A stretch of 64,000 nucleotides of DNA, from positions 2,916-66,915 of IMG/VR virus record IMGVR_UViG_3300022173_000112. One strand, given 5' to 3'. The DNA is from a virus (taxonomy: Duplodnaviria; Heunggongvirae; Uroviricota; Caudoviricetes). The position numbers and the translations under genes are program-made. The first letter of the stretch is position 1, and every line of letters begins with the position of its first letter. A model generated the notes under the pieces. It was given only the letters and a program-made list of their open reading frames with translations. It was not told the DNA's origin and ran no database searches. This document shows, piece by piece, positions 1 through 64,000 of this stretch.

Positions 1-1
1 A

Positions 2-109
2 AAGGAGGAAGACGGCACTCGTGAAGTCAAGAACGATACCTACACGCTCGTCATCGAACGCCCCGTGCGTCACATGACCAGCATCGACTTGATGAATCCG
101 TATCAGTAA
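2..109 (+). CDS. 3' end of a plus-strand gene entering from upstream (partial)
   Basis: Open frame from the window edge to TAA at 107-109, followed by the first hairpin-leader element. Confidence 0.25.
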   Translation, partial: KEEDGTREVKNDTYTLVIERPVRHMTSIDLMNPYQ

Positions 110-121
110 AGCAACCGGGCA

Positions 122-165
122 CGATCCAGCGGGTTATACTGGGTCGTCGGAATCGCCGTACACTC
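122..165 (+). promoter_or_regulatory. Early-region hairpin+leader element R1
   Basis: Hairpin cgatccag-N6-ctgggtcg, then conserved tcGGAAtCGCCGTACAC, then RBS and ATG at 185. Confidence 0.5.
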
Positions 166-184
166 TTACCTCAAGGAGAAAGCC

Positions 185-466
185 ATGAGAATCATCTGGC
201 AACGGCCCGATGAGAAAGACCCGACTCGCAAGATTACGAAGATGTCCAAGGTTCTCACCGAGGACCAGGCTCAAGAGTTCGAGAAGAAACTCGATGACTT
301 GAAGCTGGTCCACAAGAGAATCAAGGACAAGGTTCCGTCGGTCAAGACTCTGGCCAAGTACATGGACGATTCCATCTGCCCCACGCCGGACGGCTGCAAG
401 GTCGAACCTGATGGGACATGCCAGCATGGGTGGAATGCTTGGCTGCTGATTTTGCATGTGATCTGA
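185..466 (+). CDS. Hypothetical early protein (93 aa)
   Basis: ORF preceded by element R1 and RBS aaggag. Confidence 0.5.
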   Translation: MRIIWQRPDEKDPTRKITKMSKVLTEDQAQEFEKKLDDLKLVHKRIKDKVPSVKTLAKYMDDSICPTPDGCKVEPDGTCQHGWNAWLLILHVI

Positions 467-545
467 CGTTCCCCAGCGTATGATTCGGCCCACGTTACGG
501 ACCGAACGGAAGCGCCGTAACCTCAACTTTCATGGAGAATCAGTC

Positions 546-743
546 ATGGCTGAATCGAAACCGCATCAGGTCATCGTCGATGACAACTTCAAGACCGAGA
601 TTCGCCTGTACGAATCGGAAAAGGACAACAAAGTCCTGCTGGTTCGTCTCACCCTCAAGGTGACGGATTTCGTGGTCGTCAAGGACGGCTTGCGTCAAGT
701 GTTCACGAATCTCGCGGCAGCGGTCAAGAAGTACAACGGATAG
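546..743 (+). CDS. Hypothetical early protein (alternative start at 480)
   Basis: ORF 480-743. The internal ATG at 546 has a ggag RBS 8 nt upstream. Confidence 0.4.
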   Translation: MAESKPHQVIVDDNFKTEIRLYESEKDNKVLLVRLTLKVTDFVVVKDGLRQVFTNLAAAVKKYNG

Positions 744-790
744 AATCAACTCTGGGTTCCAGCCTGCGGCCCGGATGTTTGCGTCTGTTA

Positions 791-836
791 GGGGACTTTC
801 GTCCTCAAGTAGGCTCGGAAACGCCGTACACTAACC
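791..836 (+). promoter_or_regulatory. Early-region hairpin+leader element R2 (variant hairpin)
   Basis: ggac-tttc-gtcc hairpin, then conserved cGGAAaCGCCGTACAC, RBS ggagg, ATG at 848. Confidence 0.4.
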
Positions 837-847
837 CGGAGGAACCA

Positions 848-1216
848 ATGTCAAACCAAGGTCAGAAGTGCAACCGCACCGCATGTAATAATCAGGATGC
901 TCAGTGGTACAACCACAGCACTCGGGCTTTTTACTGCGAAGCGTGTGCCGTGAGTCTGAACAAGATTCACAAGGTCGAAGCTCATAAGCTCTATGGGCAC
1001 GATCTCTGTACTCTCAGTCCGCAAGACGGCGATCTGTGTGTTGTGATTACGGATAAAGCCGTCGTGAGTCAGGGTGAATGCGATGTCATCATCGACACTG
1101 GCGATCGAGGCCAGACCGTGATGATTCCTGGCAATGCGATCGAGGCTTTCTTGGAGAAGCTCAACAAGCTCGATCTCAAACAAATTGCCAAGCACTACCA
1201 CGAGATTCACAAGTAA
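848..1216 (+). CDS. Hypothetical Cys-rich early protein (122 aa)
   Basis: ATG at 848 follows R2 and RBS ggagg (ORF track 779..1216). Confidence 0.5.
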   Translation: MSNQGQKCNRTACNNQDAQWYNHSTRAFYCEACAVSLNKIHKVEAHKLYGHDLCTLSPQDGDLCVVITDKAVVSQGECDVIIDTGDRGQTVMIPGNAIEAFLEKLNKLDLKQIAKHYHEIHK

Positions 1217-1220
1217 TCGG

Positions 1221-1260
1221 GGGCTACCCAGCGAATACTGGGTAGACGGAAGCGCCGTCC
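1221..1260 (+). promoter_or_regulatory. Early-region hairpin+leader element R3
   Basis: ctacccag-cgaata-ctgggtag hairpin, then ACGGAAGCGCCGTCC, RBS ggagg, ATG at 1278. Confidence 0.5.
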
Positions 1261-1277
1261 CTTTTCTGGAGGAATCC

Positions 1278-1493
1278 ATGTTCATTGTCACGAGAGTGGA
1301 AGACGGTCTAACAACCGTTGTTCCAGCACGGACATGGGCGGATGTCATCCCGCTTCTCAAAGTGAAAGATTGCATCCGTCGCTTGTCCGTCAAAGAAGAC
1401 GGCAAGTTCATCTTGCTCGTCAGGAGATACCATGTGGCTCATCATCCTCTTCATGATCTACCTTCTGGGCGTTGCGACGAACAGAAAACGTAG
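1278..1493 (+). CDS. Hypothetical early protein (71 aa)
   Basis: ATG 11 nt after RBS ggagg following R3. In frame with ORF 1134..1493. Confidence 0.45.
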   Translation: MFIVTRVEDGLTTVVPARTWADVIPLLKVKDCIRRLSVKEDGKFILLVRRYHVAHHPLHDLPSGRCDEQKT

Positions 1494-1503
1494 ATAGCCC
1501 GTA

Positions 1504-1543
1504 GGTCCAGCGGACAAACTGGACCAACGGAATCGCCGTACAC
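1504..1543 (+). promoter_or_regulatory. Early-region hairpin+leader element R4
   Basis: gtccag-cggacaaa-ctggac hairpin, then aACGGAAtCGCCGTACAC, RBS aggagag, ATG at 1560. Confidence 0.5.
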
Positions 1544-1559
1544 TAACCAGGAGAGAGCT

Positions 1560-2003
1560 ATGCAACTCTTTGACAACTACCATATTGATGATCGTATTGC
1601 TGATGCAGTTTGGGAAGCTCATCTTGAGTCGATTGCCAAACTGCGAAAGGAAGCGGTCATCGAAGAGACCGACTCGGAAGAAACGAAGCAATCGAAACGC
1701 AAGAAACGCATGGACGCGGCGGTGAAATCGATTCAGTCGAAACTCGCCGTGGTCATGGCGGACATGCAAGTTCTGTTGCAATTCTGGGTCGATCGTCGGC
1801 TTGTCTTTGTTGACAAGAATGAAGGAATGTTCCGCGAAGAACATGGTTGTCCTTTCGTGGAACGATTCCAGCGAGTGGCTACTTTCATGGAGGAGATTGA
1901 TGAGGAAGCCAAGTTCAATGCTGCGAAACGTCTCGTTCAATGTGGCACGGAGGAAGAAGCCCGAGACGCGATGGAACAACTCAAGCTAGATTGTGAAATC
2001 TGA
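1560..2003 (+). CDS. Hypothetical early protein (147 aa)
   Basis: ORF directly after R4. Confidence 0.55.
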   Translation: MQLFDNYHIDDRIADAVWEAHLESIAKLRKEAVIEETDSEETKQSKRKKRMDAAVKSIQSKLAVVMADMQVLLQFWVDRRLVFVDKNEGMFREEHGCPFVERFQRVATFMEEIDEEAKFNAAKRLVQCGTEEEARDAMEQLKLDCEI

Positions 2004-2008
2004 CCAGG

Positions 2009-2050
2009 GGCTACCCAGTGGTATATCTGGGTAGACGGAAGTGCCGTACC
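2009..2050 (+). promoter_or_regulatory. Early-region hairpin+leader element R5
   Basis: ctacccag-tggtatat-ctgggtag hairpin, then ACGGAAGtGCCGTACC, RBS, ATG at 2067. Confidence 0.5.
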
Positions 2051-2066
2051 CTTACAGGAGAGAACC

Positions 2067-2333
2067 ATGCCGTTGAAATTCCGACTGATTGAGGAAGTGA
2101 ATGACTTCGGTTCTACTCTTACCACGGAGTATGAAGGCTTCACTCACCAGATTACCAAGGCAAACATCAGAGACTACATCTTTGTGATTGCCTGGTTGGA
2201 CGGTGAGCAAGACTATTGGATTGTAGACGGTGAAGCTGGCATTGCCGAGCTAAGCCGACACTACATGGACATGGTAGGAATCGTTCCCGAGTTCATGAGG
2301 ATGAGATATGAAGACCCTACAACAAGTTCGTGA
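2067..2333 (+). CDS. Hypothetical early protein (88 aa)
   Basis: ORF after R5. Confidence 0.5.
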   Translation: MPLKFRLIEEVNDFGSTLTTEYEGFTHQITKANIRDYIFVIAWLDGEQDYWIVDGEAGIAELSRHYMDMVGIVPEFMRMRYEDPTTSS

Positions 2334-2583
2334 CTTCGTCGAGAACAGCAAGGGTCGAATCTTTTCCGTTCGATTCGTCAAGCGGGGCACAATTCAACTG
2401 CGTCAAATGCGTTGCAAAACGTATGTCAAGGATGCCTTGAAAGGTGGCGAGCAATCGTACAACCCCAAGGACTACTTGCTTGTCAACGTCTATGACATGG
2501 ACGCAAAGCATTACAAGTGTTTCCCGCTCGATGGGTTGAAAGAGATTCTGCTCGATGGTGAGTGGCACGAAGTCAAAGGCTAA
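2308..2583 (+). CDS. Hypothetical early protein (91 aa), overlaps the preceding gene by 26 nt
   Basis: ORF track. No hairpin element of its own. Confidence 0.4.
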   Translation: MKTLQQVRDFVENSKGRIFSVRFVKRGTIQLRQMRCKTYVKDALKGGEQSYNPKDYLLVNVYDMDAKHYKCFPLDGLKEILLDGEWHEVKG

Positions 2584-2588
2584 CCAGG

Positions 2589-2631
2589 GGCTTCCCAGTG
2601 GTATAACTGGGAAGACGGAAGCGCCCTATAC
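2589..2631 (+). promoter_or_regulatory. Early-region hairpin+leader element R6
   Basis: cttcccag-tggtataa-ctgggaag hairpin. The stem differs from R5 by compensatory changes. Then ACGGAAGCGCCCTATAC, RBS aaggagg, ATG at 2655. Confidence 0.5.
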
Positions 2632-2654
2632 TCAACCAAAGGAGGAATCGGAAA

Positions 2655-3211
2655 TGAACAAGCAACAACTCGAAGCCAAGCTGCAACTCCTTGAAACGGA
2701 GATGATCTTGGCCAAAGGTGGCACTCAGAAGGAAGTCCGCGAGAAGTTCGGCGACACGTTGGGCCAAAAGCTCTACGGCATCACCCAACTGAACAAGCGA
2801 TTTCCGAACGTCAAGCTGGTTCACCGCATGACGGAACTGGACCCAACCGATCGGGATTGGATCAAATTCAAAGATATTTCAGGGAGTCATCTCCCGAATC
2901 TTTTGATGCGTTCCAACTCGGACGAATTGAAGGCTCAGAATCAGAAACGTCGGGCGTTGAGCCAAGAAGAATACTCCCCTCTCACGGAAGAGAAGTTTCA
3001 GGAGTTCATCACGAGTTGCACCGTCAAGGTGAACTGTGCCAAAATCATGAACAGGTCGAACATGGAACACGCTGCTTCGACCTATCCCATCGGAATCGTC
3101 CGCGACGTATTCAACGCCATCTTGTCGAACAACATGGACGTTCTGAAAAAGTACGCGGAACGTGCCGCCGTAATCGACGGCGTGGTCGAAGCGATTATGA
3201 AAACTTACTAA
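2655..3211 (+). CDS. Hypothetical early protein (185 aa)
   Basis: ATG after strong RBS following R6. ORF track lists 2555..3211 in the same frame. Confidence 0.55.
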
Positions 3212-3216
3212 ACGGG

Positions 3217-3256
3217 GGCTACCCAGCGTCAAACTGGGTAGACGGAAGCGCCGTCC
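3217..3256 (+). promoter_or_regulatory. Early-region hairpin+leader element R7
   Basis: ctacccag-cgtcaaa-ctgggtag hairpin, then ACGGAAGCGCCGTCC, RBS aaggag, ATG at 3278. Confidence 0.5.
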
Positions 3257-3277
3257 TCTTACAAAAGGAGTCCCTCA

Positions 3278-3684
3278 TGTTTGAAGTCCATGACCATGAT
3301 GGCAAAAAGGTCGATGGGAAATCGCCCATCATTGCCAGACTGGACACGGAGAAAGAGTGCATTGATTACATCAAGAAAGTCCATCGTGGTCAGAAGATCA
3401 CGTTGGATGCCCCTCCCTTTGGACCGGGCAAAATGGTGTCAATTGATGGTGAGTACCGCTACTTTGTTGGGGATGATAAGCCATATATCCCCGACAAAGA
3501 TGCGGGAATCACTCTCCATGTCCAGTGTACCAAATGCACGAAGCTCACGGGCGTCGTAATGACGCAGGAGCAAGCGATTGCGTATGGCAACCCTGAACGG
3601 GGCACAGTCGCGAGCATCTTTCCCAACCAGAGCATCGAGACTCAACGATTGTTGAGTTGCGGTATCTGCCCGGAGTGCTGGTGA
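3278..3684 (+). CDS. Hypothetical early protein (135 aa) with C-terminal CxxC pairs
   Basis: ATG after R7. Same frame as ORF 2857..3684. Confidence 0.5.
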
Positions 3685-3929
3685 TGAAAAGTGACAAAGC
3701 CATGATTCTGAATCCGGACCTATGGCCACGCTGGCCCTGGCTTCCGGTGAAAAAGAGCAGCACGACGTTACTCACTGGCCTTCTCTGTTGTTCGGAAGAA
3801 CACCTGGAAGGCAAGATGATTATCTATCATGCTTACCTCTACAACATGCCTCCAACGATGGAAGGCGTCAAGACCACAGAGTATCCGAATGTCGATGCAA
3901 TGCTTGCTGATGGATGGGTCATCGATTGA
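3684..3929 (+). CDS. Hypothetical protein (82 aa)
   Basis: ATG overlaps the previous stop (gtgATGa). Frame of ORF 3657..3929. Confidence 0.35.
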   Translation: MKSDKAMILNPDLWPRWPWLPVKKSSTTLLTGLLCCSEEHLEGKMIIYHAYLYNMPPTMEGVKTTEYPNVDAMLADGWVID

Positions 3930-3935
3930 GCCGGT

Positions 3936-3974
3936 TGCCGGTTCCCGACTGAACCGGACGGAATCGCCGTACAC
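3936..3974 (+). promoter_or_regulatory. Early-region hairpin+leader element R8 (different stem sequence)
   Basis: ccggttc-ccgact-gaaccgg hairpin, then ACGGAAtCGCCGTACAC, RBS aaggagg, GTG at 3994. Confidence 0.5.
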
Positions 3975-3993
3975 TCTAACCAAAGGAGGAAAC

Positions 3994-4335
3994 GTGATTA
4001 CATCTGAATTCGAGTATTACTTGGTTCAGGAGTTGATCGGGATGCCGGATCGTGAACTCGCCCAAAAGATCGAGTTGCATATCTGGTATCGTTGTGCAAC
4101 TCCACAGCCAAAGATACTCGCGAGATACTTGAAGTTGCTCAAGGAATCGGAAGACTCCGAAGGCTTCATCGAGGAAGCTCGCAAGTATCTCGACGAGAGC
4201 GGCTTGGAATTCGTTCAGCATGAAAATGGCGAATACATCTGCCGCACGCCGAACTTCAATCCACCTGATTACATCGAGATTCCCGCTCAAACGGTTCTCG
4301 ATGCCGAGAAGCAGGAGCCACAATGGCCGGACTAA
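3994..4335 (+). CDS. Hypothetical early protein (113 aa), GTG start
   Basis: GTG 7 nt after RBS aaggagg. Frame of ORF 3829..4335. Confidence 0.45.
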   Translation: MITSEFEYYLVQELIGMPDRELAQKIELHIWYRCATPQPKILARYLKLLKESEDSEGFIEEARKYLDESGLEFVQHENGEYICRTPNFNPPDYIEIPAQTVLDAEKQEPQWPD

Positions 4336-4433
4336 TAATCCTCATTGTGCTGGGTGCAATTTACATCTGGCTAACACGCCCAATCGACATTGTTGTCTAT
4401 GACATTGTCGATGAAGACGATGATTAAAACGGT

Positions 4434-4470
4434 TGCCGGTTCCCGCCTGAACCGGACGGAAGCGCCGTCC
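4434..4470 (+). promoter_or_regulatory. Early-region hairpin+leader element R9
   Basis: ccggttc-ccgcct-gaaccgg hairpin, then ACGGAAGCGCCGTCC, RBS aaggag, ATG at 4493. Confidence 0.5.
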
Positions 4471-4492
4471 CTTTCTTTCTCAAGGAGACTCT

Positions 4493-4765
4493 ATGTCCAA
4501 GACCGAGCAGATTCGTCAAGCCCTCATGCAGCATCCGAATGCTTCCGTGAGCAAACTCGCCACCAAATTCAAGGTGTCAACGGGTTTGATCTACGGCATT
4601 CGGGGTGCGATGAAGGATGCACGAAACCCGATTGTCCAGCCAAGGCCGATCGTCAAGGTCGATGGGGTCAAGCACACCATCGACACGATCATCAACATGA
4701 AGAAGCTCGCCGAATCGGTGGGCGGCTTCGACCGTTTGATCGAACTGGCGGACGCCTTGCGGTGA
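4493..4765 (+). CDS. Hypothetical early protein (90 aa), possible HTH
   Basis: ORF after R9. Confidence 0.5.
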   Translation: MSKTEQIRQALMQHPNASVSKLATKFKVSTGLIYGIRGAMKDARNPIVQPRPIVKVDGVKHTIDTIINMKKLAESVGGFDRLIELADALR

Positions 4766-4778
4766 AGAAAGAAACCGG

Positions 4779-4823
4779 GGGCTTCCCAGCGGTATATCTG
4801 GGGAGACGGAATCGTCGTACACT
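4779..4823 (+). promoter_or_regulatory. Early-region hairpin+leader element R10 (no ORF follows it)
   Basis: cttcccag-cggtatat-ctggggag hairpin, then ACGGAAtCGtCGTACAC. The next ATG hits a stop after 2 codons. This may be a decayed copy or a non-coding leader. Confidence 0.35.
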
Positions 4824-4931
4824 TGATAATCAACTCTGAACGTGAGAGCTATCGACTATGGGTTAGCGATTGCTAAAGCGTACCTTTGGGGTAAGCAGTC
4901 TAGCCTAACGTCTCGGAGTTGTAACACCGGG

Positions 4932-4973
4932 CACGATCCAGCGGTATATCTGGGTCGTCGGAAGCGCCTTACC
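4932..4973 (+). promoter_or_regulatory. Early-region hairpin+leader element R11
   Basis: cgatccag-cggtatat-ctgggtcg hairpin, then tCGGAAGCGCCttACC, RBS ggagg, ATG at 4990. Confidence 0.5.
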
Positions 4974-4989
4974 TAACTGGAGGATTTCC

Positions 4990-5769
4990 ATGCAAACCGT
5001 AGCTAAGACCTACGCCGAACTGGATGCCCTCGTCAAGGTTTTCAACCAAGGAAAGTTGGAAATCATGATCGTTGAGGGAACAGCCGGTGTTGGCAAGTCA
5101 AGCATTGTCAAGAAGAATCTGCCGAGCGATGGGCACTTGTGGCTGGAAGGCCGCGTCAGTGCTTTCATGTTCTACAAGGCTCTTCAAGAGAAAGCTGATT
5201 TGCCTGTGTACTTGGATGATGTTGACGGATTGCTGTCCAACAAGGACAACATCAACATCTTGAAGTGTGTCTGTCAGACCGAAACGCATAAAACTGTTTC
5301 GTGGCACACCAACGCAAACAAGGAAGAAGAGAAGTCGTTTGTTACGACTTCCAAAGTCCTCGTGATTACCAACGATTGGCGGACGCTGAACAAGCACGTC
5401 GATGCGGTGGATGATCGAGGATTGCTCGTGCGTTTCAAGCCAAGTGCGACTGAGGTTCACAATCATATCAAGGGCTTCTTCGACCAGGAAGTGTATAACT
5501 TCATCGGAGATCACCTGAGTCTGATTCGTGAGCCGTCGATGCGGCTGTATCGCACAGCTTCGCAGTTGAAAAACCTGGATTGGAAAGCGATGCTTCTCGA
5601 TTCGTTCAAGATCAAGAAGGCGTCGTGGATTTGCGTCCTTAAGTTACGCGCCGTACAAGCCTCTGATAATCAGAAGTCACTGTTGTTCGCACAAGAAACG
5701 GGATTGGACCCGCGAACGTATTGGCGGATTAAAAAGGAATTGAAGAAACTCGCGATTACGTTTCCTTGA
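4990..5769 (+). CDS. P-loop NTPase (AAA-like ATPase)
   Basis: Walker A GTAGVGKSS near the N-terminus. 259 aa. Last gene of the plus-strand block. Confidence 0.55.
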   Translation: MQTVAKTYAELDALVKVFNQGKLEIMIVEGTAGVGKSSIVKKNLPSDGHLWLEGRVSAFMFYKALQEKADLPVYLDDVDGLLSNKDNINILKCVCQTETHKTVSWHTNANKEEEKSFVTTSKVLVITNDWRTLNKHVDAVDDRGLLVRFKPSATEVHNHIKGFFDQEVYNFIGDHLSLIREPSMRLYRTASQLKNLDWKAMLLDSFKIKKASWICVLKLRAVQASDNQKSLLFAQETGLDPRTYWRIKKELKKLAITFP

Positions 5770-6155
5770 TAATCGAATCGACCGATTTGATTACATAGTG
5801 AACAACCGTATACTGACAAACTGGCATTGAATTTTCAATGTCAATTTGTCAGTGGTCAATTGTCTACTGACAAATTGACATTGAATTTAAGGCGCGACGC
5901 GGGGAGTGGCAAGATGCCGCTTCCCGCGTCTTTTCGCTTTGAATTCAACGGAAGCGAGCGTAAATTTTCTTTTTCAAAATTTCCAGAAACGCGGCACCAT
6001 TATTGCCATTGTTTCCACGAAAAGGTAGCACCATTGCGCTTACATTTTCGGTAATCAATTGCTTAAAGTGCGATTCCAAAGGGATCATTTGAGAATTCGA
6101 TTTGGTTTTTCGATTTGAACTTGACGTGTATTACTGAACGTAGAAAAGTCGATTA

Positions 6156-6182
6156 GAAAAGGTGTCACAGAATCACCTTTTC
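6156..6182. terminator. Perfect 9-bp hairpin gaaaaggtg-N9-caccttttc in the zone where the two gene blocks meet
   Basis: Inverted repeat flanked by A/T runs between the plus and minus gene blocks. Candidate bidirectional intrinsic terminator. Confidence 0.35.
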
Positions 6183-6642
6183 AAATCAAAATAGTTTCAC
6201 CGATTTGTCCCAAAAAATTCACGCGGCCCAAAATTGACCCTACTATTTTCTTTTAATTCTCTATATTCATATCCGAGAAAGAAAGAAAGAAAGAGTTCTA
6301 ATAAAAGAGAAGAGAATTGAAAAAATTAGTAGGCGAGTTCGCCGCGCCGCTCGCAGCATTTGAAATGCCTCTAGGATGCCGTTTCCCGTTGCCAGTTTCG
6401 ACGGGGCCGCGTCCGAAACGTGAAAAGGTAAACTCACCCATTGACCCATCGCAACGCCCTGGCGCGGCATTGTGGAAGTTTCAAAAATTCCCACAAGAAT
6501 TTTTTGGGCGCAAATCGTGAAAGAAAATTGAAAAGAAATGCCGATTACTTGACCACTGACCCATGACGAATGAATCAACGCTCAAGTAATCGGTGTTTGG
6601 AAGTGTGTTTAGACATGACCCATGACTCATGAGTCAACTAAT

Positions 6643-7089
6643 CTACTTCAAATGTTCAGGCGTCACGGTTACAGAATTGTATTTCTTCAATCCGTTCACA
6701 CAACTCACGTACAATTGCAACGCCCGTCTGACTACCTCCGATTCCTTTACTCCCTGCTCAATGGCCATCCGAACCAGTGCATCGTAGGTCGCTTCGGAAA
6801 AGCCGAACTTAACACGAATCAGGTACGCTTCCCGATTGAAACGCTTAGCCGCCTGCACCCTGGCGTCAATCATCTGGCCACGTGTGATCGTGTTCAAGTC
6901 TTCCCACGTAATCCCTACCTCCCGAAGAGCATGAAGGGAATCGACGCTCATATCAACGAGTCGCGGGTTGTCAGGAATCAAGGCCATGATTCTCTTTATC
7001 AGTTCTTCCACGTTCACTCCTAAAAATCTTGACTGTGTTCCTAAAAAAATTCGGGAACGGCTGACTCGCCTCCGGCGGAACGCAGTCAA
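6643..7089 (-). CDS. Hypothetical protein, possible ribbon-helix-helix DNA-binding C-terminus
   Basis: 148 aa. C-terminal segment ...SEVVRRALQLYV... resembles Arc/MetJ/CopG-type RHH. Confidence 0.4.
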   Translation of the reverse strand: MTAFRRRRVSRSRIFLGTQSRFLGVNVEELIKRIMALIPDNPRLVDMSVDSLHALREVGITWEDLNTITRGQMIDARVQAAKRFNREAYLIRVKFGFSEATYDALVRMAIEQGVKESEVVRRALQLYVSCVNGLKKYNSVTVTPEHLK

Positions 7090-7334
7090 GGCAGCGAGTC
7101 CAACTTGGGTGAGACCTTAATCAGTTCGTGTGTATCTTTGACTCTTTGCAACCTTCGACACTCGTCAATGTGTAATCGAATGTCATTGTCCACGTGTCCC
7201 CATGCTTGCATTGGTGGGAATCTCTTGCCGCAGAAGTGGCACCGTGGAATCCACATCTTTTCCTCCGGTGCAGAAGCACACCCACCAAGGAAGGCCACAA
7301 TGAGGGCAACGCAAATCAGGAATCGTGTTGTCAT
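7086..7334 (-). CDS. Putative lipoprotein
   Basis: N-terminal hydrophobic segment ending in a LGGC lipobox. Confidence 0.45.
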   Translation of the reverse strand: MTTRFLICVALIVAFLGGCASAPEEKMWIPRCHFCGKRFPPMQAWGHVDNDIRLHIDECRRLQRVKDTHELIKVSPKLDSLP

Positions 7335-7379
7335 AGCAGTAACACTCCGTTTCCGTACACTTAGGTTGATGCCACCACT

Positions 7380-7616
7380 TCATGAATCTATGAAACCTTT
7401 GACACGTTCGTATGCGTATGGTGGGAATCCCTCAGCTTCATTAAGTACAGCAAGAATCTCTTTTTGACTGACCCATGAACCCTGACGCAAACGTGCGGCA
7501 TCAAGACACTCTTGTTCACCCTTGGACAAAGGTTTCATAGCCTCAAGGTCTTTGATGATCTGCTCAAGTTCGTTGTCCTTGGCACCAGCGGTAATCGCAA
7601 CACATAGTGGGTTCAT
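7380..7616 (-). CDS. Hypothetical protein (78 aa)
   Basis: ORF track. Contains the recurring 12-mer, which encodes GSWVSQ here. Confidence 0.4.
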   Translation of the reverse strand: MNPLCVAITAGAKDNELEQIIKDLEAMKPLSKGEQECLDAARLRQGSWVSQKEILAVLNEAEGFPPYAYERVKGFIDS

Positions 7617-7981
7617 CGAGTTCTCCTGTACTCTGCCGATTCAACGTGTTTACCGTCGACATCGTAACCCCAACTAGGTCGCCTAGGTCCACGTAGAATC
7701 AAGGTCCATGCACCATTGGTTCTGACAACGCGGTGATACTTCTCAGCGGTCCTAAATGTAATCGAACCGCTTTGTCTTTCGTTTAACCTATCACCCACTT
7801 GTTCCAGATATGATCCCCAAAGAATCAGGGACCAGAAGGACCAGGGATGATTATGTTGATGCAGGTCGCCATCAGGTAATAGAATCCTGTGAATGTACAA
7901 CCCGAACCAAGGTAGTTCGATCAGTCGCCAGCGTGTAAAGTGCAGGTTTCCGTTTCGATCACGGATATCGAATCGTTTCAT
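7613..7981 (-). CDS. Hypothetical protein, paralog of 56003..56392
   Basis: Shares LH(Q/D)HNHPW(S/N)F(W/Y)SLILWG(S/G)Y with the second copy. Confidence 0.5.
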   Translation of the reverse strand: MKRFDIRDRNGNLHFTRWRLIELPWFGLYIHRILLPDGDLHQHNHPWSFWSLILWGSYLEQVGDRLNERQSGSITFRTAEKYHRVVRTNGAWTLILRGPRRPSWGYDVDGKHVESAEYRRTR

Positions 7982-8226
7982 GTGTACTCCGCCAACATGA
8001 CGCGAACCTTACGCTTGACAAGGTACTCTTCGCCACTCGACTCAAGTTCTTCGAGCCACACTTCGTCATCGTGTAATTGTAATCGAAGAATTTCGACGTG
8101 TTCGCCGCCAGCGAACGGACCAAATGAACGCTCGAACTGGGCGGCTTCGACACAGATGAATGTCTCATCATCCTGGTCCAGAACGTCACCGTAGATGGTG
8201 ACAATTGTTTCAAGAATCTTTTGCAT
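7978..8226 (-). CDS. Hypothetical acidic protein (82 aa)
   Basis: ORF track. Start overlaps the upstream stop. Confidence 0.4.
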   Translation of the reverse strand: MQKILETIVTIYGDVLDQDDETFICVEAAQFERSFGPFAGGEHVEILRLQLHDDEVWLEELESSGEEYLVKRKVRVMLAEYT

Positions 8227-8229
8227 GTT

Positions 8230-8427
8230 TCACCCTGGGGCAATGACACCACGAGCCACTTCGTCAGGCGTCCGCGACGCCATCATCCTTCGCCAGCATT
8301 CGTCTCTTTCTTCTTGGTGTGCCCGTTCAAATTCGAGCATATCAAGAAGCTCATTCTCTTCCTTGAGACTACGCTCCTTCGCTTGCAGAGCATACCGATC
8401 CTTGTACCAGCTAATCGGTAATGACAT
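8230..8427 (-). CDS. Hypothetical protein (65 aa)
   Basis: ORF track. Confidence 0.3.
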   Translation of the reverse strand: MSLPISWYKDRYALQAKERSLKEENELLDMLEFERAHQEERDECWRRMMASRTPDEVARGVIAPG

Positions 8428-9106
8428 TTTCTTTCCTCAGTTGTTCACAGTAGAACTCCGATTGCTCTATGCCTGTGACCCTTAAAGAAGGATTCAAAAG
8501 GCCAGCACGAAAGCAAGTTCCAGTGCCTGCGAAGTAATCAACAAAAGACCCACCTTCGGGACAACTGTACTTCATGACACGATCATACAAGACGACCGGG
8601 TGTTGCGTCGGGTGCCATGAACGACGCTCAGCAGCATTGCCCACCACTCGGGGGAAGTTCCATACATCTGATGGAATCTTTGGGCCGGCGGCTCGTTCGT
8701 CTCCCATCCGCATCCTTTCGGACTCTTCACGGATTTGATCGGGGAACCCTGACCCCTGACGCTTGATAAGGAGAATAGGACGGTAGCCATGTGACAAATC
8801 CTTCTGGTTGTACTGGCAGAAAGTGTAGAACCAAATGATAGTTCTAATCTCTCTGTCACTATGCCAAATGGCATAATCGTTGGCCCATGCCTTAATGGGT
8901 AAATCCCAAAGGGCATTGTAGCTACACCAGACAATAGGAGCAAGTTCCGTGGCGTGGTTAATCAACCGACAAAGCCACGGAATGTAATCGCTCCGTTTGT
9001 CCGTGTATCCACTGTACTTGAAGCCGATGTTGTCAGGTGGGTCCATGAAGATGCAGTCGGCCTTTTCGTTCCAGTCGTCACACTTGCCGTGAATTAGTTT
9101 GTTCAT
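8411..9106 (-). CDS. DNA methyltransferase (N6-adenine/N4-cytosine, beta-class order)
   Basis: Motif IV-like FMDPPD comes before a FAGTGT (FxGxG) AdoMet motif. 231 aa. Confidence 0.7.
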   Translation of the reverse strand: MNKLIHGKCDDWNEKADCIFMDPPDNIGFKYSGYTDKRSDYIPWLCRLINHATELAPIVWCSYNALWDLPIKAWANDYAIWHSDREIRTIIWFYTFCQYNQKDLSHGYRPILLIKRQGSGFPDQIREESERMRMGDERAAGPKIPSDVWNFPRVVGNAAERRSWHPTQHPVVLYDRVMKYSCPEGGSFVDYFAGTGTCFRAGLLNPSLRVTGIEQSEFYCEQLRKENVITD

Positions 9107-9341
9107 GTTCAGGTATCCAATTCGGTAAGAGTTTGAACTGCACCGACTTCAAGACCTGCATTTCCTGAGCCTGGAAAGCACGGAAATCTTTTTCCCGATT
9201 CGCTTCGGCCCAGGTTGACATTTCATGCTCAGTCTTGAATGTCTTGGCGAGTTCTTCGCCGTGTGCATCTTTCCAAATGACGATGTTCATTTCGGCCTCG
9301 CGTTCTTCAAGATGAAATCCAACACTTGGCCTTCGGCCCAC
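9078..9341 (-). CDS. Hypothetical protein (87 aa)
   Basis: ORF track. Confidence 0.35.
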   Translation of the reverse strand: MGRRPSVGFHLEEREAEMNIVIWKDAHGEELAKTFKTEHEMSTWAEANREKDFRAFQAQEMQVLKSVQFKLLPNWIPEHEQTNSRQV

Positions 9342-9544
9342 TCTTCGGCGTCCCTGACCCCTGACAGGCTGCCCCAGGAATCGCCGTTCCAGTAGGCAGA
9401 GGTAGACCTCTTGTCTCTACGGGCACGTTCCTTCGTTTCCTCGATTCCTTTGAGCAGCTTCTTAGCCCACTCTTTGGGATCAGTTTCTTTTGGCTGGCTC
9501 ACGGTGTAGACCCTCTTGGCGTGATACGCTGCTCTCTGATTCAT
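9287..9544 (-). CDS. Hypothetical protein (85 aa)
   Basis: ORF track. Confidence 0.35.
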   Translation of the reverse strand: MNQRAAYHAKRVYTVSQPKETDPKEWAKKLLKGIEETKERARRDKRSTSAYWNGDSWGSLSGVRDAEEWAEGQVLDFILKNARPK

Positions 9545-9941
9545 TGAGCTTCCCCCGAATCCAGTCAGGTGTCTGGTTGATCTTCTCAGCCAACACTTCG
9601 ATCGACATGCTTTTCAATAGTCGTTTCAAAGCGGTGGCGTACTCAACCGGGGTTGTTGTTATCTTGTGAGCGCAAACAAGAAGTTGCATCTCTTCGATTT
9701 CGACATCACTCATCGACTTGATTTCCGCTGGAATTGTTTTCTTTCCACAGTCAAGCGAAGCGTGATACCGAACCAAACCTGTCACCAGTTGAAACTTCTC
9801 ACCCTTAGGTGCAAGAATCACTGGTGACAGGACACCGAGTTCCTTGACAGATTCAACAAAGGCTTTGTACTCTTTGCTGTTCTTGTCAACGAACTCGGAG
9901 GGTGGTTTCAGGATGTCTTTCAACTTAACCAGCGTGACCAA
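9480..9941 (-). CDS. ParB N-terminal-like (ParB/Srx fold) domain protein
   Basis: LKPPSEF...LSPVILAP...LVTGLVRYHA pattern typical of ParB-like nuclease domains. Lies next to the MTase. Confidence 0.45.
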   Translation of the reverse strand: MVTLVKLKDILKPPSEFVDKNSKEYKAFVESVKELGVLSPVILAPKGEKFQLVTGLVRYHASLDCGKKTIPAEIKSMSDVEIEEMQLLVCAHKITTTPVEYATALKRLLKSMSIEVLAEKINQTPDWIRGKLNESESSVSRQEGLHREPAKRN

Positions 9942-10155
9942 AGCTCACCACCGCAGCGATTGCTGACGTAATAAACCCAGGGACACTCAGGTAAAGCGAC
10001 ATGATCGGTGGGTCCATCAGCACCCATGGCGAAACATGTCCATGGGTCCGGTAGTATTCATCCGGTAGATGACACTCACTGACCCATGACACAAGACAAA
10101 CGCCAGCAAGGAACACGAATCCCAAGCCGACGGGAATGAACCATTTCTTGTTCAT
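9925..10155 (-). CDS. Small membrane protein
   Basis: Two hydrophobic helices. Contains 12-mer copy (VSWVSE). Confidence 0.4.
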   Translation of the reverse strand: MNKKWFIPVGLGFVFLAGVCLVSWVSECHLPDEYYRTHGHVSPWVLMDPPIMSLYLSVPGFITSAIAAVVSFGHAG

Positions 10156-10694
10156 GCTTCACCAATCCCGTCCAAATGGTGGTCTTCGACGAAGGCATCA
10201 CCTTCCCAGGCGTCACCGCGTCGAAGAATCTCTTGGCCGCGGTCCGATTCCGCGAATTCCATCATCTTGGTCATCGGCCCTTGAAGGGCGTTTGGAATCG
10301 CACGGTCGACTTCACCGTAGGAATCCTTGATCGCACGACAGATGCCGATATGCCGGTTGTAGCTATCGGCGGGGTTCACCTTGCTGAACCCGACTCGAAG
10401 CCCTTCTTCATCGTAGAAGACGATGATGGTGCCGATCGGTCGGACCTTGCACAGTTGCTTGGCGTTCTCCACCAAGGTACGGGCTTCGGTGGTCATGACA
10501 ACGCGATCGGTTTGGTCACCGTAATCGCCGTCCTTGACCCGGTCGAACAGGTACTTGGCACGGGCCAGCCAGATCAGGGCCACCTTGGGATAGGTTTCCT
10601 TCTTGACATGCCGCATCAGGTACTTGTGATTCTCAGCGAAGTCACGGAACTCCGCTTTGCACTTTGAAATGTGCAGGTCTCTTGCCTTATTCAT
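10152..10694 (-). CDS. Hypothetical protein (180 aa)
   Basis: ORF track. No recognisable motif. Confidence 0.45.
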   Translation of the reverse strand: MNKARDLHISKCKAEFRDFAENHKYLMRHVKKETYPKVALIWLARAKYLFDRVKDGDYGDQTDRVVMTTEARTLVENAKQLCKVRPIGTIIVFYDEEGLRVGFSKVNPADSYNRHIGICRAIKDSYGEVDRAIPNALQGPMTKMMEFAESDRGQEILRRGDAWEGDAFVEDHHLDGIGEA

Positions 10695-10894
10695 GTCATG
10701 TTCTCCAGTTTGCGTTTGTTGATGTTATGGTCCACCTGGAACATAACCAGCTGCAAGAACTGCGTCACCAGTCCCGGTGTCGCGATTCCTACCATTTGTT
10801 TTATGGTATGGAGGTTATCTTCTGCTCCCGCCCACATCTGATCGAGCGAGGCTTGGTTCGCATTCAGCATCTTCTCGAACTGTTCTTTGTTCAT
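10691..10894 (-). CDS. Hypothetical protein (67 aa)
   Basis: ORF track. Confidence 0.35.
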   Translation of the reverse strand: MNKEQFEKMLNANQASLDQMWAGAEDNLHTIKQMVGIATPGLVTQFLQLVMFQVDHNINKRKLENMT

Positions 10895-11124
10895 TTCATC
10901 AACCTAACTGCGTCGTCCATCTCACAGATTCGCCCGCAGCGTGGACAGATGTAATAGGAATCGGTGTTGTCGTTTTCCAACTGCAACACCTGATGCACGG
11001 TGTACCGGCGACACGGCATACACCAAGGTCGGTACCACCAAATCTTGATCTGTTCCCAGAAGGTCCAAGTCAAGATGCACACCGTGCCAACAAGAATCAC
11101 AATCGCTTGCTTGTCAGTAACCAT
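10891..11124 (-). CDS. Small membrane/zinc-ribbon protein
   Basis: TM helix plus a CxxC...CxxC cluster. Confidence 0.4.
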   Translation of the reverse strand: MVTDKQAIVILVGTVCILTWTFWEQIKIWWYRPWCMPCRRYTVHQVLQLENDNTDSYYICPRCGRICEMDDAVRLMK

Positions 11125-11560
11125 CCCTAATCCCTTTCTTCATCATGTGATCTTGAACCAGACGGGACACCTGACGCCCGACATCATGCTCCACGTAGTT
11201 CAGAATCTTGCACAAAGCCATCGGCTCTTTCCGTGCAGCCCTGAACATACCGAACTCCAGCGATCTCAAATCGATCTGCATGTTGAAGTTCAAGATGTCG
11301 CAAGCGTGGCTCTGGAATGGATGGGCCGAACTAACAGCCGATCTAAAACACTCCAGTTCCTTGTACTTTGAAGTCTCGGACTTGTGGTCTTGGAGCATTC
11401 GGTTGCTCTCGAATTTTGCGGCCGAAAGCTTGGATTCCAAGTCCTTGACTTGTCGTTGCAAGGATTCGATCTCCGAGTTCTTGGAAGCGTTTGAACGCTC
11501 CGAAGTGACTTTGGAGAAACGTAGCCTCTTGCGTAAATTCTTGAGCTTTTTGTTCGGCAT
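11114..11560 (-). CDS. Hypothetical coiled-coil protein (internal start of ORF 11114..11767)
   Basis: Only the C-terminal ~150 aa of the 217-aa ORF look protein-like (ESLQRQVKDLESKLSAAKFE...). Confidence 0.3.
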   Translation of the reverse strand: MPNKKLKNLRKRLRFSKVTSERSNASKNSEIESLQRQVKDLESKLSAAKFESNRMLQDHKSETSKYKELECFRSAVSSAHPFQSHACDILNFNMQIDLRSLEFGMFRAARKEPMALCKILNYVEHDVGRQVSRLVQDHMMKKGIRDGY

Positions 11561-11777
11561 TGGGCACCACCGGGTAATCCAAGAAGTCTTCCATCTGGAA
11601 CGGTGACCAGATTCCAAAAGCCTTCTTCTTGAGTTTGTGCATGATGAAGTATGCCTCCATAGCACACTCACTATCTTTGCCGTACATGGCACCGAACAAT
11701 CGGTCCTTGGCCCGCTTGTACATTTCCATCGCGTTGCACTTCGGGCCGACGGTTGCAAGGAAAGCAAGACTATTCAT
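11343..11777 (-). CDS. Hypothetical protein; frame conflict with 11114..11560
   Basis: The N-terminal ~75 aa look protein-like. The remainder overlaps a better coiled-coil frame. Confidence 0.3.
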   Translation of the reverse strand: MNSLAFLATVGPKCNAMEMYKRAKDRLFGAMYGKDSECAMEAYFIMHKLKKKAFGIWSPFQMEDFLDYPVVPNAEQKAQEFTQEATFLQSHFGAFKRFQELGDRILATTSQGLGIQAFGRKIREQPNAPRPQVRDFKVQGTGVF

Positions 11778-12157
11778 TGTGTGTCCGCTTTCTTGAGCTT
11801 ACCACCGCGGTGGAATTCCAGGCTGGCAATCATCCGACCACAGTGGCCTTGGATGATGATGTGCGAGGTACCGTTTACATGTGGTTGTGGCACTTGAATC
11901 TTGACTTGCGGTACAAGTTTGCAAAGCTCTCGAAGGTGTTCGAGAATCTTATGCTGCTCAGACACAATGGGTCTGACCACTGACACCAGACTCCCGACAT
12001 CGAGACTCGGCTCGACAAGTACCGGGTAGTATGTGTCGGTGTTCCAAACCATATCTCCGATGAGTACATTGCCGTTCTCGACAACCATGTACCCATCGGG
12101 AGTAATCGGTTTCTTCTTAACCATGGAAGCGACCCGCTGGTGTGTACTGATCCGCAC
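11774..12157 (-). CDS. Hypothetical protein (127 aa)
   Basis: ORF track. Confidence 0.45.
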   Translation of the reverse strand: MRISTHQRVASMVKKKPITPDGYMVVENGNVLIGDMVWNTDTYYPVLVEPSLDVGSLVSVVRPIVSEQHKILEHLRELCKLVPQVKIQVPQPHVNGTSHIIIQGHCGRMIASLEFHRGGKLKKADTQ

Positions 12158-12440
12158 GGAAGTGCAACCGAGTCACTTCCTCAAACTGCCGTGGTTCCAT
12201 TTGGATCGCACGGTCAAGGTACTGTTCCTGTTCGTCAGCCGGCAGGCGTGCCAGGTTGTAGCAGTTGACTGCGGGTGCAGCTTCGACCATCTGTTCTTCC
12301 TGGGTCAGGCGACTCAGATTCAGAATCGAAGCAATCGTGTGAGCCGGCACAGCGAGTCGGATACCGATCTCGGCACAGGTATCATTACCTGCGATTCGGA
12401 GGATTTCATCAACGGCGTTCATTCTTAATTTCCTTTTCAA
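12117..12440 (-). CDS. Small ParB-like HTH protein
   Basis: NLSRLTQEEQ...LARLPADEQEQYLDRA matches the LSRLPEEEQLKFLDKA segment of the ParB-like protein at 17991..18899. Confidence 0.4.
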   Translation of the reverse strand: MKRKLRMNAVDEILRIAGNDTCAEIGIRLAVPAHTIASILNLSRLTQEEQMVEAAPAVNCYNLARLPADEQEQYLDRAIQMEPRQFEEVTRLHFRADQYTPAGRFHG

Positions 12441-12949
12441 GTTGTTGAATCTTGGCTTCGCTAGAAAGCACAGCCAAGATCAGGAGGATGATCCAGAACC
12501 AGAGCCAGAATCTTGATCGTTTCTTTTTTGACACAGGTTCCCCACGGAAATAGGCAACCCAAGTGACTTGGCCGCTAATCGTACCGCTGTTGTCAGCTTC
12601 CGATCAGGCGGGCAAATACACTTCGGGTTATTGCAGAACGTCTTGTCTTTGTAGCTAATCATGTTACCCCACCAGGTGTTGGTCTGATTTCCACTCTGTG
12701 AGTAGACTCCAGATCAGAGTGAATGGGTTGGAGCAACAGTGCATCCAACAACCGTAACTGGCTACCCAGCATGGCCCATGACTAATGACGCCAGCTTTCT
12801 CACGCCGGATTCTCACTTCTTCTGCTCCAATTTTTCCAGCCGCAGTTGAAGCTGTCGGCGTTCCTTCGCTTCATCAGCGATACAGCCACCGACAAAATTG
12901 CCGATGAGCAAGCCGACGAAAACGAGAGCGGTGTTAATTGCGATGTTCT

Positions 12950-13342
12950 TCATTCGCTGATTCCTTGTGTTTGAAACAAAGCGTCATAGTACGCCTTGTA
13001 GTCGCTGTGAAGGAACTCGGTGTAGTGGTGGACACCCACCTTACCCGAGCCGAAGTCGCTGCCCAAGACGCCAGCCAATTGATTCGGGTTCACCATACGG
13101 GCATCGTAGGTGTAGCAGTAGCTCTGGTCCGTGCTGAACCCATGAAAGATCAACTTCGCATGGACAGGATGGATCACGATTCCTGCTTCTTCGGAACACT
13201 CACGAATGGCGGCTTGTCGGAAAGTCTCGCCGGGATCAACCTTGCCGCCCGGCAGGATGACACCGCGACCCTTGGAACATTGAAGACCAAGAATCTTGCC
13301 ACCTTCAAGCCGGATCAACATTGCGGTTCCGATGATAATCAT
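12950..13342 (-). CDS. Nudix hydrolase
   Basis: Nudix box GGKVDPGETFRQAAIRECSEEAGI. Start taken at internal MIIIG, since the upstream part of the ORF overlaps the next gene. Confidence 0.7.
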   Translation of the reverse strand: MIIIGTAMLIRLEGGKILGLQCSKGRGVILPGGKVDPGETFRQAAIRECSEEAGIVIHPVHAKLIFHGFSTDQSYCYTYDARMVNPNQLAGVLGSDFGSGKVGVHHYTEFLHSDYKAYYDALFQTQGISE

Positions 13343-13593
13343 TTGCCTACCAGGTAAAGAGAAACGATGTTGTACGTCATGACCGCAAGGATCAGGACAC
13401 AGATGATTGTTGCACAGCACATGTAGAAAACCGATTCCGAACTTGCCCGTAGATTGGGTAAACCCACGGCAGGACGTACAGCACACGGACCTTCGTGGCC
13501 TTCTTTACGGGAGCAAATCCAACCAGCAGGCGGCTTGTCACAACTCATCCTGGCACCCTCGTATCGTCGTAAGGAATGTTGGGATAGAGACAC
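13339..13593 (-). CDS. Small protein with C-terminal TM helix
   Basis: ORF track. Stop and start overlap the Nudix gene. Confidence 0.35.
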   Translation of the reverse strand: MSLSQHSLRRYEGARMSCDKPPAGWICSRKEGHEGPCAVRPAVGLPNLRASSESVFYMCCATIICVLILAVMTYNIVSLYLVGK

Positions 13594-13898
13594 GCTGCAA
13601 ACTCAAGCTTGATCGGTTCATAACCAAGCATGAGCAAGTGACACTTGAAATCTTCCCAAGTCGATTCCGGGTGTGCACGTTTCCAATCTTCTTGGGTCTT
13701 GACCATCGGTTCTTCCGTGCCAAACCAAGCTTCGCCGTTCACGATATGAATCATGCCCGGCTTCTTCAAACCCATGTACCATCTGGTCCACTTGCCATCA
13801 ATGAAGACATCGTAGCCACCATTCTTTGGTTTCAAATGCACGCAGCATGGTCCACGATTCTCTTTGACGAGACGTTGATAATCGTGCCAGTTGTTCAT
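13545..13898 (-). CDS. Hypothetical protein (117 aa)
   Basis: ORF track. Confidence 0.45.
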   Translation of the reverse strand: MNNWHDYQRLVKENRGPCCVHLKPKNGGYDVFIDGKWTRWYMGLKKPGMIHIVNGEAWFGTEEPMVKTQEDWKRAHPESTWEDFKCHLLMLGYEPIKLEFAACLYPNIPYDDTRVPG

Positions 13899-14110
13899 TG
13901 GAGCGTGACCTCATGTGTGAACTTAATCACATCACCGTTGAGCGGGGCACCAGCTTGAATGAAGCCGAGCCGTTCAATCGAACCGACACACATCAGTTCC
14001 GTATTGTTGTGGCATGGGTGGTAATCTTGTTTCTTACCACGTACTTCAAGCTCTGCGACACCTTTGAGGCTTTCACCTTGGTGAGGGCAATCGCTGCACT
14101 TGGGTCTCAT
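13895..14110 (-). CDS. Hypothetical Cys/His-rich protein (71 aa)
   Basis: ORF track. Confidence 0.4.
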   Translation of the reverse strand: MRPKCSDCPHQGESLKGVAELEVRGKKQDYHPCHNNTELMCVGSIERLGFIQAGAPLNGDVIKFTHEVTLQ

Positions 14111-14415
14111 CGAAGCACTCCTTGAATTTCATTGCCGGTTTTCAATCCACGTTGACGATTCACTTCAATGAATCGAGCAATGTCTTGTGGAGCCATCTTA
14201 CGAGTCTCTTCGATCATCTTGCTAACCGCAAGAATCGTGCCTTCGAGACCTGGACCTTGAGCCGATGCGACAATCTTTCGGCTTCGCAGTCCACCTTTGA
14301 ATCGGTGAACAGCTACGTAGTACAGTTCCTTACTGGCCAGATAGCTGACCATGACGCCCGGAGCGATACGATCGCCTCGGTATATCCTGGCGATTTGTGC
14401 GAGTAGCTCTCTCAT
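14107..14415 (-). CDS. Hypothetical protein (102 aa)
   Basis: ORF track. Confidence 0.45.
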   Translation of the reverse strand: MRELLAQIARIYRGDRIAPGVMVSYLASKELYYVAVHRFKGGLRSRKIVASAQGPGLEGTILAVSKMIEETRKMAPQDIARFIEVNRQRGLKTGNEIQGVLR

Positions 14416-14982
14416 AATGTACCTTGTGTATACAGGCCGTGGAAACCGAAGCTGTCCTTGTACGGTTCATTCTCAACCGAGAATCGCCGAGCAAGTTCAA
14501 TGGGTGCGAACTTCACACCGTGACTCTCTAGCTCTTCACGGTAGTTGACACAGATTCGCCAGTCTTCCGGGTGTGGATTGCCTGGGTTTATCTTTGTCAA
14601 TGCGTGCAATAGCCGCTGACCCCCTGAGACTAAACCCACCATTCCCGACACCTGCACCGTGACACCAAGGTGCCCCGATGTAATCGTATTTCAGAAACTC
14701 ACCAGTCCATGCTCTCGGGTTCACAATGTAACCATCGTGTTGTACTGTGAGGATATGATCCTCAAACATTACTCGATAGTTAGGGAGGTCGAGGATCATG
14801 AACTCGGAGTATTCCTCCATGCTCTTGATCTGAGGAATCGTGATGCAAGTGACGCCTTTGATGTTCTGGCGTTCGTGCGTGAACAAGTATGCATCGCGAA
14901 AGGCAAACTTGTTCATGCAATCTTTCATCACCTTGATCGTTGCTTCAACATACAAGCAGTCAACGGCTACGAGACTGATCAT
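14412..14982 (-). CDS. DUF5672-like (glycosyltransferase-like) protein, interrupted by a -1 frameshift at a G5 run near 14620-14624
   Basis: Frame 1 ends ...DYIGAPWCHGAGVGNGGFSLR. Frame 2 continues QRLLHALTKINPGNPHPEDW... Read together they give the GNGGFSLR-(S/G)-R-L-L arrangement I recall for this family. The two frames meet at GGGGG. Confidence 0.4.
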
Positions 14983-15683
14983 CCTTGCCTCACGATCGGG
15001 TGACCCAAGCAGCTATAATGTAGCCGCTTGTAGCTTGAGTTATGGATCATGCAATTCTGGAACATCGTGTAGTTGAAACCCAAGTCAACTATGTCCACGA
15101 ACCTATGAGGGTGTTGACTCTTGATGTTCACAATCGCTTTGGTGTAAGCAATCGGACCACACAATCTCAACACACCAATCTTGCCAACACCCATGTAAGG
15201 TTGGTAGTCTTTGATGTTCCGAATGACACTACCGATTACTTCTTTCAAGAATGGATGTCCTTGACGCGTGACAATATGCCACTGTTGAAACTCTTGGTAT
15301 GGTTCCAACTCTTCAAAGAACCCTGCACCAGGATTCCGATGTTGGTTCCAGTACGAAAGGATGTACTCGTCATCATCCCTTAGTACACTGTCCAGCGGTA
15401 CGTCAACCGTGGACTTGATATCCAAATAGACCCCACCCGTATGGTACATCAGAAGATACCGAAAGAAGTCGGCTCTCGCAGGACCATAAGCTGGGTCAAG
15501 TGATTCGTAGACCGGGAGCAGGTCGTTGTAATGATGATCGATAAAAGTTTGAATATCGTGGTCATCATATAACCTGTAGCTCCAACCGGGATTTAACCTC
15601 TTTAACTTCTGTGCGTTTTCTACGAACGCAGGGTTGATCTCACTCTTACTTGGCAGAGTTTGGTGAATGATCTTGGGAATCAT
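14979..15683 (-). CDS. Glycosyltransferase, GT32-like (DXD sugar-binding family)
   Basis: N-terminal IPKIIHQTL and ADFFRYLLMYHTGGVYLDI, typical of the Och1/capsule GT sugar-binding region. Confidence 0.6.
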   Translation of the reverse strand: MIPKIIHQTLPSKSEINPAFVENAQKLKRLNPGWSYRLYDDHDIQTFIDHHYNDLLPVYESLDPAYGPARADFFRYLLMYHTGGVYLDIKSTVDVPLDSVLRDDDEYILSYWNQHRNPGAGFFEELEPYQEFQQWHIVTRQGHPFLKEVIGSVIRNIKDYQPYMGVGKIGVLRLCGPIAYTKAIVNIKSQHPHRFVDIVDLGFNYTMFQNCMIHNSSYKRLHYSCLGHPIVRQG

Positions 15684-15737
15684 GGAACCCTATAGTTAAT
15701 GTGGCCCAGTCTTTCGACTGGGCCACGGACACACGTA

Positions 15738-17084
15738 TCACGATCCAGGTGGAAGGACAACGGGAGGCTGAGGCGGCGGAATCACAGGTGCCGGACATGC
15801 AGCCAGCACTCGGGAAAACGCCTGCATCGCTTGCTTGTACTCGTTGTTGTAACGAGTCATGACCGGACCAGCATCAGTGCCAGCCAACGCCGTCTGTGCC
15901 GAGTTCATCGGAGTTGCCGGGTTGTCCAGCATTCCAACGATTCGGGCAACATCACGCTGAGCATTCGCCGGGGTAATTGCCCCGGTGTAAAGCTGCTGTT
16001 GCATGGTGCGGAAGTACCGCTCCATCATGTCCATGCCTTCGCCGGTGCGTTCGTTGATTGCACGACCGATCGAAGTCGGTCCCAACCAAGTCTCGCCACG
16101 GGCTGCACGCAACGCTTCGATCAGACGGTCGATCGCGACAACGTAGAACAGCGTGCAAGGATTTGCCATCGCTGCCATACGGCCACGAGTCTCGAACTGG
16201 AAGCAGTCCTGAATGAGGCGTCGTTCCGCACGGGCACGAGCTTCAATCAGCGGATCGAAAATCCGGTCCAGTTCTCGCTGACCAGCAGGACCAATGACAC
16301 CGCGTCGATTCGGCAGCAGTTCACGGTAGCGTCGTTCAAGGGCTTGAATTGCGGCGAACATCGCCTGGATTTCAGCCTTGAGCAACTGGCAGATGCCAGC
16401 ACCGTCAACACGCATTGTGCGAATCGCTTCGCAACGTGCGAGCAAAGCAGACGCAGCACGCTCGATGTCGTTCATGCTCGTCAACTGAGAGATGCTCTCA
16501 ATCAACTGAACACCAACGGCCACGATCATCACCGAGACACCCGCAGTACGGATGACTCGTGACACCGCACTCACGCCGGCTGCCCGATTTGCGGCGGCAG
16601 CTTCACCCTCAAGCTGAGCAGCAAGCCGCTCAGTCTGTTGTTCAAGAGCTTGCATCTCTTGAACGAGACGTTGATATTCGGCCGGCGTCAACCGTTGCGT
16701 TTCAACGATTCGTGTGGCTTGTTCAGCCGTCTCACCGAATCGTTGCATACGCGTTCGGACTTGAGCCTCGAACGTCGGAGCCTCAGCATCGGGGATGCGA
16801 ATCGGTCGGCCATTCACGATACCAGGTCCTTCCGGGTTCAATGGTCCGCGAATCGCAGGTTGGGCATTGGCCAGGTCAGCCGCAGCTTGACGAGCAGCGA
16901 ATGCCTCAATGTCTCTGACGTATTGCGTCATGTCATTGAGACGATCGATTGCTCGACCATACGCACCGGCCATTTCCGCTGCCAAAGCAGCGTCACCACC
17001 GGCGTTCACTTGGGCAGCACCCGTACCGGCCATTCCAGGTCCAGTAGGGATGCTGTCTTGTGGAGGTCTGATAGGATCAGGCAT
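15738..17084 (-). CDS. Hypothetical Ala/Gln/Arg/Pro-rich protein with one TM segment (448 aa)
   Basis: Long ORF in a markedly GC-rich stretch. Coiled-coil-like composition. No catalytic motif seen. Confidence 0.5.
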   Translation of the reverse strand: MPDPIRPPQDSIPTGPGMAGTGAAQVNAGGDAALAAEMAGAYGRAIDRLNDMTQYVRDIEAFAARQAAADLANAQPAIRGPLNPEGPGIVNGRPIRIPDAEAPTFEAQVRTRMQRFGETAEQATRIVETQRLTPAEYQRLVQEMQALEQQTERLAAQLEGEAAAANRAAGVSAVSRVIRTAGVSVMIVAVGVQLIESISQLTSMNDIERAASALLARCEAIRTMRVDGAGICQLLKAEIQAMFAAIQALERRYRELLPNRRGVIGPAGQRELDRIFDPLIEARARAERRLIQDCFQFETRGRMAAMANPCTLFYVVAIDRLIEALRAARGETWLGPTSIGRAINERTGEGMDMMERYFRTMQQQLYTGAITPANAQRDVARIVGMLDNPATPMNSAQTALAGTDAGPVMTRYNNEYKQAMQAFSRVLAACPAPVIPPPQPPVVLPPGS

Positions 17085-17096
17085 GAAGAAGTTTCC

Positions 17097-17954
17097 TTAC
17101 AGGTTGTTGAAAGAGACGTTGTACGACACGGTGAGATCGACTTCGCCGACGATCGAATCGAGCTTGACGGTCAAGGCAACGGCTTGGCCGTTCGTGCCCT
17201 TGACTTGGCTGCCGTTCGCGTCGATCTTTCCGTTGTTCACGGCGTAGACCTTCATCGCCTGAGCGTAGGTCTTGACGCCGGAGATTGCGGCCAAAGGATG
17301 ACCCAAGAACAACGAACCGCTGGCTCCGCCGCAAGCACAGCCATCATCGCCGGTCGTAACAGCGAAGTTGGCACGGGCGTCACCCTTGACGACCGATTCG
17401 ATCGAGTTGATCCAAACCTTGATATAGCCGTTGAGGCCAGCAAGGCTCGCATTCGAGATGCCGATGACCGCGGAATCTTCGACCTTGTCGTCGCTGACGT
17501 TCAGCAGGACCGAAGCGTTGCCGCTAACCGGGTTGCTGTTCGATGGCGTGAGGTCGATGAAGTCGCTGACCGTATAGTTCAACGTCGCCTGACGAATCGC
17601 GGCGTCGTTCTCGAACGGCAGACTGAGGCTCAGAACCAGCAAGTCCCAGGTGCCATCGGGGTTCACACGCACGGACGGTCCCGGCACGCCGTTGTTCACG
17701 GCGACGTAGACTTTCTTGTCCACGGTGTAGCTGCCTTCATCGGAATCCAACACGCTCACCAACACATCGTTGTTGAGAGAGTTGTGATTCGGCACGCGAA
17801 CTTCAACGTCGCTGCCGTAGCCGGCGATGACGTAACCGGCCACCAAGATTTCGATGATGCCAGTCTTGTTTGCGAATTGACTGGCAGGCACACGAACAGC
17901 TTGGCGATCCACGCGATCCTTACTGCCAAGCACACGAGTCGTAATCGAAGCCAT
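17097..17954 (-). CDS. Hypothetical Val/Ser/Asn/Gly-rich protein (structural-like composition)
   Basis: 285 aa in beta-rich composition. GC-rich. Confidence 0.5.
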   Translation of the reverse strand: MASITTRVLGSKDRVDRQAVRVPASQFANKTGIIEILVAGYVIAGYGSDVEVRVPNHNSLNNDVLVSVLDSDEGSYTVDKKVYVAVNNGVPGPSVRVNPDGTWDLLVLSLSLPFENDAAIRQATLNYTVSDFIDLTPSNSNPVSGNASVLLNVSDDKVEDSAVIGISNASLAGLNGYIKVWINSIESVVKGDARANFAVTTGDDGCACGGASGSLFLGHPLAAISGVKTYAQAMKVYAVNNGKIDANGSQVKGTNGQAVALTVKLDSIVGEVDLTVSYNVSFNNL

Positions 17955-17990
17955 GAATCAATCTCCAAAACGGTTTCAACACAACACGGG

Positions 17991-18899
17991 TCAGACAATG
18001 ACCCGATCCTTCAATTGGACCTGGGTGACGACCCAGTAGTAATCGACCTTCGGTGGCTCCTGAACCACGACTCGAACTTCGTCCATCGTGGTACAGCCCT
18101 TCAACGATTCCGCGATCGAGTCACCTTCGTAGATGTACTCGGTTTCAGTTCCGTCAGATTTCCCATCCTGGAAGAACTCGCGTGACACATGAGCCACGCA
18201 TACTCGCTGGGCATTTGCTTGACCTGCGAATCTGCCTCGCTTCTCGTCCCTGATTTCTTTCGCACGAGCTTGCACGGTCGGTGCGAACTCGGAATGGTGC
18301 ATGACCTGAGCCTTGTCCAGGAACTTCAACTGTTCCTCTTCCGGCAACCTTGAAAGCAGGTAGCCGTTGGTCAAGTTGATTCGACCCAGGTCCACAAGGA
18401 ACTTGGAGTCCTTGTGCAATCGACGCGGTAGGCCAAGAATCTCTCGGACCCACTTGGGACTCTTGTGTAGCTTCTTGGCCATCTCGATCAAGGTGATGGT
18501 CGGGCTGTAGGCACACAGCTTTAGCACCGCATTGGCGTATTCCATCGGCTTCACTTCATAGGTGTGGCTCGATGCAATCGCCTGAATCTCCAGTACCTCG
18601 GAGTCGGTCGCCGAAATAACATTGGCCGGAATATCCGTGTGTCCGGCGTCCCTTGCGGCCTGATAACGGTGCTGACCTTTGATGATCTCGTAACCGCGTT
18701 CACTCGGACGCACGAGAATCGGCATCAAGACACCGCGATCCTTGACCGATAAGGCCAAGAACTCGTAGTCGTATGTGGACCGATTCACACCACGTAGTGC
18801 ATTCGGACTCTCGTGGATTTCGTCGAGCTTAAGTCTCAAGAGCATGGTAGTAATCCGTGGGCAATGCGATACGCATGAAACTTCTCTGAGTCGGCACAC
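17991..18899 (-). CDS. ParB-like protein (N-terminal nuclease/NTPase fold plus C-terminal HTH)
   Basis: IIKGQHRYQAARDAGHTDIP matches the ParB GxxR box. C-terminal LSRLPEEEQLKFLDKA. Confidence 0.6.
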   Translation of the reverse strand: MCRLREVSCVSHCPRITTMLLRLKLDEIHESPNALRGVNRSTYDYEFLALSVKDRGVLMPILVRPSERGYEIIKGQHRYQAARDAGHTDIPANVISATDSEVLEIQAIASSHTYEVKPMEYANAVLKLCAYSPTITLIEMAKKLHKSPKWVREILGLPRRLHKDSKFLVDLGRINLTNGYLLSRLPEEEQLKFLDKAQVMHHSEFAPTVQARAKEIRDEKRGRFAGQANAQRVCVAHVSREFFQDGKSDGTETEYIYEGDSIAESLKGCTTMDEVRVVVQEPPKVDYYWVVTQVQLKDRVIV

Positions 18900-19464
18900 T
18901 CACCCGCATCGACTCATGGATGCAATCGGGTGAGAACAAGTAGCCCAAGTTTGCTGGCAGAATTTCGCCAGGTCCAAGGTTGACATGGCTCAGGTCGCCG
19001 TCAGGAATCGTTGGGTGGTCCACCGTCGGTTTGGCATCAAACAAGCCACCCCACGCTTTGCACAGTGCCACATCGCTTGCGACGATGACCGGCATTCGCT
19101 TGAACGGCACGGCATTGCAACTGTGATTCCAGCCGGAACCACCGCCACCTGACCAGCCGCCACCACCTGACCAACCAGGGGAACCACCACCCCAGTAGTT
19201 CATGTGTTCAAGGAAACACCCATCCACATGGGGACCGGGCTTTCTCTGACTCATGCCAGCGGGAATGATTTTCTCATCCACCGTCAAGAACGCCTTGCCT
19301 ACAAAGGCTTTGGCTGCTGTGCACAAGTCCTTGACGATTTGAAGGTAGTCTTCAAACCCTGTGGGTACTGTCGGTGCTGCCAAATCAAAGCCGTGCATGT
19401 AGTGTTGACGGTTTGCAAATGGCAACGTAACAGGGACCAACTTTTTGTACCACGAAATTAACAT
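18829..19464 (-). CDS. Hypothetical protein with Gly/Trp-rich linker; possible 2OG-Fe(II) oxygenase-like HxD...H
   Basis: GPHVDGCF...HVNLG could be a HxD...H facial triad. GGGSPGWSGGGGWSGGGGSGW is low-complexity. Confidence 0.4.
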   Translation of the reverse strand: MLISWYKKLVPVTLPFANRQHYMHGFDLAAPTVPTGFEDYLQIVKDLCTAAKAFVGKAFLTVDEKIIPAGMSQRKPGPHVDGCFLEHMNYWGGGSPGWSGGGGWSGGGGSGWNHSCNAVPFKRMPVIVASDVALCKAWGGLFDAKPTVDHPTIPDGDLSHVNLGPGEILPANLGYLFSPDCIHESMRVSVPTQRSFMRIALPTDYYHALET

Positions 19465-19605
19465 TCAAATCCTCTTTCCTTAAAGCCGCCCTGAGGCGTT
19501 TGCTGGAGTTCCTCTTCGCTCGCCGAATCTTACCACGGCGACTGGTGATGCACCCTGCATCGTTACTTTGCGTAATGGTTCTTGCAACCATTTCTTTTCG
19601 ACGCA

Positions 19606-19944
19606 TCATTTCTCCGCGTAAATGTGCCAGACATATTCGCCTTCAATGACCGTGCCAATGAAGCGACAGTCTTTTGGAATCTCACCGCATCCCGTCCCGA
19701 CGGAATACAGGATCATCGTTTCACCGAGTTCGTCAGGGTCAACCTCGAACCAGACCATCACGGTGTCAACGCCTTTGACTTTTTGAAGTCCGACGCTCAG
19801 AGCCTTTGCACCACGACGAGCGGGAATCTTGAGCTTCCAAGTCGTGCCGTGTTCCGCGTCGGGTCGAATCGGTGCCTTCCAAATCGTCTTCATGCTACGA
19901 CTCCCAGAGTAATTTGTGCCTTCTTCACACAAAGAGCGGCACAA
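19606..19944 (-). CDS. Hypothetical protein (112 aa)
   Basis: ORF track. Confidence 0.4.
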   Translation of the reverse strand: MCRSLCEEGTNYSGSRSMKTIWKAPIRPDAEHGTTWKLKIPARRGAKALSVGLQKVKGVDTVMVWFEVDPDELGETMILYSVGTGCGEIPKDCRFIGTVIEGEYVWHIYAEK

Positions 19945-20294
19945 TATTCCTCAAGCCAGATGGTCCCGTTCTTAAGTACGATGATTTCCAGGACTTCACA
20001 ACGCTGACCCTTACGCCAGGTGCCGAAGTCTTCTTTGAACACAGCGTTGACCACTGTGAATTCATTGAAGACTTTTTCAAAGGTCACAATCTGACGCAAG
20101 AAACTGATCATGAAACTCTCCTGCTCCTGCATCCATTGCAGACCTTTGATTGCGTAGACCTCACCAAGCGAGCAAGGTCTGTCGCGACCACCAAGGACAG
20201 AGACGGCGTATGCCAAAGCATCAGTTTGAGACTTCGGCTTGTCGATTGTTGGACCCCACCGTTGTTCTTTGGCTTGCTCGTTGAGACTACTCAT
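19890..20294 (-). CDS. Hypothetical protein (134 aa)
   Basis: ORF track. Confidence 0.4.
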   Translation of the reverse strand: MSSLNEQAKEQRWGPTIDKPKSQTDALAYAVSVLGGRDRPCSLGEVYAIKGLQWMQEQESFMISFLRQIVTFEKVFNEFTVVNAVFKEDFGTWRKGQRCEVLEIIVLKNGTIWLEEYCAALCVKKAQITLGVVA

Positions 20295-20754
20295 TGATGA
20301 AGTCCACGGTGTTTTCGAAAATCTTGATCAGCATTTTCGGCAGACCAAACTTCTTGGCATTGACTTCGATGCTCTTTCGGATGTTGCCGGTATTATGGCG
20401 TTCACTCGACGCCTTCCAATCGCAATACATCTCGATGATGTCAACCAGGTCCATGTCTTCGCAACCATTCTTGAAGTGTTGCGGATGGTGCCGATTGTTG
20501 GCATAGTGATGCTGCAAACATGGGTCCATTTCCTTTTTGATTCGTTCGCCTTCATCGCTACCGAACACAGTCGTCGCCAGCATCGGCGTGTACTGTGTGA
20601 AGACTTCGACCTCAGGCGATTCGAGTTTCGATTCGTCGTGGACTTCGCCTCGCTTGAGCAAGGCGATCGCGAACCGATTCAACAACTGCTGCACACGAGC
20701 AATGTGCTTTCGCGTATCGTTGTTGCAAGCCTGTTGTTCAAGAGTCAGTGACAT
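20287..20754 (-). CDS. Putative HD-domain phosphohydrolase
   Basis: H...HD spacing (RKHIARV...VHDESK), then a later His cluster and DMDLVD. Start set at MSLTLEQ, because the upstream ORF sequence is read through the tRNA-like gene. Confidence 0.4.
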   Translation of the reverse strand: MSLTLEQQACNNDTRKHIARVQQLLNRFAIALLKRGEVHDESKLESPEVEVFTQYTPMLATTVFGSDEGERIKKEMDPCLQHHYANNRHHPQHFKNGCEDMDLVDIIEMYCDWKASSERHNTGNIRKSIEVNAKKFGLPKMLIKIFENTVDFINE

Positions 20755-20783
20755 TGTCTTTCCTTTCAGGGTTAGGGCGAAAG

Positions 20784-20850
20784 AAGTGGCGACGGGATTC
20801 GAACCCGCAACTGACATGCCTGCCCGCTCTACCGTTGAGCGTACGCCACT
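20784..20850 (-). tRNA. tRNA-like gene with canonical acceptor, D- and T-arms but a non-canonical (short or 9-nt loop) anticodon region
   Basis: Minus-strand read: AGTGGCG-TA-CGCTC-AACGGTA-GAGCG-...-GCGGG-TTCGAAT-CCCGT-CGCCACT. Only 16 nt remain for anticodon arm plus variable loop. Confidence 0.35.
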
Positions 20851-20860
20851 TACCATATCG

Positions 20861-21193
20861 TTACGAGTTCAGCCGATCTTCTTCGGCCGCGTCGTCGAAA
20901 TCACCGATGGCATGACCACCACGCATGGGCGGGTCGATGTCGTCATCCGCATCGGGCGGAAGACCGTCTTCGTCGTCCAGGTCGTCATCGTCATCGAAAT
21001 CGTCATCGAGATCGCCTTCGTCGTAGTCTTCGTCGTCGTCATCGTCGATGTCGTCATCGTCGAGATCGTCATCGTCGATGTCATCGTCGTCGAGATCATC
21101 GTCATCGTCGAAGTCGTCGTCATCGCGAACATCGTCGTCGAGTTCGCCGAAATCGTTCAACTCGTCGTCGAAATCATCGTCTTCATCGGCCAT
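20861..21193 (-). CDS. Hyper-acidic poly-Asp protein (110 aa, ~60% D/E)
   Basis: MADEDDDFDDELNDFGELDDD...DDDD(L/I/F)DDDD repeats. Clean ORF with start and stop. Confidence 0.6.
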   Translation of the reverse strand: MADEDDDFDDELNDFGELDDDVRDDDDFDDDDDLDDDDIDDDDLDDDDIDDDDDEDYDEGDLDDDFDDDDDLDDEDGLPPDADDDIDPPMRGGHAIGDFDDAAEEDRLNS

Positions 21194-21195
21194 GA

Positions 21196-21390
21196 TTAAC
21201 CTCCAACTAAGTAGTTGTCGAAACAGGTTCGTCCTTCACGTTCGCAGATTTGCTCTGCCAGGTCATCCAGTTCGTCGCCCAGTTCCTTATCGGTCAGAAC
21301 TTGGGACAAGCCGAACAATCTTTCTTTGAATGATTCACGAAGGGCTAAGGCTTCCGCCCTCGTAAGCGTAGTTGTGGACTTGACGCCCAT
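21196..21390 (-). CDS. Hypothetical protein (65 aa)
   Basis: Start trimmed to MGVKST, since the longer ORF would run into tRNA-Lys. Confidence 0.35.
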   Translation of the reverse strand: MGVKSTTTLTRAEALALRESFKERLFGLSQVLTDKELGDELDDLAEQICEREGRTCFDNYLVGG

Positions 21391-21406
21391 GACAATCTCC
21401 TTTAAT

Positions 21407-21479
21407 AGGACCGGTGGGATTCGAACCCACAACCCTGGTATTAAAAGTACCATGCTCTACCAATTGGAGCTACGATCCC
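21407..21479 (-). tRNA. tRNA-Lys (anticodon UUU)
   Basis: Cloverleaf: GGGATCG/CGGTCCT acceptor (2 G-U pairs), GCTC-CAATTGGTA-GAGC D-arm, TGGTA-CTTTTAA-TACCA anticodon arm, GTGGG-TTCGAAT-CCCAC T-arm. Confidence 0.7.
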
Positions 21480-21482
21480 ACG

Positions 21483-21557
21483 TAGGCACGGTAGGATTCG
21501 AACCTACAACCAACCGCTTAGAACGCGGTTGCTCTAGTCCAGTTGAGCTACGCACCC
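21483..21557 (-). tRNA. tRNA-Arg (anticodon UCU)
   Basis: GCTC-AACTGGAC-TAGAGC D-arm, ACCGC-GTTCTAA-GCGGT anticodon arm, GTAGG-TTCGAAT-CCTAC T-arm. The acceptor stem has 3 G-U pairs. Confidence 0.65.
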
Positions 21558-21845
21558 CTACTCCGCGTAAATACGCGGAAACGGACCCTTCTTTTTCTTC
21601 TTCCGAAACAGCTTGTCGAAGGCGGTCAGAATGCCCATCGCCAACAGCACGATGGCAATGATTCCAAACACCACAGCGAATGGAATCCACAGCGGAGCCA
21701 TGACCCACCACCACGACCAGTCGATCACGTTACCGAGTTTCAGACCGATGAACAGGAGTGTGAGCAATCCGAGAAAGCCCACCCCGCCACCGTGAACCTT
21801 AACTTTTACTTCGCTGCTCATTGTCCATCCTTTCAAGGAATTCAT
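21558..21845 (-). CDS. Small membrane protein (2-3 TM helices)
   Basis: Hydrophobic helices and a Trp-rich segment. Confidence 0.45.
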   Translation of the reverse strand: MNSLKGWTMSSEVKVKVHGGGVGFLGLLTLLFIGLKLGNVIDWSWWWVMAPLWIPFAVVFGIIAIVLLAMGILTAFDKLFRKKKKKGPFPRIYAE

Positions 21846-22086
21846 CCAAGTCTTGGTACATCAGTTGGGCGGAGAACTCTGGAATCCCAGCAGTACCTCG
21901 TTCCTTCTGAACGGCTTCCAACAAGTTGATTGCTTCTTGGAGCTTACAACTTGTCGATTGCGTGAACTTTCTGGTGCCCGCACCGATCCAACTGCCACAC
22001 TCCCACGACGAATACAAGCTGCTGTTTGTTTCCAGCTTGCATCGTGGGCACAATCGACTCGGCGGACAAGGAGTTTCAATTTCCAT
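21799..22086 (-). CDS. Hypothetical Cys-rich protein (95 aa)
   Basis: N-terminal CPPSRLCPRC... Confidence 0.4.
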   Translation of the reverse strand: MEIETPCPPSRLCPRCKLETNSSLYSSWECGSWIGAGTRKFTQSTSCKLQEAINLLEAVQKERGTAGIPEFSAQLMYQDLDEFLERMDNEQRSKS

Positions 22087-23083
22087 AAAGAACCCATGTT
22101 AGAAACTTCTTGGCCCGTGACGCAGCGGTGTACGTCCACTTATTATGAGGCCAAAGATCAGTCTGCTTTTCCTCGAACACAATCGTGTTGTCGAACTCGT
22201 CACCTTGAGCCTTGTGACACGTGACGCAGTATGCGTAGTCAATTGGGACAACGACGCCCCACTTGTCCGTATCGGTCATCGTGTACTTGAACTCTTGACC
22301 AGTGTCAAGTCGCAATCGCTTTGCATCACACCAAACAACCGTACCTTGCTGACCGTTGTACACGGCGTAGTCACGGTTGTTCTTGAGGATGATGATTCTA
22401 TCACCCTCAACCAAATGATCCGGCCGTTGCAAGTGCTTCCTGATTCTGCGGTTCAAGCCCTTTCGGGTCGTGTTGAACGACGCAATGATCTGGTCAGCAG
22501 CAACCAATTCATCGATCGTGATTTCGTGAGGGTGTATAACCCTGACCCCTGCACCACGCCACTCAGATGCAGACTCTCCTTCTCGGAGCATCTCGGCGAA
22601 CTGAGCAATCGGTCCGGCGTTCCTGTGAATCTTTTCCAGCTTGAAGTCTGGGTTCAACATCAGGCTACCGAAGTCACCGACTGGCGGGAGTTGACCGTGG
22701 TCCCCGACTGCAATGATCGGTACTCGATAGCTCTGCAAGTCAGCCAAGATATTCCCACCAACCATGCTGGCTTCATCGATTGCAAAGCCTTGTGCTTCTA
22801 CGTCCTTTCGACTTTTCAGTTCCCACGCAATGGGTGGGTTCCCAATCGGACGATAGATCGTGGAATGAATGGTGTTTGCACGGACACCTTTCTTCCGGAG
22901 ATTCGATGCTGCCTTACCAGTGAAGGCTACAAACTTCCAGCCGTGCAGTTCATCTTGCAAGTGGCTGAGAATCGTAGTCTTACCAGTACCAGCATAGCCA
23001 CCAAGAGAAGCGATACCGTTCTCTATGGCGTAGTTGACAACTGCATCAGCAGCTTGACGCTGCTCAAGAGTTAGGTCAATCAA
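22076..23083 (-). CDS. SF1B DNA helicase (Dda/RecD/PIF1-like)
   Basis: Walker A GYAGTGKTT, Walker B AIDEASMV, and TCHKAQGDEFD (motif V/VI-like). Confidence 0.75.
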   Translation of the reverse strand: MIDLTLEQRQAADAVVNYAIENGIASLGGYAGTGKTTILSHLQDELHGWKFVAFTGKAASNLRKKGVRANTIHSTIYRPIGNPPIAWELKSRKDVEAQGFAIDEASMVGGNILADLQSYRVPIIAVGDHGQLPPVGDFGSLMLNPDFKLEKIHRNAGPIAQFAEMLREGESASEWRGAGVRVIHPHEITIDELVAADQIIASFNTTRKGLNRRIRKHLQRPDHLVEGDRIIILKNNRDYAVYNGQQGTVVWCDAKRLRLDTGQEFKYTMTDTDKWGVVVPIDYAYCVTCHKAQGDEFDNTIVFEEKQTDLWPHNKWTYTAASRAKKFLTWVLYGN

Positions 23084-23316
23084 AGGATAACATCCTTACG
23101 GACGCCACGCACGATTCGGAAGAAACTACTTGCCATCGCAACAGCAGCTTCCGCATCCATCTGGTCATGAATCGTGGTCCAGTAGTTCCACTTGCCATTG
23201 TAGTGTTTCTCCACAATGTCACCGACCGCGAACGAATGAACGCCAACTCTGAACACGCCTGCCTCCGATCGACCAGTCAGGGTTCCGACAACATTGAACT
23301 TGGGATGAATGACCAT
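23080..23316 (-). CDS. Hypothetical protein (78 aa)
   Basis: ORF track. Confidence 0.4.
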   Translation of the reverse strand: MVIHPKFNVVGTLTGRSEAGVFRVGVHSFAVGDIVEKHYNGKWNYWTTIHDQMDAEAAVAMASSFFRIVRGVRKDVIL

Positions 23317-23371
23317 GAAAAAGATTCCTTAAAAAGAAGAAGACCGGGATGGCCACGGTCTTCGGCCTTCG

Positions 23372-23644
23372 CTACCGGCCGCGGAGGTTGCGGAAGAACT
23401 GGCGAATCGGACCAGTGCGTTGCACCGGAGCGGCCGACACCTGACTTCCGCAGCACGAACCGCTGACACCGCGAACCACAGCCGCCGGAACGGCGACCAC
23501 AGCCTTCGCAACGGTCTGCACCGGAGCGACAACGATTCCATCGAACAGTTGGTTCTTGCACTTGTCGCCGGTGCAAGGCTTTTCAGCCGCGTTCGCACCG
23601 ATGGCCAGAGCAAAACAAACCAGCAGACTCAATCCATAGCGCAT
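23372..23644 (-). CDS. Secreted small protein (signal peptide, Ala/Val-rich)
   Basis: Internal start MRYGLSLLVCFALAIGANA followed by a mature part. GC-rich. Confidence 0.4.
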   Translation of the reverse strand: MRYGLSLLVCFALAIGANAAEKPCTGDKCKNQLFDGIVVAPVQTVAKAVVAVPAAVVRGVSGSCCGSQVSAAPVQRTGPIRQFFRNLRGR

Positions 23645-23664
23645 GACTTTCTCCTGAAAAGGGG

Positions 23665-23871
23665 TTAATGAAAATCCGGGTCGTAATACATACTGTCGTA
23701 TGAATCCCAATCCGGCTCGGGTGTGAAATCCCCTTCAAGTTCACACTCGCACTCACTACACAGCCAAACAAGCTGTACATCATTGTGTGGTATGCCCCAG
23801 GCTTCGGTGTAACCGATTCCTACATCTTCTTGATAGGGCGTGCATTCCTCGCCACATTCTGGGCAAATCAT
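23665..23871 (-). CDS. Zinc-ribbon protein (68 aa)
   Basis: CPECGEEC...CSECEC. Confidence 0.4.
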   Translation of the reverse strand: MICPECGEECTPYQEDVGIGYTEAWGIPHNDVQLVWLCSECECELEGDFTPEPDWDSYDSMYYDPDFH

Positions 23872-23872
23872 T

Positions 23873-24085
23873 TCACTTCCTCGTGAGGACAGCGATCACT
23901 TCGTTGTAAACGCTCCGCCAACACTTCTGACAAAACTCAAACTTCCGAGTGTCGCCGCCACGATTCCACCAAGCATTGTTTACAGCTACAGTGATCTCTG
24001 TGGCAGCCACACCGTAGCGTTCAACTTCGACCTCTTCGCCGCACTTGTCGCAGAGGCACTTAGCTTTGGTGGCTGGAATCCTCAC
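23873..24085 (-). CDS. Zinc-ribbon protein (70 aa)
   Basis: CLCDKCG...CQKCW. Confidence 0.4.
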   Translation of the reverse strand: MRIPATKAKCLCDKCGEEVEVERYGVAATEITVAVNNAWWNRGGDTRKFEFCQKCWRSVYNEVIAVLTRK

Positions 24086-24522
24086 TTGTCCGTACTCCCG
24101 AATCCGGCCGCACCACGCACCGAAGTGGGAAGTACGTCAACGACCTGGAAAGGACCGCTGCCGCACATCACGAACACGGCTTGACAGATTGCCTTGGCAT
24201 TCGGGTTGTCAAGCACGCCTTCGAGTTCCATCGGTGTGTTGCTGGTGTTGTAGAGTTTCACCAGCCATTCACCGCGGTAGTTGGAATCGATGACGCCGGC
24301 TTGCTTCATCAAACCCTTCCAACCCCAACCGCTCCGGTCCAGTACAAGACCGACCCAATCGGGATCATAAGCGGTTGCGATTCCAGTTTTGAAAATGCAC
24401 GTGCCCTGACTGGGTACGATACCTGTGTGCAATGCCCAGATATCGTACCCAGCGTCACCGTCTTTGGCCTGCGTGAAGACCTTGGCACCGGGGACAAGAA
24501 TCTTCGCAAGAGGCTTGAACAT
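24082..24522 (-). CDS. dut: dUTP diphosphatase (dUTPase)
   Basis: AGYDI, GVIDSNYRGE and C-terminal RGAAGFGSTD motifs of trimeric dUTPases. Confidence 0.8.
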   Translation of the reverse strand: MFKPLAKILVPGAKVFTQAKDGDAGYDIWALHTGIVPSQGTCIFKTGIATAYDPDWVGLVLDRSGWGWKGLMKQAGVIDSNYRGEWLVKLYNTSNTPMELEGVLDNPNAKAICQAVFVMCGSGPFQVVDVLPTSVRGAAGFGSTDK

Positions 24523-24682
24523 GATTACTCCTTGTGAGTGTTGAACTTGAGACGTCTGCGTTCCTGTTTCCGTTTCGTCTTTGCAATCTTCTCTTGTTCA
24601 CACTTCCAGCAATACTTGAAGTAGAGTGTGACGAAGAAGTTACTTTCAGATTTGCATTTCGGACAACACATCTTCCTTCTCC

Positions 24683-24865
24683 TTAAGGACGTTTTTCGGG
24701 ACGTTCGCCGTTCTTGAGAAGTTCGGTTCGCCAGATTTCCACTTCACGTGGAGCGTCGAACACTAACTTCACTTTGCCCTTTTCGAGCGAGGCCAAGATT
24801 TCGAAGGAGACATCTCCGACGAAAATCTTGACCTTTTCCTGGTCTTTGCGGTCGATTACCAACAT
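24683..24865 (-). CDS. csrA: CsrA/RsmA-family RNA-binding regulator homolog
   Basis: MLVIDRKDQEKVKIFVGDVSFEIL...KVKLVFDAPREVEIWRTEL aligns with CsrA [23 protein letters not shown]...QVRIGVNAPKEVSVHREEI. Confidence 0.55.
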   Translation of the reverse strand: MLVIDRKDQEKVKIFVGDVSFEILASLEKGKVKLVFDAPREVEIWRTELLKNGERPEKRP

Positions 24866-24873
24866 GTATCACC

Positions 24874-25092
24874 TTACATTTCATCGAGTTGCCGAGCAAG
24901 TCGATTGAGTCGTAGTTGCAAAATGACCAGAGTTAGTACAGCTTTTAGCGTTGTCTCTGGCAACGATTCCAACAGCATATTGATGGCGTCAATATGTTCC
25001 TCCGCGTTACGCCACATTTGATCTAGTTCAGATCGCGTTTTCACTTCGTAGCTTCGTAGCTCTTTCAGGTCACGATAAAACTTCTGGTCCAT
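24874..25092 (-). CDS. Hypothetical protein (72 aa)
   Basis: ORF track. Confidence 0.4.
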   Translation of the reverse strand: MDQKFYRDLKELRSYEVKTRSELDQMWRNAEEHIDAINMLLESLPETTLKAVLTLVILQLRLNRLARQLDEM

Positions 25093-25890
25093 TTAACACT
25101 CCCAGTAAGCCTTCCGAAGTTGGAACCATCCTTCAAATGGTCCTGACCGATACTTCGGATTCTCTTGACCTTGAGCCACATGCTCAAAGGGACTACGATG
25201 ACCCAAGTCGCCCGAGCCTTTAATCAGGTCATGGGCAAGGAGAACATCATCCTTGATGGACTTGAACTGTGACCCATGACGCTTGTAGGCAACACGGGCA
25301 CAACGGGCGACAGACGCCAGGTTCAAATCATCAATGCAGTTGTTGGCACGGTCATCGTCCTCGATGTATGGCTGATGCCACAAGGTTGTCTTCGGTTCCG
25401 ATTTTGCCAGTGCATCCCGCATCATCCCAGCAATCTTCTGGAAATGAATTTCCGCGTCGGGGTGGCAGCGTTGGTCGAAGAAATTCTTCCATGTCGTGGC
25501 AGTCATGACGACTTTAATCCACATCCACGGTTCAGTAATTCGATTCACCAACGACTTATGAATGCCGAGTTTGTTCAATTTCTCTGCCGCAGCGACACAT
25601 GCATCACGGGCTTCGAGCCAAATCTGCTCGGCTTTGATTCGTTCGGTCAGCCCGATCTGATCTCCAGTCTGCATCCCTTTCTGATTCGCACCCCAGTAGA
25701 TGGGAATCACAGGGTTACTGACGATGTCAGCTAACATCGTCGAGGAAGGAATTGCTCTCGATGAGCCGCTGTTCCTTGCTCTGTCACGATGGGTCATGAT
25801 CTCTGAGTGGATGAACCTTGGATAGCTGAGTTCCAAGGTTGTAATCCGCGTCGAGTAGAAGCTGTCAGCTACAACTCTGCATCCAAACAT
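25093..25890 (-). CDS. thyX: Flavin-dependent thymidylate synthase (ThyX)-like
   Basis: MTHRDRARNSGSSRA resembles the ThyX RHRx7S signature. Sits beside dUTPase in a nucleotide-metabolism cluster. Confidence 0.5.
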   Translation of the reverse strand: MFGCRVVADSFYSTRITTLELSYPRFIHSEIMTHRDRARNSGSSRAIPSSTMLADIVSNPVIPIYWGANQKGMQTGDQIGLTERIKAEQIWLEARDACVAAAEKLNKLGIHKSLVNRITEPWMWIKVVMTATTWKNFFDQRCHPDAEIHFQKIAGMMRDALAKSEPKTTLWHQPYIEDDDRANNCIDDLNLASVARCARVAYKRHGSQFKSIKDDVLLAHDLIKGSGDLGHRSPFEHVAQGQENPKYRSGPFEGWFQLRKAYWEC

Positions 25891-26060
25891 TGAACACCTT
25901 TAATGTTATTACCTGAGAATCTCTTATCACCAAAGAGCATTTCCCACCCGATTCCAGCACCTTTGTACTCAAGACCAGTATAATTCCCTTCGAATACTGC
26001 ACCTTGAGCGGTGATAACTCGGTACTTTTTCCCAATTTCCATCACAATTGTGACAAACAT
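25869..26060 (-). CDS. Hypothetical protein (63 aa)
   Basis: ORF track. Confidence 0.35.
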   Translation of the reverse strand: MFVTIVMEIGKKYRVITAQGAVFEGNYTGLEYKGAGIGWEMLFGDKRFSGNNIKGVQCLDAEL

Positions 26061-26344
26061 TAAAGATTTTCCTCATTCAATGCCGTCATCTCCGTAGTCA
26101 AAACAGAGGCGACGTTCCTTCGTGTTCTGTCATAGGCAACACGCACCATGAGAGTTTTCTCCGGGGTTTCCAATTCGACATCCCAGAGAGAAATTCGATT
26201 CGTAGACTTCACATGCAGCGTGGCCTTTCCACTGTGAATCTTGTGCAATAGCTGATCCTTGATGAACTGGGTGTAGACCATACCGAAGCGTTCCTGGAAA
26301 CGCTTTGCGGTATGTTCTACTTGGCAACGCTTTTTACTCTTCAT
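26060..26344 (-). CDS. Hypothetical protein (94 aa)
   Basis: ORF track. Confidence 0.4.
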   Translation of the reverse strand: MKSKKRCQVEHTAKRFQERFGMVYTQFIKDQLLHKIHSGKATLHVKSTNRISLWDVELETPEKTLMVRVAYDRTRRNVASVLTTEMTALNEENL

Positions 26345-26347
26345 GGG

Positions 26348-26683
26348 TTAACCCAGTTTGAGAGCGGCCTTCTCACCGGCCGAAGCGACCTGGACCACGC
26401 CACGTTCTTTGTCGTACTCCGATTTGAGCTTCCCGAGGATGCTCTGAATCGTGAGTTGAGCGTCGTGCACGCTGTTGGCAAGTTTGATCGGGTACGTATC
26501 CGCACCGATCTTGCCGAACACGCAAAGCTGCAACACGGGTGCCGCTTTGCCTTCCGGGTCAGCCTGTTCGAACATCGGCTTTCCTTCGGAATCGTGCTTC
26601 TGCACTTGGCCCATGACCAAGGCATCGATTTTCATCATGTCAATGGACGATCCGTCCATACAGCCAGCCCAGAGAAACGGCAT
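26348..26683 (-). CDS. Hypothetical protein (111 aa)
   Basis: ORF track. Confidence 0.4.
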   Translation of the reverse strand: MPFLWAGCMDGSSIDMMKIDALVMGQVQKHDSEGKPMFEQADPEGKAAPVLQLCVFGKIGADTYPIKLANSVHDAQLTIQSILGKLKSEYDKERGVVQVASAGEKAALKLG

Positions 26684-26789
26684 CTTCTATCTCCTGAAAC
26701 GAGAGTGGTGACGAAACGAAGAACGAGTATTCGCATTGTAGTTACACAAGCGAATACAAAGCAACGGTGGTTTGTAGCCGACAATCGGC

Positions 26790-27176
26790 TTAGGTCTTAA
26801 TCTCTGCGAGAGCTTCTGACACCGGCGTGTAACTACGCCAGCGGGGAATCTTGACGCCCATCTTGAATACGGTCTTGACATTGAAGAACCCTATTGCCAA
26901 GTCGAACATCTTGATTAGTTGTTCGTGCGTGCCGTTGTCGTTCAAGTCAGTGATACTGCGGAAGCCCATTTGCTTCGCGGCAAGTGCGAGTTCTTTCCGA
27001 CAGAAATCGCGGTCTCGAACGAACAAGTTACAGGCGGAAAGGGCACACCATCGAACAGCAGTCGGGTCAGAAGCTAGAACTTCTTTGCCGTCCTTATCGA
27101 CTGAGTAGTGGCCCTTGTTCCAATTCTGGGGGTCTCGCAGGAGTTTTCGGGTACGGATGTAATCATTCTTCCGCAT
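26790..27176 (-). CDS. Hypothetical protein (128 aa)
   Basis: ORF track. Confidence 0.45.
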   Translation of the reverse strand: MRKNDYIRTRKLLRDPQNWNKGHYSVDKDGKEVLASDPTAVRWCALSACNLFVRDRDFCRKELALAAKQMGFRSITDLNDNGTHEQLIKMFDLAIGFFNVKTVFKMGVKIPRWRSYTPVSEALAEIKT

Positions 27177-27600
27177 CGATCAAGCTCCACGTCTCGGTGT
27201 TGACTTGACCATTGCCGGGATTACTGACCCATGACGCCTGACCCTTGCCGTCTTTGAACCGGATGGTCGAGACGCCAGTCTGTGCGTCTTGAGTCCAGCC
27301 GATTACGAAGCGGTCCTGGTCCATGTAGCCGATGCCCTTGAGGGTAGTCGGACCAGTGTACTGGTAGACGACAAACACTTTGGAGTTCGGCGGCTGGACA
27401 ATCAGTGCCGTACTTTTGTAGCCTGCGGCCACAACAAGATACCGGCCGGGAATCGCCTGAGTATTGACCTTGAGCAATGGCGGCTCCGGTCCCTCAGGAA
27501 GACGCTGTGGGATTCTTACATCGGCCATAGCGATTGTGCCGATCGTGAAGAACACCATCGAAAATAGGATGCGATCAAAGAGTGTCATTTGCATTTGCAT
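27163..27600 (-). CDS. Secreted protein (signal peptide)
   Basis: N-terminal hydrophobic signal segment. Contains 12-mer copy (ASWVSN). Confidence 0.45.
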   Translation of the reverse strand: MQMQMTLFDRILFSMVFFTIGTIAMADVRIPQRLPEGPEPPLLKVNTQAIPGRYLVVAAGYKSTALIVQPPNSKVFVVYQYTGPTTLKGIGYMDQDRFVIGWTQDAQTGVSTIRFKDGKGQASWVSNPGNGQVNTETWSLIDAEE

Positions 27601-27691
27601 GGGTTACACATGCACTCCGGTTTGAAGCGATTCCATGCTAGGCAGGCAGCACAAACCGCACCTATGAACAGCACAGCAATGAGCAGGTCTT

Positions 27692-27892
27692 TCATGTAAC
27701 TCTGAACTCCTTGTTGCCCCAAGCGGTTTTGATTATGACGATGTTTTCTTCCGTCTTACCAACCGTCAGGAAGTTGTAAACCGCAAGAGCCTTGGTGATC
27801 AGATGCAAGTCTCCGCGACTCTTGCTTCTGCGAACAAGATCATCGAATCGTTTCTCAGCTTCGTCGTCCAACTCAATGGTGATTGTTCGCAA
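27692..27892 (-). CDS. Ribbon-helix-helix-like small protein
   Basis: MRTITIELDDEAEKRFDDLVRR has the RHH beta-strand plus helix pattern. Confidence 0.4.
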   Translation of the reverse strand: MRTITIELDDEAEKRFDDLVRRSKSRGDLHLITKALAVYNFLTVGKTEENIVIIKTAWGNKEFRVT

Positions 27893-28415
27893 AATAATAC
27901 TCCAGTTGTTCTTTCACATGGGGTAAGGTTGGCAACTTGTGCCAACGATTCGAGAGTAATGGCACCTGAACCGCGACACCGCCGGCTTTGACCCATTTGT
28001 CCACGTTGTCGTCATGGTCATCAACGAGCAACTTTCCAGGACCAGCAATCGGTTCTTTCCGCATACCGATTAAGTAATTGAACCCTGGCATATCTTTCTT
28101 GATCCAGAGTTCTTTCCCTTCGGTGCAATGCGGAAAGCCGGTGGGCTTTGAAAGTATTGTTACCTGTTCAGGCTTGACATACTTCAAAATCTCGGCAAGG
28201 ATTGCACGACCATCTGGCATCCACTCAAGATCGAGCCAGAAGTCCTGGTCCAACACGCCCCAGAACTCTTGCGGTGACATGCCGACAAGGTGTCGCACAT
28301 CGTACCGCCCATGATTCTCTGGGTTGTCGTAGGGATTCTTGATCTTGTGGTAGCGAAGAAGGCCACCAAGAAGATCAACTAAAACCCCGTCAAGATCAAG
28401 GAACACTTGAATCAT
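27873..28415 (-). CDS. HAD-superfamily 5'(3')-deoxyribonucleotidase-like phosphatase
   Basis: N-terminal DLDGVL nucleophile motif and a C-terminal DD motif. Confidence 0.6.
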   Translation of the reverse strand: MIQVFLDLDGVLVDLLGGLLRYHKIKNPYDNPENHGRYDVRHLVGMSPQEFWGVLDQDFWLDLEWMPDGRAILAEILKYVKPEQVTILSKPTGFPHCTEGKELWIKKDMPGFNYLIGMRKEPIAGPGKLLVDDHDDNVDKWVKAGGVAVQVPLLSNRWHKLPTLPHVKEQLEYYFANNHH

Positions 28416-28668
28416 GCTTCACCTTGTCGATGTACTGGACGATGTCCTGCACAGTGAATGCGTCGAATGCCGCCGCACCCCTGGGGAACATTTCGTCGGT
28501 TGTGATCTTGATGTTGAACTCCCGTTCAAGACGGAAGACCATGTCAAGAACGTCGATCGATTCCGCACCAAGGTCGTCCTTGAGTGTGCTGCTCGGGCGA
28601 ATTTCACCCGGCTCGACATTCAGGGCTTCGGTCAGAATCGTTACGACTTTTGGGTAGATGTCCTTCAT
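28396..28668 (-). CDS. Acyl carrier protein
   Basis: LKDDLGAESIDVLDMVFRLEREFNIKI aligns with E. coli ACP [26 protein letters not shown], including the phosphopantetheine-attachment Ser. Confidence 0.7.
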   Translation of the reverse strand: MKDIYPKVVTILTEALNVEPGEIRPSSTLKDDLGAESIDVLDMVFRLEREFNIKITTDEMFPRGAAAFDAFTVQDIVQYIDKVKHDSSVP

Positions 28669-28831
28669 CGATCAAATCCTCAAAGTAGTGATCCCAATTC
28701 CATTTCTTTTGTCCCCAGTATTCACGCCTGAGGACAAGAGCTACACATTCCGTAATCAGTTGCCGGTGTTGCTCACCGTGCTTCGCGACGTACTTTTCAA
28801 CGATTTCCTGGGACATCGACTTTGTCTCCAA
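28604..28831 (-). CDS. Hypothetical protein (75 aa), overlaps the ACP start
   Basis: ORF track. Confidence 0.3.
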   Translation of the reverse strand: METKSMSQEIVEKYVAKHGEQHRQLITECVALVLRREYWGQKKWNWDHYFEDLIDEGHLPKSRNDSDRSPECRAG

Positions 28832-29017
28832 TCTGAACCTTGACTCCGCAACCGCTGAAACCGCAGCTTACGCAGCCACCCATCGCGAGCAGGAGTACAA
28901 GCAAAAGGATACAGCCGAAGTCACTATCGCCTCTTCGCTTCATGGATTTTCTCCTTCAAGAAGGCCAATTTCAATTTGAGGTTGCGAAGCTCCGCTTCCT
29001 TCAAAGCGATTTCGCGT

Positions 29018-29350
29018 TCAGTCCGGATAATCATCGATTGTACCTCGGACATAGTATGGCTCCGTAAAACTTGTCAAGTTAAACGGCGAGTCAACTTCAC
29101 GGAAGCCCAGACGACACCACCCCTTCCAGGGCAGCTTGATCTCGCCACAAGGATTCAATGGCCCGGTTTGTTTCGGGATAACCTTGTAGGATGCGTAGTT
29201 CCGAATCTCGAAAGGACTCCTGACCCATGACCCTGGGAACATATGATAGAAGATGTTATGACACTCTTCGATCGTCGGCATGGTCCATGTACCAGGAATC
29301 GTGACTTCCGATTTACCCAAGCTTGCAGCAAGTTTGCCAATGTCTTTCAT
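29018..29350 (-). CDS. Hypothetical protein (110 aa)
   Basis: ORF track. Contains 12-mer copy (GSWVRS). Confidence 0.4.
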   Translation of the reverse strand: MKDIGKLAASLGKSEVTIPGTWTMPTIEECHNIFYHMFPGSWVRSPFEIRNYASYKVIPKQTGPLNPCGEIKLPWKGWCRLGFREVDSPFNLTSFTEPYYVRGTIDDYPD

Positions 29351-29519
29351 TCGACTTTCTCGATTCTGACACCGACCATTTCCAGACCAAGTGTCAATTC
29401 AGTCTTCTCCGCAAGTTGCCTGAGAACATCAGGTAAGTTCGCGGCTTCGATTGGGTTGGGTTTGTTTGGAACCTCAACGATTCCGCCCGGTCCTTTGATT
29501 GTGAGAAAGAGTTTGAACT

Positions 29520-29780
29520 TCATGCTGAAAGACTTTCTTGAGGTTCGTTCTTGAGCTTGAGCAACTGAGCTTCAAACTCATTGATGTAAGGATTCATGGA
29601 CTTCCAGATTTTGTCCATGAACTCTTGGGCGTGAGACATATGCTCGAAGTCAGCAAGCACCACGCTAAAGTCAGACAACTTGGCCTGAATTTCAAGCTTG
29701 CCGTTAACATCGACAACGTCGATGATTTCGACATGTTCCAAGTTGATGATCTCGCCAGCTTTGCCTCGAATGAATTTCAT
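29520..29780 (-). CDS. Hypothetical protein (86 aa)
   Basis: ORF track. Confidence 0.4.
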   Translation of the reverse strand: MKFIRGKAGEIINLEHVEIIDVVDVNGKLEIQAKLSDFSVVLADFEHMSHAQEFMDKIWKSMNPYINEFEAQLLKLKNEPQESLSA

Positions 29781-30262
29781 GGTTCAAGCTCCACATACTT
29801 GACCCCTGCCTCAAGAAGAATGCCTCTTGAGTAGTTGAGGTCAGCAAGCCAACGCTCGGGGATTCCCTTCGGCACTGGCACGCGAACTTCCGCGATGCCA
29901 GCTTGAATCATTTCGACAGCACAACGTGTGCAGGGTGGTCCGCCCCATGTTTGCTTGGTCTTGGCGTCAATCGCCCAGATATACATGGTGCAACCTTTAA
30001 CCGGAATCCCGACACGGGCCGCAGCAAGCACGGCGTTCATCTCAGCGTGAACGACCAATTTGATTTTGGTGTCACGATCGTTCAAACGCTCCGGTGTATC
30101 TTCGACACCGCGAGGAAAGCCGTTGTAGCCTGTACCACGAACCTCGTTATCCGGGCCAACGATTACCGCACCAACTTTTGTCGATGGGTCTTTACTCTTC
30201 GCCGCGACGAAGAGACACATGCAAACGAAATGCGAGTCCCAACTATTCATTGCTTGACCCAT
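29777..30262 (-). CDS. dCMP/cytidine deaminase-family zinc enzyme (probable dCMP deaminase)
   Basis: VHAEMNAV and PPCTRC zinc-ligand motifs. Confidence 0.7.
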   Translation of the reverse strand: MGQAMNSWDSHFVCMCLFVAAKSKDPSTKVGAVIVGPDNEVRGTGYNGFPRGVEDTPERLNDRDTKIKLVVHAEMNAVLAAARVGIPVKGCTMYIWAIDAKTKQTWGGPPCTRCAVEMIQAGIAEVRVPVPKGIPERWLADLNYSRGILLEAGVKYVELEP

Positions 30263-30612
30263 GACTCACCAACCTTGTTGTACGTGTAGATGTCCCCGTT
30301 GTAAAACCCGATGACGATTTTCTGGTCGGTTGCGTTAATAACGAAGACATAATCACGCATCGTGACAAGCTCGATACCTTTCGGTAAGGTCTTGTACAAT
30401 TCCTTTGCCGCCTTCTTCATGTCGGTGTCCCAATCTTTGGGCCACATTTCAGGTAAGGCAAAGTACCGCGAAATCAGATTCGGAAGGTGCGGATCAGTTT
30501 GAATCGGCTTGTTGTTTTTGATTTGGTCAGCGAACTGATCCAAAGCCGATTGATAAGCTCCGCCAAAAACGGAATCGTTGTCTTTCGCCATCAGTCGAAC
30601 TCCTTCCCACAT
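30247..30612 (-). CDS. Hypothetical protein (121 aa)
   Basis: ORF track. 12-mer copy at its 3' end (ESWVKQ). Confidence 0.4.
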   Translation of the reverse strand: MWEGVRLMAKDNDSVFGGAYQSALDQFADQIKNNKPIQTDPHLPNLISRYFALPEMWPKDWDTDMKKAAKELYKTLPKGIELVTMRDYVFVINATDQKIVIGFYNGDIYTYNKVGESWVKQ

Positions 30613-30785
30613 GCCGCACAGTATTGTCTGCGTTCTTCATCGCGTACAATATCATGTGGACAGTGGCGTTGCAGGTCACGCAGGGTTTTGTCAAGATGTC
30701 GTTGTTGATTCAGGTAATTCCGTTTGATCTTCCGCTGTTGAAGCAAGAGTTTCCTGCCCTTGACCCGTGCCTCATAGATCGTCAT
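30591..30785 (-). CDS. Small zinc-ribbon protein
   Basis: CPHD...CAACGKEFD. Confidence 0.35.
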   Translation of the reverse strand: MTIYEARVKGRKLLLQQRKIKRNYLNQQRHLDKTLRDLQRHCPHDIVRDEERRQYCAACGKEFD

Positions 30786-31034
30786 TTAATTACCCCACAT
30801 TCGAATACGAATCCGTTGTAGTGGCGTACTGTTGGTGACTCGAAGATTCTGCTTCCGGTCCCGGAACGCTCTGATCTTAGGTATGAAGCGTGTCCAGTCA
30901 CAAGCAAAGATCGTCCCTGGAATCTTCATGTCATTCTCCTTTTGTAGCGGCTGAGTTCCAGGGTGTCACGGCAGACCCTATCACTCATTTAAGGCAACTC
31001 CGATCCGTGTTCACAGAGAAGACACACCGCATAG

Positions 31035-31108
31035 TGGGGCCGGGTGGATTTGAACCACCGACCAAGGAATTATGAGTTCCCTGCTCTACCAGCCTGAGCT
31101 ACGTCCCC
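31035..31108 (-). tRNA. tRNA-Met (anticodon CAU; could be the lysidine-modified Ile2 type)
   Basis: GGGGACG/CGGCCCC acceptor with 1 mismatch, GCTC-AGGCTGGTA-GAGC, GGGAA-CTCATAA-TTCCT, GGTGG-TTCAAAT-CCACC. Confidence 0.7.
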
Positions 31109-31391
31109 AGAGTTGAGTGGGCTTGGCAGACCCACTCATTAAGATTCATGCCACCACTTGAATAGCCGGGTGTAGAATCAACCTTGACCTGTTGAGGTCG
31201 GCGCCGAAGAGAAAGATTTAGAGACAACGGTTGATGAGGCGTTTCATGGGACACCATCCTTTCTTTAATAAGGGTGAATGGAAACTTGTTGTAGAACGAG
31301 CCACTCAAACATCGTGCAATCAAGCACTTCCATTGCCTTAAGCCCACTAGCCCAATTAAGGACTAGCGGGCTAAGGCAAGCAACGCCGGGA

Positions 31392-32531
31392 CTACTTCTT
31401 TTCCGGGAACGGGAAGATCGGAATGCCCGGAATGATGGTACTCGGAACACCACCAGTCCAGCGGGATCGCCATTGCGATTCCATTTCCAGCGTCTTCAAG
31501 CCGATGATGAAGTCCTTCGATTTCTCAAGGACTTGGTACTTGTAGGCTTCGGCATCAGCCTCGGTCTTAATCGCCAGAGCTTTGGCTTTGGCGACTTCGA
31601 TCTCGACGTTGACCGCTGCCAACCGAGCCTTGGCTTCACCTTCGGCTTCGGCGATTGCAGCAGCGGCTTTACCGTCAGCCTTGAGCAAGAGAGTCTTGTT
31701 GTCGATCTCTTGGTTCAACAGCTTCGTTTGCTGCTGAACCTTTTCTTGCTCTTGCTTGGCCTGAGCGGTAATCTTCAACTGCTGAGCGGTGATGGCCGAG
31801 TTGATCGACTTCTGAATCTCATCATCCTCGGGATGGAAGCCACCCACCATACCGAGTTTCGTGATGATGATACCGCGGTTCTTGAAGAACGGAATCACGT
31901 CTTCACGAACCGCTTCGACCAAGTCATGTTGAGTACCGCGAAGGTCTTCGAACTTGAACTTGGACGCGAAGTCCGTCGTAATCGCCTGAACACGTGCCCG
32001 CACTTCGTTGTCCATCACATGGGTGAGAGCATCACCCCGGTAATAGTACAGGAAGTGTTCGGTGCCATCCTCTTCTTCGGGGATGTACGCGGTGCAGACG
32101 TAGTTGCAGCTAAAGGCCATGCCGTCTTTGCTCTGGGCCTTGATCTGGTCACGTTCCTTGTCTTCGCTGCTCCAATCGGTCTTGACCGTGGCACGAACGA
32201 CCTTGACCAGACGCTTCTCTTCCTGGAAATAGCCGGTGGTGTAGAGCCACCCCGACCGAATCCATCGCTTCGGAATCTGGATACGTTGAACGCTGACCTT
32301 GCCAGCCTTCAAAATATCCAGAGAGTCCTTGATCTTCTTGCGGCCGTCTTCCGCGCCGGTGTCGTCGTTCAGCGGCAGAAGGAATCCGGTTTCATTGTTC
32401 TCCAGGTCAACGAACTTCGGTACGTTGTACGGAGGAATGAAACAGAACCAGATGATCAGAAGCAGGACCAGAAGTCCCACAGCGGTGGCACCGAGACGAA
32501 TCAGCTTGTCCATTTGAGGCTTTCCTTTCAT
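31392..32531 (-). CDS. SPFH/band-7 (stomatin/prohibitin/flotillin-like) membrane protein
   Basis: N-terminal TM helix, SPFH-like core, and a long Ala/Glu/Lys coiled-coil tail. Confidence 0.65.
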   Translation of the reverse strand: MKGKPQMDKLIRLGATAVGLLVLLLIIWFCFIPPYNVPKFVDLENNETGFLLPLNDDTGAEDGRKKIKDSLDILKAGKVSVQRIQIPKRWIRSGWLYTTGYFQEEKRLVKVVRATVKTDWSSEDKERDQIKAQSKDGMAFSCNYVCTAYIPEEEDGTEHFLYYYRGDALTHVMDNEVRARVQAITTDFASKFKFEDLRGTQHDLVEAVREDVIPFFKNRGIIITKLGMVGGFHPEDDEIQKSINSAITAQQLKITAQAKQEQEKVQQQTKLLNQEIDNKTLLLKADGKAAAAIAEAEGEAKARLAAVNVEIEVAKAKALAIKTEADAEAYKYQVLEKSKDFIIGLKTLEMESQWRSRWTGGVPSTIIPGIPIFPFPEKK

Positions 32532-32881
32532 AGTGGAGAAATCTCCTTCGATTCTACAAGACCAGCAAGAAAAGAAACAAGGTACGTTATCATGTCCTGT
32601 TCTTGCTCAGGACCGAAAACGTATCGACCGCCTTCAACTCGTATCTCGATCGAGGTTTTATCCTTGATGTTGACACGAATTAAATACCAGTCCCAATCTT
32701 TGTAGCCACGAATGTGGCCGACCTTCAAGACCCCATCTTCGGAGTCCGTCGAGATGATTCGTTTGTTACTCCGAATCTTCGTCAGAAGCTTATACAGTTC
32801 CCGGAAGGCATTTTCCGCCCATCGAGCACTGTCCGCTTTCAGGACTTTCGCTCGAATCGCTTTCAGAATCGTCTTTTCCAT
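32528..32881 (-). CDS. Hypothetical protein (117 aa)
   Basis: ORF track. Confidence 0.4.
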   Translation of the reverse strand: MEKTILKAIRAKVLKADSARWAENAFRELYKLLTKIRSNKRIISTDSEDGVLKVGHIRGYKDWDWYLIRVNIKDKTSIEIRVEGGRYVFGPEQEQDMITYLVSFLAGLVESKEISPL

Positions 32882-33212
32882 TTTCGCTCCTACACGCGAT
32901 GCTCACGACACTTTCAATTGTGATGCAGACCGCCACAACACAAATGACGGTTGCAACACAGACCCAGAAGATTGCGAAGTCGGTCATGCTCTTCCTTTCA
33001 AAGGATGTTGATTTGACCAGTACACTCAAACGCGGTTATAAGAACCTTAACGTCTAGCTCACTTGCTTTCTTACCAGCAAGGGCCAAATCTCTTCTCGCA
33101 CCCGCACACTCCTGTGAAGGCTGCATGTGGCAAAGATGTGCATGTTTCGCAATCGATGCACCCAACGCAACACCGCCTTCACTTGCACGACGATGTGGGC
33201 ATTCAATGCACA

Positions 33213-34289
33213 TTATGCCTTCCTCCAGTACCGCGCTTCCTTGGGGATTCCGTCATCCGTGAGTTCACGGTAACGGAACGTGACCTGGCTCCCACGAGGG
33301 AACAACGGGTTGAAAATCCAATGAGGGACTTCCTTTTCAGGGTTCGCTCTTGCCCATTCTTGGGCATTCAGTTGTGTATCGACCGAAGCGAGGGTACGCT
33401 CCGATTCTTTGAACCCTGACAACTCCAACCTTTTCCCGTTGTAGTTGGTAATCAGGGCACCCATCATGCCGAGCAATTTGCTGCCCTTGTCGGTCTCTCG
33501 GCCAGTCGTATAACCCGTGACGATTGCTTCCGCATCATTGAAGTCTTTGACTTTCAAGATGTTGTAGCTTCGTCTTGGTTCCCAACTTGCCGAAGGCTTG
33601 CGAAGCATGATTCCTTCGCCGCCCTTATCAAGAACCTCATTGAGCATACGCTCCAACTCGGCGACTGCACCCGGCGTACTGAATGGCATACGCCACTGAG
33701 TATGCACTTGAAGATTCTCGGTGATCTTCAAATTGCTGCACAGGTAGTTGTGAATCGCCTCGTAAGAGGACAACGGTGGCATGATGCCCTTGAAGTTCTC
33801 TTTCCACCAAGGGAAGCAACCTCGGAGAAAGACCTTGTAGGCTTGGACAGAGACATCACCATCCTGAAACAAGCTGGCAGGCCAAGGCATGTCGAAGACC
33901 ATGTACTTGACATTCCGCCAACCCGGACCAGGGTTGTGATCCTTGACCGTGGCCTGATTCGTCTGGAAGTTTCCACGACCAGACCACAGTTCACCGTCCA
34001 AACAGTAGTTCGGAAGTTGGTCAAGGAACCAATCCGGAGCGTAGATCACGTTGCCATAACGTGACCACAGACCCGTGGCAATCACTTCGTTGACACGAAT
34101 GTGATCCTTTTCGGTATTGGCATAAGGCACCTGAGATGCAGATTTGCCACGGCTTGCTCCGCCGTCCCACCACGCTCGTTGGCCGTCAAGTTTTTCACTT
34201 GCGTACCAACCAGCGGGTGAGTGCTTCTTGGCGTCATAAACGTGAGCAAGTTGCACATACTCACGTTTCAAAAGATTGCGACTTGCCAT
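33213..34289 (-). CDS. ATP-dependent DNA ligase
   Basis: Motif I EKLDGQR (KxDG) and EGIMLRK (motif IV/V). 358 aa. Confidence 0.75.
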   Translation of the reverse strand: MASRNLLKREYVQLAHVYDAKKHSPAGWYASEKLDGQRAWWDGGASRGKSASQVPYANTEKDHIRVNEVIATGLWSRYGNVIYAPDWFLDQLPNYCLDGELWSGRGNFQTNQATVKDHNPGPGWRNVKYMVFDMPWPASLFQDGDVSVQAYKVFLRGCFPWWKENFKGIMPPLSSYEAIHNYLCSNLKITENLQVHTQWRMPFSTPGAVAELERMLNEVLDKGGEGIMLRKPSASWEPRRSYNILKVKDFNDAEAIVTGYTTGRETDKGSKLLGMMGALITNYNGKRLELSGFKESERTLASVDTQLNAQEWARANPEKEVPHWIFNPLFPRGSQVTFRYRELTDDGIPKEARYWRKA

Positions 34290-34495
34290 TAGTTTGGCCC
34301 TTGTTGTTTTTCAGGATGGTTATACGTGAAGCGTTCGCCGTCACCAATGACAAGGTCACGCTCCATGCGTTTACTCATCGTTTCGATTTTGACCCTTGAC
34401 TCTTTGACTGGCGGCTCAGTGCAGCCAGCAGCATGGGCCAGACGCATTTGACGAATCCGTTCGTACTTGGTCATTTGTCGCTCTCCATGTGCCAC
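34289..34495 (-). CDS. Hypothetical protein (68 aa)
   Basis: ORF track. Confidence 0.35.
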   Translation of the reverse strand: MAHGERQMTKYERIRQMRLAHAAGCTEPPVKESRVKIETMSKRMERDLVIGDGERFTYNHPEKQQGPN

Positions 34496-35316
34496 GGTGC
34501 AGAGAACGATCCGGCGTGTTTGTGGCCACCACCGCCGAATCGGGTACAGATTTCGCTAACGTCCATGCCGTTGGGGTCAGAACGTAACGAGTAGCAGAAA
34601 CGCTTCTCTTTGTCCTTGTTCCACCAGATGATCGCGAAAGGTTTGCCCTTCGCAAGTTCGCCGCCGATTTCCGATTGCAGAACGGTGGAGTTCACAATCG
34701 GAATACCATCGACATTGTCGAACTTAATCGTTGACGCCTGACTCACGGCTTTCTGAATCAGTTTCTCTTGGTACCGAAGAATCGGATTACCTTGAGCCAC
34801 GCACTCAGCATAGCCGAGCTTGGTCAGCATCTCGCAGTTCTCCATCGAGAATGCGAACGACTGGATGCAAGCGTCAACGGCCTTGGAACCGGGGAGTTCC
34901 CACTTCCAAAGATCGCGGTCTTGGATGTAGGGAAGAATCCACGGTCGGGCACACATGGGATTGTAGTACGACCATGTGATTGCCGCCCCGCACGCATTGA
35001 TGTCGTAGACATACTCGAATGGGTACGAAGGCTTGAAACCTTCCATTTTGATTTTGGAAGATTTGTGATGGTCGAGGATTTTGAGGGATTTGTATTTGGC
35101 AGATTCCAAGGTCTCGCGTTCAGGACAATAGTCCACGCAAATAACATCCCAACCATCGAGGTCAGGAATCTTGGTTTGGTAATAGACGGGAACCAACTCT
35201 GCCGACAGATTGTGGAGATGCGCGTAGTATGCCGCGAAGATTCCGTCGGCACAGTTAGCGTGGTAAAGAATGGCTTTCATTTCTTTGTCCTTAAGAAAGA
35301 GGCTTGCTGAGGTCAA
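34471..35316 (-). CDS. DHH/DHHA1 phosphoesterase (NrnA/RecJ-like)
   Basis: HANCADG (motif I), LDHH (DHH motif), and GGGHKHAGS (DHHA1 GGGH). Confidence 0.7.
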   Translation of the reverse strand: MTSASLFLKDKEMKAILYHANCADGIFAAYYAHLHNLSAELVPVYYQTKIPDLDGWDVICVDYCPERETLESAKYKSLKILDHHKSSKIKMEGFKPSYPFEYVYDINACGAAITWSYYNPMCARPWILPYIQDRDLWKWELPGSKAVDACIQSFAFSMENCEMLTKLGYAECVAQGNPILRYQEKLIQKAVSQASTIKFDNVDGIPIVNSTVLQSEIGGELAKGKPFAIIWWNKDKEKRFCYSLRSDPNGMDVSEICTRFGGGGHKHAGSFSAPWHMESDK

Positions 35317-35710
35317 CGGTCACGATTCCCGACACTTGTGACAACGTGGCACCGAAGAACTGTTCGAGTTGCTCAGGCAACAATTTCTTGGTGAACTTGC
35401 TACACGCTACAAAGAAGGTCTTCCCAAACTTGGAAACCTTGTAGGCGGCGTCTTGTTCGGTAGCATTCCGTGGAGTTCGAAATCCAACCAAGTTCGCTTT
35501 CTGGTCAAACAGGACCAAGAGAGCAGACTTATGTTTGAAATCGAACGTCTCGCCAAACTTGGCGTTAAAGAACATTCCAGTGTGTTCAAAAGTGACACAC
35601 GGCTCGTCTTGATAACTGCCAAATTTGGATTTGAAAATCCGTTTTGCTTCTATCTCAAAAGCCATAATGCGTTCCTTAAAAAGAAGGGCTGCTCTTATAC
35701 CGCCGGCCAA
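35291..35710 (-). CDS. Hypothetical protein (139 aa)
   Basis: ORF track. Confidence 0.45.
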   Translation of the reverse strand: MAGGIRAALLFKERIMAFEIEAKRIFKSKFGSYQDEPCVTFEHTGMFFNAKFGETFDFKHKSALLVLFDQKANLVGFRTPRNATEQDAAYKVSKFGKTFFVACSKFTKKLLPEQLEQFFGATLSQVSGIVTVDLSKPLS

Positions 35711-35736
35711 ACTGGACGGCGGTCAAAGGGAAGTCC

Positions 35737-37188
35737 TTACTCTTCGAATGAGTATTCACGCGACCGAATGAAGTCGATGATTGCCTCGCTCCATCCACTG
35801 ATGTGGACGAACTTGTTGTACCCGATTCCATTCTCATTGCAACTGATGTTGATGAGGTAGTTGGAATCACCGAAGGCGTTCGCCTGCGACGGATCGAGCT
35901 TGCTGCCAGGGGTCTGGCAATCTTGCTCGTCCGTGATGACGATGACGCGGTCAGCCGTCCGCTCTTCCTGATACACATGGTCCATGACCTGTTTCAGGAA
36001 GATACCACCCTGGCCGATTTTGTGGCGAAGTTGTAACTCGCTGAAGATTCGCGACAACTCGAAACCGCGTCGAGCCGGAACTTGCATCGTCGCGTGGCGA
36101 CATGCTGTATCGTTACCGGCCGTCGCATAGATGACCGGGTTCTCGGCGATCTCTTTGACGAGAATCGCCAGGGCACCGGCAGCATCCAACCGCGACAGGT
36201 CGCTCTTGGCCGAGACTTTGCCCTGAGTCATGGACCCTGACGAGTCCACAATCAGAACCGTCTTGCCGGGGAGCTTCGGCATCTTCTCCAAGCAGCGTAG
36301 CATCATCTCTTCGATCATGTTCTGCCAGGCCGGAACAGCACGGTAGGCCGCGATGAATCGGAATGGCAACACACGATCGAGGTTGACACGCTTGGCGTAA
36401 TCAACAACGAGTTCCTTGGCCACGCCGCTCTGTTCCATATTGCGAAGATTCCGCAGGAACGCGAGGGCACCGAGCTTGTCCTGCTCCATCAGACGCGTGA
36501 ATGTCTCGCACTTGTCGGCTCCCGCAGAAAGCTCAACTTCCCAAGTATCGGGAGTTTTGAGAGTGCCTTCCGCCAGCTTGTGGTAGAGGGAATCGGTGTG
36601 TCGAAGCAAGGACTTGGCATGTCCATCTTTATAGGTGCGGTGTTTGATAACCGCAGGACCCACGTCAGCCGGCTTGGGGTGACAGAGGAACATGGCGTCC
36701 CGGAGCTTGACGGCCCCGTCACGATTGTACTTAGCCAAGGCGTACTCATTGAAGTTCCCGAAGGCTTTCGCCAGTCCTTTCTTGACTTGGGCGGAAATCG
36801 GGCACTTGCCATCTTTCCAATAAATGGCAAGGAATTCCGCCAACTCGTCAGCACGCTGAATGATTTCCGGGAGCAGGTCTTTGACCAGACCCTTGTGGCT
36901 ATCCAGCCGAGCCATTTCACGAGCGATGAGCAGCGGCACATGGCGCAGCTTCTGATTCGTGCGGGCGTCGATGGCCATGTTCGCCACCTTCTGCGGGTCC
37001 ACCTGTTTGATCAGGTTACAAATCCGCTTCGCGATCGTCTCGCCGGATTCATAGAAGGTGTCTTCCCACAACATGCACGCCATCACGGATCGCCGAAGTT
37101 GTTCTTCGGGATTCACGTTGCTGGCGATTGCTCCGCCGTGGGTGCGCTTGACAAGCTTCGGAACCTTGGTCTTCACATTCGTCTTCAT
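35737..37188 (-). CDS. rsr: Ro60/Rsr-like RNA-binding protein (TROVE domain plus C-terminal vWA with MIDAS)
   Basis: N-terminal HGGAIASNV...LWEDTFYESGE...RHVPLLIAREMAR resembles the TROVE consensus. C-terminal LIVDSSGSM (MIDAS DxSxS), GQGGI and VIVITDEQD parallel the Ro60 vWA segment. Confidence 0.55.
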   Translation of the reverse strand: MKTNVKTKVPKLVKRTHGGAIASNVNPEEQLRRSVMACMLWEDTFYESGETIAKRICNLIKQVDPQKVANMAIDARTNQKLRHVPLLIAREMARLDSHKGLVKDLLPEIIQRADELAEFLAIYWKDGKCPISAQVKKGLAKAFGNFNEYALAKYNRDGAVKLRDAMFLCHPKPADVGPAVIKHRTYKDGHAKSLLRHTDSLYHKLAEGTLKTPDTWEVELSAGADKCETFTRLMEQDKLGALAFLRNLRNMEQSGVAKELVVDYAKRVNLDRVLPFRFIAAYRAVPAWQNMIEEMMLRCLEKMPKLPGKTVLIVDSSGSMTQGKVSAKSDLSRLDAAGALAILVKEIAENPVIYATAGNDTACRHATMQVPARRGFELSRIFSELQLRHKIGQGGIFLKQVMDHVYQEERTADRVIVITDEQDCQTPGSKLDPSQANAFGDSNYLINISCNENGIGYNKFVHISGWSEAIIDFIRSREYSFEE

Positions 37189-37395
37189 GATGCATTCCTT
37201 AAAAAGGGATTAACCACTCATCGCTGCTTCCACTGTCGGCGTCGCACTTCACCTGGGGTGATTGCAAGACGGCGACTTTTGTTGTTCATTGAGGTTATCT
37301 CAATCTTCGGCTTGGGTCCACCGATGTAGAACCCAACGCCGAAGATTGCAAAGGCACCTGTCACATACGGAGGAATCGGTGCTTCCGGATGCATG

Positions 37396-37935
37396 TTATC
37401 TCCGTGGCAAATGCCAGACTGGGATGTTCGGTGGCATCCTACCGCTGTAGAAAGCCTCTGCTCCGATTAGCTCACGAAGCAGACCTAACGCTTGACGCCT
37501 GACTGTGACATAGTAGTAGTCACACCGGGCATCACGAACCGTGTCCCACACTTGGTACAACTGGTCCGTATCGACGATTGCATCTCGGATGACATCCGCG
37601 TGGATCAAGTCTATCTCTAACCTCTTGTTCAAATCGTTTCGATACGACCGATTCAAGGCTAGGAAGTCGTTGATCAATTTTCTTTCAGGATACCGAGAGC
37701 ATTCTCCCAAATAAGGCAGACCCTTGAAATCTTCATTACGACCTTGCAACATCGCGAGATCACCAACGGAATCTTGCGTGAGCAGGAAGGCACGTTCCCT
37801 CGGATCAAGAATCTCACCATCAATAGCGAGAGCCAAAATCGAGGGTCGTAATACTTCGATCCAAGCTACATCTACCGGAACGTCTTTCGGCCCAGCTAAC
37901 AAAGCAGCCGCTAAGACGATCTCACAGGTGAACAT
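37396..37935 (-). CDS. Hypothetical protein (180 aa)
   Basis: Start trimmed to MFTCEIV, because the longer ORF would read through tRNA-His. Confidence 0.4.
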   Translation of the reverse strand: MFTCEIVLAAALLAGPKDVPVDVAWIEVLRPSILALAIDGEILDPRERAFLLTQDSVGDLAMLQGRNEDFKGLPYLGECSRYPERKLINDFLALNRSYRNDLNKRLEIDLIHADVIRDAIVDTDQLYQVWDTVRDARCDYYYVTVRRQALGLLRELIGAEAFYSGRMPPNIPVWHLPRR

Positions 37936-37961
37936 GACATAGACACCCTCCAAGAGAGGAA

Positions 37962-38035
37962 GGTGGCCGACGGGGGTCGAACCCGCAACCTCCGGAATCA
38001 CAATCCGGTGCTCTGCCAATTGAGCTACGACCAAC
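37962..38035 (-). tRNA. tRNA-His (anticodon GUG) with an extra 5' G opposite the discriminator C
   Basis: GCTC-AATTGGCA-GAGC D-arm, CCGGA-TTGTGAT-TCCGG anticodon arm, GCGGG-TTCGACC-CCCGT T-arm. The 8-nt 5' acceptor strand is typical of tRNA-His. Confidence 0.6.
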
Positions 38036-38045
38036 ATGAATTTGC

Positions 38046-38119
38046 GGGAACAAGCGGAACGGCTGCTGCCCTTTCGGGCGATCAAACCATCTTTGAAGTA
38101 ACCGTTTCCTAACGCCACG
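38046..38119 (-). repeat. Structured repeat unit 1 (GAAGTAACCG-N-CGCCAC family); immediately 5' of tRNA-His on the minus strand
   Basis: Core gaagtaaccgtttcctaacgccac (38095-38118). The variable helix GGAAACGG pairs with CCGTTCC 30 nt away. Almost identical to unit 6. Confidence 0.4.
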
Positions 38120-38132
38120 CAAACAAGGTTGT

Positions 38133-38220
38133 GGGGAACAATCGCTGTAGTTAGCCGGTATCGAGCCGGCAACCCTTTCGGGCCATCAAACCAAGAAGTA
38201 GCTACAACTATCACCACCAC
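38133..38220 (-). repeat. Degenerate copy of the structured repeat (unit 1b)
   Basis: ggggaacaatcg...ccctttcgggccatcaaacca-gaagtagctacaactatcaccac parallels unit 1. Confidence 0.3.
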
Positions 38221-38349
38221 AAAAGGGTGACCCCGGCGGACTTGCACCGCATTACCGCCTCGCGGCGGCGTGTTACCTATAGCATCCCACATTATAGGAT
38301 GCAGCCGGTGATTACACTACCTGGGTCGTAAAAGTATTAGAGGGATAAT

Positions 38350-38456
38350 AATCGGCAACAGGGGTTGGTCTTTTGCTCTGCCAGTTGAGCTACGTCCCGA
38401 AGAACGATGGGATTCGAACCCATAACCCAAAGAAGTAACTGTTACCTACGCCACTC
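38350..38456 (-). ncRNA. Composite tRNA-like module: repeat unit 2, then a T-arm, then a UUCG hairpin, then a tRNA 5' half (acceptor plus D-arm)
   Basis: Minus strand: GAGTGGCGTAGGTAACAGTTACTTC.. ATGGG-TTCGAAT-CCCAT, then CGTTC-TTCG-GGACG, then GTAGCTCAACTGGCAGAGC. No anticodon or T-arm follows the 5' half. Confidence 0.35.
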
Positions 38457-38689
38457 TAATTCGGAGCCGATGGCGGGGTTTACGAAAGACTTATCGACTT
38501 ACCCGCGAAACAGGATCGTATCATGCTTTTGGTCTCGATTCCTCATCCAAAGCGGACGAGGACCACTAAGCATTGCCACCACGCTAAGGCCCAGTGCACT
38601 GGGATGTCCGCGTTCATCGGCGATATTTTGGTCCAGAGCCTTCACGGTAACACACCGTGGCCTGCCCAGCAAAAGCACTCTGGACCAAA

Positions 38690-38760
38690 TCGGGATCGGG
38701 GATTAAAAGTCAGGGCGGCACTTTTAACAGAAGTAACCCATGACAATCGCCACCGAAAGT
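38690..38760 (-). repeat. Structured repeat unit 3
   Basis: Core 38730-38753. Inner helix GTCA(T)GGG/CCCTGAC crossing with TTAAAAG/CTTTTAA. Ends CTTTCGGTGGCG ... AATCCCCGAT. Confidence 0.4.
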
Positions 38761-38763
38761 TTG

Positions 38764-39024
38764 TTACTTGGGCTTCCACTCTTCGGGAATCTTTTCAACA
38801 TCGTTGAAGATGTTGCCCATCCGAATCTTCCAGTCTTCACCTTCCGGGCGACCGGCATGGTGATACATGGTCTCTCCCACCTGACGCCAGACTCCTTGCT
38901 GGGATTCCGGCGGCACGTAGGCCGCTCGTTTCATCAGTTGTTCCAAGTCGTTGGCCAACGCGACTTCCGTCGGCGGCAGAACTTCTTGAATGATGAACTT
39001 CACCAATCGATCCAGGTCTCGCAT
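38764..39024 (-). CDS. Hypothetical protein (86 aa)
   Basis: ORF track. Repeat unit 3 lies just past its stop. Confidence 0.45.
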   Translation of the reverse strand: MRDLDRLVKFIIQEVLPPTEVALANDLEQLMKRAAYVPPESQQGVWRQVGETMYHHAGRPEGEDWKIRMGNIFNDVEKIPEEWKPK

Positions 39025-39040
39025 GATTCTTTCCTTAAAA

Positions 39041-39247
39041 TTAACGATTCATTTCTTCCGCGAACTTCTTCCAGGCGTTGCATGTACGGACGCACCGATC
39101 ATGAACGGCTCTTGCTGCTTCAAAGGCTGTTGGCCAGAATCGTTCACCGTCAGGCCACATACCGTAGCTGGGACCATCAGCCAAAATATCAGCTAGAATC
39201 TCTTCATAGCTGGTTGGCTCATGAACAATGACGGTCAGCATCACCAA
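39041..39247 (-). CDS. Hypothetical protein (68 aa)
   Basis: ORF track. Confidence 0.4.
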   Translation of the reverse strand: MVMLTVIVHEPTSYEEILADILADGPSYGMWPDGERFWPTAFEAARAVHDRCVRTCNAWKKFAEEMNR

Positions 39248-39924
39248 CCCTCCATCGGAAATTCAAGGTACACTTGAACCTGACGACGGATTTCATTGGT
39301 CATGGTCTTCGTCCGGTCAGTGTTCGTACTGATTCGGCCGAACCAACGCCAACCATTCTTCACGGCCTTGACGCCGGTATGGAAGGCTTGCCAGTCGAAG
39401 GCAACCAAGTGGTTGTCAAGGCAGTCCTGCACTTGAACCTTACCAGCTTTGATTAACGCTTCGACTTCTTCGTGCCACTGACGGTAGACAAGCTGACCCG
39501 GTGGCACATCTTTCATCTCACATTTGCCGAACACGAACTTGGTCGGACAAATGACGCCATTCACCAGACCCATGATGTGCCGCGACTTGTATCGCGGGTT
39601 CTCATAATCTGGTTGGCCAGCAGTCAGAAAGTGCTGACCCGGAGGAATCACGGCTCGCGGCACATCGTCATGGTGCCAACCAGGGATGGCGGGATACCAT
39701 CCGGGCATCAACATGTGACACCGCGAATCGAAGACACCACCATGATAGTCCTCAGGCAATGCCTGGAGGAAGCTCTTCGTAATCGGTCCGCCATGTTCCC
39801 AAGCGTAGGAGACGGACGAGTTGAAGAACATCGGTTCGTTCTTGATGGCGTCCTGACTGAACTGATTCGGCAGAGCGAAAGGACGAACAATGAATGCTTG
39901 CGAGTCGAACACTTTCATTTTCAA
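39241..39924 (-). CDS. Hypothetical protein (227 aa)
   Basis: ORF track. His/Trp-rich. No motif recognised. Confidence 0.5.
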   Translation of the reverse strand: MKMKVFDSQAFIVRPFALPNQFSQDAIKNEPMFFNSSVSYAWEHGGPITKSFLQALPEDYHGGVFDSRCHMLMPGWYPAIPGWHHDDVPRAVIPPGQHFLTAGQPDYENPRYKSRHIMGLVNGVICPTKFVFGKCEMKDVPPGQLVYRQWHEEVEALIKAGKVQVQDCLDNHLVAFDWQAFHTGVKAVKNGWRWFGRISTNTDRTKTMTNEIRRQVQVYLEFPMEGW

Positions 39925-39974
39925 TTTCCTTAATTAAAACGGGGATTAACTGAACACGGTGGTAATCCCTGAGG

Positions 39975-40050
39975 GGCGGTTTACAGCCGCTCTCTCGGGA
40001 CTTCTCCGGACATGGTGGGGAAGTAACCGTATTCAAACGCCACCGCAAAA
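39975..40050 (-). repeat. Structured repeat unit 4
   Basis: Core 40020-40043. Here ACTTCC pairs with GGAGAAGT downstream. Confidence 0.35.
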
Positions 40051-40192
40051 AGATAACTTGGGAGTTCAGAAGGCACGGGCCATCACCTTCTACCTTAATC
40101 CTTTCTGAGGGATTAACAGGAATACCACGCTCCTGCCTACTGCCAGATTCTTGCCTCTGGCTTGCATTCTGGGGTCCGTTCAAGTTATTAGG

Positions 40193-40262
40193 TATCGGGG
40201 ATTAAAAGCTTAGGGTTGGCACTTTTAACAGAAGTATCCCTTAGCATACGCCACCGAAAAGC
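40193..40262 (-). repeat. Structured repeat unit 5
   Basis: Core 40231-40253. Inner helix GCTAAGGG/CCCTAAGC (8 bp) crossing TTAAAAG/CTTTTAA. Closing helix TCGG(T)GG/CCCCGA. Confidence 0.4.
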
Positions 40263-40357
40263 ACACGCCAGTATCCAGCATTTATTGAATGCCCCGTCTG
40301 GCCACGGTGCATCGGACTCAAACTTCCCTATGCTAGACTGTAGGGAATCTTAAAACT

Positions 40358-40432
40358 CGGGAACAAGCGGAACGGCTATTGCCATTTAAGGCATCCACTT
40401 TTCAATTGAAGTAACCGTTTCCTAACGCCACG
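40358..40432 (-). repeat. Structured repeat unit 6 (near-duplicate of unit 1)
   Basis: gggaacaagcggaacggctattgcc...gaagtaaccgtttcctaacgccac. Core 40408-40431. Confidence 0.4.
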
Positions 40433-40503
40433 AGAGTGTTGGGTTTTGCTAACCATAAGTGACCACACCAACAGGCCACCCTTCGATTCCTCCAAAAACG
40501 GGT

Positions 40504-40752
40504 TTAGAGTTGGTCCGCGAGGTAGAGCAGAGCAGCCTTGAAAGCCGCTTTGGTTTTTGCAGGGGACGCGGGGACTTCTTCCATCTTGGCCGTCATCTCG
40601 TCGAAAAGACGATTCTGTTCGGCTTCCATTTCTTCCTGCGTCGAGTTCGGTTTCGATTCGTACAACCGAAAAAACGTGACAATCGCACTGAGCGTACGAA
40701 GTGTCGTAGCCATCTTCATGGACAGAGTCAGCAGCAAAAGTTCCTTGAGCAT
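40504..40752 (-). CDS. Hypothetical helical protein (82 aa from MLKELL)
   Basis: Longer ORF 40504..40830. Only the C-terminal part looks protein-like. Confidence 0.4.
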   Translation of the reverse strand: MLKELLLLTLSMKMATTLRTLSAIVTFFRLYESKPNSTQEEMEAEQNRLFDEMTAKMEEVPASPAKTKAAFKAALLYLADQL

Positions 40753-40844
40753 CGAACGATTCCTTAAAAGAGTGTGGAAGAAACAGGGGCGAGTAACCAG
40801 CGTCAGAACCCCGATGACCCAATTACCCACCCCTGTGATTCAAA

Positions 40845-40915
40845 AATCGGGGATTGTTCGCTACGGCTTTTCGTGCAAAGGTAGAAGTAACCGTAGCAAT
40901 CGCCACCGAAAGAGC
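40845..40915 (-). repeat. Structured repeat unit 7
   Basis: Core 40884-40906. Inner helix GCTACGG/CCGTAGC (7 bp) encloses TTACTTC. Confidence 0.4.
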
Positions 40916-41069
40916 ATGTACTCACGTTATCTGTTATTCTCTTCAATCTTCGGCATCGTGCCTACTTTCGAGGCAGACCACGCCGTGAGTACGACCCATG
41001 TAGGTTACGTCCACTTAAGGACGATTGCTACCAGGGCGGGCCAGATGGGGACGGAACCCTACTCCAGCG

Positions 41070-41294
41070 TCAGGCCGGCTTTGCAGCCAGCTTATCCAGA
41101 TACTTGGCCTTGTTCACGATGCCTCGACGAATCGAGGCGATCACAGCGTTGGCACGTTTGACATGCCGCTCCGTGTACGTCTTGCCGATGAACTTCTCGG
41201 CAATCGTGCCCGCATCGAGCAGGGCACCGTCTTTGTCTCGACCTAACTTGCTGACATTGGCTTTCGTGATGTTAGTCATGGTTAGTGACTCCAA
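41070..41294 (-). CDS. Small basic protein (74 aa), possibly DNA-binding
   Basis: ORF track. Lys/Arg-rich. Confidence 0.4.
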   Translation of the reverse strand: MESLTMTNITKANVSKLGRDKDGALLDAGTIAEKFIGKTYTERHVKRANAVIASIRRGIVNKAKYLDKLAAKPA

Positions 41295-41312
41295 TGAGAA
41301 GAGGGAACGGGT

Positions 41313-41591
41313 TTAGGACGCCAGGAGATACACGCCGCGAGGTTTGTCGAAGACAATCGTGGCGATGACCACTGACTCTTCGACCTCGACTTCTTTCGGT
41401 TTGCCTTCGACGATTTCGGTCTTCTTGACCATCTGCATTTCCTTCACTTCTTGGCGGTCGCCAAAGAGCTTCTTGGCATTGGCCCGAATCTTCGTGGGCA
41501 ATGCCCCGCGACCCGGCCAGAGTTCACGCAGCGACACTTGACCGCCATTCCGTTTGCGGCATCGGTCAATGATCTTCTGAACTTCGCTCAT
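41313..41591 (-). CDS. Hypothetical protein (92 aa)
   Basis: ORF track. Repeat unit 8 lies in its 5' leader. Confidence 0.45.
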   Translation of the reverse strand: MSEVQKIIDRCRKRNGGQVSLRELWPGRGALPTKIRANAKKLFGDRQEVKEMQMVKKTEIVEGKPKEVEVEESVVIATIVFDKPRGVYLLAS

Positions 41592-41609
41592 GATGCACCT
41601 TTTCCTTAG

Positions 41610-41686
41610 GGTTGAAAATCGGGGAACAAACGATTACAGCGTCACATCACCAAAAGAAGTAGCCGTAATCAAACGCCACCGAAAGC
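41610..41686 (-). repeat. Structured repeat unit 8 (between tRNA-Trp and the gene at 41591)
   Basis: Core 41656-41679. Then ...TTCCCCGAT, RBS, ATG. Confidence 0.4.
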
Positions 41687-41758
41687 ACGACCGGGTGGGT
41701 TCGAACCACCAACCTACGGATTTGGAATCCGTCGCTCTGCCAGTTGAGCTACTAGCCG
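41686..41758 (-). tRNA. tRNA-Trp (anticodon CCA), acceptor stem imperfect
   Basis: GCTC-AACTGGCA-GAGC, ACGGA-TTCCAAA-TCCGT, GGTGG-TTCGAAC-CCACC. Several acceptor mismatches as drawn. Confidence 0.5.
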
Positions 41759-41825
41759 TGTTGTGTCCGGGAATAAGTCGAATCAGTATAGCATCCTACC
41801 ATTAGACGACAAGCCCCGAAGGACT

Positions 41826-41890
41826 CGGTGGGATTCGAACCCACATCTCTTCTTTGACATAGAAGTAACCGATTCTAAACGCCACGGAAC
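41826..41890 (-). ncRNA. Repeat unit 9 fused to a T-arm (tRNA-like module with GUC in a 7-nt loop)
   Basis: Minus strand: GTGGCGTTTAGAATCGGTTA-CTTCT-ATGTCAA-AGAAG-AGAT-GTGGG-TTCGAAT-CCCAC. No matching acceptor stem. Confidence 0.35.
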
Positions 41891-41957
41891 TAAGAACCAG
41901 GGATCAGTGAAACCGGGTTGCGCTCTGCCATGCCTGCGCTCGCACCCCTTGCGGAGT

Positions 41958-42015
41958 GAGTTAGGATTCGAACCTAAAATCACCTTGATGAAGTATCCGA
42001 TCTCGTCGCCACTGG
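41958..42015 (-). ncRNA. Repeat unit 10 fused to a T-arm-like hairpin
   Basis: TTAGG-TTCGAAT-CCTAA adjacent to core 41990-42012. Confidence 0.3.
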
Positions 42016-42019
42016 TAAG

Positions 42020-42092
42020 TTGTGTCGGGGATTATACGGTAACGGGGTTACAACGCCTAATGAAGTACCCGCTACCTTACGCCACCGAACGT
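42020..42092 (-). repeat. Structured repeat unit 11
   Basis: Core gaagtacccgctaccttacgccac 42062-42085. Confidence 0.35.
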
Positions 42093-42095
42093 CAC

Positions 42096-42299
42096 TTAGA
42101 CGATCACCACGAGCAGGCCGAGCAGGAACGCGATGTAATCCGGCGATTCGCGAACCGAGATGGCTTCCAGGTCCGAATCGATGTCGATACGAGTGCGGTT
42201 GTCGCTCTCGTTCTCGCCGAGGATCGGCACCATACACAGAATCATTTCCGGCCGAATCCAGATCGAGTGGCCCGTTTCGTAGCAAGTGAGACGAATCAT
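42096..42299 (-). CDS. Hypothetical protein (67 aa)
   Basis: ORF track. Confidence 0.35.
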   Translation of the reverse strand: MIRLTCYETGHSIWIRPEMILCMVPILGENESDNRTRIDIDSDLEAISVRESPDYIAFLLGLLVVIV

Positions 42300-42321
42300 G
42301 CTGCATTCCTTAAATGGAGGT

Positions 42322-42648
42322 TCAGATCAGTTCCAGGAGGAAATCAACAGTGAGTTCCAACCGACCGATCCATTCACGTGCTTCCGCAAGCTGCTGGCAC
42401 TTTCGTGTCAGTTCCGAATCGTACCCTTCGGGTCGATCCGCAAGTGCCTTCTTGAGTTCTTCGTGCAATTGCTTATTTGTCTTTGACAAATCACTAAGCA
42501 ATTGGTCACGGCGAGCAATCATCTGCTCCATCCGATCGATCATCTTTTGACGATCGGTGAGCTTCATCATGTGACTCCTGAGCCGCTGACGCATGCCCTC
42601 AAGAGCCTTGGCTTGGTTCAAAATCACGAGGTCATCGGCTGCACTCAT
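42322..42648 (-). CDS. Coiled-coil protein (108 aa)
   Basis: ORF track. Heptad-like. Confidence 0.45.
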   Translation of the reverse strand: MSAADDLVILNQAKALEGMRQRLRSHMMKLTDRQKMIDRMEQMIARRDQLLSDLSKTNKQLHEELKKALADRPEGYDSELTRKCQQLAEAREWIGRLELTVDFLLELI

Positions 42649-42854
42649 TTCAGCATCTCGTAGGTGTCACCCGCCACAGCTACGGGTATGTGTCGAAGAA
42701 CCTCGTTTGGGTCCATGTCGTTGGCTGCACAACGATTCACGGCTTCGTCGAGGTTGGTCATGATTCCCCAAGGGGTCACAATCCAAACTGCGAACGAGGT
42801 AATTGGTATCGGCCGTCCAGTGAGCGTGACGGTCTTTGCAACGAGGTCGATCAT
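42645..42854 (-). CDS. Hypothetical protein (69 aa)
   Basis: ORF track. Confidence 0.4.
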   Translation of the reverse strand: MIDLVAKTVTLTGRPIPITSFAVWIVTPWGIMTNLDEAVNRCAANDMDPNEVLRHIPVAVAGDTYEMLK

Positions 42855-43225
42855 AGGATCAGTTGTCCTGTTCGGTTGTTGATGGCAATCTTGACTTCGC
42901 CATCAAGTTTGGGTGTACCAAGTGGAGCATACGACTGGTCCCCTGCGTCGTGCAGTTGGGCACCAGTGACGGAATCTTTTCCGATAACGTCACTGAGATC
43001 GAACGATGTCTTTTTACCCGGCAGATACTTGTCGGGTCCACCCTTCTTCATGATTCCGCCGAAGCAGGACATGCACACATCAAAGGGGAAACCTTTGGGT
43101 CCACGTTGCAGAATCTTGAATGGGCCTTTCAGGGACTTGTTGCACATTCGATTCGAGCAACGTCCCTTACTTTTTGGCGGCTTTAGACTGATCAGCAAGG
43201 CGGTCCCTCCGTTTTTGTATTCCAC
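42851..43225 (-). CDS. Hypothetical Cys-rich protein (124 aa)
   Basis: ORF track. CxxC...CxxC. Confidence 0.4.
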   Translation of the reverse strand: MEYKNGGTALLISLKPPKSKGRCSNRMCNKSLKGPFKILQRGPKGFPFDVCMSCFGGIMKKGGPDKYLPGKKTSFDLSDVIGKDSVTGAQLHDAGDQSYAPLGTPKLDGEVKIAINNRTGQLIL

Positions 43226-43432
43226 GCATCATGGCCCAATAGCCCGGCACCCAAGGCGTCGGAACTTTGGCAAGAACTTTTTCCGCGTCCTTCACATCTT
43301 TGCATCGCATGGTTAGCGTCCCTTAATGTTCATGATCAAGACAACGATTCCTACAAGGAGGAATGAGATGCCCAAGATAATCGCGACAGGCAAACTCATG
43401 GTCGGGTTGAGCATCATAACAAATCTCCAAAT

Positions 43433-43506
43433 TGCGGGAGCAGGATTCGAACCTGCGTCGTATGGCTTATGAGACCATGCTGGAAACCGCTCCAGTCCAT
43501 CCCGCA
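43433..43506 (-). tRNA. tRNA with CAU anticodon (second Met/Ile2-type)
   Basis: TGCGGGA/TCCCGCA acceptor, CTGG-AGCGGTTT-CCAG D-arm, ATGGT-CTCATAA-GCCAT, GCAGG-TTCGAAT-CCTGC. Confidence 0.55.
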
Positions 43507-43511
43507 TCAAA

Positions 43512-43584
43512 GTTGCCGGGGTGGGATTCGAACCCACGCATACCCCTCCGGAAGGGGCGACTTTGCCGCTAGTCTACCCGGCGA
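43512..43584 (-). tRNA. tRNA-Arg (anticodon CCG)
   Basis: GACT-AGCGGCAA-AGTC D-arm, GCCCC-TTCCGGA-GGGGT, GTGGG-TTCGAAT-CCCAC. Acceptor CGCCGGG/CCCGGCA with a terminal mismatch. Confidence 0.55.
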
Positions 43585-43589
43585 TAAAA

Positions 43590-43647
43590 CAGTAAAAGAT
43601 TAGCGATCCATTGACCGAGCGGCACTAGGCTTGCTAATCTTTTACTG
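43590..43647. other. Long hairpin (15-bp stem CAGTAAAAGATTAGC / GCTAATCTTTTACTG, 28-nt loop) just past the tRNA pair
   Basis: Perfect inverted repeat. Candidate transcription terminator or processing signal. Confidence 0.35.
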
Positions 43648-43879
43648 GTCGATACCTCATTAAACCGTGAATCTAATGAGCCTGGAAATTAGGAGCTTTA
43701 ACTACCATACAACACCAATGGGTAGTTACGCGATATGGCCTTACGCCGATTCTTGCTCTGCCGAGAAACTACAATCCGGGGCTTCACGGGCCTTACGGAC
43801 GTCGGCAGGCTCAAGGCGTCGTTTGGTGCAATCATCAAAATGATTAGGACACCGATCAAATGGATCAAAGGGCGACTCC

Positions 43880-44953
43880 TTACTTGGCCAGGAGCAGTTT
43901 CGTACCACGCGGCAAGATGCGATTCACGCTCTTGCTCTGGATGAAGATGTCGTAGTTACCGTGGTTGCCCGGCACGATCTTAGCGTGTTGGTCACGCGGC
44001 AGACCGATCAGGTCGCGGGCTTCGGGGCCACCGTAAATCTTCTTGGTGCGGCCGGTGTTCTTCTCTTGGATGAGAACCTCTTTTGAGGGCTGAACCTTTT
44101 CCGGCTTCACCAGTTGATAGAAGGCCGTACCGGGGATGTAATCCTTGCCGGTCTGCTCTTCAACGAAACCGCGGATGATCGATTCGTTGGCGACCGTGAA
44201 CAGACGGAAGCTCGCCGCCAAATCGTCGAGTTGCTTCTTGACGTTGACCTTCGAGAGGTCCGGCGTCGCCTTGAAGAAACCCTTCGTCTGAGTGACACCG
44301 CGGGCACGGTTGTCCATGTAGTTGGACACCGCGTTCGAGGTCTCGTCGCTCATCTTCCGCGTGCCGATCTCGGTCAGTTCCCATTCGTTGACGTTGTCGA
44401 TCGCGATTCCGAACTGACGACAGAAGACTTCGCGGCGACCGACGGGAAGCTGGAACGCGAACGTCCAGTTGCCCTTGTCTTCGCGGTTGACGATCATCCG
44501 TTTCAGGTCCGAAGCCGTGGTGAAGACCGAGTTGAGTTCTTCACCGTCCGTAATCGGATGGATCAGGAAGCTCGTGTTCTCGTCGGTCGGCACGTTGTCG
44601 AACAACGCGATGGCCGAAGCGACGGCATCGAACAGGGCCGTCCCACCGCCGGGGTTGTAGTTCGTGTGATCCAGGTCGGGAATCATGTTCACGTTGGCGT
44701 GCTTGAAGAGCGGTTCATTCACGCGGTCGTTGAACGTAATCAGGGACACGTAGACATCCTGATTCTTGAGAGCCGACTTGCGTTGCAGCGTCGCCTTGAT
44801 GTTGTTGAACGTCTGCCGAACCGAGGCGGTCAGTCGGCTGTGACCAATCGAACTGGACGAATCCAGCACGATGGCGATGTAGGTCTTCTGACGGGGCTTG
44901 GTGACGCGGCGGCGAGTGGTGGGAGTGCGAGCCATGATTTTGGTGTCCTTCAT
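43880..44953 (-). CDS. von Willebrand factor A (vWA) domain protein
   Basis: MIDAS VLDSSSSIG near the N-terminus. 357 aa. Confidence 0.6.
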   Translation of the reverse strand: MKDTKIMARTPTTRRRVTKPRQKTYIAIVLDSSSSIGHSRLTASVRQTFNNIKATLQRKSALKNQDVYVSLITFNDRVNEPLFKHANVNMIPDLDHTNYNPGGGTALFDAVASAIALFDNVPTDENTSFLIHPITDGEELNSVFTTASDLKRMIVNREDKGNWTFAFQLPVGRREVFCRQFGIAIDNVNEWELTEIGTRKMSDETSNAVSNYMDNRARGVTQTKGFFKATPDLSKVNVKKQLDDLAASFRLFTVANESIIRGFVEEQTGKDYIPGTAFYQLVKPEKVQPSKEVLIQEKNTGRTKKIYGGPEARDLIGLPRDQHAKIVPGNHGNYDIFIQSKSVNRILPRGTKLLLAK

Positions 44954-45103
44954 GTTGAGAATTTTGTGGAAAGAAATTCGGCGATGGCCTGCTCTAAAGC
45001 AGCCATTCGTGATTCGTTGCTAACGTGGCTGGCGGTGACTTCTTCACCATTGTCATGGATGAAGATTCCCACCGCCGCCCATTTCCGTATGACCGCTTCC
45101 ATG

Positions 45104-45346
45104 TTACTCCTTCGGAGGAAGTTGAGCGGCAATCAAGGCTTCCTTGTTGCCGGCAATCGCGTTGCGGAGACCAGCGGCAGCGGCAGCGGCGAGCAAGCTT
45201 TGGAAAGCCTGATCGTACTGTTGCTGGCTGAACTGGTAAATCGCCAGACCGACGAGGCCGGCCACAGCGATATAGGTCTTGAGTCCAGTGAGTGTCCAGG
45301 TCATGTTCATCTCCCGTTTGGACGGGGGTCGCCACAATGCTCCCAC
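45104..45346 (-). CDS. Small membrane protein (80 aa)
   Basis: Central TM helix AVAGLVGLAIY. Confidence 0.4.
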   Translation of the reverse strand: MGALWRPPSKREMNMTWTLTGLKTYIAVAGLVGLAIYQFSQQQYDQAFQSLLAAAAAAGLRNAIAGNKEALIAAQLPPKE

Positions 45347-45831
45347 CGTTCGATTCGTTCCCCATTCACTTCTTCAACCACAAGGTATTCGAAGAAGTAG
45401 GAGAATTGTCCCGGCCCTTCAATCTTAATGCCATACGTCTTATGACGCAGGTCGAGAAGATTCTTACCCTGCCAAACCGTTTTATATTTCGGTTTCGGGT
45501 CGAACCGACTTGTCGGCTCATAACCTTCCCGGACTTGCAATCGGTACGTGTGCATCAAGCCTTGAAGTTCTTCGGCTTTGCGCTTCGTTTCGGCCTTGGC
45601 CCACAATCGGGCTTTCGGTCCCTTTGCCATCTCTTCGATGGCGATGACGATTACCTCGTCACCGACTTTCGGTTCTTCCTGCCAGTCCCCATTGTGATAG
45701 ATGCGAGCATCCAAATCACAATAGAACTCTCGCTGTTGCGAGTTGTGGAAGAATATGTTTCGCGGGCTTTCAGGACTCTGGATGAATCCGAACTTCCCCT
45801 TCTTGTCGTAATGACAAACGGTGCCTGTCAT
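45307..45831 (-). CDS. Cold-shock-domain protein
   Basis: MTGTVCHYDKKGKFGFIQSP resembles the CspA N-terminus MTGIVKWFNADKGFGFI. The start is trimmed from the longer ORF. Confidence 0.5.
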   Translation of the reverse strand: MTGTVCHYDKKGKFGFIQSPESPRNIFFHNSQQREFYCDLDARIYHNGDWQEEPKVGDEVIVIAIEEMAKGPKARLWAKAETKRKAEELQGLMHTYRLQVREGYEPTSRFDPKPKYKTVWQGKNLLDLRHKTYGIKIEGPGQFSYFFEYLVVEEVNGERIERWEHCGDPRPNGR

Positions 45832-46315
45832 AGTCGTCCTCGATTTTGAAGTAGGTCGAAAATTTCGACCCTTTGCTTTCCAAGAGTTCGGCCAGTTCGT
45901 TTTCCTCAATGCAACGTCGAATCTCCGACGCTTTCGTCTTGAGATAGTCTTCGTAGTCCTTGACAAACTCTGGCCGATTCTGCTTCGTCAGCTTGAACTT
46001 GAACAAGTGAAAGAGTTCCAGAACGGTGGAAGCTTTCAGTCGTTCGTAGTAAGGCGACAAAGGATTTTCGCTTGGCAAGCTCTGTGCCCAAGGGCCACAG
46101 TTGTCAAGGACTTCCATATCAAGCGTTGCACACCCCGTCGATTCCATTCGGAACCTGACCAATGCCGCGTGAACCCGTTTTAATGAGTCACGTTTCTCTT
46201 TGATGCAGAGTAGCTCGAAGAGAACTCGATCGCGATTCTTACCGCAAACCTTGCAAGGAACGGACGTTGACTTGTTGTCGCACTTCTTGCAAATCGGCAG
46301 GTCTTTGATTCTCAT
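45770..46315 (-). CDS. Hypothetical protein with N-terminal zinc ribbon (181 aa)
   Basis: CKKCDN...CKVCG. Confidence 0.45.
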   Translation of the reverse strand: MRIKDLPICKKCDNKSTSVPCKVCGKNRDRVLFELLCIKEKRDSLKRVHAALVRFRMESTGCATLDMEVLDNCGPWAQSLPSENPLSPYYERLKASTVLELFHLFKFKLTKQNRPEFVKDYEDYLKTKASEIRRCIEENELAELLESKGSKFSTYFKIEDDYDRHRLSLRQEGEVRIHPES

Positions 46316-46476
46316 GTGGTTCCTCGATTTATGCGCAGATTTATTTACAGCGCAGAGTGGTTCTGTGCAATTCCATCAGAACGAATTTAAGTGGGTTTGG
46401 AGTCACAAAGAAGTGACATCCCTTGACTCTTTCATAGAGTCATGATCCAAATGCATCCCGCTTTGTCATTGGAATG

Positions 46477-46698
46477 TTAAGAGACAAGCTCACAATTCCA
46501 ATCCGGTCGAATCTTGTGAATCAGCCCGTTGCTCTTCGCCGAGTCCTCAGTAATCTTCTCGAAGATTTGTGAGCCGGGAATAGCTGCTTTCATCACACTG
46601 TTGACCATTTGAAACTTTTGCCCAATGGCCAGTTCGTTGAAGGGTTGCTGCAATCGCTTACGAGCCGGTGAATCCATTGATTCTCTCCCCCAGGACAC
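46477..46698 (-). CDS. Hypothetical protein (73 aa)
   Basis: ORF track. Confidence 0.35.
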   Translation of the reverse strand: MSWGRESMDSPARKRLQQPFNELAIGQKFQMVNSVMKAAIPGSQIFEKITEDSAKSNGLIHKIRPDWNCELVS

Positions 46699-46873
46699 CT
46701 GAGTATTGACTCATGGCGATATGCTGGCGAACCAGGCGATCGCGTTCGAGTTCAGAAAGTTTGTCGAATCCACTCGTCATCATGAAGCGGTGGAGTTTCT
46801 CGATTTTGACATCGAGTTCGGTCTTTTCTTCGACCACACGTTCTTGGTACGGTTCCATTAGTAGCTCCTGCAA
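46658..46873 (-). CDS. Hypothetical protein (71 aa)
   Basis: ORF track. Confidence 0.35.
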   Translation of the reverse strand: MQELLMEPYQERVVEEKTELDVKIEKLHRFMMTSGFDKLSELERDRLVRQHIAMSQYSGVLGERINGFTGS

Positions 46874-47829
46874 ATGGCTTCGAATTCCTCGTCACGCATT
46901 CCGACCGATTGCTGGTCGAGAGTCTTGCAGCGGGCTTGCGACTGCTCCAGCGTCATGTTTCGGAAGATGTGGTCACTGTTGACAACATCCCAAATATGTT
47001 GAGCCAGAGAGAACGTATGCCACTGGAAGGTCTCACTGATTCGCAACCGATGTTCAGCAATCCGAATACTCGGTTTGATGCCACCCGGTTTGCAAACCAA
47101 CTGGTCAATCGCAGTCACAAAGTCACTTCCGACTTCGTTACCGCACAGCCATCCGTAGATGGCCAACTGGACAGCCCAGCTTTCGTTCAGTTCTTCGAGA
47201 CGTTGGTCTCGGTTAATCAGAATCCCGTGGTGCGGGGCGATGATGCAGTTCTTGTGTGGGCCGCTGAAATCGGCACCACGAATCCGCAAGTAACCCGGCA
47301 TCGGGCTGATTCCCGACTTGCTACAGTAGCCATTCACCTTGAAGTCCAAGGTGACATTGATTCCACTTTTGTGGTTGAAGGACACGTCCGGTTTTCCCAG
47401 GAACGTGACCCCTGACAAACTCTTCGTGACGCCTTCTTTTTGTCCGTTGACCACGCCACGAACTTCGATTTCAAACCGCGGTGTACCAACCGCTTGTTCC
47501 AGGTCCGACATCAGGTCAGCCAAGGCTCCCGAGTGCTTGTAGCAATCGAAAGCGTGACGGCCGTTGTCCCATGCCCAGTCCCAATGGTGTCGTTCGACTT
47601 GAGCTTCAAAGAGCGTTCTCAAATCGAACCGTGGGTCATTGCCTTTACCGAACAATGCTTCGTGCATCCAACTCTTCACGTAAGCATCGAAGGCGGACCC
47701 AATCGACATTGGCTGAGTTTGTTTGTCTCGCGTCGGACGATTCTCAGAAAGATATCTGAGATAGTAGCTCTCAACATTCTCTTTGAAAGCTGCGATGCTC
47801 GTCGGGCTGAGGTACTCAAGCTTCCTCAT
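46858..47829 (-). CDS. PD-(D/E)xK-family nuclease (RecB/Cas4-like exonuclease)
   Basis: N-terminal LSPTSIAAF...YLRYL, a D...DFKV core, and a C-terminal Cys cluster. Confidence 0.45.
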   Translation of the reverse strand: MRKLEYLSPTSIAAFKENVESYYLRYLSENRPTRDKQTQPMSIGSAFDAYVKSWMHEALFGKGNDPRFDLRTLFEAQVERHHWDWAWDNGRHAFDCYKHSGALADLMSDLEQAVGTPRFEIEVRGVVNGQKEGVTKSLSGVTFLGKPDVSFNHKSGINVTLDFKVNGYCSKSGISPMPGYLRIRGADFSGPHKNCIIAPHHGILINRDQRLEELNESWAVQLAIYGWLCGNEVGSDFVTAIDQLVCKPGGIKPSIRIAEHRLRISETFQWHTFSLAQHIWDVVNSDHIFRNMTLEQSQARCKTLDQQSVGMRDEEFEAICRSY

Positions 47830-48463
47830 TGTTGCTCCTTAAGAATCGGTTCTTGATGACATCGAAGATGCGACTAGCAGTCACGTAGTTAATACCCGTC
47901 AGTTCCTGAATTTCCCTAAAGGTATAACCCTGACACTTCAAGTCGAAAATCTTTCGTTCCTCTTCCGTCAATACGGCAAGCTGAATCTCTTCATCAAGAA
48001 TCATCTTACGGAGCGGACTGATCTCTCTGCCAGCAACTTCCCGGTTAGGCAGAATCTTTTTGTCTTTTTGTCCAATCTCATACCTCGCATGGGTTGACAG
48101 CGGAATCAACCGATCTCGATGTATGAACCGACCACACGCTTCATGTATCTTGTAGGACACAAACTTCCCGAAGGAATCAGTGTTCATCTTGTGGATGTCG
48201 TGACAGGCTTGAACCAAAGCGAGAGCACCCTCACTTACGAGGTCTTTCGATTTCTTAGGTTCCAAAGCTCCGTAGCATCCAGCGATGTACACGACCAGTT
48301 TCAAGTGACCGGCCACAATCTCTTCGATGACACTCTTATCCCCAGCCTTGAGCTTGACTACCAGTTCGGCTAATCGCTCATCAGTAATCCGAGGCGAAGG
48401 ACTTTTCCCAAACGGATAGTGAATCGAACACGGCCTTGCTTTCTTACCGAGTAGGAACATCAA
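47816..48463 (-). CDS. Sigma-70-family sigma factor
   Basis: Region 2-like DLVSEGALALVQA and region 4 HTH LTEEERKIFDLKCQGYTFREIQELTGINYVTASRI. Confidence 0.65.
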   Translation of the reverse strand: MMFLLGKKARPCSIHYPFGKSPSPRITDERLAELVVKLKAGDKSVIEEIVAGHLKLVVYIAGCYGALEPKKSKDLVSEGALALVQACHDIHKMNTDSFGKFVSYKIHEACGRFIHRDRLIPLSTHARYEIGQKDKKILPNREVAGREISPLRKMILDEEIQLAVLTEEERKIFDLKCQGYTFREIQELTGINYVTASRIFDVIKNRFLRSNNEEA

Positions 48464-48539
48464 CCTCCTTTTTAGCGTTCCTTAGCTGGGCTTTCCATAA
48501 TCCGTTTTATTCCTATTCCTAAGTCTCCGATTCGGAATC

Positions 48540-48905
48540 TGGCAGGAATCAAATCGCCGATTTGATTCTTGCGAATTTCGCCTAGCTCGCAAGAGGCGAG
48601 CGGCGCGCCGCCCGTTCACCGGGCGAAACCCTTTCGAGATGTCAAGCGAACCGAAACGCATTAGACCACGAAACGGGGAAACCATGCAAGAGGAAAAGGC
48701 GCGAACGTGCGCATTTTCTGAAAAATAATGCGCAACCGTGCGCAAGTCTATGCGCTTTAACGGTTTACGTTCGTTGTCTAGTTGCGCACTGGCGAGCAAC
48801 GCGCCGCCCTCTCTTATTGGCGCGAAAAACTACCTAAGAAGTTTCCCCTATTAGGTAGTTTTCCACCGAATCAAATCGGAGGATAACTCCATTTCGATTT
48901 GATTC
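48540..48905. promoter_or_regulatory. Control region upstream of the sigma-factor gene, with a palindrome, split inverted repeats and TGCGCA iterons
   Basis: 23-bp palindrome gaatcaaatcg-c-cgatttgattc (48552-48574). The same arms recur split by a spacer (48866-48905). At least 5 TGCGCA(A/T) copies lie in 48704-48792. Two gcgagcRRcgcgccgcc repeats. Confidence 0.45.
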
Positions 48906-49329
48906 GATAGTACGTTTGGATTTGGAAGTCATCCAGGGTGGTAATCTTCCCACCGCTTGGGTCCAAAACCTTACCGTTCATCCAGGCGATTGCATGGCGT
49001 TGATTATTTATTTCACCTGTCAACACTCCGTTGCTTCCTTCAAGTATCTTGACGAAAGGCAAGTGAATCTCAACAGGCCCACCTATGCCACCGGGACTCT
49101 CAAGCATTGCAATCGGTTCGAACGTCGTAGTCACAAAGCCTAACCTATCCCCAAGGTAGATTAGTTCTTGTGGATGGAATCCTCTTCGGCAATTTGGTTC
49201 GGTAAGGTTGGGCCACCTTATCTCGCTACCATCATGACCGATAGCTTTGATTACCGCCCAGACTGGCCAACTGATTACATACGACCAAGCGGTCGGTAAG
49301 CAGGACCAGCGGTTAGGTTGGTACGTCAT
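48871..49329 (-). CDS. Possible papain-like cysteine peptidase
   Basis: N-terminal WSCLPTAWSYV (Cys nucleophile context) with a downstream His. Confidence 0.3.
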   Translation of the reverse strand: MTYQPNRWSCLPTAWSYVISWPVWAVIKAIGHDGSEIRWPNLTEPNCRRGFHPQELIYLGDRLGFVTTTFEPIAMLESPGGIGGPVEIHLPFVKILEGSNGVLTGEINNQRHAIAWMNGKVLDPSGGKITTLDDFQIQTYYRIKSKWSYPPI

Positions 49330-49525
49330 TTGGTCTCACAGTTTCTTGGTGAACACAACAACGACATTCTTTACATTCCCAGTCTGGGCAATCGTCACAC
49401 CAGAATACTGGAACATCTTTGTTGCAGTTTGAACACCAGCCGATTAGTTCGTCTTGCACATTGGTGTTCCTGGAGGCGGTGGTGTTGGCTGAATGAACAA
49501 CGGCGTCGGTGTCTTGATTCCACAA
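49313..49525 (-). CDS. Cys-rich zinc-finger protein (70 aa)
   Basis: CSNCN...CDDC...CKECRCC. Confidence 0.35.
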   Translation of the reverse strand: MWNQDTDAVVHSANTTASRNTNVQDELIGWCSNCNKDVPVFWCDDCPDWECKECRCCVHQETVRPNDVPT

Positions 49526-49755
49526 CGAATACGGTTGTGAACGCCCATATGTACCGTGACAGGTCCATCGTTGGCTTCCCAGTAGAAAACAGTGAATGTC
49601 AGACCTTCATGACTGAGCGAGATGAATCGATCCTTGCCAAGTACAGTCAAAAAGTCTGCAACATCCTGTTTGGTCTTCGCTTCATTAGCCGCAGATGTAA
49701 CTACAGCATCTGGGTAGTCAACCTTGATTTCAAAGTCTTTGAAAGCTGCTTTCAT
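49444..49755 (-). CDS. Hypothetical protein (103 aa)
   Basis: ORF track. Confidence 0.35.
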   Translation of the reverse strand: MKAAFKDFEIKVDYPDAVVTSAANEAKTKQDVADFLTVLGKDRFISLSHEGLTFTVFYWEANDGPVTVHMGVHNRIRCGIKTPTPLFIQPTPPPPGTPMCKTN

Positions 49756-49833
49756 CTTCGCTTATCCTTGTGTTGGTCAGAACGTGGACGGCGTCCACGA
49801 TTCTCTTTGTCGTGAGCGGGACAGAAAGAACAC

Positions 49834-50319
49834 TTACCGCTTTTTGGAGCGCGATGGCCGTACGTCTTTTGGTTTGCGTTTTCGTTTCTTCTTCCCATAC
49901 GTTCCCCAAATCTTCTCGTTGATTTCCTGGTAGGTCTCGATGGGCAAAGGTTTGCCACCGAAGACGAACCGTGTGTTCAAGATTCCAAACGGTGGACACT
50001 TGACCCATGAACCATCTTTCCAGACGATGGCTTGCGGTGGCCAACCGTAACAGATTGCTACGGTTTGTTTGGTCGCTCTGTGCAGTTCTTCACAGAGGGC
50101 ACGTTCATGATCCGTCGGGTAGATACCCTTGACTTCAATCCACAGGTTCAGATTACTGAGGAAGAAGTCAGGCAGATAACTACCAGATGGTAGCGGAAAT
50201 CGTCGTGGTTCATAGGTCCAAGGAACATCAAACATGTTGAACAACATGCAGTATTTGGCTTCCGTCCGTGAGCGGAATTGGACGCCGCAATACAGTGTTG
50301 GTTTTGCTTTGATGTTCAT
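49834..50319 (-). CDS. Putative PD-(D/E)xK nuclease with a basic tail
   Basis: SRTEAKYCMLF...WTYEP...YLPDF...WIEVKG resembles small phage nuclease/resolvase families. Confidence 0.4.
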   Translation of the reverse strand: MNIKAKPTLYCGVQFRSRTEAKYCMLFNMFDVPWTYEPRRFPLPSGSYLPDFFLSNLNLWIEVKGIYPTDHERALCEELHRATKQTVAICYGWPPQAIVWKDGSWVKCPPFGILNTRFVFGGKPLPIETYQEINEKIWGTYGKKKRKRKPKDVRPSRSKKR

Positions 50320-50627
50320 TCTCGCCCATCCAGTGCGTTGTGGACCACGATCACCGGAATCCTATCCCCAATGTACTGCGGATATCCATTCTCATCTTGA
50401 AGCTGCGGGTAGCACCAACAGCCTCGGACCTGGTGGTGTTCCACAGTGTCACGAAGCGGGATTACGTGGATATCGTCAAGGCACCACTTGGGCACATTGC
50501 GACTTGGTCTTTGATTTCGTCCGCTGTTGCACCCTGGATGTTGACCCAGGGTTTCGCGGAGAGATTGAAAACACTCGGTAATCCAGTGATACAGTTGCCG
50601 CAATGTGAACATTTTTCGGAGTCCCAA
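50316..50627 (-). CDS. Hypothetical protein; overlaps the ferredoxin gene in another frame
   Basis: ORF track. Confidence 0.25.
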   Translation of the reverse strand: MGLRKMFTLRQLYHWITECFQSLRETLGQHPGCNSGRNQRPSRNVPKWCLDDIHVIPLRDTVEHHQVRGCWCYPQLQDENGYPQYIGDRIPVIVVHNALDGRE

Positions 50628-50755
50628 TGAACAGTGAGTTCAGTCCGTTTGTAATCACGTAACATGGTTGTACCCACAATCGTCACACGCTTCATGCCGA
50701 TCAGAACCGCCGCCGTAATCAGAACTCGTCCAGCTTCGTTTGTTTGGATGTTCAC
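50462..50755 (-). CDS. 4Fe-4S single-cluster ferredoxin-like protein
   Basis: CSHCGNC...MCP (CxxCxxC...CP). Confidence 0.5.
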   Translation of the reverse strand: MNIQTNEAGRVLITAAVLIGMKRVTIVGTTMLRDYKRTELTVHWDSEKCSHCGNCITGLPSVFNLSAKPWVNIQGATADEIKDQVAMCPSGALTIST

Positions 50756-50876
50756 AAACGCTTTGAAGAAAGACTTGCTCAGCCTTGAGCATCTGTGCGT
50801 CTCTTTTCAAAAGCTTCTCTCGAAGCTCCAGTTCCTTTCGTTTTGTTTTGATTTCTTCAACGGTCATGTTATGCAC
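50655..50876 (-). CDS. Hypothetical protein (73 aa)
   Basis: ORF track. Confidence 0.35.
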   Translation of the reverse strand: MHNMTVEEIKTKRKELELREKLLKRDAQMLKAEQVFLQSVCEHPNKRSWTSSDYGGGSDRHEACDDCGYNHVT

Positions 50877-51279
50877 TCAATGTGTAGGTGTTTCTGAGTG
50901 TGTCACCAGAGACACACGAAACATAGGAACAATAATTGTTCCTGACAATCTCAATCCCGTTAGGATCGAGAATGCCTAGACCCTGAACAGTCACTGTCCG
51001 TTTGATGTTCAGAGGCGGTACTGTGAAAACACAAACCAGTTTCTCAAGATCGCGTTTCACTTCCCGTAATCGGGCACAAGGAAGCGTGAAATCGTTACCA
51101 AAGACAAATGCACTGTATTTCAACAGTTCACTTTCTTTGCAGTTGAAGACTCGATGACAGTCATTCAAGAACTTCAACTTCTTGGATTGATTCTGTTCAA
51201 CAATCTCATTGCCAAATGAGATTTGAGTTGCACCTAAGAAACCAACCAAGCTGCCTAAGAAGCCTCTGCGATTATCCAT
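50869..51279 (-). CDS. Hypothetical protein (137 aa from MDNRRG)
   Basis: The longer ORF would read through tRNA-Gln, so the start is trimmed. Confidence 0.4.
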   Translation of the reverse strand: MDNRRGFLGSLVGFLGATQISFGNEIVEQNQSKKLKFLNDCHRVFNCKESELLKYSAFVFGNDFTLPCARLREVKRDLEKLVCVFTVPPLNIKRTVTVQGLGILDPNGIEIVRNNYCSYVSCVSGDTLRNTYTLSA

Positions 51280-51355
51280 GATGCACCTTTGTATGGCGGT
51301 CTCCAGGCCATTCTCCCTCGCACGGGAGAATTTGTGCGAAGACCCAGAGACCATT

Positions 51356-51426
51356 AGACTCAGAAGGATTCGAACCCTCGCTAACGGGTCCAACGCCCGT
51401 TGTGCTACCGTTACACTATGAGTCAA
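51356..51426 (-). tRNA. tRNA-Gln (anticodon UUG), atypical anticodon loop
   Basis: GACTCA/TGAGTC acceptor, GTGT-AACGGTA-GCAC, ACGGG-CGTTGGA-CCCGT, GAGGG-TTCGAAT-CCTTC. Confidence 0.5.
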
Positions 51427-51427
51427 C

Positions 51428-51510
51428 GTACCCGCTTGGGTGGTCTGCTCTGCGTTCGCAGTCGTTCCACGCACCCTAGACGCTACGGCACTTTGCCAAG
51501 CGGGCTTACA
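51428..51510. other. Large stem-loop (CCCGCTTGG ... CCAAGCGGG, 56-nt loop) between tRNA-Gln and the upstream gene
   Basis: 9-bp inverted repeat. Confidence 0.3.
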
Positions 51511-51511
51511 A

Positions 51512-51775
51512 TCACTTCTTGATCAGAGCCAGGATGGCATTGATCACGGTTTGCAAATCCAACTTCTGACCCGAGAACAGACTCAGGACGAGCGGCAGGA
51601 GAACAGCCAGAATCGTCACAAGTCCAACGCCAGCAGCCTGTGCCTGCTTGACGGCGTCACCGAGCTTTGTCTCGGCGTCGCGACCATACTGGTACGCAAC
51701 GCTCTTCAAAAGCATTTTCAGTGTTCCCTGTTGATTCGCACCAACGACACCTGCAAGGTGTTGAGCTTCGATCAT
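51512..51775 (-). CDS. Small membrane protein (87 aa)
   Basis: C-terminal TM helix. Confidence 0.4.
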   Translation of the reverse strand: MIEAQHLAGVVGANQQGTLKMLLKSVAYQYGRDAETKLGDAVKQAQAAGVGLVTILAVLLPLVLSLFSGQKLDLQTVINAILALIKK

Positions 51776-52968
51776 TTATCCTTCTCCAAGTAAGTTGCCC
51801 CAACGCACTTGAGACACAAGCGTCCCAAGTGAATATCCGTTCGTTCGATGAGCGGCTTGACCACACAACCCTCACGATGGTGTTGTGCAATCATGGACTG
51901 CCCATCGCTCAAGTTCACAACCAGGTCGAAGTTGTAATCGTGAATACCGAGGAACGGTACCCACGGAACATTCGGTGCCGCATCGCGAGCTTCTTGAGCA
52001 TTCAGCCAACGGCCTTCGTCAAGAATGTCGAACACAGCAATCGAGACTGGCTTGTCTTGAGTGTGGCCGTACTTCAAGGTCTGTACGTTGCCGTAGACTT
52101 CACCGTACAAAATCTTGCCCGGATTATCACGGCACCACTTTTCAATTTCCGGTTCATGGCTCAACGCCGTCCACCACATGTTCCGCGACTTTGTCGGGGA
52201 ATGTAGGCGATCGTAAATCTGTTGACAGCGTTCTTCATCGGGGATGTTCGTGTCTTTGTTCAAGACCCGCTCACGCAACCAATCCATCGTGATATGGTCG
52301 TAAGACGGGAACTCCTTCTTCCATTCAGTTCGAGACCCACAGTGCATCGCACCGTCTTGATAGACGTACCGTGCGTTAGCTCCGTGAATCTTCTCGGTGA
52401 TCCAAACCTTCTCGCCAGGAATCAGCAAGTTGTGATACTTGCGGAAGGCATCGAGATCATACTTCGGACTGTTCAAGCTAGGAGCCTTGGCGACTTCGCC
52501 ACCAAGTACCAAGCCGTTGGAAGCTCGTTGCTCACCGGGCAGCGGCGGTTCGTAGTGAGTGACACCCAACTGTGCCGCAACGTCTTGACCCACGACGCTA
52601 CCTTCCGGTGCCGGAATCATCAGACCGAACGAGACGACACCACGCAGCTTCATGGCCTTGACGCGGTGCGTACCATCAGCCTTGGCTTTCGGCAAGAGGA
52701 AGTCAAACTCTTTCCGGTTTGTGTCAACCACCGAATCAGGCGGAAGATACGCACCAAGAGCGACACCCTGCCAGTCTTGCGTTCGGACGATACAGGTGTA
52801 TCCTCCGAAGACCCGAACGATACTGAGCGAATCAGCGTTCGGGTGCTTTTCCATCACGATCGGAACAACTTCAACTTGATGCGTGCTGTTTGACATTGTA
52901 TGCTCGGTAGTTAAAGGGTAGTGCTTACCAGCGTCTCGGTTCCATCTCAACAAGACGTTGTAATTCAT
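51772..52968 (-). CDS. ATP-dependent RNA ligase (Rnl2-like) with an N-terminal OB/tRNA-binding-like region
   Basis: Nucleotidyltransferase motif I EKIHGANA (KxHG, as in T4 Rnl2 EKIHGTN) and EGCVVKP (motif IV/V). Confidence 0.55.
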   Translation of the reverse strand: MNYNVLLRWNRDAGKHYPLTTEHTMSNSTHQVEVVPIVMEKHPNADSLSIVRVFGGYTCIVRTQDWQGVALGAYLPPDSVVDTNRKEFDFLLPKAKADGTHRVKAMKLRGVVSFGLMIPAPEGSVVGQDVAAQLGVTHYEPPLPGEQRASNGLVLGGEVAKAPSLNSPKYDLDAFRKYHNLLIPGEKVWITEKIHGANARYVYQDGAMHCGSRTEWKKEFPSYDHITMDWLRERVLNKDTNIPDEERCQQIYDRLHSPTKSRNMWWTALSHEPEIEKWCRDNPGKILYGEVYGNVQTLKYGHTQDKPVSIAVFDILDEGRWLNAQEARDAAPNVPWVPFLGIHDYNFDLVVNLSDGQSMIAQHHREGCVVKPLIERTDIHLGRLCLKCVGATYLEKDK

Positions 52969-53353
52969 GCAACCAAATCATGATTTCAGGAGTGATAGTA
53001 CACTTCCGGTAGGTAGGACCGTAAGGTCTATCAGGTCTTTCCTGAACCCAAGTGGCTCGATCCGTGAGCCACTTGATTCGGTCGGTGATCTTTTCATTGG
53101 TGCTGTCATGGACCTCAACTACTTTGACTCTGACATTGCAGATTTCAAAGTAGCAGAGATAACCCTGACGCATTGGATCATAGGTGATTAGGAAATCACC
53201 CATGCCTAACAACACATTGCGGTCCTTCGCAATATCGTTCGTCGATACCATCTGATCCACGTAGTTTGGACCAGTCAATGGGTTTGATTCGGAGCAGACG
53301 GTCGTTGTACTCATCCTCAGTGATCCCTTCTTCGGGCATCTGTGCATACACAC
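52925..53353 (-). CDS. Hypothetical protein (142 aa)
   Basis: ORF track. Confidence 0.4.
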   Translation of the reverse strand: MCMHRCPKKGSLRMSTTTVCSESNPLTGPNYVDQMVSTNDIAKDRNVLLGMGDFLITYDPMRQGYLCYFEICNVRVKVVEVHDSTNEKITDRIKWLTDRATWVQERPDRPYGPTYRKCTITPEIMIWLHELQRLVEMEPRRW

Positions 53354-55478
53354 CCTTCGGTGTAATCGGCAACATTGCCACGCTCTTCGTCAATGGTGCA
53401 ATGCTCGACAAGACCGGCTCGATATCATCTTCCTCATGGTTCTCGTCGTACTCGTAGATTTTCACTTCGACATTCTCAGAGAACTCGAACGTGGCTTTGA
53501 ACTCACGGAACGAGTTAATGCTGGGAAGCTTCTTGTTGAAAACCTCAATACGCTCGGCGAGACTCATGTACTGGTCGAGTACCGAATCAGCTTGCAGGAA
53601 GTTCTGCACAGTCGGCCACAGGTGATATTTCAGATTCCACTTCGGACGGAAGTTCAACGTGTTACTCACAGCGTTGTCCGACCATTCCCGTTGCAGCAAG
53701 CACAACATGCTTGCCTGTTCCCACAGACTGACTTTCTTGAAGCCAGTCTTATGAACAGGGAACTCGAAAATTTCTGTGCCCTTCGGGTCCGTGACATCCG
53801 GTTCGTGAGGCACGCCAGCATCAAGAAGAATCTGATACACTGGCGAGTTTCTCGACAACCGTACCCGACGAATCATGAACTCGAAGTTCGGACGATTGAA
53901 CCCTGAGTTCTGACCTGGGAGATTCGGAGTCGTACCACCGGGCTTGATGGTGGTGTGACGAATCGGGTCAGGGATACCAGCTTCCGAGTTGCACCAGTGA
54001 CCGACGTTGCGAACCTTCTCGTAACCCTTACGCAGATTCGCAATCAGCTTGTGGGTTCCGATCTTGTCGGACCATTCGGCCACGTTGATGATGCTACCGC
54101 CGATGCGTCGATTACGGTACATCACACTATTGGTTTCAGGGCGATGCGTCGGAAGCAAGGTTACAGTCGTCGCATACACCGTAGCGTATTCGACGGCTCG
54201 GAGCCATGCCTCGTCGGTCTTGCATCGCATCGGAATCGTTTCGACAAGAGTACAAAGCTCTTTGTCTTCGAGTGGTTGCTCTCCGCACGGATTAAAAGCG
54301 ATAGCTTTATCCAGACGAAGCCCATCCATCGACTTACCGATACGACCGAATGGCAAGTTAACCTTATTGATGTATCCAGGCTCGCCATTGAGAATCACCC
54401 TTTTTGCAATCTCGCCAAGACGTTCGAAGTCTTCGCTGGTTTCCAGGAACACCGAGTTGTTCGACATGTAGCCCCAGTCCTTGCGGTAGGGATACTTGTC
54501 GTACTGTTTCAGGTCCATCACTTCATCGATTGTTCCCGCACAGAGTTCGGCTGATCGTCGGACATTGCCCGCCACCACGCAACAGCCAGTACAATTGGCA
54601 AGGTCAGTCTTAAGAAGAACCGAGTCATACCATTCCTCACAGGCATACTGTTCCATCAGCATTTCAATGCGTTGATGGAACTTGATCAGGGGAGCCGGAC
54701 CAGAACAGACGCCACCGAATCCACGAATCGGGGCACCCTCTTCACGAATCTCGTCGTAGATGAATCTCGGCTTCGGGGAACCTTTTTCCCGGAAACTCGT
54801 AATCAGGGCTTTGGTGGAATCACACCAACCTTCACGACTGTCAGGGATGACATAGTCGTAAGTTCCCTTCGGATTGTAGACCGTCAATTCATCTTGACGT
54901 TCGGGTAGGAATCCTACACCAACGCCGCACATGAGCATATCCATCATCCAATGGATATCGTTCTCAAGTGTTTCACCGATGATTGTGAATCCACAATTTT
55001 GAAGAGCAGCCGAACCGCGTTCGTAAACGAAGTCCGAACCCATCGCCCAGAGTCCACGACCCGGAGGCAGCCATTCCATCTTGTACATCGACACCGCGAA
55101 GTGGCGAGCGTACACCTGCCAGAATGATTCGTCCCACGGAATATGGTTCTTGATGTACCAGTCCTTGCGGATCGAGAACGTACCTTGAACCGCACGGATG
55201 ATTGTGTCCGGCCACCACTCTTGACAAGTCTCCAAATCGTTTGGAAGAAAGATGTCATTCGAGTTGGCAACCTGACCCCTGCCGCAAGAACCACAATACT
55301 CCTTGCCCGTAATCGGGTTGAGTTTGATAGACGGCTGGCGACAATTTTTGCAGATGTTTCGCGAGTACGTCCTGAAATACAGGAACTCTCCGAAACCGTT
55401 ATAGCCGAAGTCTGGAATCATCGAGCGGATTTCTTCCAGCGTCGACTCTACGAGTTTGAATCGTTCTTTAACAAACAT
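53196..55478 (-). CDS. Ribonucleotide reductase, class II-like
   Basis: NPCGEQPL active-site motif. 760 aa. N-terminal CxxC...CxxC zinc ribbon. Confidence 0.55.
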   Translation of the reverse strand: MFVKERFKLVESTLEEIRSMIPDFGYNGFGEFLYFRTYSRNICKNCRQPSIKLNPITGKEYCGSCGRGQVANSNDIFLPNDLETCQEWWPDTIIRAVQGTFSIRKDWYIKNHIPWDESFWQVYARHFAVSMYKMEWLPPGRGLWAMGSDFVYERGSAALQNCGFTIIGETLENDIHWMMDMLMCGVGVGFLPERQDELTVYNPKGTYDYVIPDSREGWCDSTKALITSFREKGSPKPRFIYDEIREEGAPIRGFGGVCSGPAPLIKFHQRIEMLMEQYACEEWYDSVLLKTDLANCTGCCVVAGNVRRSAELCAGTIDEVMDLKQYDKYPYRKDWGYMSNNSVFLETSEDFERLGEIAKRVILNGEPGYINKVNLPFGRIGKSMDGLRLDKAIAFNPCGEQPLEDKELCTLVETIPMRCKTDEAWLRAVEYATVYATTVTLLPTHRPETNSVMYRNRRIGGSIINVAEWSDKIGTHKLIANLRKGYEKVRNVGHWCNSEAGIPDPIRHTTIKPGGTTPNLPGQNSGFNRPNFEFMIRRVRLSRNSPVYQILLDAGVPHEPDVTDPKGTEIFEFPVHKTGFKKVSLWEQASMLCLLQREWSDNAVSNTLNFRPKWNLKYHLWPTVQNFLQADSVLDQYMSLAERIEVFNKKLPSINSFREFKATFEFSENVEVKIYEYDENHEEDDIEPVLSSIAPLTKSVAMLPITPKGVYAQMPEEGITEDEYNDRLLRIKPIDWSKLRGSDGIDERYCEGPQCVVRHG

Positions 55479-55864
55479 TCAGGTTCCCTTGGTATAGGTC
55501 CGAAAGAGCAGTAAACGGGAGCGTCTTTGATCCCGGTCAACTTGCCACCGTTGTAGGTGATGGTAAAGCGGTAGCCATTTTCAGTTGTCAGAACCCAGAC
55601 ACCCGGTTTGTCTGGCAATCCTTTGACCCACCTTGGCGGTGGCATGTATTCTGTACCTTCACTCTGACAAGTGAGATACTGTTTGCAGTTTTCCAGTTGG
55701 ATTGGAATATCTTGCTTAGGCGGAGTGTACCCTTCCGGCAGCATAGCAAAGAGAGCGTTCCAATCTTTCCAGCACTTGTCGTCACCGAAGTTGTCTCGAA
55801 CTTTCCTTATTTGATCGAAGAGCTTGTCTTCTCTTTCCTCATAAATGTCACCGATGATGGACAT
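55448..55864 (-). CDS. Hypothetical protein (138 aa)
   Basis: ORF track. Confidence 0.4.
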   Translation of the reverse strand: MSIIGDIYEEREDKLFDQIRKVRDNFGDDKCWKDWNALFAMLPEGYTPPKQDIPIQLENCKQYLTCQSEGTEYMPPPRWVKGLPDKPGVWVLTTENGYRFTITYNGGKLTGIKDAPVYCSFGPIPREPECLLKNDSNS

Positions 55865-56103
55865 GATTCATCCTCAATTTCTTTCCAAATTCTTCGGATG
55901 ATAGCATCGCGTCTATCAATCTCACCTTGGGCACAACACCACAAGATGGCGAGCGTAGCTACCACTCCGAAGATAACCAGGCCGTAAAACGCCAAGAAGA
56001 TTTCAGTCGGCACAATGCACATTCTTCTCGTACTTCCGCCAGTGTATCCATTCACCAGCACGAGTCCAGAAGCCCCAGTTTCGAAGCTTGCCAGTCGTGA
56101 CAC
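55807..56103 (-). CDS. Small membrane protein (98 aa)
   Basis: Hydrophobic helices. Confidence 0.35.
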   Translation of the reverse strand: MSRLASFETGASGLVLVNGYTGGSTRRMCIVPTEIFLAFYGLVIFGVVATLAILWCCAQGEIDRRDAIIRRIWKEIEDESCPSSVTFMRKEKTSSSIK

Positions 56104-56392
56104 ACAAAGTGATTGCTCGCTTCTCGATTACCACTTGGTGTTTCCAACTAGCTGGACGGTAGAGCAATCGCCCTGGTCCGTACCATTTCTTTCCGGTTGG
56201 CGTGACTTCCCAGTATCCGCCCCACAAGATTAGTGAGTAGAAGTTCCACGGATGGTCGTGCAAACATTCGTCATCACTTGCAACGAAAATGTGGAGATAC
56301 ACTCGACACCATGAGAGGACTAAAATCTTTAGCCGCCACATGTAGTCGGTGTTATCTCCACGAGTGATTCGTTCCCATTGGAACATCTTCAT
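56003..56392 (-). CDS. Hypothetical protein, paralog of 7613..7981
   Basis: Shared LHDHPWNFYSLILWGGY core. Confidence 0.5.
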   Translation of the reverse strand: MKMFQWERITRGDNTDYMWRLKILVLSWCRVYLHIFVASDDECLHDHPWNFYSLILWGGYWEVTPTGKKWYGPGRLLYRPASWKHQVVIEKRAITLCVTTGKLRNWGFWTRAGEWIHWRKYEKNVHCAD

Positions 56393-56676
56393 GTTTGTTT
56401 TCCTAGTTGGTCAGAGAATCGTTTTTGAAGGTCTTGGTATTCTTGGTGGAGAGTGTTGAAAGATTGTTCAAGCTCTGCCTTGTCGCGGTACAGAGTTTGA
56501 AGTTCGTCGTCAAGACTTTCGAATCGCCGACGCCAATGTTCTTTGGCCTTCTTGAATTCGTTTTCGAGTTTGACGGCGTAGTTCCGTGCAACAGTCAGGA
56601 GTTCTAAATCGACGCTCATATGATCCCTTCCAAGATGAAGATTGAGACGACGGTTTGTGTTTCGCATTCCTCGCAA
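56389..56676 (-). CDS. Coiled-coil protein (95 aa)
   Basis: ORF track. Confidence 0.4.
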   Translation of the reverse strand: MRGMRNTNRRLNLHLGRDHMSVDLELLTVARNYAVKLENEFKKAKEHWRRRFESLDDELQTLYRDKAELEQSFNTLHQEYQDLQKRFSDQLGKQT

Positions 56677-56837
56677 TAACCACCACCTTGGTCAGGCTCA
56701 ACCTCAGTGGTGTAATCGCAATCCTCATTCGAACAGATGCCGGGAGCGACACTGTCCGACATGTACGCTTCAACCAAATCGAGCGGGTTGGCGTAGCCTT
56801 CAATCTCAGCAAGTTTGTCTGATTTGCTCATCGGCAA
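56616..56837 (-). CDS. Zinc-ribbon protein (73 aa)
   Basis: CSNEDC...CEEC. Confidence 0.35.
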   Translation of the reverse strand: MPMSKSDKLAEIEGYANPLDLVEAYMSDSVAPGICSNEDCDYTTEVEPDQGGGYCEECETQTVVSIFILEGII

Positions 56838-57187
56838 TACACCGAAAGGTAAAGGTACCAGTTGCTAGGACCGAACAGCTTTTTGATTTCGTCGTCCGAG
56901 TCACTCGTCAACACATAGATGCCCACACCTTCGGCAGCCATCTTTGTGAAGTCACGAATTTGAGCGTCCGTGAATTTGTATGACGCGGCATTCTTACACT
57001 CAATCCAGCGAGTCCCGTAACCACGGTGACATGCAAACAAGTCAGGAAATCCTGCTTGGTACATATTGCCGTGAGTTGATTTGACAAACCAGCCTTCGAG
57101 TGTAAGACGTTTGATGATCGCCTGTTGGATGTACCATTCAGGACCATGACCACCTTTAGGCTTGAATGGTTTCATCTCATTACCCAT
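56828..57187 (-). CDS. VRR-NUC-like PD-(D/E)xK nuclease
   Basis: AGFPDL...WIECK resembles the VRR-NUC core. Confidence 0.45.
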   Translation of the reverse strand: MGNEMKPFKPKGGHGPEWYIQQAIIKRLTLEGWFVKSTHGNMYQAGFPDLFACHRGYGTRWIECKNAASYKFTDAQIRDFTKMAAEGVGIYVLTSDSDDEIKKLFGPSNWYLYLSVYCR

Positions 57188-57479
57188 TGGTCTGGTTCGC
57201 CTTCACAAGAGCGAGAAGAGTAATCGCCTGGTCGATCTTGTCATCAGAGCCGCCAGTCAGAAGCTCATGAATCAGTTCGTTGGTTCGACGCAGCTTGTAC
57301 GTCATGTCCGCATCGACAACAATCTTGAACCAGTTGGTGTCGTGGTGTTTGTCGATGGAATCAGTCAGTGCCTTCTTGATCGCCTTGATCCCGATTTTTC
57401 TTTTTGCGGCCATAGTTGCGAATCTCCTTGTACTTGGTGCGAAGGCGTTTGAGTGCTTCTTTGAGGAGTAGTTGTTCAC
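57180..57479 (-). CDS. Hypothetical basic protein (99 aa)
   Basis: ORF track. Confidence 0.35.
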   Translation of the reverse strand: MNNYSSKKHSNAFAPSTRRFATMAAKRKIGIKAIKKALTDSIDKHHDTNWFKIVVDADMTYKLRRTNELIHELLTGGSDDKIDQAITLLALVKANQTNG

Positions 57480-57625
57480 GAAGGTCTTCGTACTCCATCA
57501 GGGCATAGTGTTCCCACTGTGCCTCTGGGAGTAGATTCCAAATCTCGACGACATCACGCAATTCGTGAACCGTGATGTCGGCGGTCAGCTTCTGAATGGC
57601 GTCGTTGAAATCCTCATCGCCCTTC

Positions 57626-58036
57626 TCAAGGCGGTGTGATTCTTTCGTCAGTTGCTTCTGCGAGACGCCGCTCATTCTCAAGAATTTTTCTAGCACGGAC
57701 TTCTCCAATTAAGACAAGCAACTGTTCTTTTACCATGCTGTTATATCCATAAATCCCCAGCGATCTTGCCAGATTCCGTAGAGCGGTAACAGTCATTGTT
57801 GCCGTATCCGAATCACGAATCTTATCCAACAAAGCAGAGAACAACTCTCGTTCGTTCTTTTCGAGAAGAATGAAGAGTTGTTCTCTTTCAATCGCAGTCG
57901 CCTTGTTGATAAGTTCTTGAACATCATCGCGATTGACGTAGTAATCCAAGCTCCTAGCTTGGAGATACTTCCGTCTCGCCATTGCCAGGAAGTCCGGGAG
58001 GGTCTTCATTCGATGATGCCTCAAGTCTCTTTTCAC
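57626..58036 (-). CDS. Hypothetical protein (136 aa)
   Basis: ORF track. Partly overlaps ORF 57361..57708. Confidence 0.4.
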   Translation of the reverse strand: MKRDLRHHRMKTLPDFLAMARRKYLQARSLDYYVNRDDVQELINKATAIEREQLFILLEKNERELFSALLDKIRDSDTATMTVTALRNLARSLGIYGYNSMVKEQLLVLIGEVRARKILENERRLAEATDERITPP

Positions 58037-58178
58037 ATTCCGACAGCACGCGATTCATGAATCGACACGCTGTCGTATGAAGAAGTTTTTCTTCTTTGTT
58101 CAATTCTCTGTCACATGCAATCCCGGACAGTTGCATCCGAGTTTCATGTGCAGCTTTCGGTGCGTCGAGTGGACTCAT
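57954..58178 (-). CDS. Hypothetical protein (74 aa)
   Basis: ORF track. Confidence 0.35.
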   Translation of the reverse strand: MSPLDAPKAAHETRMQLSGIACDRELNKEEKLLHTTACRFMNRVLSECEKRLEASSNEDPPGLPGNGETEVSPS

Positions 58179-58225
58179 ATTATGAACCCTCCCACTAGGA
58201 TACTACTGACGCCTTGATGTTTCAA

Positions 58226-60898
58226 TCATTTGTCGGCCCAAGATTTTAGCCCGATCATCCAATCCATCTTGATCAATGGGACCTTTGGACGGATGGATTC
58301 AACTGATTCATCAACGATACGCTTAACCTCTTGCGAATACTGCGGATCGGTGACACACATGATTTCGTCATGGATGTTCATACCGATTACACGCCATGGA
58401 TTCACACCATGAGGTTGAATGTTCCAGATATTGCGTTGCAACTTCTTAGTCGCCTGTGCCCCGCTGCTTTGAATCTGGTGGTTCGCAGCGGCACGCATTG
58501 AACTCGCTTGGATACTAAAGGCAGCACCAAACAATGCTGACCTTGTCGCACCTTCGGCCATTTGGAGTCTTGGATTCACCTTAGACCGAATGAGTCTGAT
58601 CTTGATATCCTTCCATGCTCGTGGCGGCTTCTCGCCAAGCATGAAGAGTGCCTTGCAGATTTTGTTCTCAAGAGTGAAGTAACGTGGGAACCCGAACAGC
58701 GATTCGATCTTGTCCGCAGGTTCGTGCCATTCTACCTTACTGCCGATTCCGCCCGGCTGTCGCATGGAACAGAACTGATCGACAATTCTTTGGCGAGCAA
58801 CGCCAACCTGTTTGAACTGTCGGCCAAACTCGGTGAAGGCTTTGTTTGCGGTTTCCAAATCGACGCCGAGACGATCTTGGAGAGTTGGTCCTTCTCCACC
58901 ATAGAACATAGCGAAAACAGCGGACTTCGCTTTGGTGTACAAATCCTTTCCATCGTTCATGCCCTTCGTTGCTTTCAACGATTTGTACGTGTGTTCGGGA
59001 TACACATGGATACCGAACAACGCATGAATCGCCTTACCGTCTTTGTCACAACTTGGACAGTACACTTCTTTGGTGGGACTCACCGCTTTGTTGAGCTTGC
59101 ACTTCTTGCAGACCTTATCCGAATTGCGTTCCCGTTGCGTACAGGCCGGACAATAGATGTCACCCGATTCGATGACCATTTGTCCGTCGCAGTATTCGCA
59201 AGTTAGAAGAGCCTTCCGTAAGTCTGGATCGTTGTAGCAAGCCTCAGCAAGTGTGACTTCAAATCCTGCAAAGTCGCCTCCGTCAAGAGAAAATCCTTCC
59301 CACGCCAGTGGAAAGCAGCTGCGTACTTCCTTTGTCTTGTTAATCCCTTGGGCGTTGAGACCGTCTGTTCCTGACATACGAGAGGACAAGGCCCCAATGA
59401 CTTTGAAACTTGCGTGAAATCTCCCAGCAAGAATAAGCTTGTCGTAGATTTCAATTTCTTTGGTGGCTTTTCGAGCATCCAAGACGTTCTTGGCTCGAAT
59501 CGCTGCGGGGTGTAAAACCTTTCCTTTTGATCCACAGTGTTCACACTCCACGTTTGACGGTGCGATAACCGTTTTGATGATTAACGATTTCTCACCTGTC
59601 AGTTCACCGACAAGTTCCGAGACAGCTTCACACGCTTCCGAGACTTCGATTTCATTGGCCGCTGACGCATTACACTTGGGGCAAGGCATCTCTTGCTTTG
59701 CCATTGCCTCAAGAAGCACTTTCTTCGTACTACCCTTGAGAACGAGCTTACTTGCAGGATCAAGCAACTCGTTGATGTAGTGCTTTACTTCGCGTGGGCC
59801 AGTAGGGATGACTTTCTTTTTGGCGATGGCCGAGGCTTTAAGGGCTTTGAGCTTGTCGATGTCGATTCGAAATCCCCGCCAACGAACGGCAGCCACCATA
59901 CAAGCCAACTCGGAATCATCATCACCGGGTTCAGGACGCCCGAAATTCTTCCAGATATCCCGAGTGTATGTAACGTCGTCGGTTGCATATTCCCTCGCCA
60001 ACGGGTTGTAAGCCCAATGACTGATGTGATGCCTGATTACTTCTGGCCATGCCTCACGAGCCATCTTTTTCTTGTTCGTCTTGCTACCGAACTTCTTCGC
60101 GAACGGTACGGCTTTTGCGAACGGAGCGTAACCGTACTCGGCAGGCCACCATCTTCGGTCAACTTCAACGTCAGTGAATCGAAGCACACGGCTTGGGTCA
60201 ATACCCAGAGCATCAACGGCCAGTGCTTTCAATGCACTACTCGGAGCGAACTTCAAGACGACATCTTTGAAATCGGGATTGATGACTTTCTCTTCATCCA
60301 CGATATCATAGATTTGCCACTTCTTGCCCTTCTCTTTCTTCCGGGCGAAGTAGATGTCTTTCAGGTCGATTCGTCTTTCCAACTCTGCCGCAAGCTGCCA
60401 AGCCAAAGCTGTAGGAACACGGCGGATACGAATGTCGCCGCGATCCATAGTAGACTGATAAGGCCCCTTACGGGCATGGAGCATGAGGTCACAAGCTGAG
60501 ACTGGCTTAAGGCAAGGTCCGTCACGACCCATAGGCTCAAGATCGGCAATTCGATCAATGATATCCTCTGGGTAATCATCGTGGTCGTGCCATAACGAAA
60601 GAATCGTATGGAGCTTGCACAAATGGAACCAGTCAAACGCGAGGTTAAACCCACACACGCCTCCTGGATGGTTAGCGAACTTCTCGATTAGTTCGAGCGT
60701 CTTACTAATCGGGTTCTTCCAAACATCATACAATTCAATCGGACCGTCGTCTTCGGCCCACTGGATCAGGACGCACATTCCGTGCAAGCCACATGTCTCT
60801 GTGTCGAAGAAGATCATTGATTGTCTCGTCAATGGTTTTGAAGAATTCTGTTTGTTGTTTGGTGTAGTTTGGAGTGATTGTAATTCCATCAGGCCCAC
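58226..60898 (-). CDS. Family A DNA polymerase with 3'-5' exonuclease domain and two zinc-finger-rich insertions
   Basis: Exo I FFDTETCGL. Motif A DGGDFAGFEVTLAEA. Motif B KAKSAVFAMFYGGEG. Motif C NIHDEIMCV. CxxC clusters at about aa 395-450 and 545-600. Confidence 0.8.
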   Translation of the reverse strand: MGLMELQSLQTTPNNKQNSSKPLTRQSMIFFDTETCGLHGMCVLIQWAEDDGPIELYDVWKNPISKTLELIEKFANHPGGVCGFNLAFDWFHLCKLHTILSLWHDHDDYPEDIIDRIADLEPMGRDGPCLKPVSACDLMLHARKGPYQSTMDRGDIRIRRVPTALAWQLAAELERRIDLKDIYFARKKEKGKKWQIYDIVDEEKVINPDFKDVVLKFAPSSALKALAVDALGIDPSRVLRFTDVEVDRRWWPAEYGYAPFAKAVPFAKKFGSKTNKKKMAREAWPEVIRHHISHWAYNPLAREYATDDVTYTRDIWKNFGRPEPGDDDSELACMVAAVRWRGFRIDIDKLKALKASAIAKKKVIPTGPREVKHYINELLDPASKLVLKGSTKKVLLEAMAKQEMPCPKCNASAANEIEVSEACEAVSELVGELTGEKSLIIKTVIAPSNVECEHCGSKGKVLHPAAIRAKNVLDARKATKEIEIYDKLILAGRFHASFKVIGALSSRMSGTDGLNAQGINKTKEVRSCFPLAWEGFSLDGGDFAGFEVTLAEACYNDPDLRKALLTCEYCDGQMVIESGDIYCPACTQRERNSDKVCKKCKLNKAVSPTKEVYCPSCDKDGKAIHALFGIHVYPEHTYKSLKATKGMNDGKDLYTKAKSAVFAMFYGGEGPTLQDRLGVDLETANKAFTEFGRQFKQVGVARQRIVDQFCSMRQPGGIGSKVEWHEPADKIESLFGFPRYFTLENKICKALFMLGEKPPRAWKDIKIRLIRSKVNPRLQMAEGATRSALFGAAFSIQASSMRAAANHQIQSSGAQATKKLQRNIWNIQPHGVNPWRVIGMNIHDEIMCVTDPQYSQEVKRIVDESVESIRPKVPLIKMDWMIGLKSWADK

Positions 60899-60990
60899 AT
60901 AAGATTGTTGATGTACAACACATCATTATGTGGGCCTTTTGGCGATAGAGCCAATCAATTGCTTGATTGATTCTTAAGTCTTGTGGAACT

Positions 60991-61362
60991 TCAATCCAAG
61001 GGTACATCGCCACCTGTTGCAAGGAGAGTTCGCAGATCGTCCCAAAGCATGGGACATAGAGCCTTCTCACCTGACGCACGACACTTGCAGCTAATCAGGT
61101 GCGGAGCGTACTGGCGAGTTGTCAGTACCATCGGAGTATTGCAGATTGTGCAAGTCCGGTACGGAACATCCTTGCCAGCCTCAAGTAAGGCTTTGGCGTA
61201 TTCGAAGCTAGGCTTCTTCACTGGCCCTTGTGAGATCGTCATTGTTTGGGTCTTCCTCAGTGATAGTGCTGACTCGCCGACGAATGGCGGAATCATGCGG
61301 ATCAGGTCGATGAATGATTTGTGTGTTGACGCCAAGTTCCCCACAAGTGGGGCACCTGGCAC
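60991..61362 (-). CDS. Hypothetical Cys-rich protein (123 aa)
   Basis: ORF track. Overlapping alternatives at 60735..61079 and 61208..61399. Confidence 0.35.
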   Translation of the reverse strand: MPGAPLVGNLASTHKSFIDLIRMIPPFVGESALSLRKTQTMTISQGPVKKPSFEYAKALLEAGKDVPYRTCTICNTPMVLTTRQYAPHLISCKCRASGEKALCPMLWDDLRTLLATGGDVPLD

Positions 61363-61385
61363 CAGCTAACACTTTACTGCAACCC

Positions 61386-61904
61386 TTACACCACTTCATC
61401 TGGCTTCACCTTGAGCTTCAAGGATTCATGGTCCGATTGCAGATTCGCATGAGTCAAGGTCAGTGCCTTGTGTTCACCTTGAATCTTGTCGAAAGCCGCT
61501 TGCCAGGTCTTCTGGTCCTTGTCAGCTTGTTCCTTGACAAGTTGTACTTGCAACTCGGCTTTCTCGCTGATCGACCGAAGATTCAGAATCTCGGTCTTGA
61601 GCTTCTCGTTTTCATCTTGAAGCTCTTTCAGCTTTGGAGTCGCAGTATCATCCAGACTACGCTTGGTCACTTCATCGACCAATACATCAGCAATGTCTTC
61701 ACAAAGCGAAGGGTCCATGATCTTCCGCTTGTGATTCGTGCGGGTCCAGATTCGAGCGGCAATGCCGCGTGCTTCATCCATTGTCAACATTGCGTTGTTC
61801 TCCGTTGAAGGAAGGGTAAGCCTCCTTAAGGGACTTGAAGTATTCTTCCGTGCTAATAACACCAGATGTCCAAGCCAACGTCCGTGTAGCAATGTTCGGA
61901 CCAA
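61386..61904 (-). CDS. Coiled-coil protein (172 aa)
   Basis: ORF track. Confidence 0.45.
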   Translation of the reverse strand: MVRTLLHGRWLGHLVLLARKNTSSPLRRLTLPSTENNAMLTMDEARGIAARIWTRTNHKRKIMDPSLCEDIADVLVDEVTKRSLDDTATPKLKELQDENEKLKTEILNLRSISEKAELQVQLVKEQADKDQKTWQAAFDKIQGEHKALTLTHANLQSDHESLKLKVKPDEVV

Positions 61905-62592
61905 CAGTGTCCGTAATCATGTCTTGGACTTCAAACATCTCTCGCATGTTGCGAACAACTTTGGCCTTCTGGTCAGAGGTTATGACGCTCTTCTTTGGTG
62001 TGATTGCGACATCAAGACTCTCGCCACGGAGCTTCGCCTGTTTGATCTTGACCACAGTGTCGATCCGGCCTTGACGAGATGGAATCTCATGCAAGGCTTT
62101 GATCTGGTCCTGTGTTAGGAACCCTGCTGCGATTTCCAATTGAATGTCAGGGTCGAGATCGAGGATCAAGTAGCGAGTTGAAATCCAGCCGGTGGACTGA
62201 CCCACACGCTTGGCAACTTCTCGCAACTGCAATCCTTTATCTCGGAACCACTTGACGGCCAGAGCTTCCTGGTACATGTTCAAGTCTTTGCGTTCCAGAT
62301 TCTCGATGAGATTCAAGGAACGAGCTTGATCTTCGGACAGGTCTTTGACCGTCCCAGGAATGTGGGTCCACTTCAACAGCTTGCACGAGTAGAGACGACG
62401 ATGACCCACAACCGTCATCCAATCGTAGCCGTCCTTATTGTAAGGACGGACTACGATAGGTTGCATGAGACCATTCTCGCGGATGGACTCAACAATCGTT
62501 TGCACATCAATCGGTGCAAGCTTTTGTTTTCGGCAATTCCAGTTTTCCTCGTCGGAAAAGATTTTCTTGATTTCAAGCTGTTGTACTTCCAC
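61774..62592 (-). CDS. ParB/Spo0J-like protein
   Basis: VVGHRRLYSCKLL (ParB GxxRxxA box) and IENLER (ParB ENxQR box). Confidence 0.65.
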   Translation of the reverse strand: MEVQQLEIKKIFSDEENWNCRKQKLAPIDVQTIVESIRENGLMQPIVVRPYNKDGYDWMTVVGHRRLYSCKLLKWTHIPGTVKDLSEDQARSLNLIENLERKDLNMYQEALAVKWFRDKGLQLREVAKRVGQSTGWISTRYLILDLDPDIQLEIAAGFLTQDQIKALHEIPSRQGRIDTVVKIKQAKLRGESLDVAITPKKSVITSDQKAKVVRNMREMFEVQDMITDTVGPNIATRTLAWTSGVISTEEYFKSLKEAYPSFNGEQRNVDNG

Positions 62593-62593
62593 G

Positions 62594-64000
62594 TTAGCCT
62601 TCCCACTTAATCTGGTTGTTCAACTCACCCATTGTCAGAGCTTGAAGTTTCTTTTTCTTCTTCAAGTTATTCAAGACGAGTTCGTCACTAGGCAAGTGAA
62701 TCAGGTCGATGATGGTTGCACCCCGATTGACATCCATACCCATACGATGGATACGGTCTTCGCTTTGAACTCGCGATTCAGCGTTGAAGTCATTCGAGTA
62801 GTATACGATTGTCGGGCTGGCCGTTAAGGTCAAACCCATACCAGCCGCACTGGGCTGGCCAATGAATACTAATCGACGCAGTTCTTTGTTGCCTTGGAAC
62901 TGGAGCAATAGCTGTTTGGCATCAAGCCCTTCCAAGCTACTTGCCCAACCACGGCCATCAACGCGAATCCAGTCCCACTGATTCTTCTTCGCTATCTCAA
63001 CGCAGCGATCAACAGAACCAGTGAACCCCGCATAGACAACGAGACGCCCAACGTCGTCGTGTTCGTCAAACAGGTCCGAAAGGACTTGTTCCTTCGCAGA
63101 TTCGACTTGCGTTGCAACGCGAGTATACGAAGTAACTTCGCCCGATCCGTCGCAATGCGGACACGCTTTCTCGCCAATTTGAAACGTGCCTTCCGGGATT
63201 TCAAGCCCTTCATATTGTCTCCGCATCATTTCGTCATATTGGTCGTCCGGACCAATGTAGATGAAATCGATCGCAGTACGCTCGCCCTTGCAGAGCGGAC
63301 ACGTTTCCGTGCCGATCGCCTGTTCGTCATACTGAAAGCCATCGGAGAGTTCTCTCAACAGAGTGAGAGTTTTGATTCCACTGTTGCCTTGAGCCACAAG
63401 CAGCTTGGCAGCGTTGACGATGTTCTGGCTCGGCTTGATGCGGATTTCGCGATACTGCTTCTCGGGCAGATCGAGACAATCTTTCTTGAGCTTGACCAAA
63501 ACCAAGCCGTTCATTCTCTTGTAGAGATATGCGACTTCGTTCTTGCTCGGCACGTACACATGAGCATCTTCCATGATTTCATCGTGTTGATTTTCATACT
63601 TGCCGCAGGTCTTGCACTTCTTCTCATCGTCGAGCCAAGATTCTAGTGCCGAGTACACACCCGCGACACCTTCCGCTTGTTTCATAATCGCAAGACGCGA
63701 TCTGAACTTCTCGGGGTTGCCCTCTTTCAAGAAGCCAGGGCAAGCGATGTTACACAATGACCACCAATCCACCGGACTCTTTGGAGCCGGCGAACCAGAC
63801 ATCAGAATGACATAGCCCTTCTCGCCCCAGTGTTCGCGGATGTAATCAGCCATCCACTTGGCAGCTTGTGTACGAGCCGCGGTATGCGTTTTGCATCGCG
63901 ATGCTTCGTCGAACACAATGCCTTGCGGCGGTTCCGCACCTTGCGGCCAGTTCTTGCAGAGTTCTCGGAACGCTTCGTAGGTGTGGAATCGAGGACGAAC
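62594..64000 (-). CDS. SNF2/DEAD-like helicase (partial; N-terminus lies beyond the window)
   Basis: Motif II FDEAS, helicase-C motifs, motif VI QSEDRIHRMG. The frame stays open upstream of the listed GTG start to the window edge. Confidence 0.6.
   Translation of the reverse strand, partial: VRPRFHTYEAFRELCKNWPQGAEPPQGIVFDEASRCKTHTAARTQAAKWMADYIREHWGEKGYVILMSGSPAPKSPVDWWSLCNIACPGFLKEGNPEKFRSRLAIMKQAEGVAGVYSALESWLDDEKKCKTCGKYENQHDEIMEDAHVYVPSKNEVAYLYKRMNGLVLVKLKKDCLDLPEKQYREIRIKPSQNIVNAAKLLVAQGNSGIKTLTLLRELSDGFQYDEQAIGTETCPLCKGERTAIDFIYIGPDDQYDEMMRRQYEGLEIPEGTFQIGEKACPHCDGSGEVTSYTRVATQVESAKEQVLSDLFDEHDDVGRLVVYAGFTGSVDRCVEIAKKNQWDWIRVDGRGWASSLEGLDAKQLLLQFQGNKELRRLVFIGQPSAAGMGLTLTASPTIVYYSNDFNAESRVQSEDRIHRMGMDVNRGATIIDLIHLPSDELVLNNLKKKKKLQALTMGELNNQIKWEG

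Follow-up and report, generated by a model that had tools for sequence, protein, structure and literature searches.

We found 12 copies of a compound element, each made up of a hairpin that varies and, downstream of it, a 15-base block that is nearly constant (N-CGGAA-K-CGCCGT-MC), in the window, by which we mean the whole 64-kb stretch of DNA analysed from an uncultivated phage; all are on the plus strand between positions 121 and 4972, and none lies elsewhere in the 64 kb. Judged from their sequence, the copies look like intercistronic elements of an early operon that occupies one side of the genome and ends in a single strong terminator, a description that fits the evidence better than the other readings considered, and the best-supported class of action is one at the level of RNA. 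With somewhat less than even confidence, we propose that the element acts as RNA punctuation, in which a helix followed by a single-stranded block would mark the 5' boundaries of units in a polycistronic early transcript.

A search with the pattern ACGGAAGCGCCGTMC, allowing up to two mismatches, returned 13 matches where 0.22 were expected, a number reached in none of 100 shuffled sequences. A covariance model built from 54 distinct elements recovered exactly the 12 plus-strand copies in the window and no other at E <= 1; copies 455-528 and 784-837, which had been kept out of training, were both among them. The number of copies is thus 12 rather than the eleven given in an earlier note on this DNA. 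The remaining pattern match, at 33228 on the minus strand, is probably due to chance. The same note described the block as invariant, which is too strong: it is exact in only three of the 12 copies, with one mismatch in four and two in five, and across the 54 elements the only invariant positions are GGAA, a G and a C. Within the block, conservation is asymmetric, with an invariant GGAA and a variable right half.

The array (185-5769, plus strand) has 14 small genes, nearly all ORFans; it starts upstream of the window, and its last gene is of AAA type (4990-5769). One canonical intrinsic terminator, a 16-bp stem followed by TTTTCGCTTT at 5896-5940, closes it on the plus strand. Element 1 (121-161) has its hairpin at 121-147 (9 bp with one U.G pair, 9-nt loop) and block TCGGAATCGCCGTAC at 147-161, upstream of gene 185-466. 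Element 2 (484-520), found by the covariance model at E = 3e-4 although outside the training set, combines a bulged hairpin (484-506, C.A mismatch class) with block ACGGAAGCGCCGTAA (506-520) ahead of gene 546-743, and element 3 (783-829) a composite hairpin (783-814) with block TCGGAAACGCCGTAC (815-829) ahead of gene 848-1216. The hairpin ctacccag/ctgggtag (1224-1245) and block ACGGAAGCGCCGTCC (1246-1260) of element 4 (1224-1260) precede gene 1278-1493; ggtccag/ctggacc (1504-1525) and ACGGAATCGCCGTAC (1527-1541) of element 5 (1504-1541) precede gene 1560-2003. Element 6 (2011-2049; hairpin 2011-2034, block ACGGAAGTGCCGTAC 2035-2049) lies before gene 2067-2333, which is coupled to 2308-2583, and element 7 (2591-2629; hairpin cttcccagt/actgggaag 2591-2614, block ACGGAAGCGCCCTAT 2615-2629) before gene 2654-3211. 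Upstream of gene 3277-3684, coupled to 3684-3929, is element 8 (3219-3256; hairpin 3219-3241, block ACGGAAGCGCCGTCC 3242-3256). The hairpin ccggttc/gaaccgg is found both in element 9 (3938-3972; hairpin 3938-3957, block ACGGAATCGCCGTAC 3958-3972), upstream of gene 3994-4335 and the coupled 4323-4427, and in element 10 (4436-4470; hairpin 4436-4455, block ACGGAAGCGCCGTCC 4456-4470), upstream of gene 4493-4765. Element 11 (4782-4820; hairpin 4782-4805 with one U.G, block ACGGAATCGTCGTAC 4806-4820) is followed by about 110 nt without an ORF, as had been noted for this copy (then called R10); its orthologue in the related contig L076 (11377) does precede an ORF. Element 12 (4933-4972; hairpin 4933-4958 with one U.G, block TCGGAAGCGCCTTAC 4958-4972) stands before the AAA-type gene. 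The earlier observation that the element precedes nearly every gene thus holds: it is found, always co-oriented, in front of 11 of the 14 genes, these being all 11 that do not overlap the gene before them, and each of the three exceptions (2308, 3684 and 4323) overlaps its predecessor. Between the end of the block and the start codon lie 17-25 nt, and a Shine-Dalgarno sequence follows 5-12 nt downstream of the block.

Hairpins are present as first described, with stems of 7-9 bp (13 bp in one composite case) and loops of 4-9 nt, not the 6-8 bp and 6-8 nt given before. The block always adjoins the 3' strand of the helix within 0-1 nt. Stem cells are paired in 86% of cases; sliding the 3' partner lowers this to 46% or less, and the compensatory changes proposed previously are borne out by a covariation score of 0.343 versus 0.115 in shuffled data (none of 500 shuffles as high) and by 73 cells changed on both sides where 22 were expected, over at least 28 distinct stems. 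This variation is confined to the lower four to five pairs, and it is the lower stem that covaries; sequence is conserved in the stem top (the upper CAG/CUG pairs), in a YGG at the loop's 5' side and in the block. None of the intergenic hairpins carries a U tract.

A search of related genomes for the block, as proposed earlier, revealed the same element on at least 13 related metagenomic phage contigs, with 12-21 copies per genome, and related blocks (CCGAAGCACCGCAC and CGAAGCGTCGCAC) in two distant lineages. No bacterial genome carries the element in clusters, and it is thus a feature of these phages in particular. In relatives, units with blocks at their borders end in complementary sequence. 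Structured ORF-less inserts, at least 14 of them distinct, are closed by block/anti-block stems of 13-22 bp, whose 5' strand starts at block base 2-3 and extends into unit-specific sequence; the duplexes have energies of -21 to -34 kcal/mol, with cognate flanks exceeding non-cognate ones (p ~2e-4). After each such stem comes a second, free block adjoining the ribosome-binding site, and in split units this second block is preceded by the stem, with no local hairpin there. In the distant lineage L214, 18 blocks of CGAAGCGTCGCAC lie between units, and 16 of 17 units were seen by eye to sit inside unit-specific inverted repeats of 10-16 nt (CAC-arm ... arm'-GTG), several of which reach into CGAAGC/GCTTCG; with an anchored script, arms of 10-16 nt were scored for eight of the 17 units, and it is this count, not the one made by eye, that has the permutation p of 5e-5. 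Arms around one L214 block come from different units, whereas arms around one unit are cognate. Across lineages a linear core, GAAGC..CG.AC, is kept and palindromy and a small in-block hairpin are not, which argues for asymmetric recognition.

Under the RNA punctuation reading, the plus-strand array would yield a long polycistronic early RNA ending at the 5896-5940 terminator, in which each independently translated cistron is preceded by a helix (a local hairpin in the window, a long-range stem in relatives) and directly afterwards by the conserved single-stranded block. The junction of helix and block would be the 5' boundary of an RNA unit, and what most likely happens there is that an endonuclease cuts or a sequence-specific factor docks, so that the upstream unit is left with a protective terminal helix and the downstream unit begins with the block, a short distance before its Shine-Dalgarno sequence. 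We infer that the pairing occurs in RNA and not in DNA, that the array is a single transcript made early, and that a cut takes place. This reading is favoured by the restriction of the element to non-overlapping genes (all 11, against none of the three that overlap), its orientation and its fixed distance from the start codon; by a block that directly abuts a helix with covarying lower pairs; by the ORF-less units closed by stems that start at the first block bases; by the L214 stems, which enclose 70-450 nt and are plausible in RNA and implausible as DNA cruciforms; by the single terminator at the array end, with intergenic hairpins that lack U tracts; and by the phage-specific, asymmetric core. 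However, these results need to be weighed against several others. Counts of G.U versus A.C show no strand bias (4 vs 3 in hairpins, 7 vs 7 units in long stems), and a sequence that barely varies over 13-15 nt is more usual for promoter or operator DNA than for the RNase sites known from bacteria. The analysis identified no RNase or RNA-binding protein, with a weak Sm-like match (2308-2583) and a weak HTH match (4493-4765) as the only hints, and the window itself shows no unit-enclosing complementarity (p = 0.58).

A further weakness is that no canonical hairpin accompanies the copy that opens the array or a lone copy on the opposite strand, and that the lone copy is followed by DNA free of ORFs and has no gene of its own strand upstream, an arrangement that also fits a promoter. 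The block and conserved hairpin top (15-20 bp) could be a compact promoter read by a phage-encoded or phage-modified RNA polymerase, with the start a few nt past the block and the hairpin serving as the previous transcript's 3' end or as an insulator, in the manner of PeSL terminator/promoter cassettes, whose order of stem-loop, signal, Shine-Dalgarno and ATG is the same (PMC4122927). The distance from block to ATG would suit a short promoter, the asymmetric, highly conserved block varies between lineages around a common core as in the T7/T3/SP6-type families, and in L216 the first and lone copies both follow A/T-rich DNA with TTGACA or TTGAAC. We nevertheless consider a promoter unlikely, if the strongest of the alternatives. 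The block supplies the 5' strand of long-range stems in the at least 14 main-family units and in several L214 units and thus appears to be transcribed, which weakens the promoter or operator option of the earlier note; upstream of the L214 block the sequence is unit-specific, leaving nothing conserved upstream of a start at the block, and the second block of split units follows a stem without a local hairpin. Neither the window nor the flanks read yielded an RNA polymerase or a sigma factor among the best 25 families listed; the 32-40 nt that separate hairpin and ATG are too few for a sigma-70 promoter, and sigma-70-like matches are at chance level. Rather improbable, in our view, is a DNA operator at which a phage protein shuts off or roadblocks early transcription. 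The candidate is a conserved ParB/KorB-fold protein whose gene heads the array and, in each of the three lineages, has an outward-facing block on either side; the protein's identity between lineages is 25-28%, and the block diverges likewise. There are palindromic traits (ACGG-N5-CCGT within the main-family block, an L214 block near GTGCGA-AGCG-TCGCAC, and full-palindrome junctions such as GCTTCCGGAA and GCTTCGACGAAGC), and the operators in question would resemble the many KorB O_B sites of RK2 (PMC11790492) or Cluster A stoperators, which are also asymmetric, intergenic and co-oriented (PMC9283540). However, the L216 block is not palindromic, the block is conserved asymmetrically, three further ParB-fold proteins in the window make adjacency weak evidence, and the part of the genome read showed neither an integrase nor a lysogeny module. 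An operator would also leave unexplained the helix-adjoining block, the complementary unit ends and the element-free overlapping genes.

Gene gains and losses between relatives have their junctions at the block, and homology between the window and L001 or L076 breaks off no more than a few nt from block boundaries. Both lack precisely gene 848-1216, with the junction in the block and the two alignments overlapping by one element, while genes 185-466, 2654-3211 and 4493-4765 are replaced, with breakpoints +3, +36 and +4 from the ends of blocks; a hairpin moves together with the gene upstream of it, a leader with the gene downstream. The block might accordingly serve above all as the place where gene cassettes are exchanged by crossing over, whether site-specifically or through microhomology, the complementary unit ends being halves of the palindromic attachment site of a free circular cassette, by an integron- or lox-like logic. 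The L214 arm pattern is exactly what a central crossover of palindromic sites yields, and the co-oriented array of small ORFans resembles an integron cassette array. We hold this to be improbable to a greater degree still, as no tyrosine or serine recombinase or transposase was found among the best 25 families listed for the window and flanks read, main-family and window units lack enclosing complementary ends, and a conserved centre with variable arms inverts the design of attC and of lox-type sites. Such junctions would, moreover, also arise incidentally from homologous recombination at any 15-mer that is repeated, which is the argument made for PeSLs (PMC4122927). The lead option of the earlier note, that these are host RNase III sites like those of the T7 early operon, is the least probable. 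The layout of intercistronic hairpins in an early operon with one terminator agrees, and that part of the earlier three-option interpretation stands; the long-range stems of relatives and the L214 arms are also within the RNase III size range. The assignment itself finds no support for the window copies: RNase III substrates have a minimum of ~11 bp and an ideal of ~22 bp (PMC3867540), whereas the window stems are shorter, with no lower stem beneath them by RNAalifold or single-sequence folds, and the enzyme has no need of a conserved single-stranded 15-mer.

The nearest known kinds of element are two phage intergenic cassettes, PeSL and SAS/ESAS. Like the present element, the PeSLs of T4-type phages (Arbiol 2010, PMC2839356; Comeau 2014, PMC4122927) consist of a stem-loop, a conserved signal, a Shine-Dalgarno sequence and a start codon, are repeated before many small ORFan genes of a plastic early region, and contain the junctions of gene insertions, deletions and replacements between close relatives. 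Their signal, however, is a recognisable sigma-70 promoter (-35, N17, -10), where the present element has a G+C-rich 15-mer that does not resemble sigma-70 promoters and a gap too small to hold one, and block/anti-block stems and unit-enclosing repeats are not found in PeSLs. The SAS of Cluster K mycobacteriophages (Pope 2011, PMC3203893) are likewise asymmetric repeats (13 nt) in one orientation just before the starts of non-structural genes; about half have an inverted repeat immediately upstream, with a variable spacer, and a role in translation has been proposed (PMC3203893). They differ in including the ribosome-binding site, 3-7 bp from the start, where our block is separate from the Shine-Dalgarno sequence, and ESAS inverted repeats are conserved in sequence where our lower stem is free to vary.

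T7 early-operon RNase III sites share the intercistronic hairpins and the early polycistronic unit with one terminator, but here the stems do not reach the length needed and no lower stem extends them, and a conserved single-stranded block is foreign to such sites. After RNase III cleavage in T7, the upstream mRNA ends in a 3' hairpin. The flanking processing stems in rRNA operons (16S/23S precursors) recall the L214 and split units inside long-range stems, although rRNA-like genes are not involved here. Integron attC arrays also have small co-oriented ORFans between structured repeats and cassette-wise variation in content; here no integrase was found, and it is the middle of the structure, not its base, that is conserved. 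The promoters that the virion RNA polymerase of N4 uses (PMC4496689) are early-region hairpins with conserved and freely covarying stem positions and adjoining conserved sequence, but there are three of them, small, centred at -11, with a GC-rich heptamer and read by a giant virion polymerase. The present copies number a dozen or more per genome, with hairpins (7-9 bp stems, 4-9 nt loops) that long-range stems replace in relatives, and no N4-type giant polymerase was seen in the window or flanks read, among the best 25 families listed. Cluster A stoperators (PMC9283540) and RK2 KorB O_B sites (PMC11790492) are numerous 13-14 bp sites in short intergenic regions with a regulator encoded nearby, a position held here by the neighbouring head protein as candidate binder, and stoperators are co-oriented with transcription; neither has a covarying hairpin or complementary unit ends. 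The head protein also has a relative within the array, gene 2654-3211 being a paralogue of its C-terminal half.

The plus-strand gene island at 1-5769 contains 14 small genes, nearly all of them ORFans; the last, of AAA type (4990-5769), is followed by a strong canonical terminator on the same strand (5896-5940). Matches to the 15-nt block number 13 in total against 0.22 expected, and 12 of these are plus-strand copies within the island, between 147 and 4972. A covariance model of hairpin and block recovers the same 12 sites and no others across the 64 kb. This confirms the repeated hairpin and block that the earlier note had described ahead of the genes of the plus-strand early block, with the count corrected from eleven to 12. 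A hairpin lies directly 5' of every block in the window, with a stem of 7-9 bp (one is composite). Stop codons of upstream genes fall 7-17 nt before the hairpin (39 nt in a single case), the block ends 17-25 nt before a start codon that has a Shine-Dalgarno sequence, a separate GGAG or AGGA lies downstream of the block, and the space from hairpin to ATG is 32-40 nt. Three genes have no element, and each of them overlaps the preceding gene. The copy at 4782-4820, previously reported to have no ORF behind it, indeed has none. A block-like 15-mer with two mismatches (AAGGAAGCGCGGTAC, 33228-33242, minus strand) sits in the 3'-terminal part of the DNA ligase gene, with GGAGG and the start codon ATG of the following ORF behind it. 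The covariance model does not recover it, and it is probably due to chance. In the gap between the plus-strand array and the minus-strand genes, nested palindromes (TGACAAA..CATTGAATTTTCAATG..TTTGTCA, 5815-5940, plus strand) immediately precede the terminator and look like operators.

In an alignment of 54 distinct elements, 86% of the cells in the hairpin are paired, compared with at most 46% for slid partners, and the covariation score is 0.343 versus 0.115 for shuffled alignments, with 0 of 500 shuffles reaching the observed value. At least 28 distinct stems are represented, so the compensatory changes noted earlier are real. The accompanying claim that structure is selected, not sequence, holds for the lower four to five pairs, which vary freely yet remain paired (UA, GC, AU, UG, CG), but not for the top three pairs (CAG/CUG) and the YGG on the loop's 5' side, which are kept as sequence, as are the 5' flank AACCRGGG and the block. 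A small CGG/CCG hairpin within the block is invariable, and covariation neither supports nor refutes it. Internal mismatches in the stems are transitions only (four U.G versus three A.C, with no strand bias); the counts of G.U and A.C, in hairpins and long stems alike, indicate no strand of action. RNAalifold gave no additional helix: no lower stem, no pseudoknot with the AACCRGGG flank and no other.

The earlier note had proposed looking for the block in related genomes, and at least 13 related contigs carry the element, which makes block plus hairpin a search handle for a phage lineage that has no GenBank relative. Scans of viral and metagenomic sequences yielded many-copy relatives on contigs L001 (the same contig as L082), L088, L015/L066, L008, L016, L035, L036, L064, L067, L074, L076, L084, L087, L089 and L094, to which L212 was added later. 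Contigs of the element-bearing group are 90-157 kb long and come from soil, freshwater and peat. Among 185,579 bacterial species genomes scanned we found no element clusters, only single chance matches, and a host origin of the element was rejected.

Differences in gene content between the window and L001/L076 involve entire units, and the alignments break at the block; in five cases the breakpoint is offset from a block boundary by +1 to +4 nt. The gene at 848-1216 is a precise cassette indel, missing from L001/L076, and those at 185-466, 2654-3211 and 4493-4765 have been replaced; the hairpins remain with the upstream gene across these exchanges.

Some units in the relatives are split. Here hairpin and first block are followed by 81-263 nt of inserted sequence that has no ORF, and then by the anti-block, another block (CCGGAATCGCCGTAC or CCGGGTCCGCCGTAC), the ribosome-binding site and ATG. 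Such inserts lie within the gene array of L001 (8684-8880 and 9050-9345) and also in L016, L035, L036, L064, L067, L074, L076, L084, L087 and L212. The anti-block region pairs with the first block and its unit-specific 3' flank in stems of 13-22 bp (-21 to -34 kcal/mol), and cognate flanks out-pair non-cognate ones also when the shared core is left out (P about 2e-4). The inserts belong to several unrelated sequence families that have the word AGGAATCA in common, match no Rfam family, and are candidate phage small or non-coding RNAs.

Two kinds of copy have no canonical hairpin and share CCACTA..TCAAGCGGACTAG instead: the first of the array, and a lone one at the array's left edge, on the opposite strand. 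The upstream motif of the hairpin-less copies (CAAGYGGMCTAG, CCACTA..) is not enriched elsewhere in the window. The lone block was found in L001 (about 5850-6275, minus strand), L036, L076, L087 and L212 (~591), and also in two distant lineages, L214 (~2748) and L216 (~7258). Behind it come about 400 nt that contain no ORF and are conserved in patches; this stretch may be a structured RNA or the long leader of a leftward, terminase-containing operon, and is a candidate new phage non-coding RNA; Rfam holds no match to this region. In L088, minus-strand genes to the left of the array include a GpA-type large terminase. The gap between terminase-side genes and array in L001 (5200-5760) contains direct and inverted repeats, with GAAATTATTCGCCCCGTTTCTGTCTCTTGCTTGTG present two to three times and a 38-nt unit twice, the latter with TTACCA-16-TATGAT on the minus strand; this gap may correspond to a cos/terminal or a promoter region. 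At the gathering threshold, Rfam matches in the window are eight tRNAs only, with none to the elements, and there are none in L001, L036 and L076; at E<=1, matches in L001, L016, L035, L036, L067, L074, L084 and L087 are generic long hairpins only.

Homologues of the AAA protein led to the two distant lineages. In L216 the hairpin CCGGGC..GCCCGG is followed by CCGAAGCACCGCAC. L214 has 18 plus-strand copies of CGAAG(C/T)GTCGCAC without a local variable hairpin; instead, across 4699-9990, a unit-specific inverted repeat of 10-16 nt surrounds nearly every unit, with a CAC-arm after the block and its complement, ending in GTG, before the next (for example cacaatcaaccc/gggttgattgtg and cacaacggttgat/atcaaccgttgtg). 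By eye, 16 of 17 units are enclosed in this way; an anchored script finds 8 of 17 at 10-16 nt, and the permutation value (P = 5e-5) applies to the script count only. In some units GCTTCG additionally pairs with CGAAGC in the block at the 5' end of the same unit, and several junctions form the perfect palindrome GCTTCGACGAAGC. An apparent leaderless start after one L214 block was rejected, the start codon having been mis-called. No unit-enclosing complementarity is present within the window.

In architecture and evolutionary behaviour, the closest known system is the promoter-early stem-loop (PeSL) cassette of T4-type phages (PMC2839356, PMC4122927). In both, stem-loop, signal, Shine-Dalgarno sequence and start codon follow in that order, repeated across a plastic early region, and indel and replacement junctions between related genomes are located in the repeat. 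However, the PeSL signal is a sigma-70 early promoter (-35, N17, -10), whereas the present block has no likeness to -35 or -10 elements. Whatever the mechanism, the exact swapping of early-gene cassettes at the repeat carries the PeSL idea beyond T4-type phages. Among cases in which a conserved word and an inverted repeat precede start codons, the closest are the start-associated sequences (SAS/ESAS) of Cluster K mycobacteriophages (PMC3203893), although the SAS 13-mer holds the ribosome-binding site and lies 3-7 bp from the start. Stoperators (PMC9283540), KorB operators (PMC11790492) and N4 hairpin promoters (PMC4496689) share single features each. Intrinsic terminators were rejected for the intergenic hairpins, which are followed directly by ACGGAAG in place of a U tract; the terminator rule picks out 5896-5940 alone, and weak terminator matches in three block variants (CGTCC + CTTTTCT) are due to the small hairpin that the block contains. 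The element is thus a variant of known phage intergenic regulatory cassettes; its unusual features are the RNA modules closed by block and anti-block, the unit-enclosing repeats of one lineage, and the ParB-fold protein encoded at the head of the array.

We tentatively favour, from sequence patterns, a role for the element as RNA-level punctuation, that is, a boundary signal in a polycistronic early transcript, because the array has one terminator only, at its end, the intergenic hairpins have no U tracts after them, and one element accompanies each independently translated cistron. Common to all lineages is a helix whose 3' strand is followed by the block, and delimited units start at the first bases of the block. 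Stems enclosing 70-450 nt would be natural in RNA and are implausible as DNA cruciforms, which would place the block inside the transcript. Cleavage, or docking of a factor, at the junction of helix and block would leave the upstream unit with a protective helix, and the downstream unit would then begin with the block, just ahead of its Shine-Dalgarno sequence. Against this, wobble pairs show no strand bias, there is no nuclease among the family matches listed, and the near-invariant 15-mer also resembles a promoter or operator. The earlier note had suggested RNase III-type processing hairpins, a promoter or operator, or a translational operator; an intercistronic signal in RNA is the part of this that gains support. 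T7-type RNase III sites usually consist of two stems, upper and lower, separated by an internal loop. The window hairpins have no lower stem in single folds either, and they are too short for an enzyme whose substrates need a helix of at least ~11 bp, ideally ~22 bp (PMC3867540), so that RNase III sites specifically are very improbable.

A compact phage-specific promoter would account for the geometry and for the hairpin-less first and lone copies, yet it leaves the pairing of the block unexplained, and in L214 nothing is conserved upstream; we regard it as doubtful. Sigma-70-like matches in the window array are at chance level (8 versus 8.2 expected), and of those in the head region of L001 (8 versus 2.5 expected) none lies ahead of an element. 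Motifs of -35/-10, ECF, sigma-54 and T7/T3 type in the loop, the block and the hairpin-less first copies had inconsistent spacing by eye and were discarded. Promoters of N4 type are small hairpins with a GC-rich heptamer centred at -11 that a giant virion RNA polymerase reads. The present hairpins differ from these in size and loop, and the window, part of an incomplete genome, has no ORF above 890 aa. A DNA operator of ParB/KorB type is unlikely. Such operators (parS, O_B) are two-fold symmetric sites for ParB-family dimers, and a candidate protein is encoded next door: the predicted ParB/KorB fold of the head protein is the only informative evidence on it, with no Pfam or PDB sequence match. 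Block symmetry is 4+4 in the main family and about 6+6 in L214 but nil in L216, and conservation is asymmetric. An operator leaves the abutting helix, the complementary ends and the non-palindromic L216 block unexplained. Cassette recombination is quite improbable as the primary function. Crossover at the block is an observed outcome, but no recombinase family was matched in the array or flanks among the family matches listed, and the explanation fails for the main family. Integron attC sites have an adjacent integron integrase and conserved R''/R' boxes at the hairpin base; here conservation falls outside the hairpin or in the middle of the structure, and attC was rejected.

If punctuation in RNA is correct, the element would be a compact, sequence-defined means, used by a widespread phage group, of cutting or insulating a polycistronic message so that its units have protected ends, and it would provide an orthogonal part for operon design. 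A wider and somewhat doubtful proposal is that in a large group of uncultivated phages the early region is an array of exchangeable units, mRNAs as well as embedded structured small RNAs, punctuated by a dedicated RNA signal of helix plus a 13-15 nt block, and that a phage-specific factor reads this signal and releases or insulates units with base-paired 5' and 3' ends; in phages this would parallel tRNA punctuation or the processing of CRISPR repeats. The phage's own RNA ligase might act on the paired unit ends.

The window is a portion of a large uncultivated phage with replication and nucleotide-metabolism genes on the minus strand from ~6.2 kb onward, including those for a family-A DNA polymerase, class II ribonucleotide reductase, helicases, DNA ligase, RNA ligase, dUTPase, dCMP deaminase, thymidylate synthase and three ParB_N proteins. 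No RNA polymerase, sigma factor, RNase or recombinase gene was found in the window or the flanks read, among the family matches listed. The minus strand also encodes a Ro60/TROVE and vWA protein (35737-37188) and eight tRNAs (21405-51426); taken together with the RNA ligase (51772-52968), these resemble a set for RNA repair or quality control. Neither the window DNA (by blastn) nor the DNA polymerase protein has a GenBank phage match. Homologues of the DNA polymerase and the AAA protein, at 40-75% identity, occur in at least 44 viral contigs (L168-L211, L212-L216), which reach 157 kb and come from many environments, and one lies in the NCBI metagenome-assembled genome GCA_040384425.1; these phages form a sizeable uncultivated group without an isolate. 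No elements were found close to the DNA polymerase gene in 44 distant relatives.

Unrelated to the element is another repeat family on the minus strand (38095-42085), GTGGCG-N8-14-TACTTC, of which there are 11 copies where 0.03 would be expected. The copies lie among tRNA-His and tRNA-Trp genes and small ORFs, transcriptionally just upstream of the Ro60/TROVE gene, and are often followed by tgttaaaagtgcc...ttaatccccgat; they may represent modules resembling Y RNAs or tRNAs, or else a class of promoter. The word TTAATCCCCGATTTT and its variants recur upstream of AAGGAA and ATG of minus-strand genes (for example at 38692-38706, 39935-39949, 40843-40857 and 41615-41629), and may constitute a separate regulatory class, distinct from the plus-strand element.

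Follow-up and report, generated by a model that had tools for sequence, protein, structure and literature searches.

A heptad-phased repeat oriented with transcription in a gene block of an uncultured freshwater phage

The window, the whole 64,000-nt stretch of phage DNA analysed here, contains an over-represented 12-mer, CTGACCCMTGAC, which is the strongest form of a wider unit phased at 7 nt and reading (K-G-N-GTCA)n on the sense strand, with n of at least 2. The invariant part of the unit is GTCA every 7 nt, within two to five contiguous heptads K-G-N-G-T-C-A. Its copies are enriched, oriented with transcription, under purifying selection and conserved throughout the lineage; they also form arrays in non-coding DNA and are restricted in their distribution. 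The phage is large, uncultured and of freshwater origin, belongs to a lineage with genomes of 110–125 kb and looks lytic. We tentatively read the motif as binding sites for a phage protein that would act directionally on transcription, possibly the ribbon-helix-helix (RHH)-like product of the last gene in the minus-strand block, a reading that appears plausible though short of probable.

Form and enrichment of the repeat

Exact copies of CTGACCCMTGAC were found at 6556, 8749, 9354, 10079, 27224 and 29220, all six on the plus strand, against 0.02 expected from dinucleotide shuffles; with up to one mismatch there were 13, again all on the plus strand (0.56 expected), in agreement with the over-representation on this strand reported in the first-pass annotation. 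Most of the 14 copies listed there are real, although several coordinates were off by 1–3 nt, those at 22540 and 50000 require two mismatches and a one-mismatch copy at 11973 had been missed. The dyad TGAC-N3-TGAC was the top enriched gapped 4+4-mer of the window, with 21 occurrences on the plus strand and 3 on the minus strand (2.1 expected), that is, with unequal frequency on the two strands. Among spacings of 4–13 nt between GTCA words, only 7 nt was enriched (21 vs 1–5 at the others). Near-exact 11-mers numbered 27 and perfect dyads 21 (58 kb).

The heptad periodicity, the arrays and the conservation in relatives extend beyond what had been described from the 12-mer. A further, weaker heptad flanks the dyad on each side, more clearly on the 3' side of the plus strand, and because the 7-nt phasing runs into these flanking heptads the motif resembles cooperative units rather than one long word. 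The central triplet of the dyad varies freely, and arrays comprise 3–5 contiguous units. The phage encodes a DNA methyltransferase of the N6/N4 class (8411–9106), and the heptads TGAGTCA and TGACTCA include GANTC, as might be expected if the motif were the recognition site of this enzyme or of a restriction/modification system. The commonest heptad of the window, TGGGTCA, however, lacks GANTC, and a modification target leaves the 10–20-fold enrichment, the phasing and the orientation unexplained. Since such a site predicts no enrichment, this earlier suggestion is now scarcely credible.

Selection, conservation and orientation

Within genes, 18 dyads were observed, against 2.2 in synonymous-codon shuffles that kept the proteins and 0.85 in codon-order shuffles that kept codon usage, which excludes a coding artefact as the source of the enrichment; it persists where codon or dipeptide bias, the refuting explanation envisaged in the first-pass annotation, is taken into account. 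Copies in genes use all three reading frames: a frame check confirmed the seven reported to encode S-W-V (7468, 10079, 27224, 29220, 30254, 38733 and 50000), and the others fall in other frames. There are words in the window that do behave as by-products of amino-acid usage, such as the 9-mers CGCGGTGTC and AAGCTCAAG, which are enriched via frequent tripeptides and nearly always lie in one frame, and stop codons account for part of the orientation bias. However, copies and arrays of the present motif also occur in non-coding DNA, and an origin in codon, dipeptide or amino-acid usage, or in chance, is refuted by the shuffles and by orthologous sites that are identical amid diverged flanks, leaving it virtually no probability. 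The proposal that selection acts on the nucleotide sequence was thus borne out. The excess of 18 copies over the 2 arising from the encoded proteins alone illustrates the power of a regulatory word to shape protein-coding sequence.

Relatives at 70–90% protein identity showed the same enrichment. In L170 and L173 (about 13 kb each) the top motif was the same dyad, with 15 and 17 copies against 0.7 expected, and orthologous sites were identical between the window and relatives (~80% nucleotide identity). The most conserved feature was the presence of arrays right after the last gene of the block, in the window as well as in L167, L168, L170, L173 and L175. The L173 heptad is the nearly palindromic TGAGTCA, present as two arrays of 4–5 units with a short spacer between them.

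The following sites have their sense strand on the minus strand and are given in transcription order. A sigma-factor homologue of the phage type (47816..48463, minus strand) lies upstream of all perfect dyads of the minus block, the first of which, a one-mismatch copy of the 12-mer (47405..47416), is just downstream of it. The perfect-dyad scan then gave TGACCACTGAC (41366..41376), TGACGCCTGAC twice (37493..37503 and 34732..34742) and TGACCCTTGAC (34390..34400). These are followed by a one-mismatch copy (30254..30265) whose ATG starts the dCMP deaminase gene 29777..30262, an exact copy in the S-W-V frame (29220..29231), an exact copy heading 3–4 heptads (27224..27249; TGACCCA TGACGCC TGACCCT TGCC), a one-mismatch copy inside a ThyX-like gene (25269..25280) and a dyad, TGACACGTGAC, in the Dda-like helicase gene (22215..22225), conserved in L170 and L173. 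Further along are TGACTCGTGAC from the perfect-dyad scan (16553..16563), TGACGCGTGAC inside a glycosyltransferase gene (15262..15272), TGACTAATGAC preceded by TGGCCCA and identical in L170 (12779..12789), and the one-mismatch copy TGACCACTGAC (11973..11984), which heads a run of about five degenerate heptads. Three exact copies identical in L170 and L172 come next: one in the S-W-V frame with differing flanks (10079..10090), one that precedes the start of gene 9078..9341 by ~14 nt (9354..9365) and one in the DNA methyltransferase gene (8749..8760). A one-mismatch copy in ORF 7380..7616 is followed by more heptads (7468..7479). Upstream of the sigma-factor gene, a one-mismatch copy that is not a perfect dyad lies inside a ribonucleotide reductase gene (55272..55283).

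In all sampled blocks the motif was oriented as the genes are transcribed. Dyads in the minus block were 18 sense and 2 antisense, those in the plus-strand block were sense only (1:0 in the window, 3:0 in L173 and 6:0 in L176), and non-coding copies were sense-oriented too, such that copies in the plus block and the second boundary zone point opposite to those of the minus block. The co-orientation first described is a real bias that follows transcription, but it is not absolute: a reversed copy was found at 5848–5858, in the hairpin at the 3' side of the plus block, which is transcribed the other way. Part of the bias is trivial, since a reversed copy brings TGA into two of the three reading frames. 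Measured against the 3:1 ratio expected from stop codons, the excess among near-exact copies (26 sense vs 0 antisense) was significant (p about 6e-4), whereas the 18:2 ratio of perfect dyads alone was not (p = 0.09).

Boundary zones and distribution of sites

Arrays of 3–5 heptads occupy two non-coding boundary zones that flank a small-gene plus-strand block. In the convergent zone, a three-heptad array (6615..6640, minus strand) closely follows the last minus-block gene on its 3' side and includes the perfect palindrome TGACTCATGAGTCA at 6623–6636. Beyond it, a hairpin on the minus strand (6541..6593) has a 12-bp stem (6541–6552/6582–6593), a 29-nt loop containing heptads and a U-rich tract after it, confirming the earlier report of a hairpin with the motif in its loop. 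The loop holds an exact 12-mer (6556..6567, minus strand; sense GTCATGGGTCAG) within a four-heptad array (6549–6576), and this copy is kept in L167, L170 and L172; in relatives the stem is retained and the loop enlarged by extra motif copies. The sole copy in opposite orientation (GTCAGTGGTCA on the plus strand, 5848..5858), conserved in L168 and L170, lies inside a perfect 20-bp inverted repeat (5834–5853/5866–5885) 3' of the last plus-strand gene. Adjoining the arrays is a box, AAGAATTTTTTGGGCG-N-AAA-N-CGTGAAAGAAAA (6496..6527), whose sequence hardly changes in the corresponding zone of L170 and L173 or in a second non-coding zone of L176. This second zone carries three to six co-oriented copies upstream of a gene and an opposite copy on the other side. 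Orientation flips there too, at divergent zone 1, about 12 kb from the convergent zone, and no motif copy was present in 10 kb of block B beyond zone 1. No sigma-70-like promoter was found at the arrays.

On the plus strand, the box, a hairpin with the motif complement and a U-rich stretch succeed each other in both zones, an order that could specify a small antisense RNA whose hairpin loop exposes complementary CUGACCCAUGAC, with the dispersed sites as its targets. The flanks of dispersed sites, however, show heptad periodicity only and no extended complementarity to one RNA, the free variation of the central triplet does not fit such pairing, no promoter-like site precedes the box and no Rfam match was obtained; we regard this explanation as highly improbable.

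Perfect sites are restricted to ~41 kb downstream of the sigma-factor gene, plus the two zones. None occurred from 47.5 to 64 kb, in the 16-kb replication-gene region or in the sampled large-gene regions, which are probably structural. Density is highest beside the convergent zone, at >1 site per kb over the nearest 7 kb, and drops with distance. This gradient, together with the empty stretch from 47.5 kb onwards, would suit a polar DNA signal with a fixed reading origin, such as a Chi-like site that halts an exonuclease coming in from the ends, or a guide for a translocase or replication fork, if the zones corresponded to genome ends, to a packaging site or to a replication terminus. An enzyme entering at the convergent zone would meet every copy 3' side first, as orientation flips across it; the box common to two zones is what terminal-repeat boundaries might show; and genes for a RecD/Dda-like helicase and a PD-(D/E)XK nuclease are present in the phage. 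Yet the block B side shows no gradient, since it lacks copies in the 10 kb beyond zone 1, and the flip at zone 1 demands a second special point only 12 kb off. Chi-like, packaging or replication-polarity signals, put forward in the first-pass annotation, received no direct support and fit poorly with heptad repeats and a distribution over one gene class, which makes a polar signal quite unlikely.

The mean spacing of sites, about 2.8 kb, is within the range of Okazaki fragments, and the sense strand holds GGGTC or TGGTC, pentamers favoured by T7 primase. Nick consensus sequences of other phages likewise occur on one strand only. A D5-like primase-helicase gene, read from the close relative L044, lies just past the right end of the window. 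Sites for priming on the lagging-strand template, or for nicking of one strand, of the kind known from T5 and Pseudomonas phage tf, are nevertheless very unlikely: 3–5 nt suffice for a primase, with no need of a phased dyad or of arrays, no perfect dyad occurs in the replication-gene region, sites are strongly clustered rather than regular, and no nickase was found.

Genes contain two thirds of the sites, and the intergenic share of about one third, compared with ~8% non-coding DNA in the block, represents a roughly fourfold enrichment. The distance to the next start codon ranges from 0 to >500 nt; several sites are 14–26 nt ahead of start codons or overlap the ribosome-binding site, and some hold the start codon. 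This variable distance, and the ribosome-binding sites and start codons inside some sites, led us to reject the idea that a phage RNA polymerase or sigma factor uses the motif as its promoter. Nor did the sites have a conserved partner element. The divergent start of the minus block, read in L044, had no sites, indicating that they are not promoter operators of this block.

Strict sense orientation would be automatic if the motif were read as RNA, with an RNA-binding protein recognising (KGNGUCA)n for translation repression, message stability or processing, or antitermination. The agreement of orientation with transcription in all blocks and in non-coding copies, the sites close to start codons or ribosome-binding sites and the two copies in hairpin loops of 3' untranslated regions are consistent with such an element, and the phage encodes a Ro60/TROVE-like protein and an RNA ligase. 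Predicted RNA accessibility of the sites was, however, not above that of control positions, rather lower, no candidate RNA-binding reader was found, and the near-palindromic L173 heptad and the palindrome at 6623–6636 are better suited to double-stranded DNA. An RNA element is a serious alternative, if an unlikely one.

A candidate reader and known site systems

The last gene of the minus block (6643..7011, minus strand) encodes 122 amino acids and keeps its position beside the arrays in every relative sampled. The C-terminal part of the product resembles RHH proteins, a weak assignment: the window protein matched RHH_1 with E = 0.007–0.05, below the cut-off of Pfam, and three of six homologues matched this family, also sub-cut-off, with a best E-value of 9.5e-5. 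Its AlphaFold model was of low confidence (pLDDT 57), and no useful PDB match was obtained. In the β-strand, RVKFGF accompanies the heptad TGGGTCA, and in L173 RVKFNF accompanies TGAGTCA; with dispersed sites alone this amino-acid/base correlation was not significant (p = 0.16). Adjacency to the arrays and this one correlation point to the 6643..7011 protein as the most likely reader of the heptads. In L175 the RHH gene is present with only three dispersed dyads. A neighbouring 259-amino-acid protein gave only a weak match to AAA_16 and no PDB relative.

Under the preferred reading of the motif as protein-binding sites, we infer recognition at the DNA rather than the RNA level and an effect on transcription. 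One protein unit would occupy each heptad, neighbouring heptads being bound cooperatively, and the small 6643–7011 protein might bind as omega of pSM19035 binds its 7-bp heptads. The nearly palindromic TGAGTCA of L173 fits a symmetric dimer on double-stranded DNA. Bound protein could affect elongating RNA polymerase in an orientation-dependent manner, as a roadblock, shut-off or boundary comparable to mycobacteriophage repressors at stoperators, and the same protein could serve as an operator-bound regulator at the boundary arrays. A fuller version, in which a direction-sensitive heptad code runs through ~41 kb of middle genes, is read by the last-gene protein, sets when the whole block is shut off and delimits that block, is a speculative extension to which we give a low probability. 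To our knowledge, genome-wide sets of oriented sites acting on elongating RNA polymerase are known essentially from one temperate mycobacteriophage group. The heptad code would be a stoperator-like principle of independent origin, with another reader fold and outside lysogeny; if true, this second, unrelated example, built of 7-nt repeats and largely written inside genes, would suggest that polar site networks are a more general phage control of long gene blocks.

Stoperators of cluster A mycobacteriophages comprise >20 asymmetric sites that are oriented with transcription, and this orientation influences repression (PMC9283540). Those of L5, Bxb1 and TipsytheTRex resemble the present motif as sets of at least 20 short asymmetric sites across the phage genome, oriented with transcription in oppositely transcribed arms and, for the present motif only in part, located in short intergenic spaces and promoter regions (PMC9283540). 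They differ in being single, mostly intergenic 13-bp sites of temperate phages, read by a repressor that is monomeric and combines HTH and stoperator domains, whereas here a phased 7-nt repeat, two thirds intragenic, covers one gene class only. Among ~60 window proteins scanned against Pfam or PHROGs, part of the window ORFs (~64 of ~112 kb being seen), there was no immunity repressor with HTH and stoperator domain, and no other repressor, immunity module, integrase, ParA or lysogeny function, unlike in stoperator phages. The largely intragenic location of the motif is likewise unlike that of stoperators.

In pSM19035, contiguous heptads are each bound by one RHH dimer of omega (PMC9499535). 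These ParB-type arrays share with the motif contiguous non-palindromic 7-bp units, direct or inverted, and the grouping of several units in control regions that are non-coding; omega binds tightly only where two or more units are present (PMC9499535). The omega reader is a small RHH protein (PMC9499535), an assignment that is weak here. Omega arrays have 7–10 units, are found only at three promoters and are centromeres with a ParA partner, whereas here most copies are two-unit, dispersed in genes and fixed in orientation, and no ParA was found in the scan.

Chi and KOPS resemble the motif in being strand-specific, over-represented words that reverse orientation at a particular point of the replicon. 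They differ as single host words of 5–8 nt read by RecBCD/AddAB or FtsK over the whole replicon, in contrast to a phased repeat, specific to a phage lineage, within ~41 kb plus two zones. Units of 6–7 nt arrayed in a non-coding region are also known from P1 pac, with hexamers TGATCA/G that each contain GATC, and from T7, with heptamer arrays beside the terminal repeat. In P1 and T7, such arrays occur only in the packaging or end region, with none dispersed within genes. Each unit of the L173 arrays contains GANTC, a methylation-type site comparable to GATC in the P1 units.

Gene organisation of the phage

The source of the window is an uncultured large phage, and samples containing it were mostly freshwater. 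No close relative was found in phage reference collections, whether compared by DNA or by polymerase protein; metagenomes yielded many relatives, carried by contigs of 60-125 kb. One minus-strand block of tightly packed genes fills the rest of the window from about 6.6 kb onward, with open reading frames over 92% of it and numerous 4-nt overlaps. It encodes a family A DNA polymerase, helicases, ribonucleotide reductase, DNA and RNA ligases, a Ro60/TROVE-like protein, a ThyX-like protein, dCMP deaminase, glycosyltransferases, several ParB-N proteins, a DNA methyltransferase, a sigma-factor homologue and eight tRNAs. Small plus-strand genes occupy the first 5.8 kb; both blocks run towards a non-coding zone between them (5770-6640).

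The genes for NUDIX (12950-13486), glycosyltransferase-like (14536-15683), ThyX-like (25093-25890), NT5C (27873-28415) and dCMP deaminase (29777-30262) proteins constitute a set characteristic of phages whose DNA carries a replaced or decorated pyrimidine. GCGC is strongly avoided (36 occurrences versus 163 expected) and GANTC is twice as frequent as predicted from base composition. The Ro60/TROVE-like gene (35737-37188, minus strand) lies near tRNA-His (37961-38035) and, taken with the genes for RNA ligases, hints at a module for RNA repair or quality control; an Rfam search identified no Y RNA.

An oriented, phased dyad

The 12-mer CTGACCCMTGAC occurs in six exact copies (0.02 expected) and in 13 copies with at most one mismatch (0.56 expected), all on the plus strand of the 64-kb window. 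The first-pass annotation had listed at least 14 copies, and this list was essentially right, although its coordinates were 1-3 nt off, two copies required two mismatches and one at 11973 had been missed. Seven copies encode S-W-V and the remainder are read in other frames, as had been reported, and the hairpin that carries the motif as part of its loop was confirmed, its stem being 12 bp long (6541-6552/6582-6593). Searching the literature for the word returned primers only.

CTGACCCMTGAC is the strongest form of the dyad TGAC-N3-TGAC, which ranked first in enrichment among all gapped 4+4-mers in the window. In the distances between plus-strand TGAC words only one peak stood out, at 7 nt (21 pairs, with about two expected); neighbouring spacings gave 1-5 pairs, and the other strand had three pairs 7 nt apart. 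Alignment of the sites revealed a weaker extra heptad on either side, clearer on the plus-strand 3' side (sense-upstream), and many sites are runs of three to five heptads, with runs at 6549-6576, 6616-6640 (including the perfect palindrome TGACTCATGAGTCA), 11974 onward and 27225-27249. The unit on the sense strand reads K-G-N-G-T-C-A. One motif version is a base longer and contains a five-G run, AGTCTCAGGGGGTCAGCGG (14600-14640, minus strand), at which a DUF5672 glycosyltransferase-like gene is split over two frames; candidate explanations are a genuine frameshift, a pseudogene and a sequencing error in the homopolymer.

Codon and dipeptide bias, which the first-pass annotation had named as a possible source of the enrichment, was ruled out by two shuffles. 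Minus-strand genes contain 18 sense dyads, compared with 2.2 ± 1.3 after synonymous-codon shuffling with all proteins kept and 0.85 ± 0.9 after shuffling of codon order, and no shuffle exceeded six; protein sequences have therefore been bent to accommodate the word. The 9-mers CGCGGTGTC and AAGCTCAAG were also enriched, but are frame-locked (almost always in one frame) and peptide-driven. A promoter role was rejected because distances to start codons vary, a partner element is absent and some sites contain a ribosome-binding site or start codon. A G-quadruplex was likewise ruled out, since most sites carry a single G-run.

Orientation, distribution and boundary zones

The one opposite-pointing copy in the window (5848-5858) is part of a 20-bp inverted repeat that closely follows the 3' end of the final plus-strand gene; the copy is sense for the plus block and is kept in the related loci L168 and L170. 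This perfect inverted repeat of GTCA units (5834-5885) immediately precedes a strong intrinsic terminator at the end of the plus block (5896-5930; 16-bp stem and T-run). Sense to antisense counts in the plus block of relatives were 3:0 (L173), 2:0 (L171/L172) and 6:0 (L176). The relatives L176 and L177 reveal a second non-coding zone (zone 1), some 6-7 kb past the window's left end, in which three copies of GTCATGAGTCAGGGTTA and degenerate ones are directed at a leftward gene and GTCATGGGTCAGTGGTCATG is directed at the rightward small-gene block. Orientation thus flips wherever transcription does; the strand bias described at first pass is real but follows the direction of transcription, with opposite-pointing copies where genes oppose. 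The reverse orientation places TGA in two of three frames, so that coding alone predicts a 3:1 bias, from which perfect dyads (18:2) do not differ significantly (p = 0.09), whereas near-exact 11-mers (26:0) do (p about 6e-4). Non-coding copies, which are free of the stop-codon constraint, all follow transcription orientation.

All perfect dyads of the minus block lie within 6.5-47.4 kb, which in transcription order is downstream of the sigma-factor gene (47816-48463); the region of replication genes (48-64 kb, continued in the relative L044) has almost none, and 10 kb of large genes past zone 1 have zero. Density peaks at more than one per kb in the final 7 kb of the minus block. About one third of sites are intergenic or at most 26 nt from a start codon, compared with a non-coding share of the block of about 8%.

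An element acting at the RNA level would be the simplest account of the orientation and would suit sites close to ribosome-binding sites; however, folding did not indicate raised accessibility of a loop and the palindromic features suit DNA better; we consider this reading rather unlikely. Somewhat less probable still is a signal of the Chi-like, packaging or replication kind named at first pass, here taken as anchored at the zones. It matches the gradient in density and the change of orientation where the blocks converge, but fits poorly with the repeat architecture, the absence of sites past zone 1 and a second orientation flip 12 kb off. Primase or nick sites have one point in their favour and explain less, and we consider them improbable. 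The same balance applies to antisense RNA targets, where pairing to one small RNA is unlikely given flanks with nothing beyond heptad periodicity; we give this reading slightly less credence again. A methylation target, also with one point for it and less explained, is the least probable of these.

The window's zone and zone 1 have in common a nearly invariant 30-nt box, AATTTTTTGGGCG-N-AAA-N-CGTGAAA (window 6496-6527; L176 450-480; also the terminal zones of L170 and L173). Further CGTGAAA/TTTCACG copies occur in either orientation in both zones flanking the small-gene block. Possible roles for the box and these copies are those of a boundary, an origin, a centromere or a packaging site; the CGTGAAA unit resembles P1 ParB box A (ATTTCAC), and this phage encodes several ParB-N proteins. 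The middle of the window's zone (6270-6295) holds a simple repeat rich in purines, (GAAA)n or (GA)n, which recurs at the equivalent place in L168, L173 and L175 with a length that differs between relatives. Nearly every small plus-strand gene (455-5012) is preceded by a cassette (centres at about 507, 1247, 2616, 3243, 4457 and 4959; 14 copies in L175, 8-9 in L176) consisting of a hairpin, an invariant CGGAAGCGCC, about 15 nt, a ribosome-binding site and ATG. The hairpin stems covary between copies, for example CTACCCAG/CTGGGTAG and CTTCCCAG/CTGGGAAG. The cassette may be a promoter, terminator or processing signal, and the plus-strand genes an early, host-takeover-like block.

Conservation, a candidate reader and related repeats

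Loci surrounding the methyltransferase and the last minus-block gene were fetched from metagenomes and compared. L170-L172 (methyltransferase identity 83%) had 12-15 sense dyads (0.3-0.7 expected) and L173/L174 (70% identity, 44% GC) had 12-17, the dyad ranking first or second among gapped motifs in both groups. L175 (70% identity, 42% GC) had only three dispersed dyads and retains a three-heptad array directly after its last gene. Neither the motif nor an analogous phased dyad was found in L001-L043, relatives at 35-60% identity. Between the window and L170/L172 (~80% nucleotide identity), the 11-mers at 22215, 12779, 10080, 9355, 8750 and 6557 are identical with substituted flanks, and other sites are lineage-specific; sites therefore turn over, with number and orientation maintained. 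L173 most often has the heptad TGAGTCA in place of TGGGTCA, and two arrays of 4-5 TGAGTCA units each lie in its terminal zone. The feature is real, under strong selection, preserved throughout the lineage and clear in its anatomy.

As the likeliest reading, the sites are predicted to bind an oligomerising sequence-specific protein: the units are phased, contiguous and never fewer than two, arrays of them lie in non-coding control zones, one lineage has a near-palindromic unit, and the sites are under purifying selection. Structurally, the nearest precedent is omega of pSM19035, a ribbon-helix-helix protein whose dimer reads one 7-bp unit and which binds tightly to at least two contiguous units (PMC9499535). 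A candidate reader, offered as a lead only from its sequence and position, is the 122-aa product of 6643-7011, a gene which adjoins the terminal arrays and is last in the block, a position kept in all relatives. Its C-terminal segment, IRVKFGFSE...GVKESEVVRRALQLYV, gave a weak RHH_1 profile match (E = 0.007-0.05), and three of six homologues matched (best E 9.5e-5). In the presumed DNA-reading strand, G changes to N in the lineage whose heptad changes G to A, a single event. Structure prediction gave a poor, uninformative model, and a PDB profile search returned designed repeat proteins and, at E = 1.2, MazE6, but nothing else.

The distribution has its nearest precedent in the stoperators of cluster A mycobacteriophages, a network of more than 20 asymmetric sites that are oriented along transcription and no longer repress when reversed (PMC9283540). 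From this likeness we propose that a bound protein would hinder RNA polymerase in one direction, and might thereby close down the sigma-dependent middle block after expression of its last gene, mark the end of the minus block and serve as an operator in the boundary zones. The sites are best filed with oriented operator networks, outside the stoperator and omega families because the defining reader proteins and contexts of these were not found.

Scanning IMG/VR for a three-heptad pattern matched many unrelated viral contigs of high GC (54-68%) with long co-oriented (TGACYCC)n arrays (loci L061, L063, L087, L095, L121, L136, L137, L151, L161 and L164). These arrays are intergenic, many, mostly co-oriented and up to 14 or more units long, and some form hairpins with inverted arrays immediately before genes. 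No protein was common to these contigs and the window in the stretches compared, and they were therefore treated as a separate phenomenon, apparently a repeat system new to description with the TGACCCC unit in common with the motif. In the distant relative L003, a 16-bp palindrome, GTGCAA-N4-TTGCAC, occurs at eight sites from 866 to 19941, every 2-3 kb, and looks like a set of parS/KorB-type sites for a ParB-HTH protein of this phage group.
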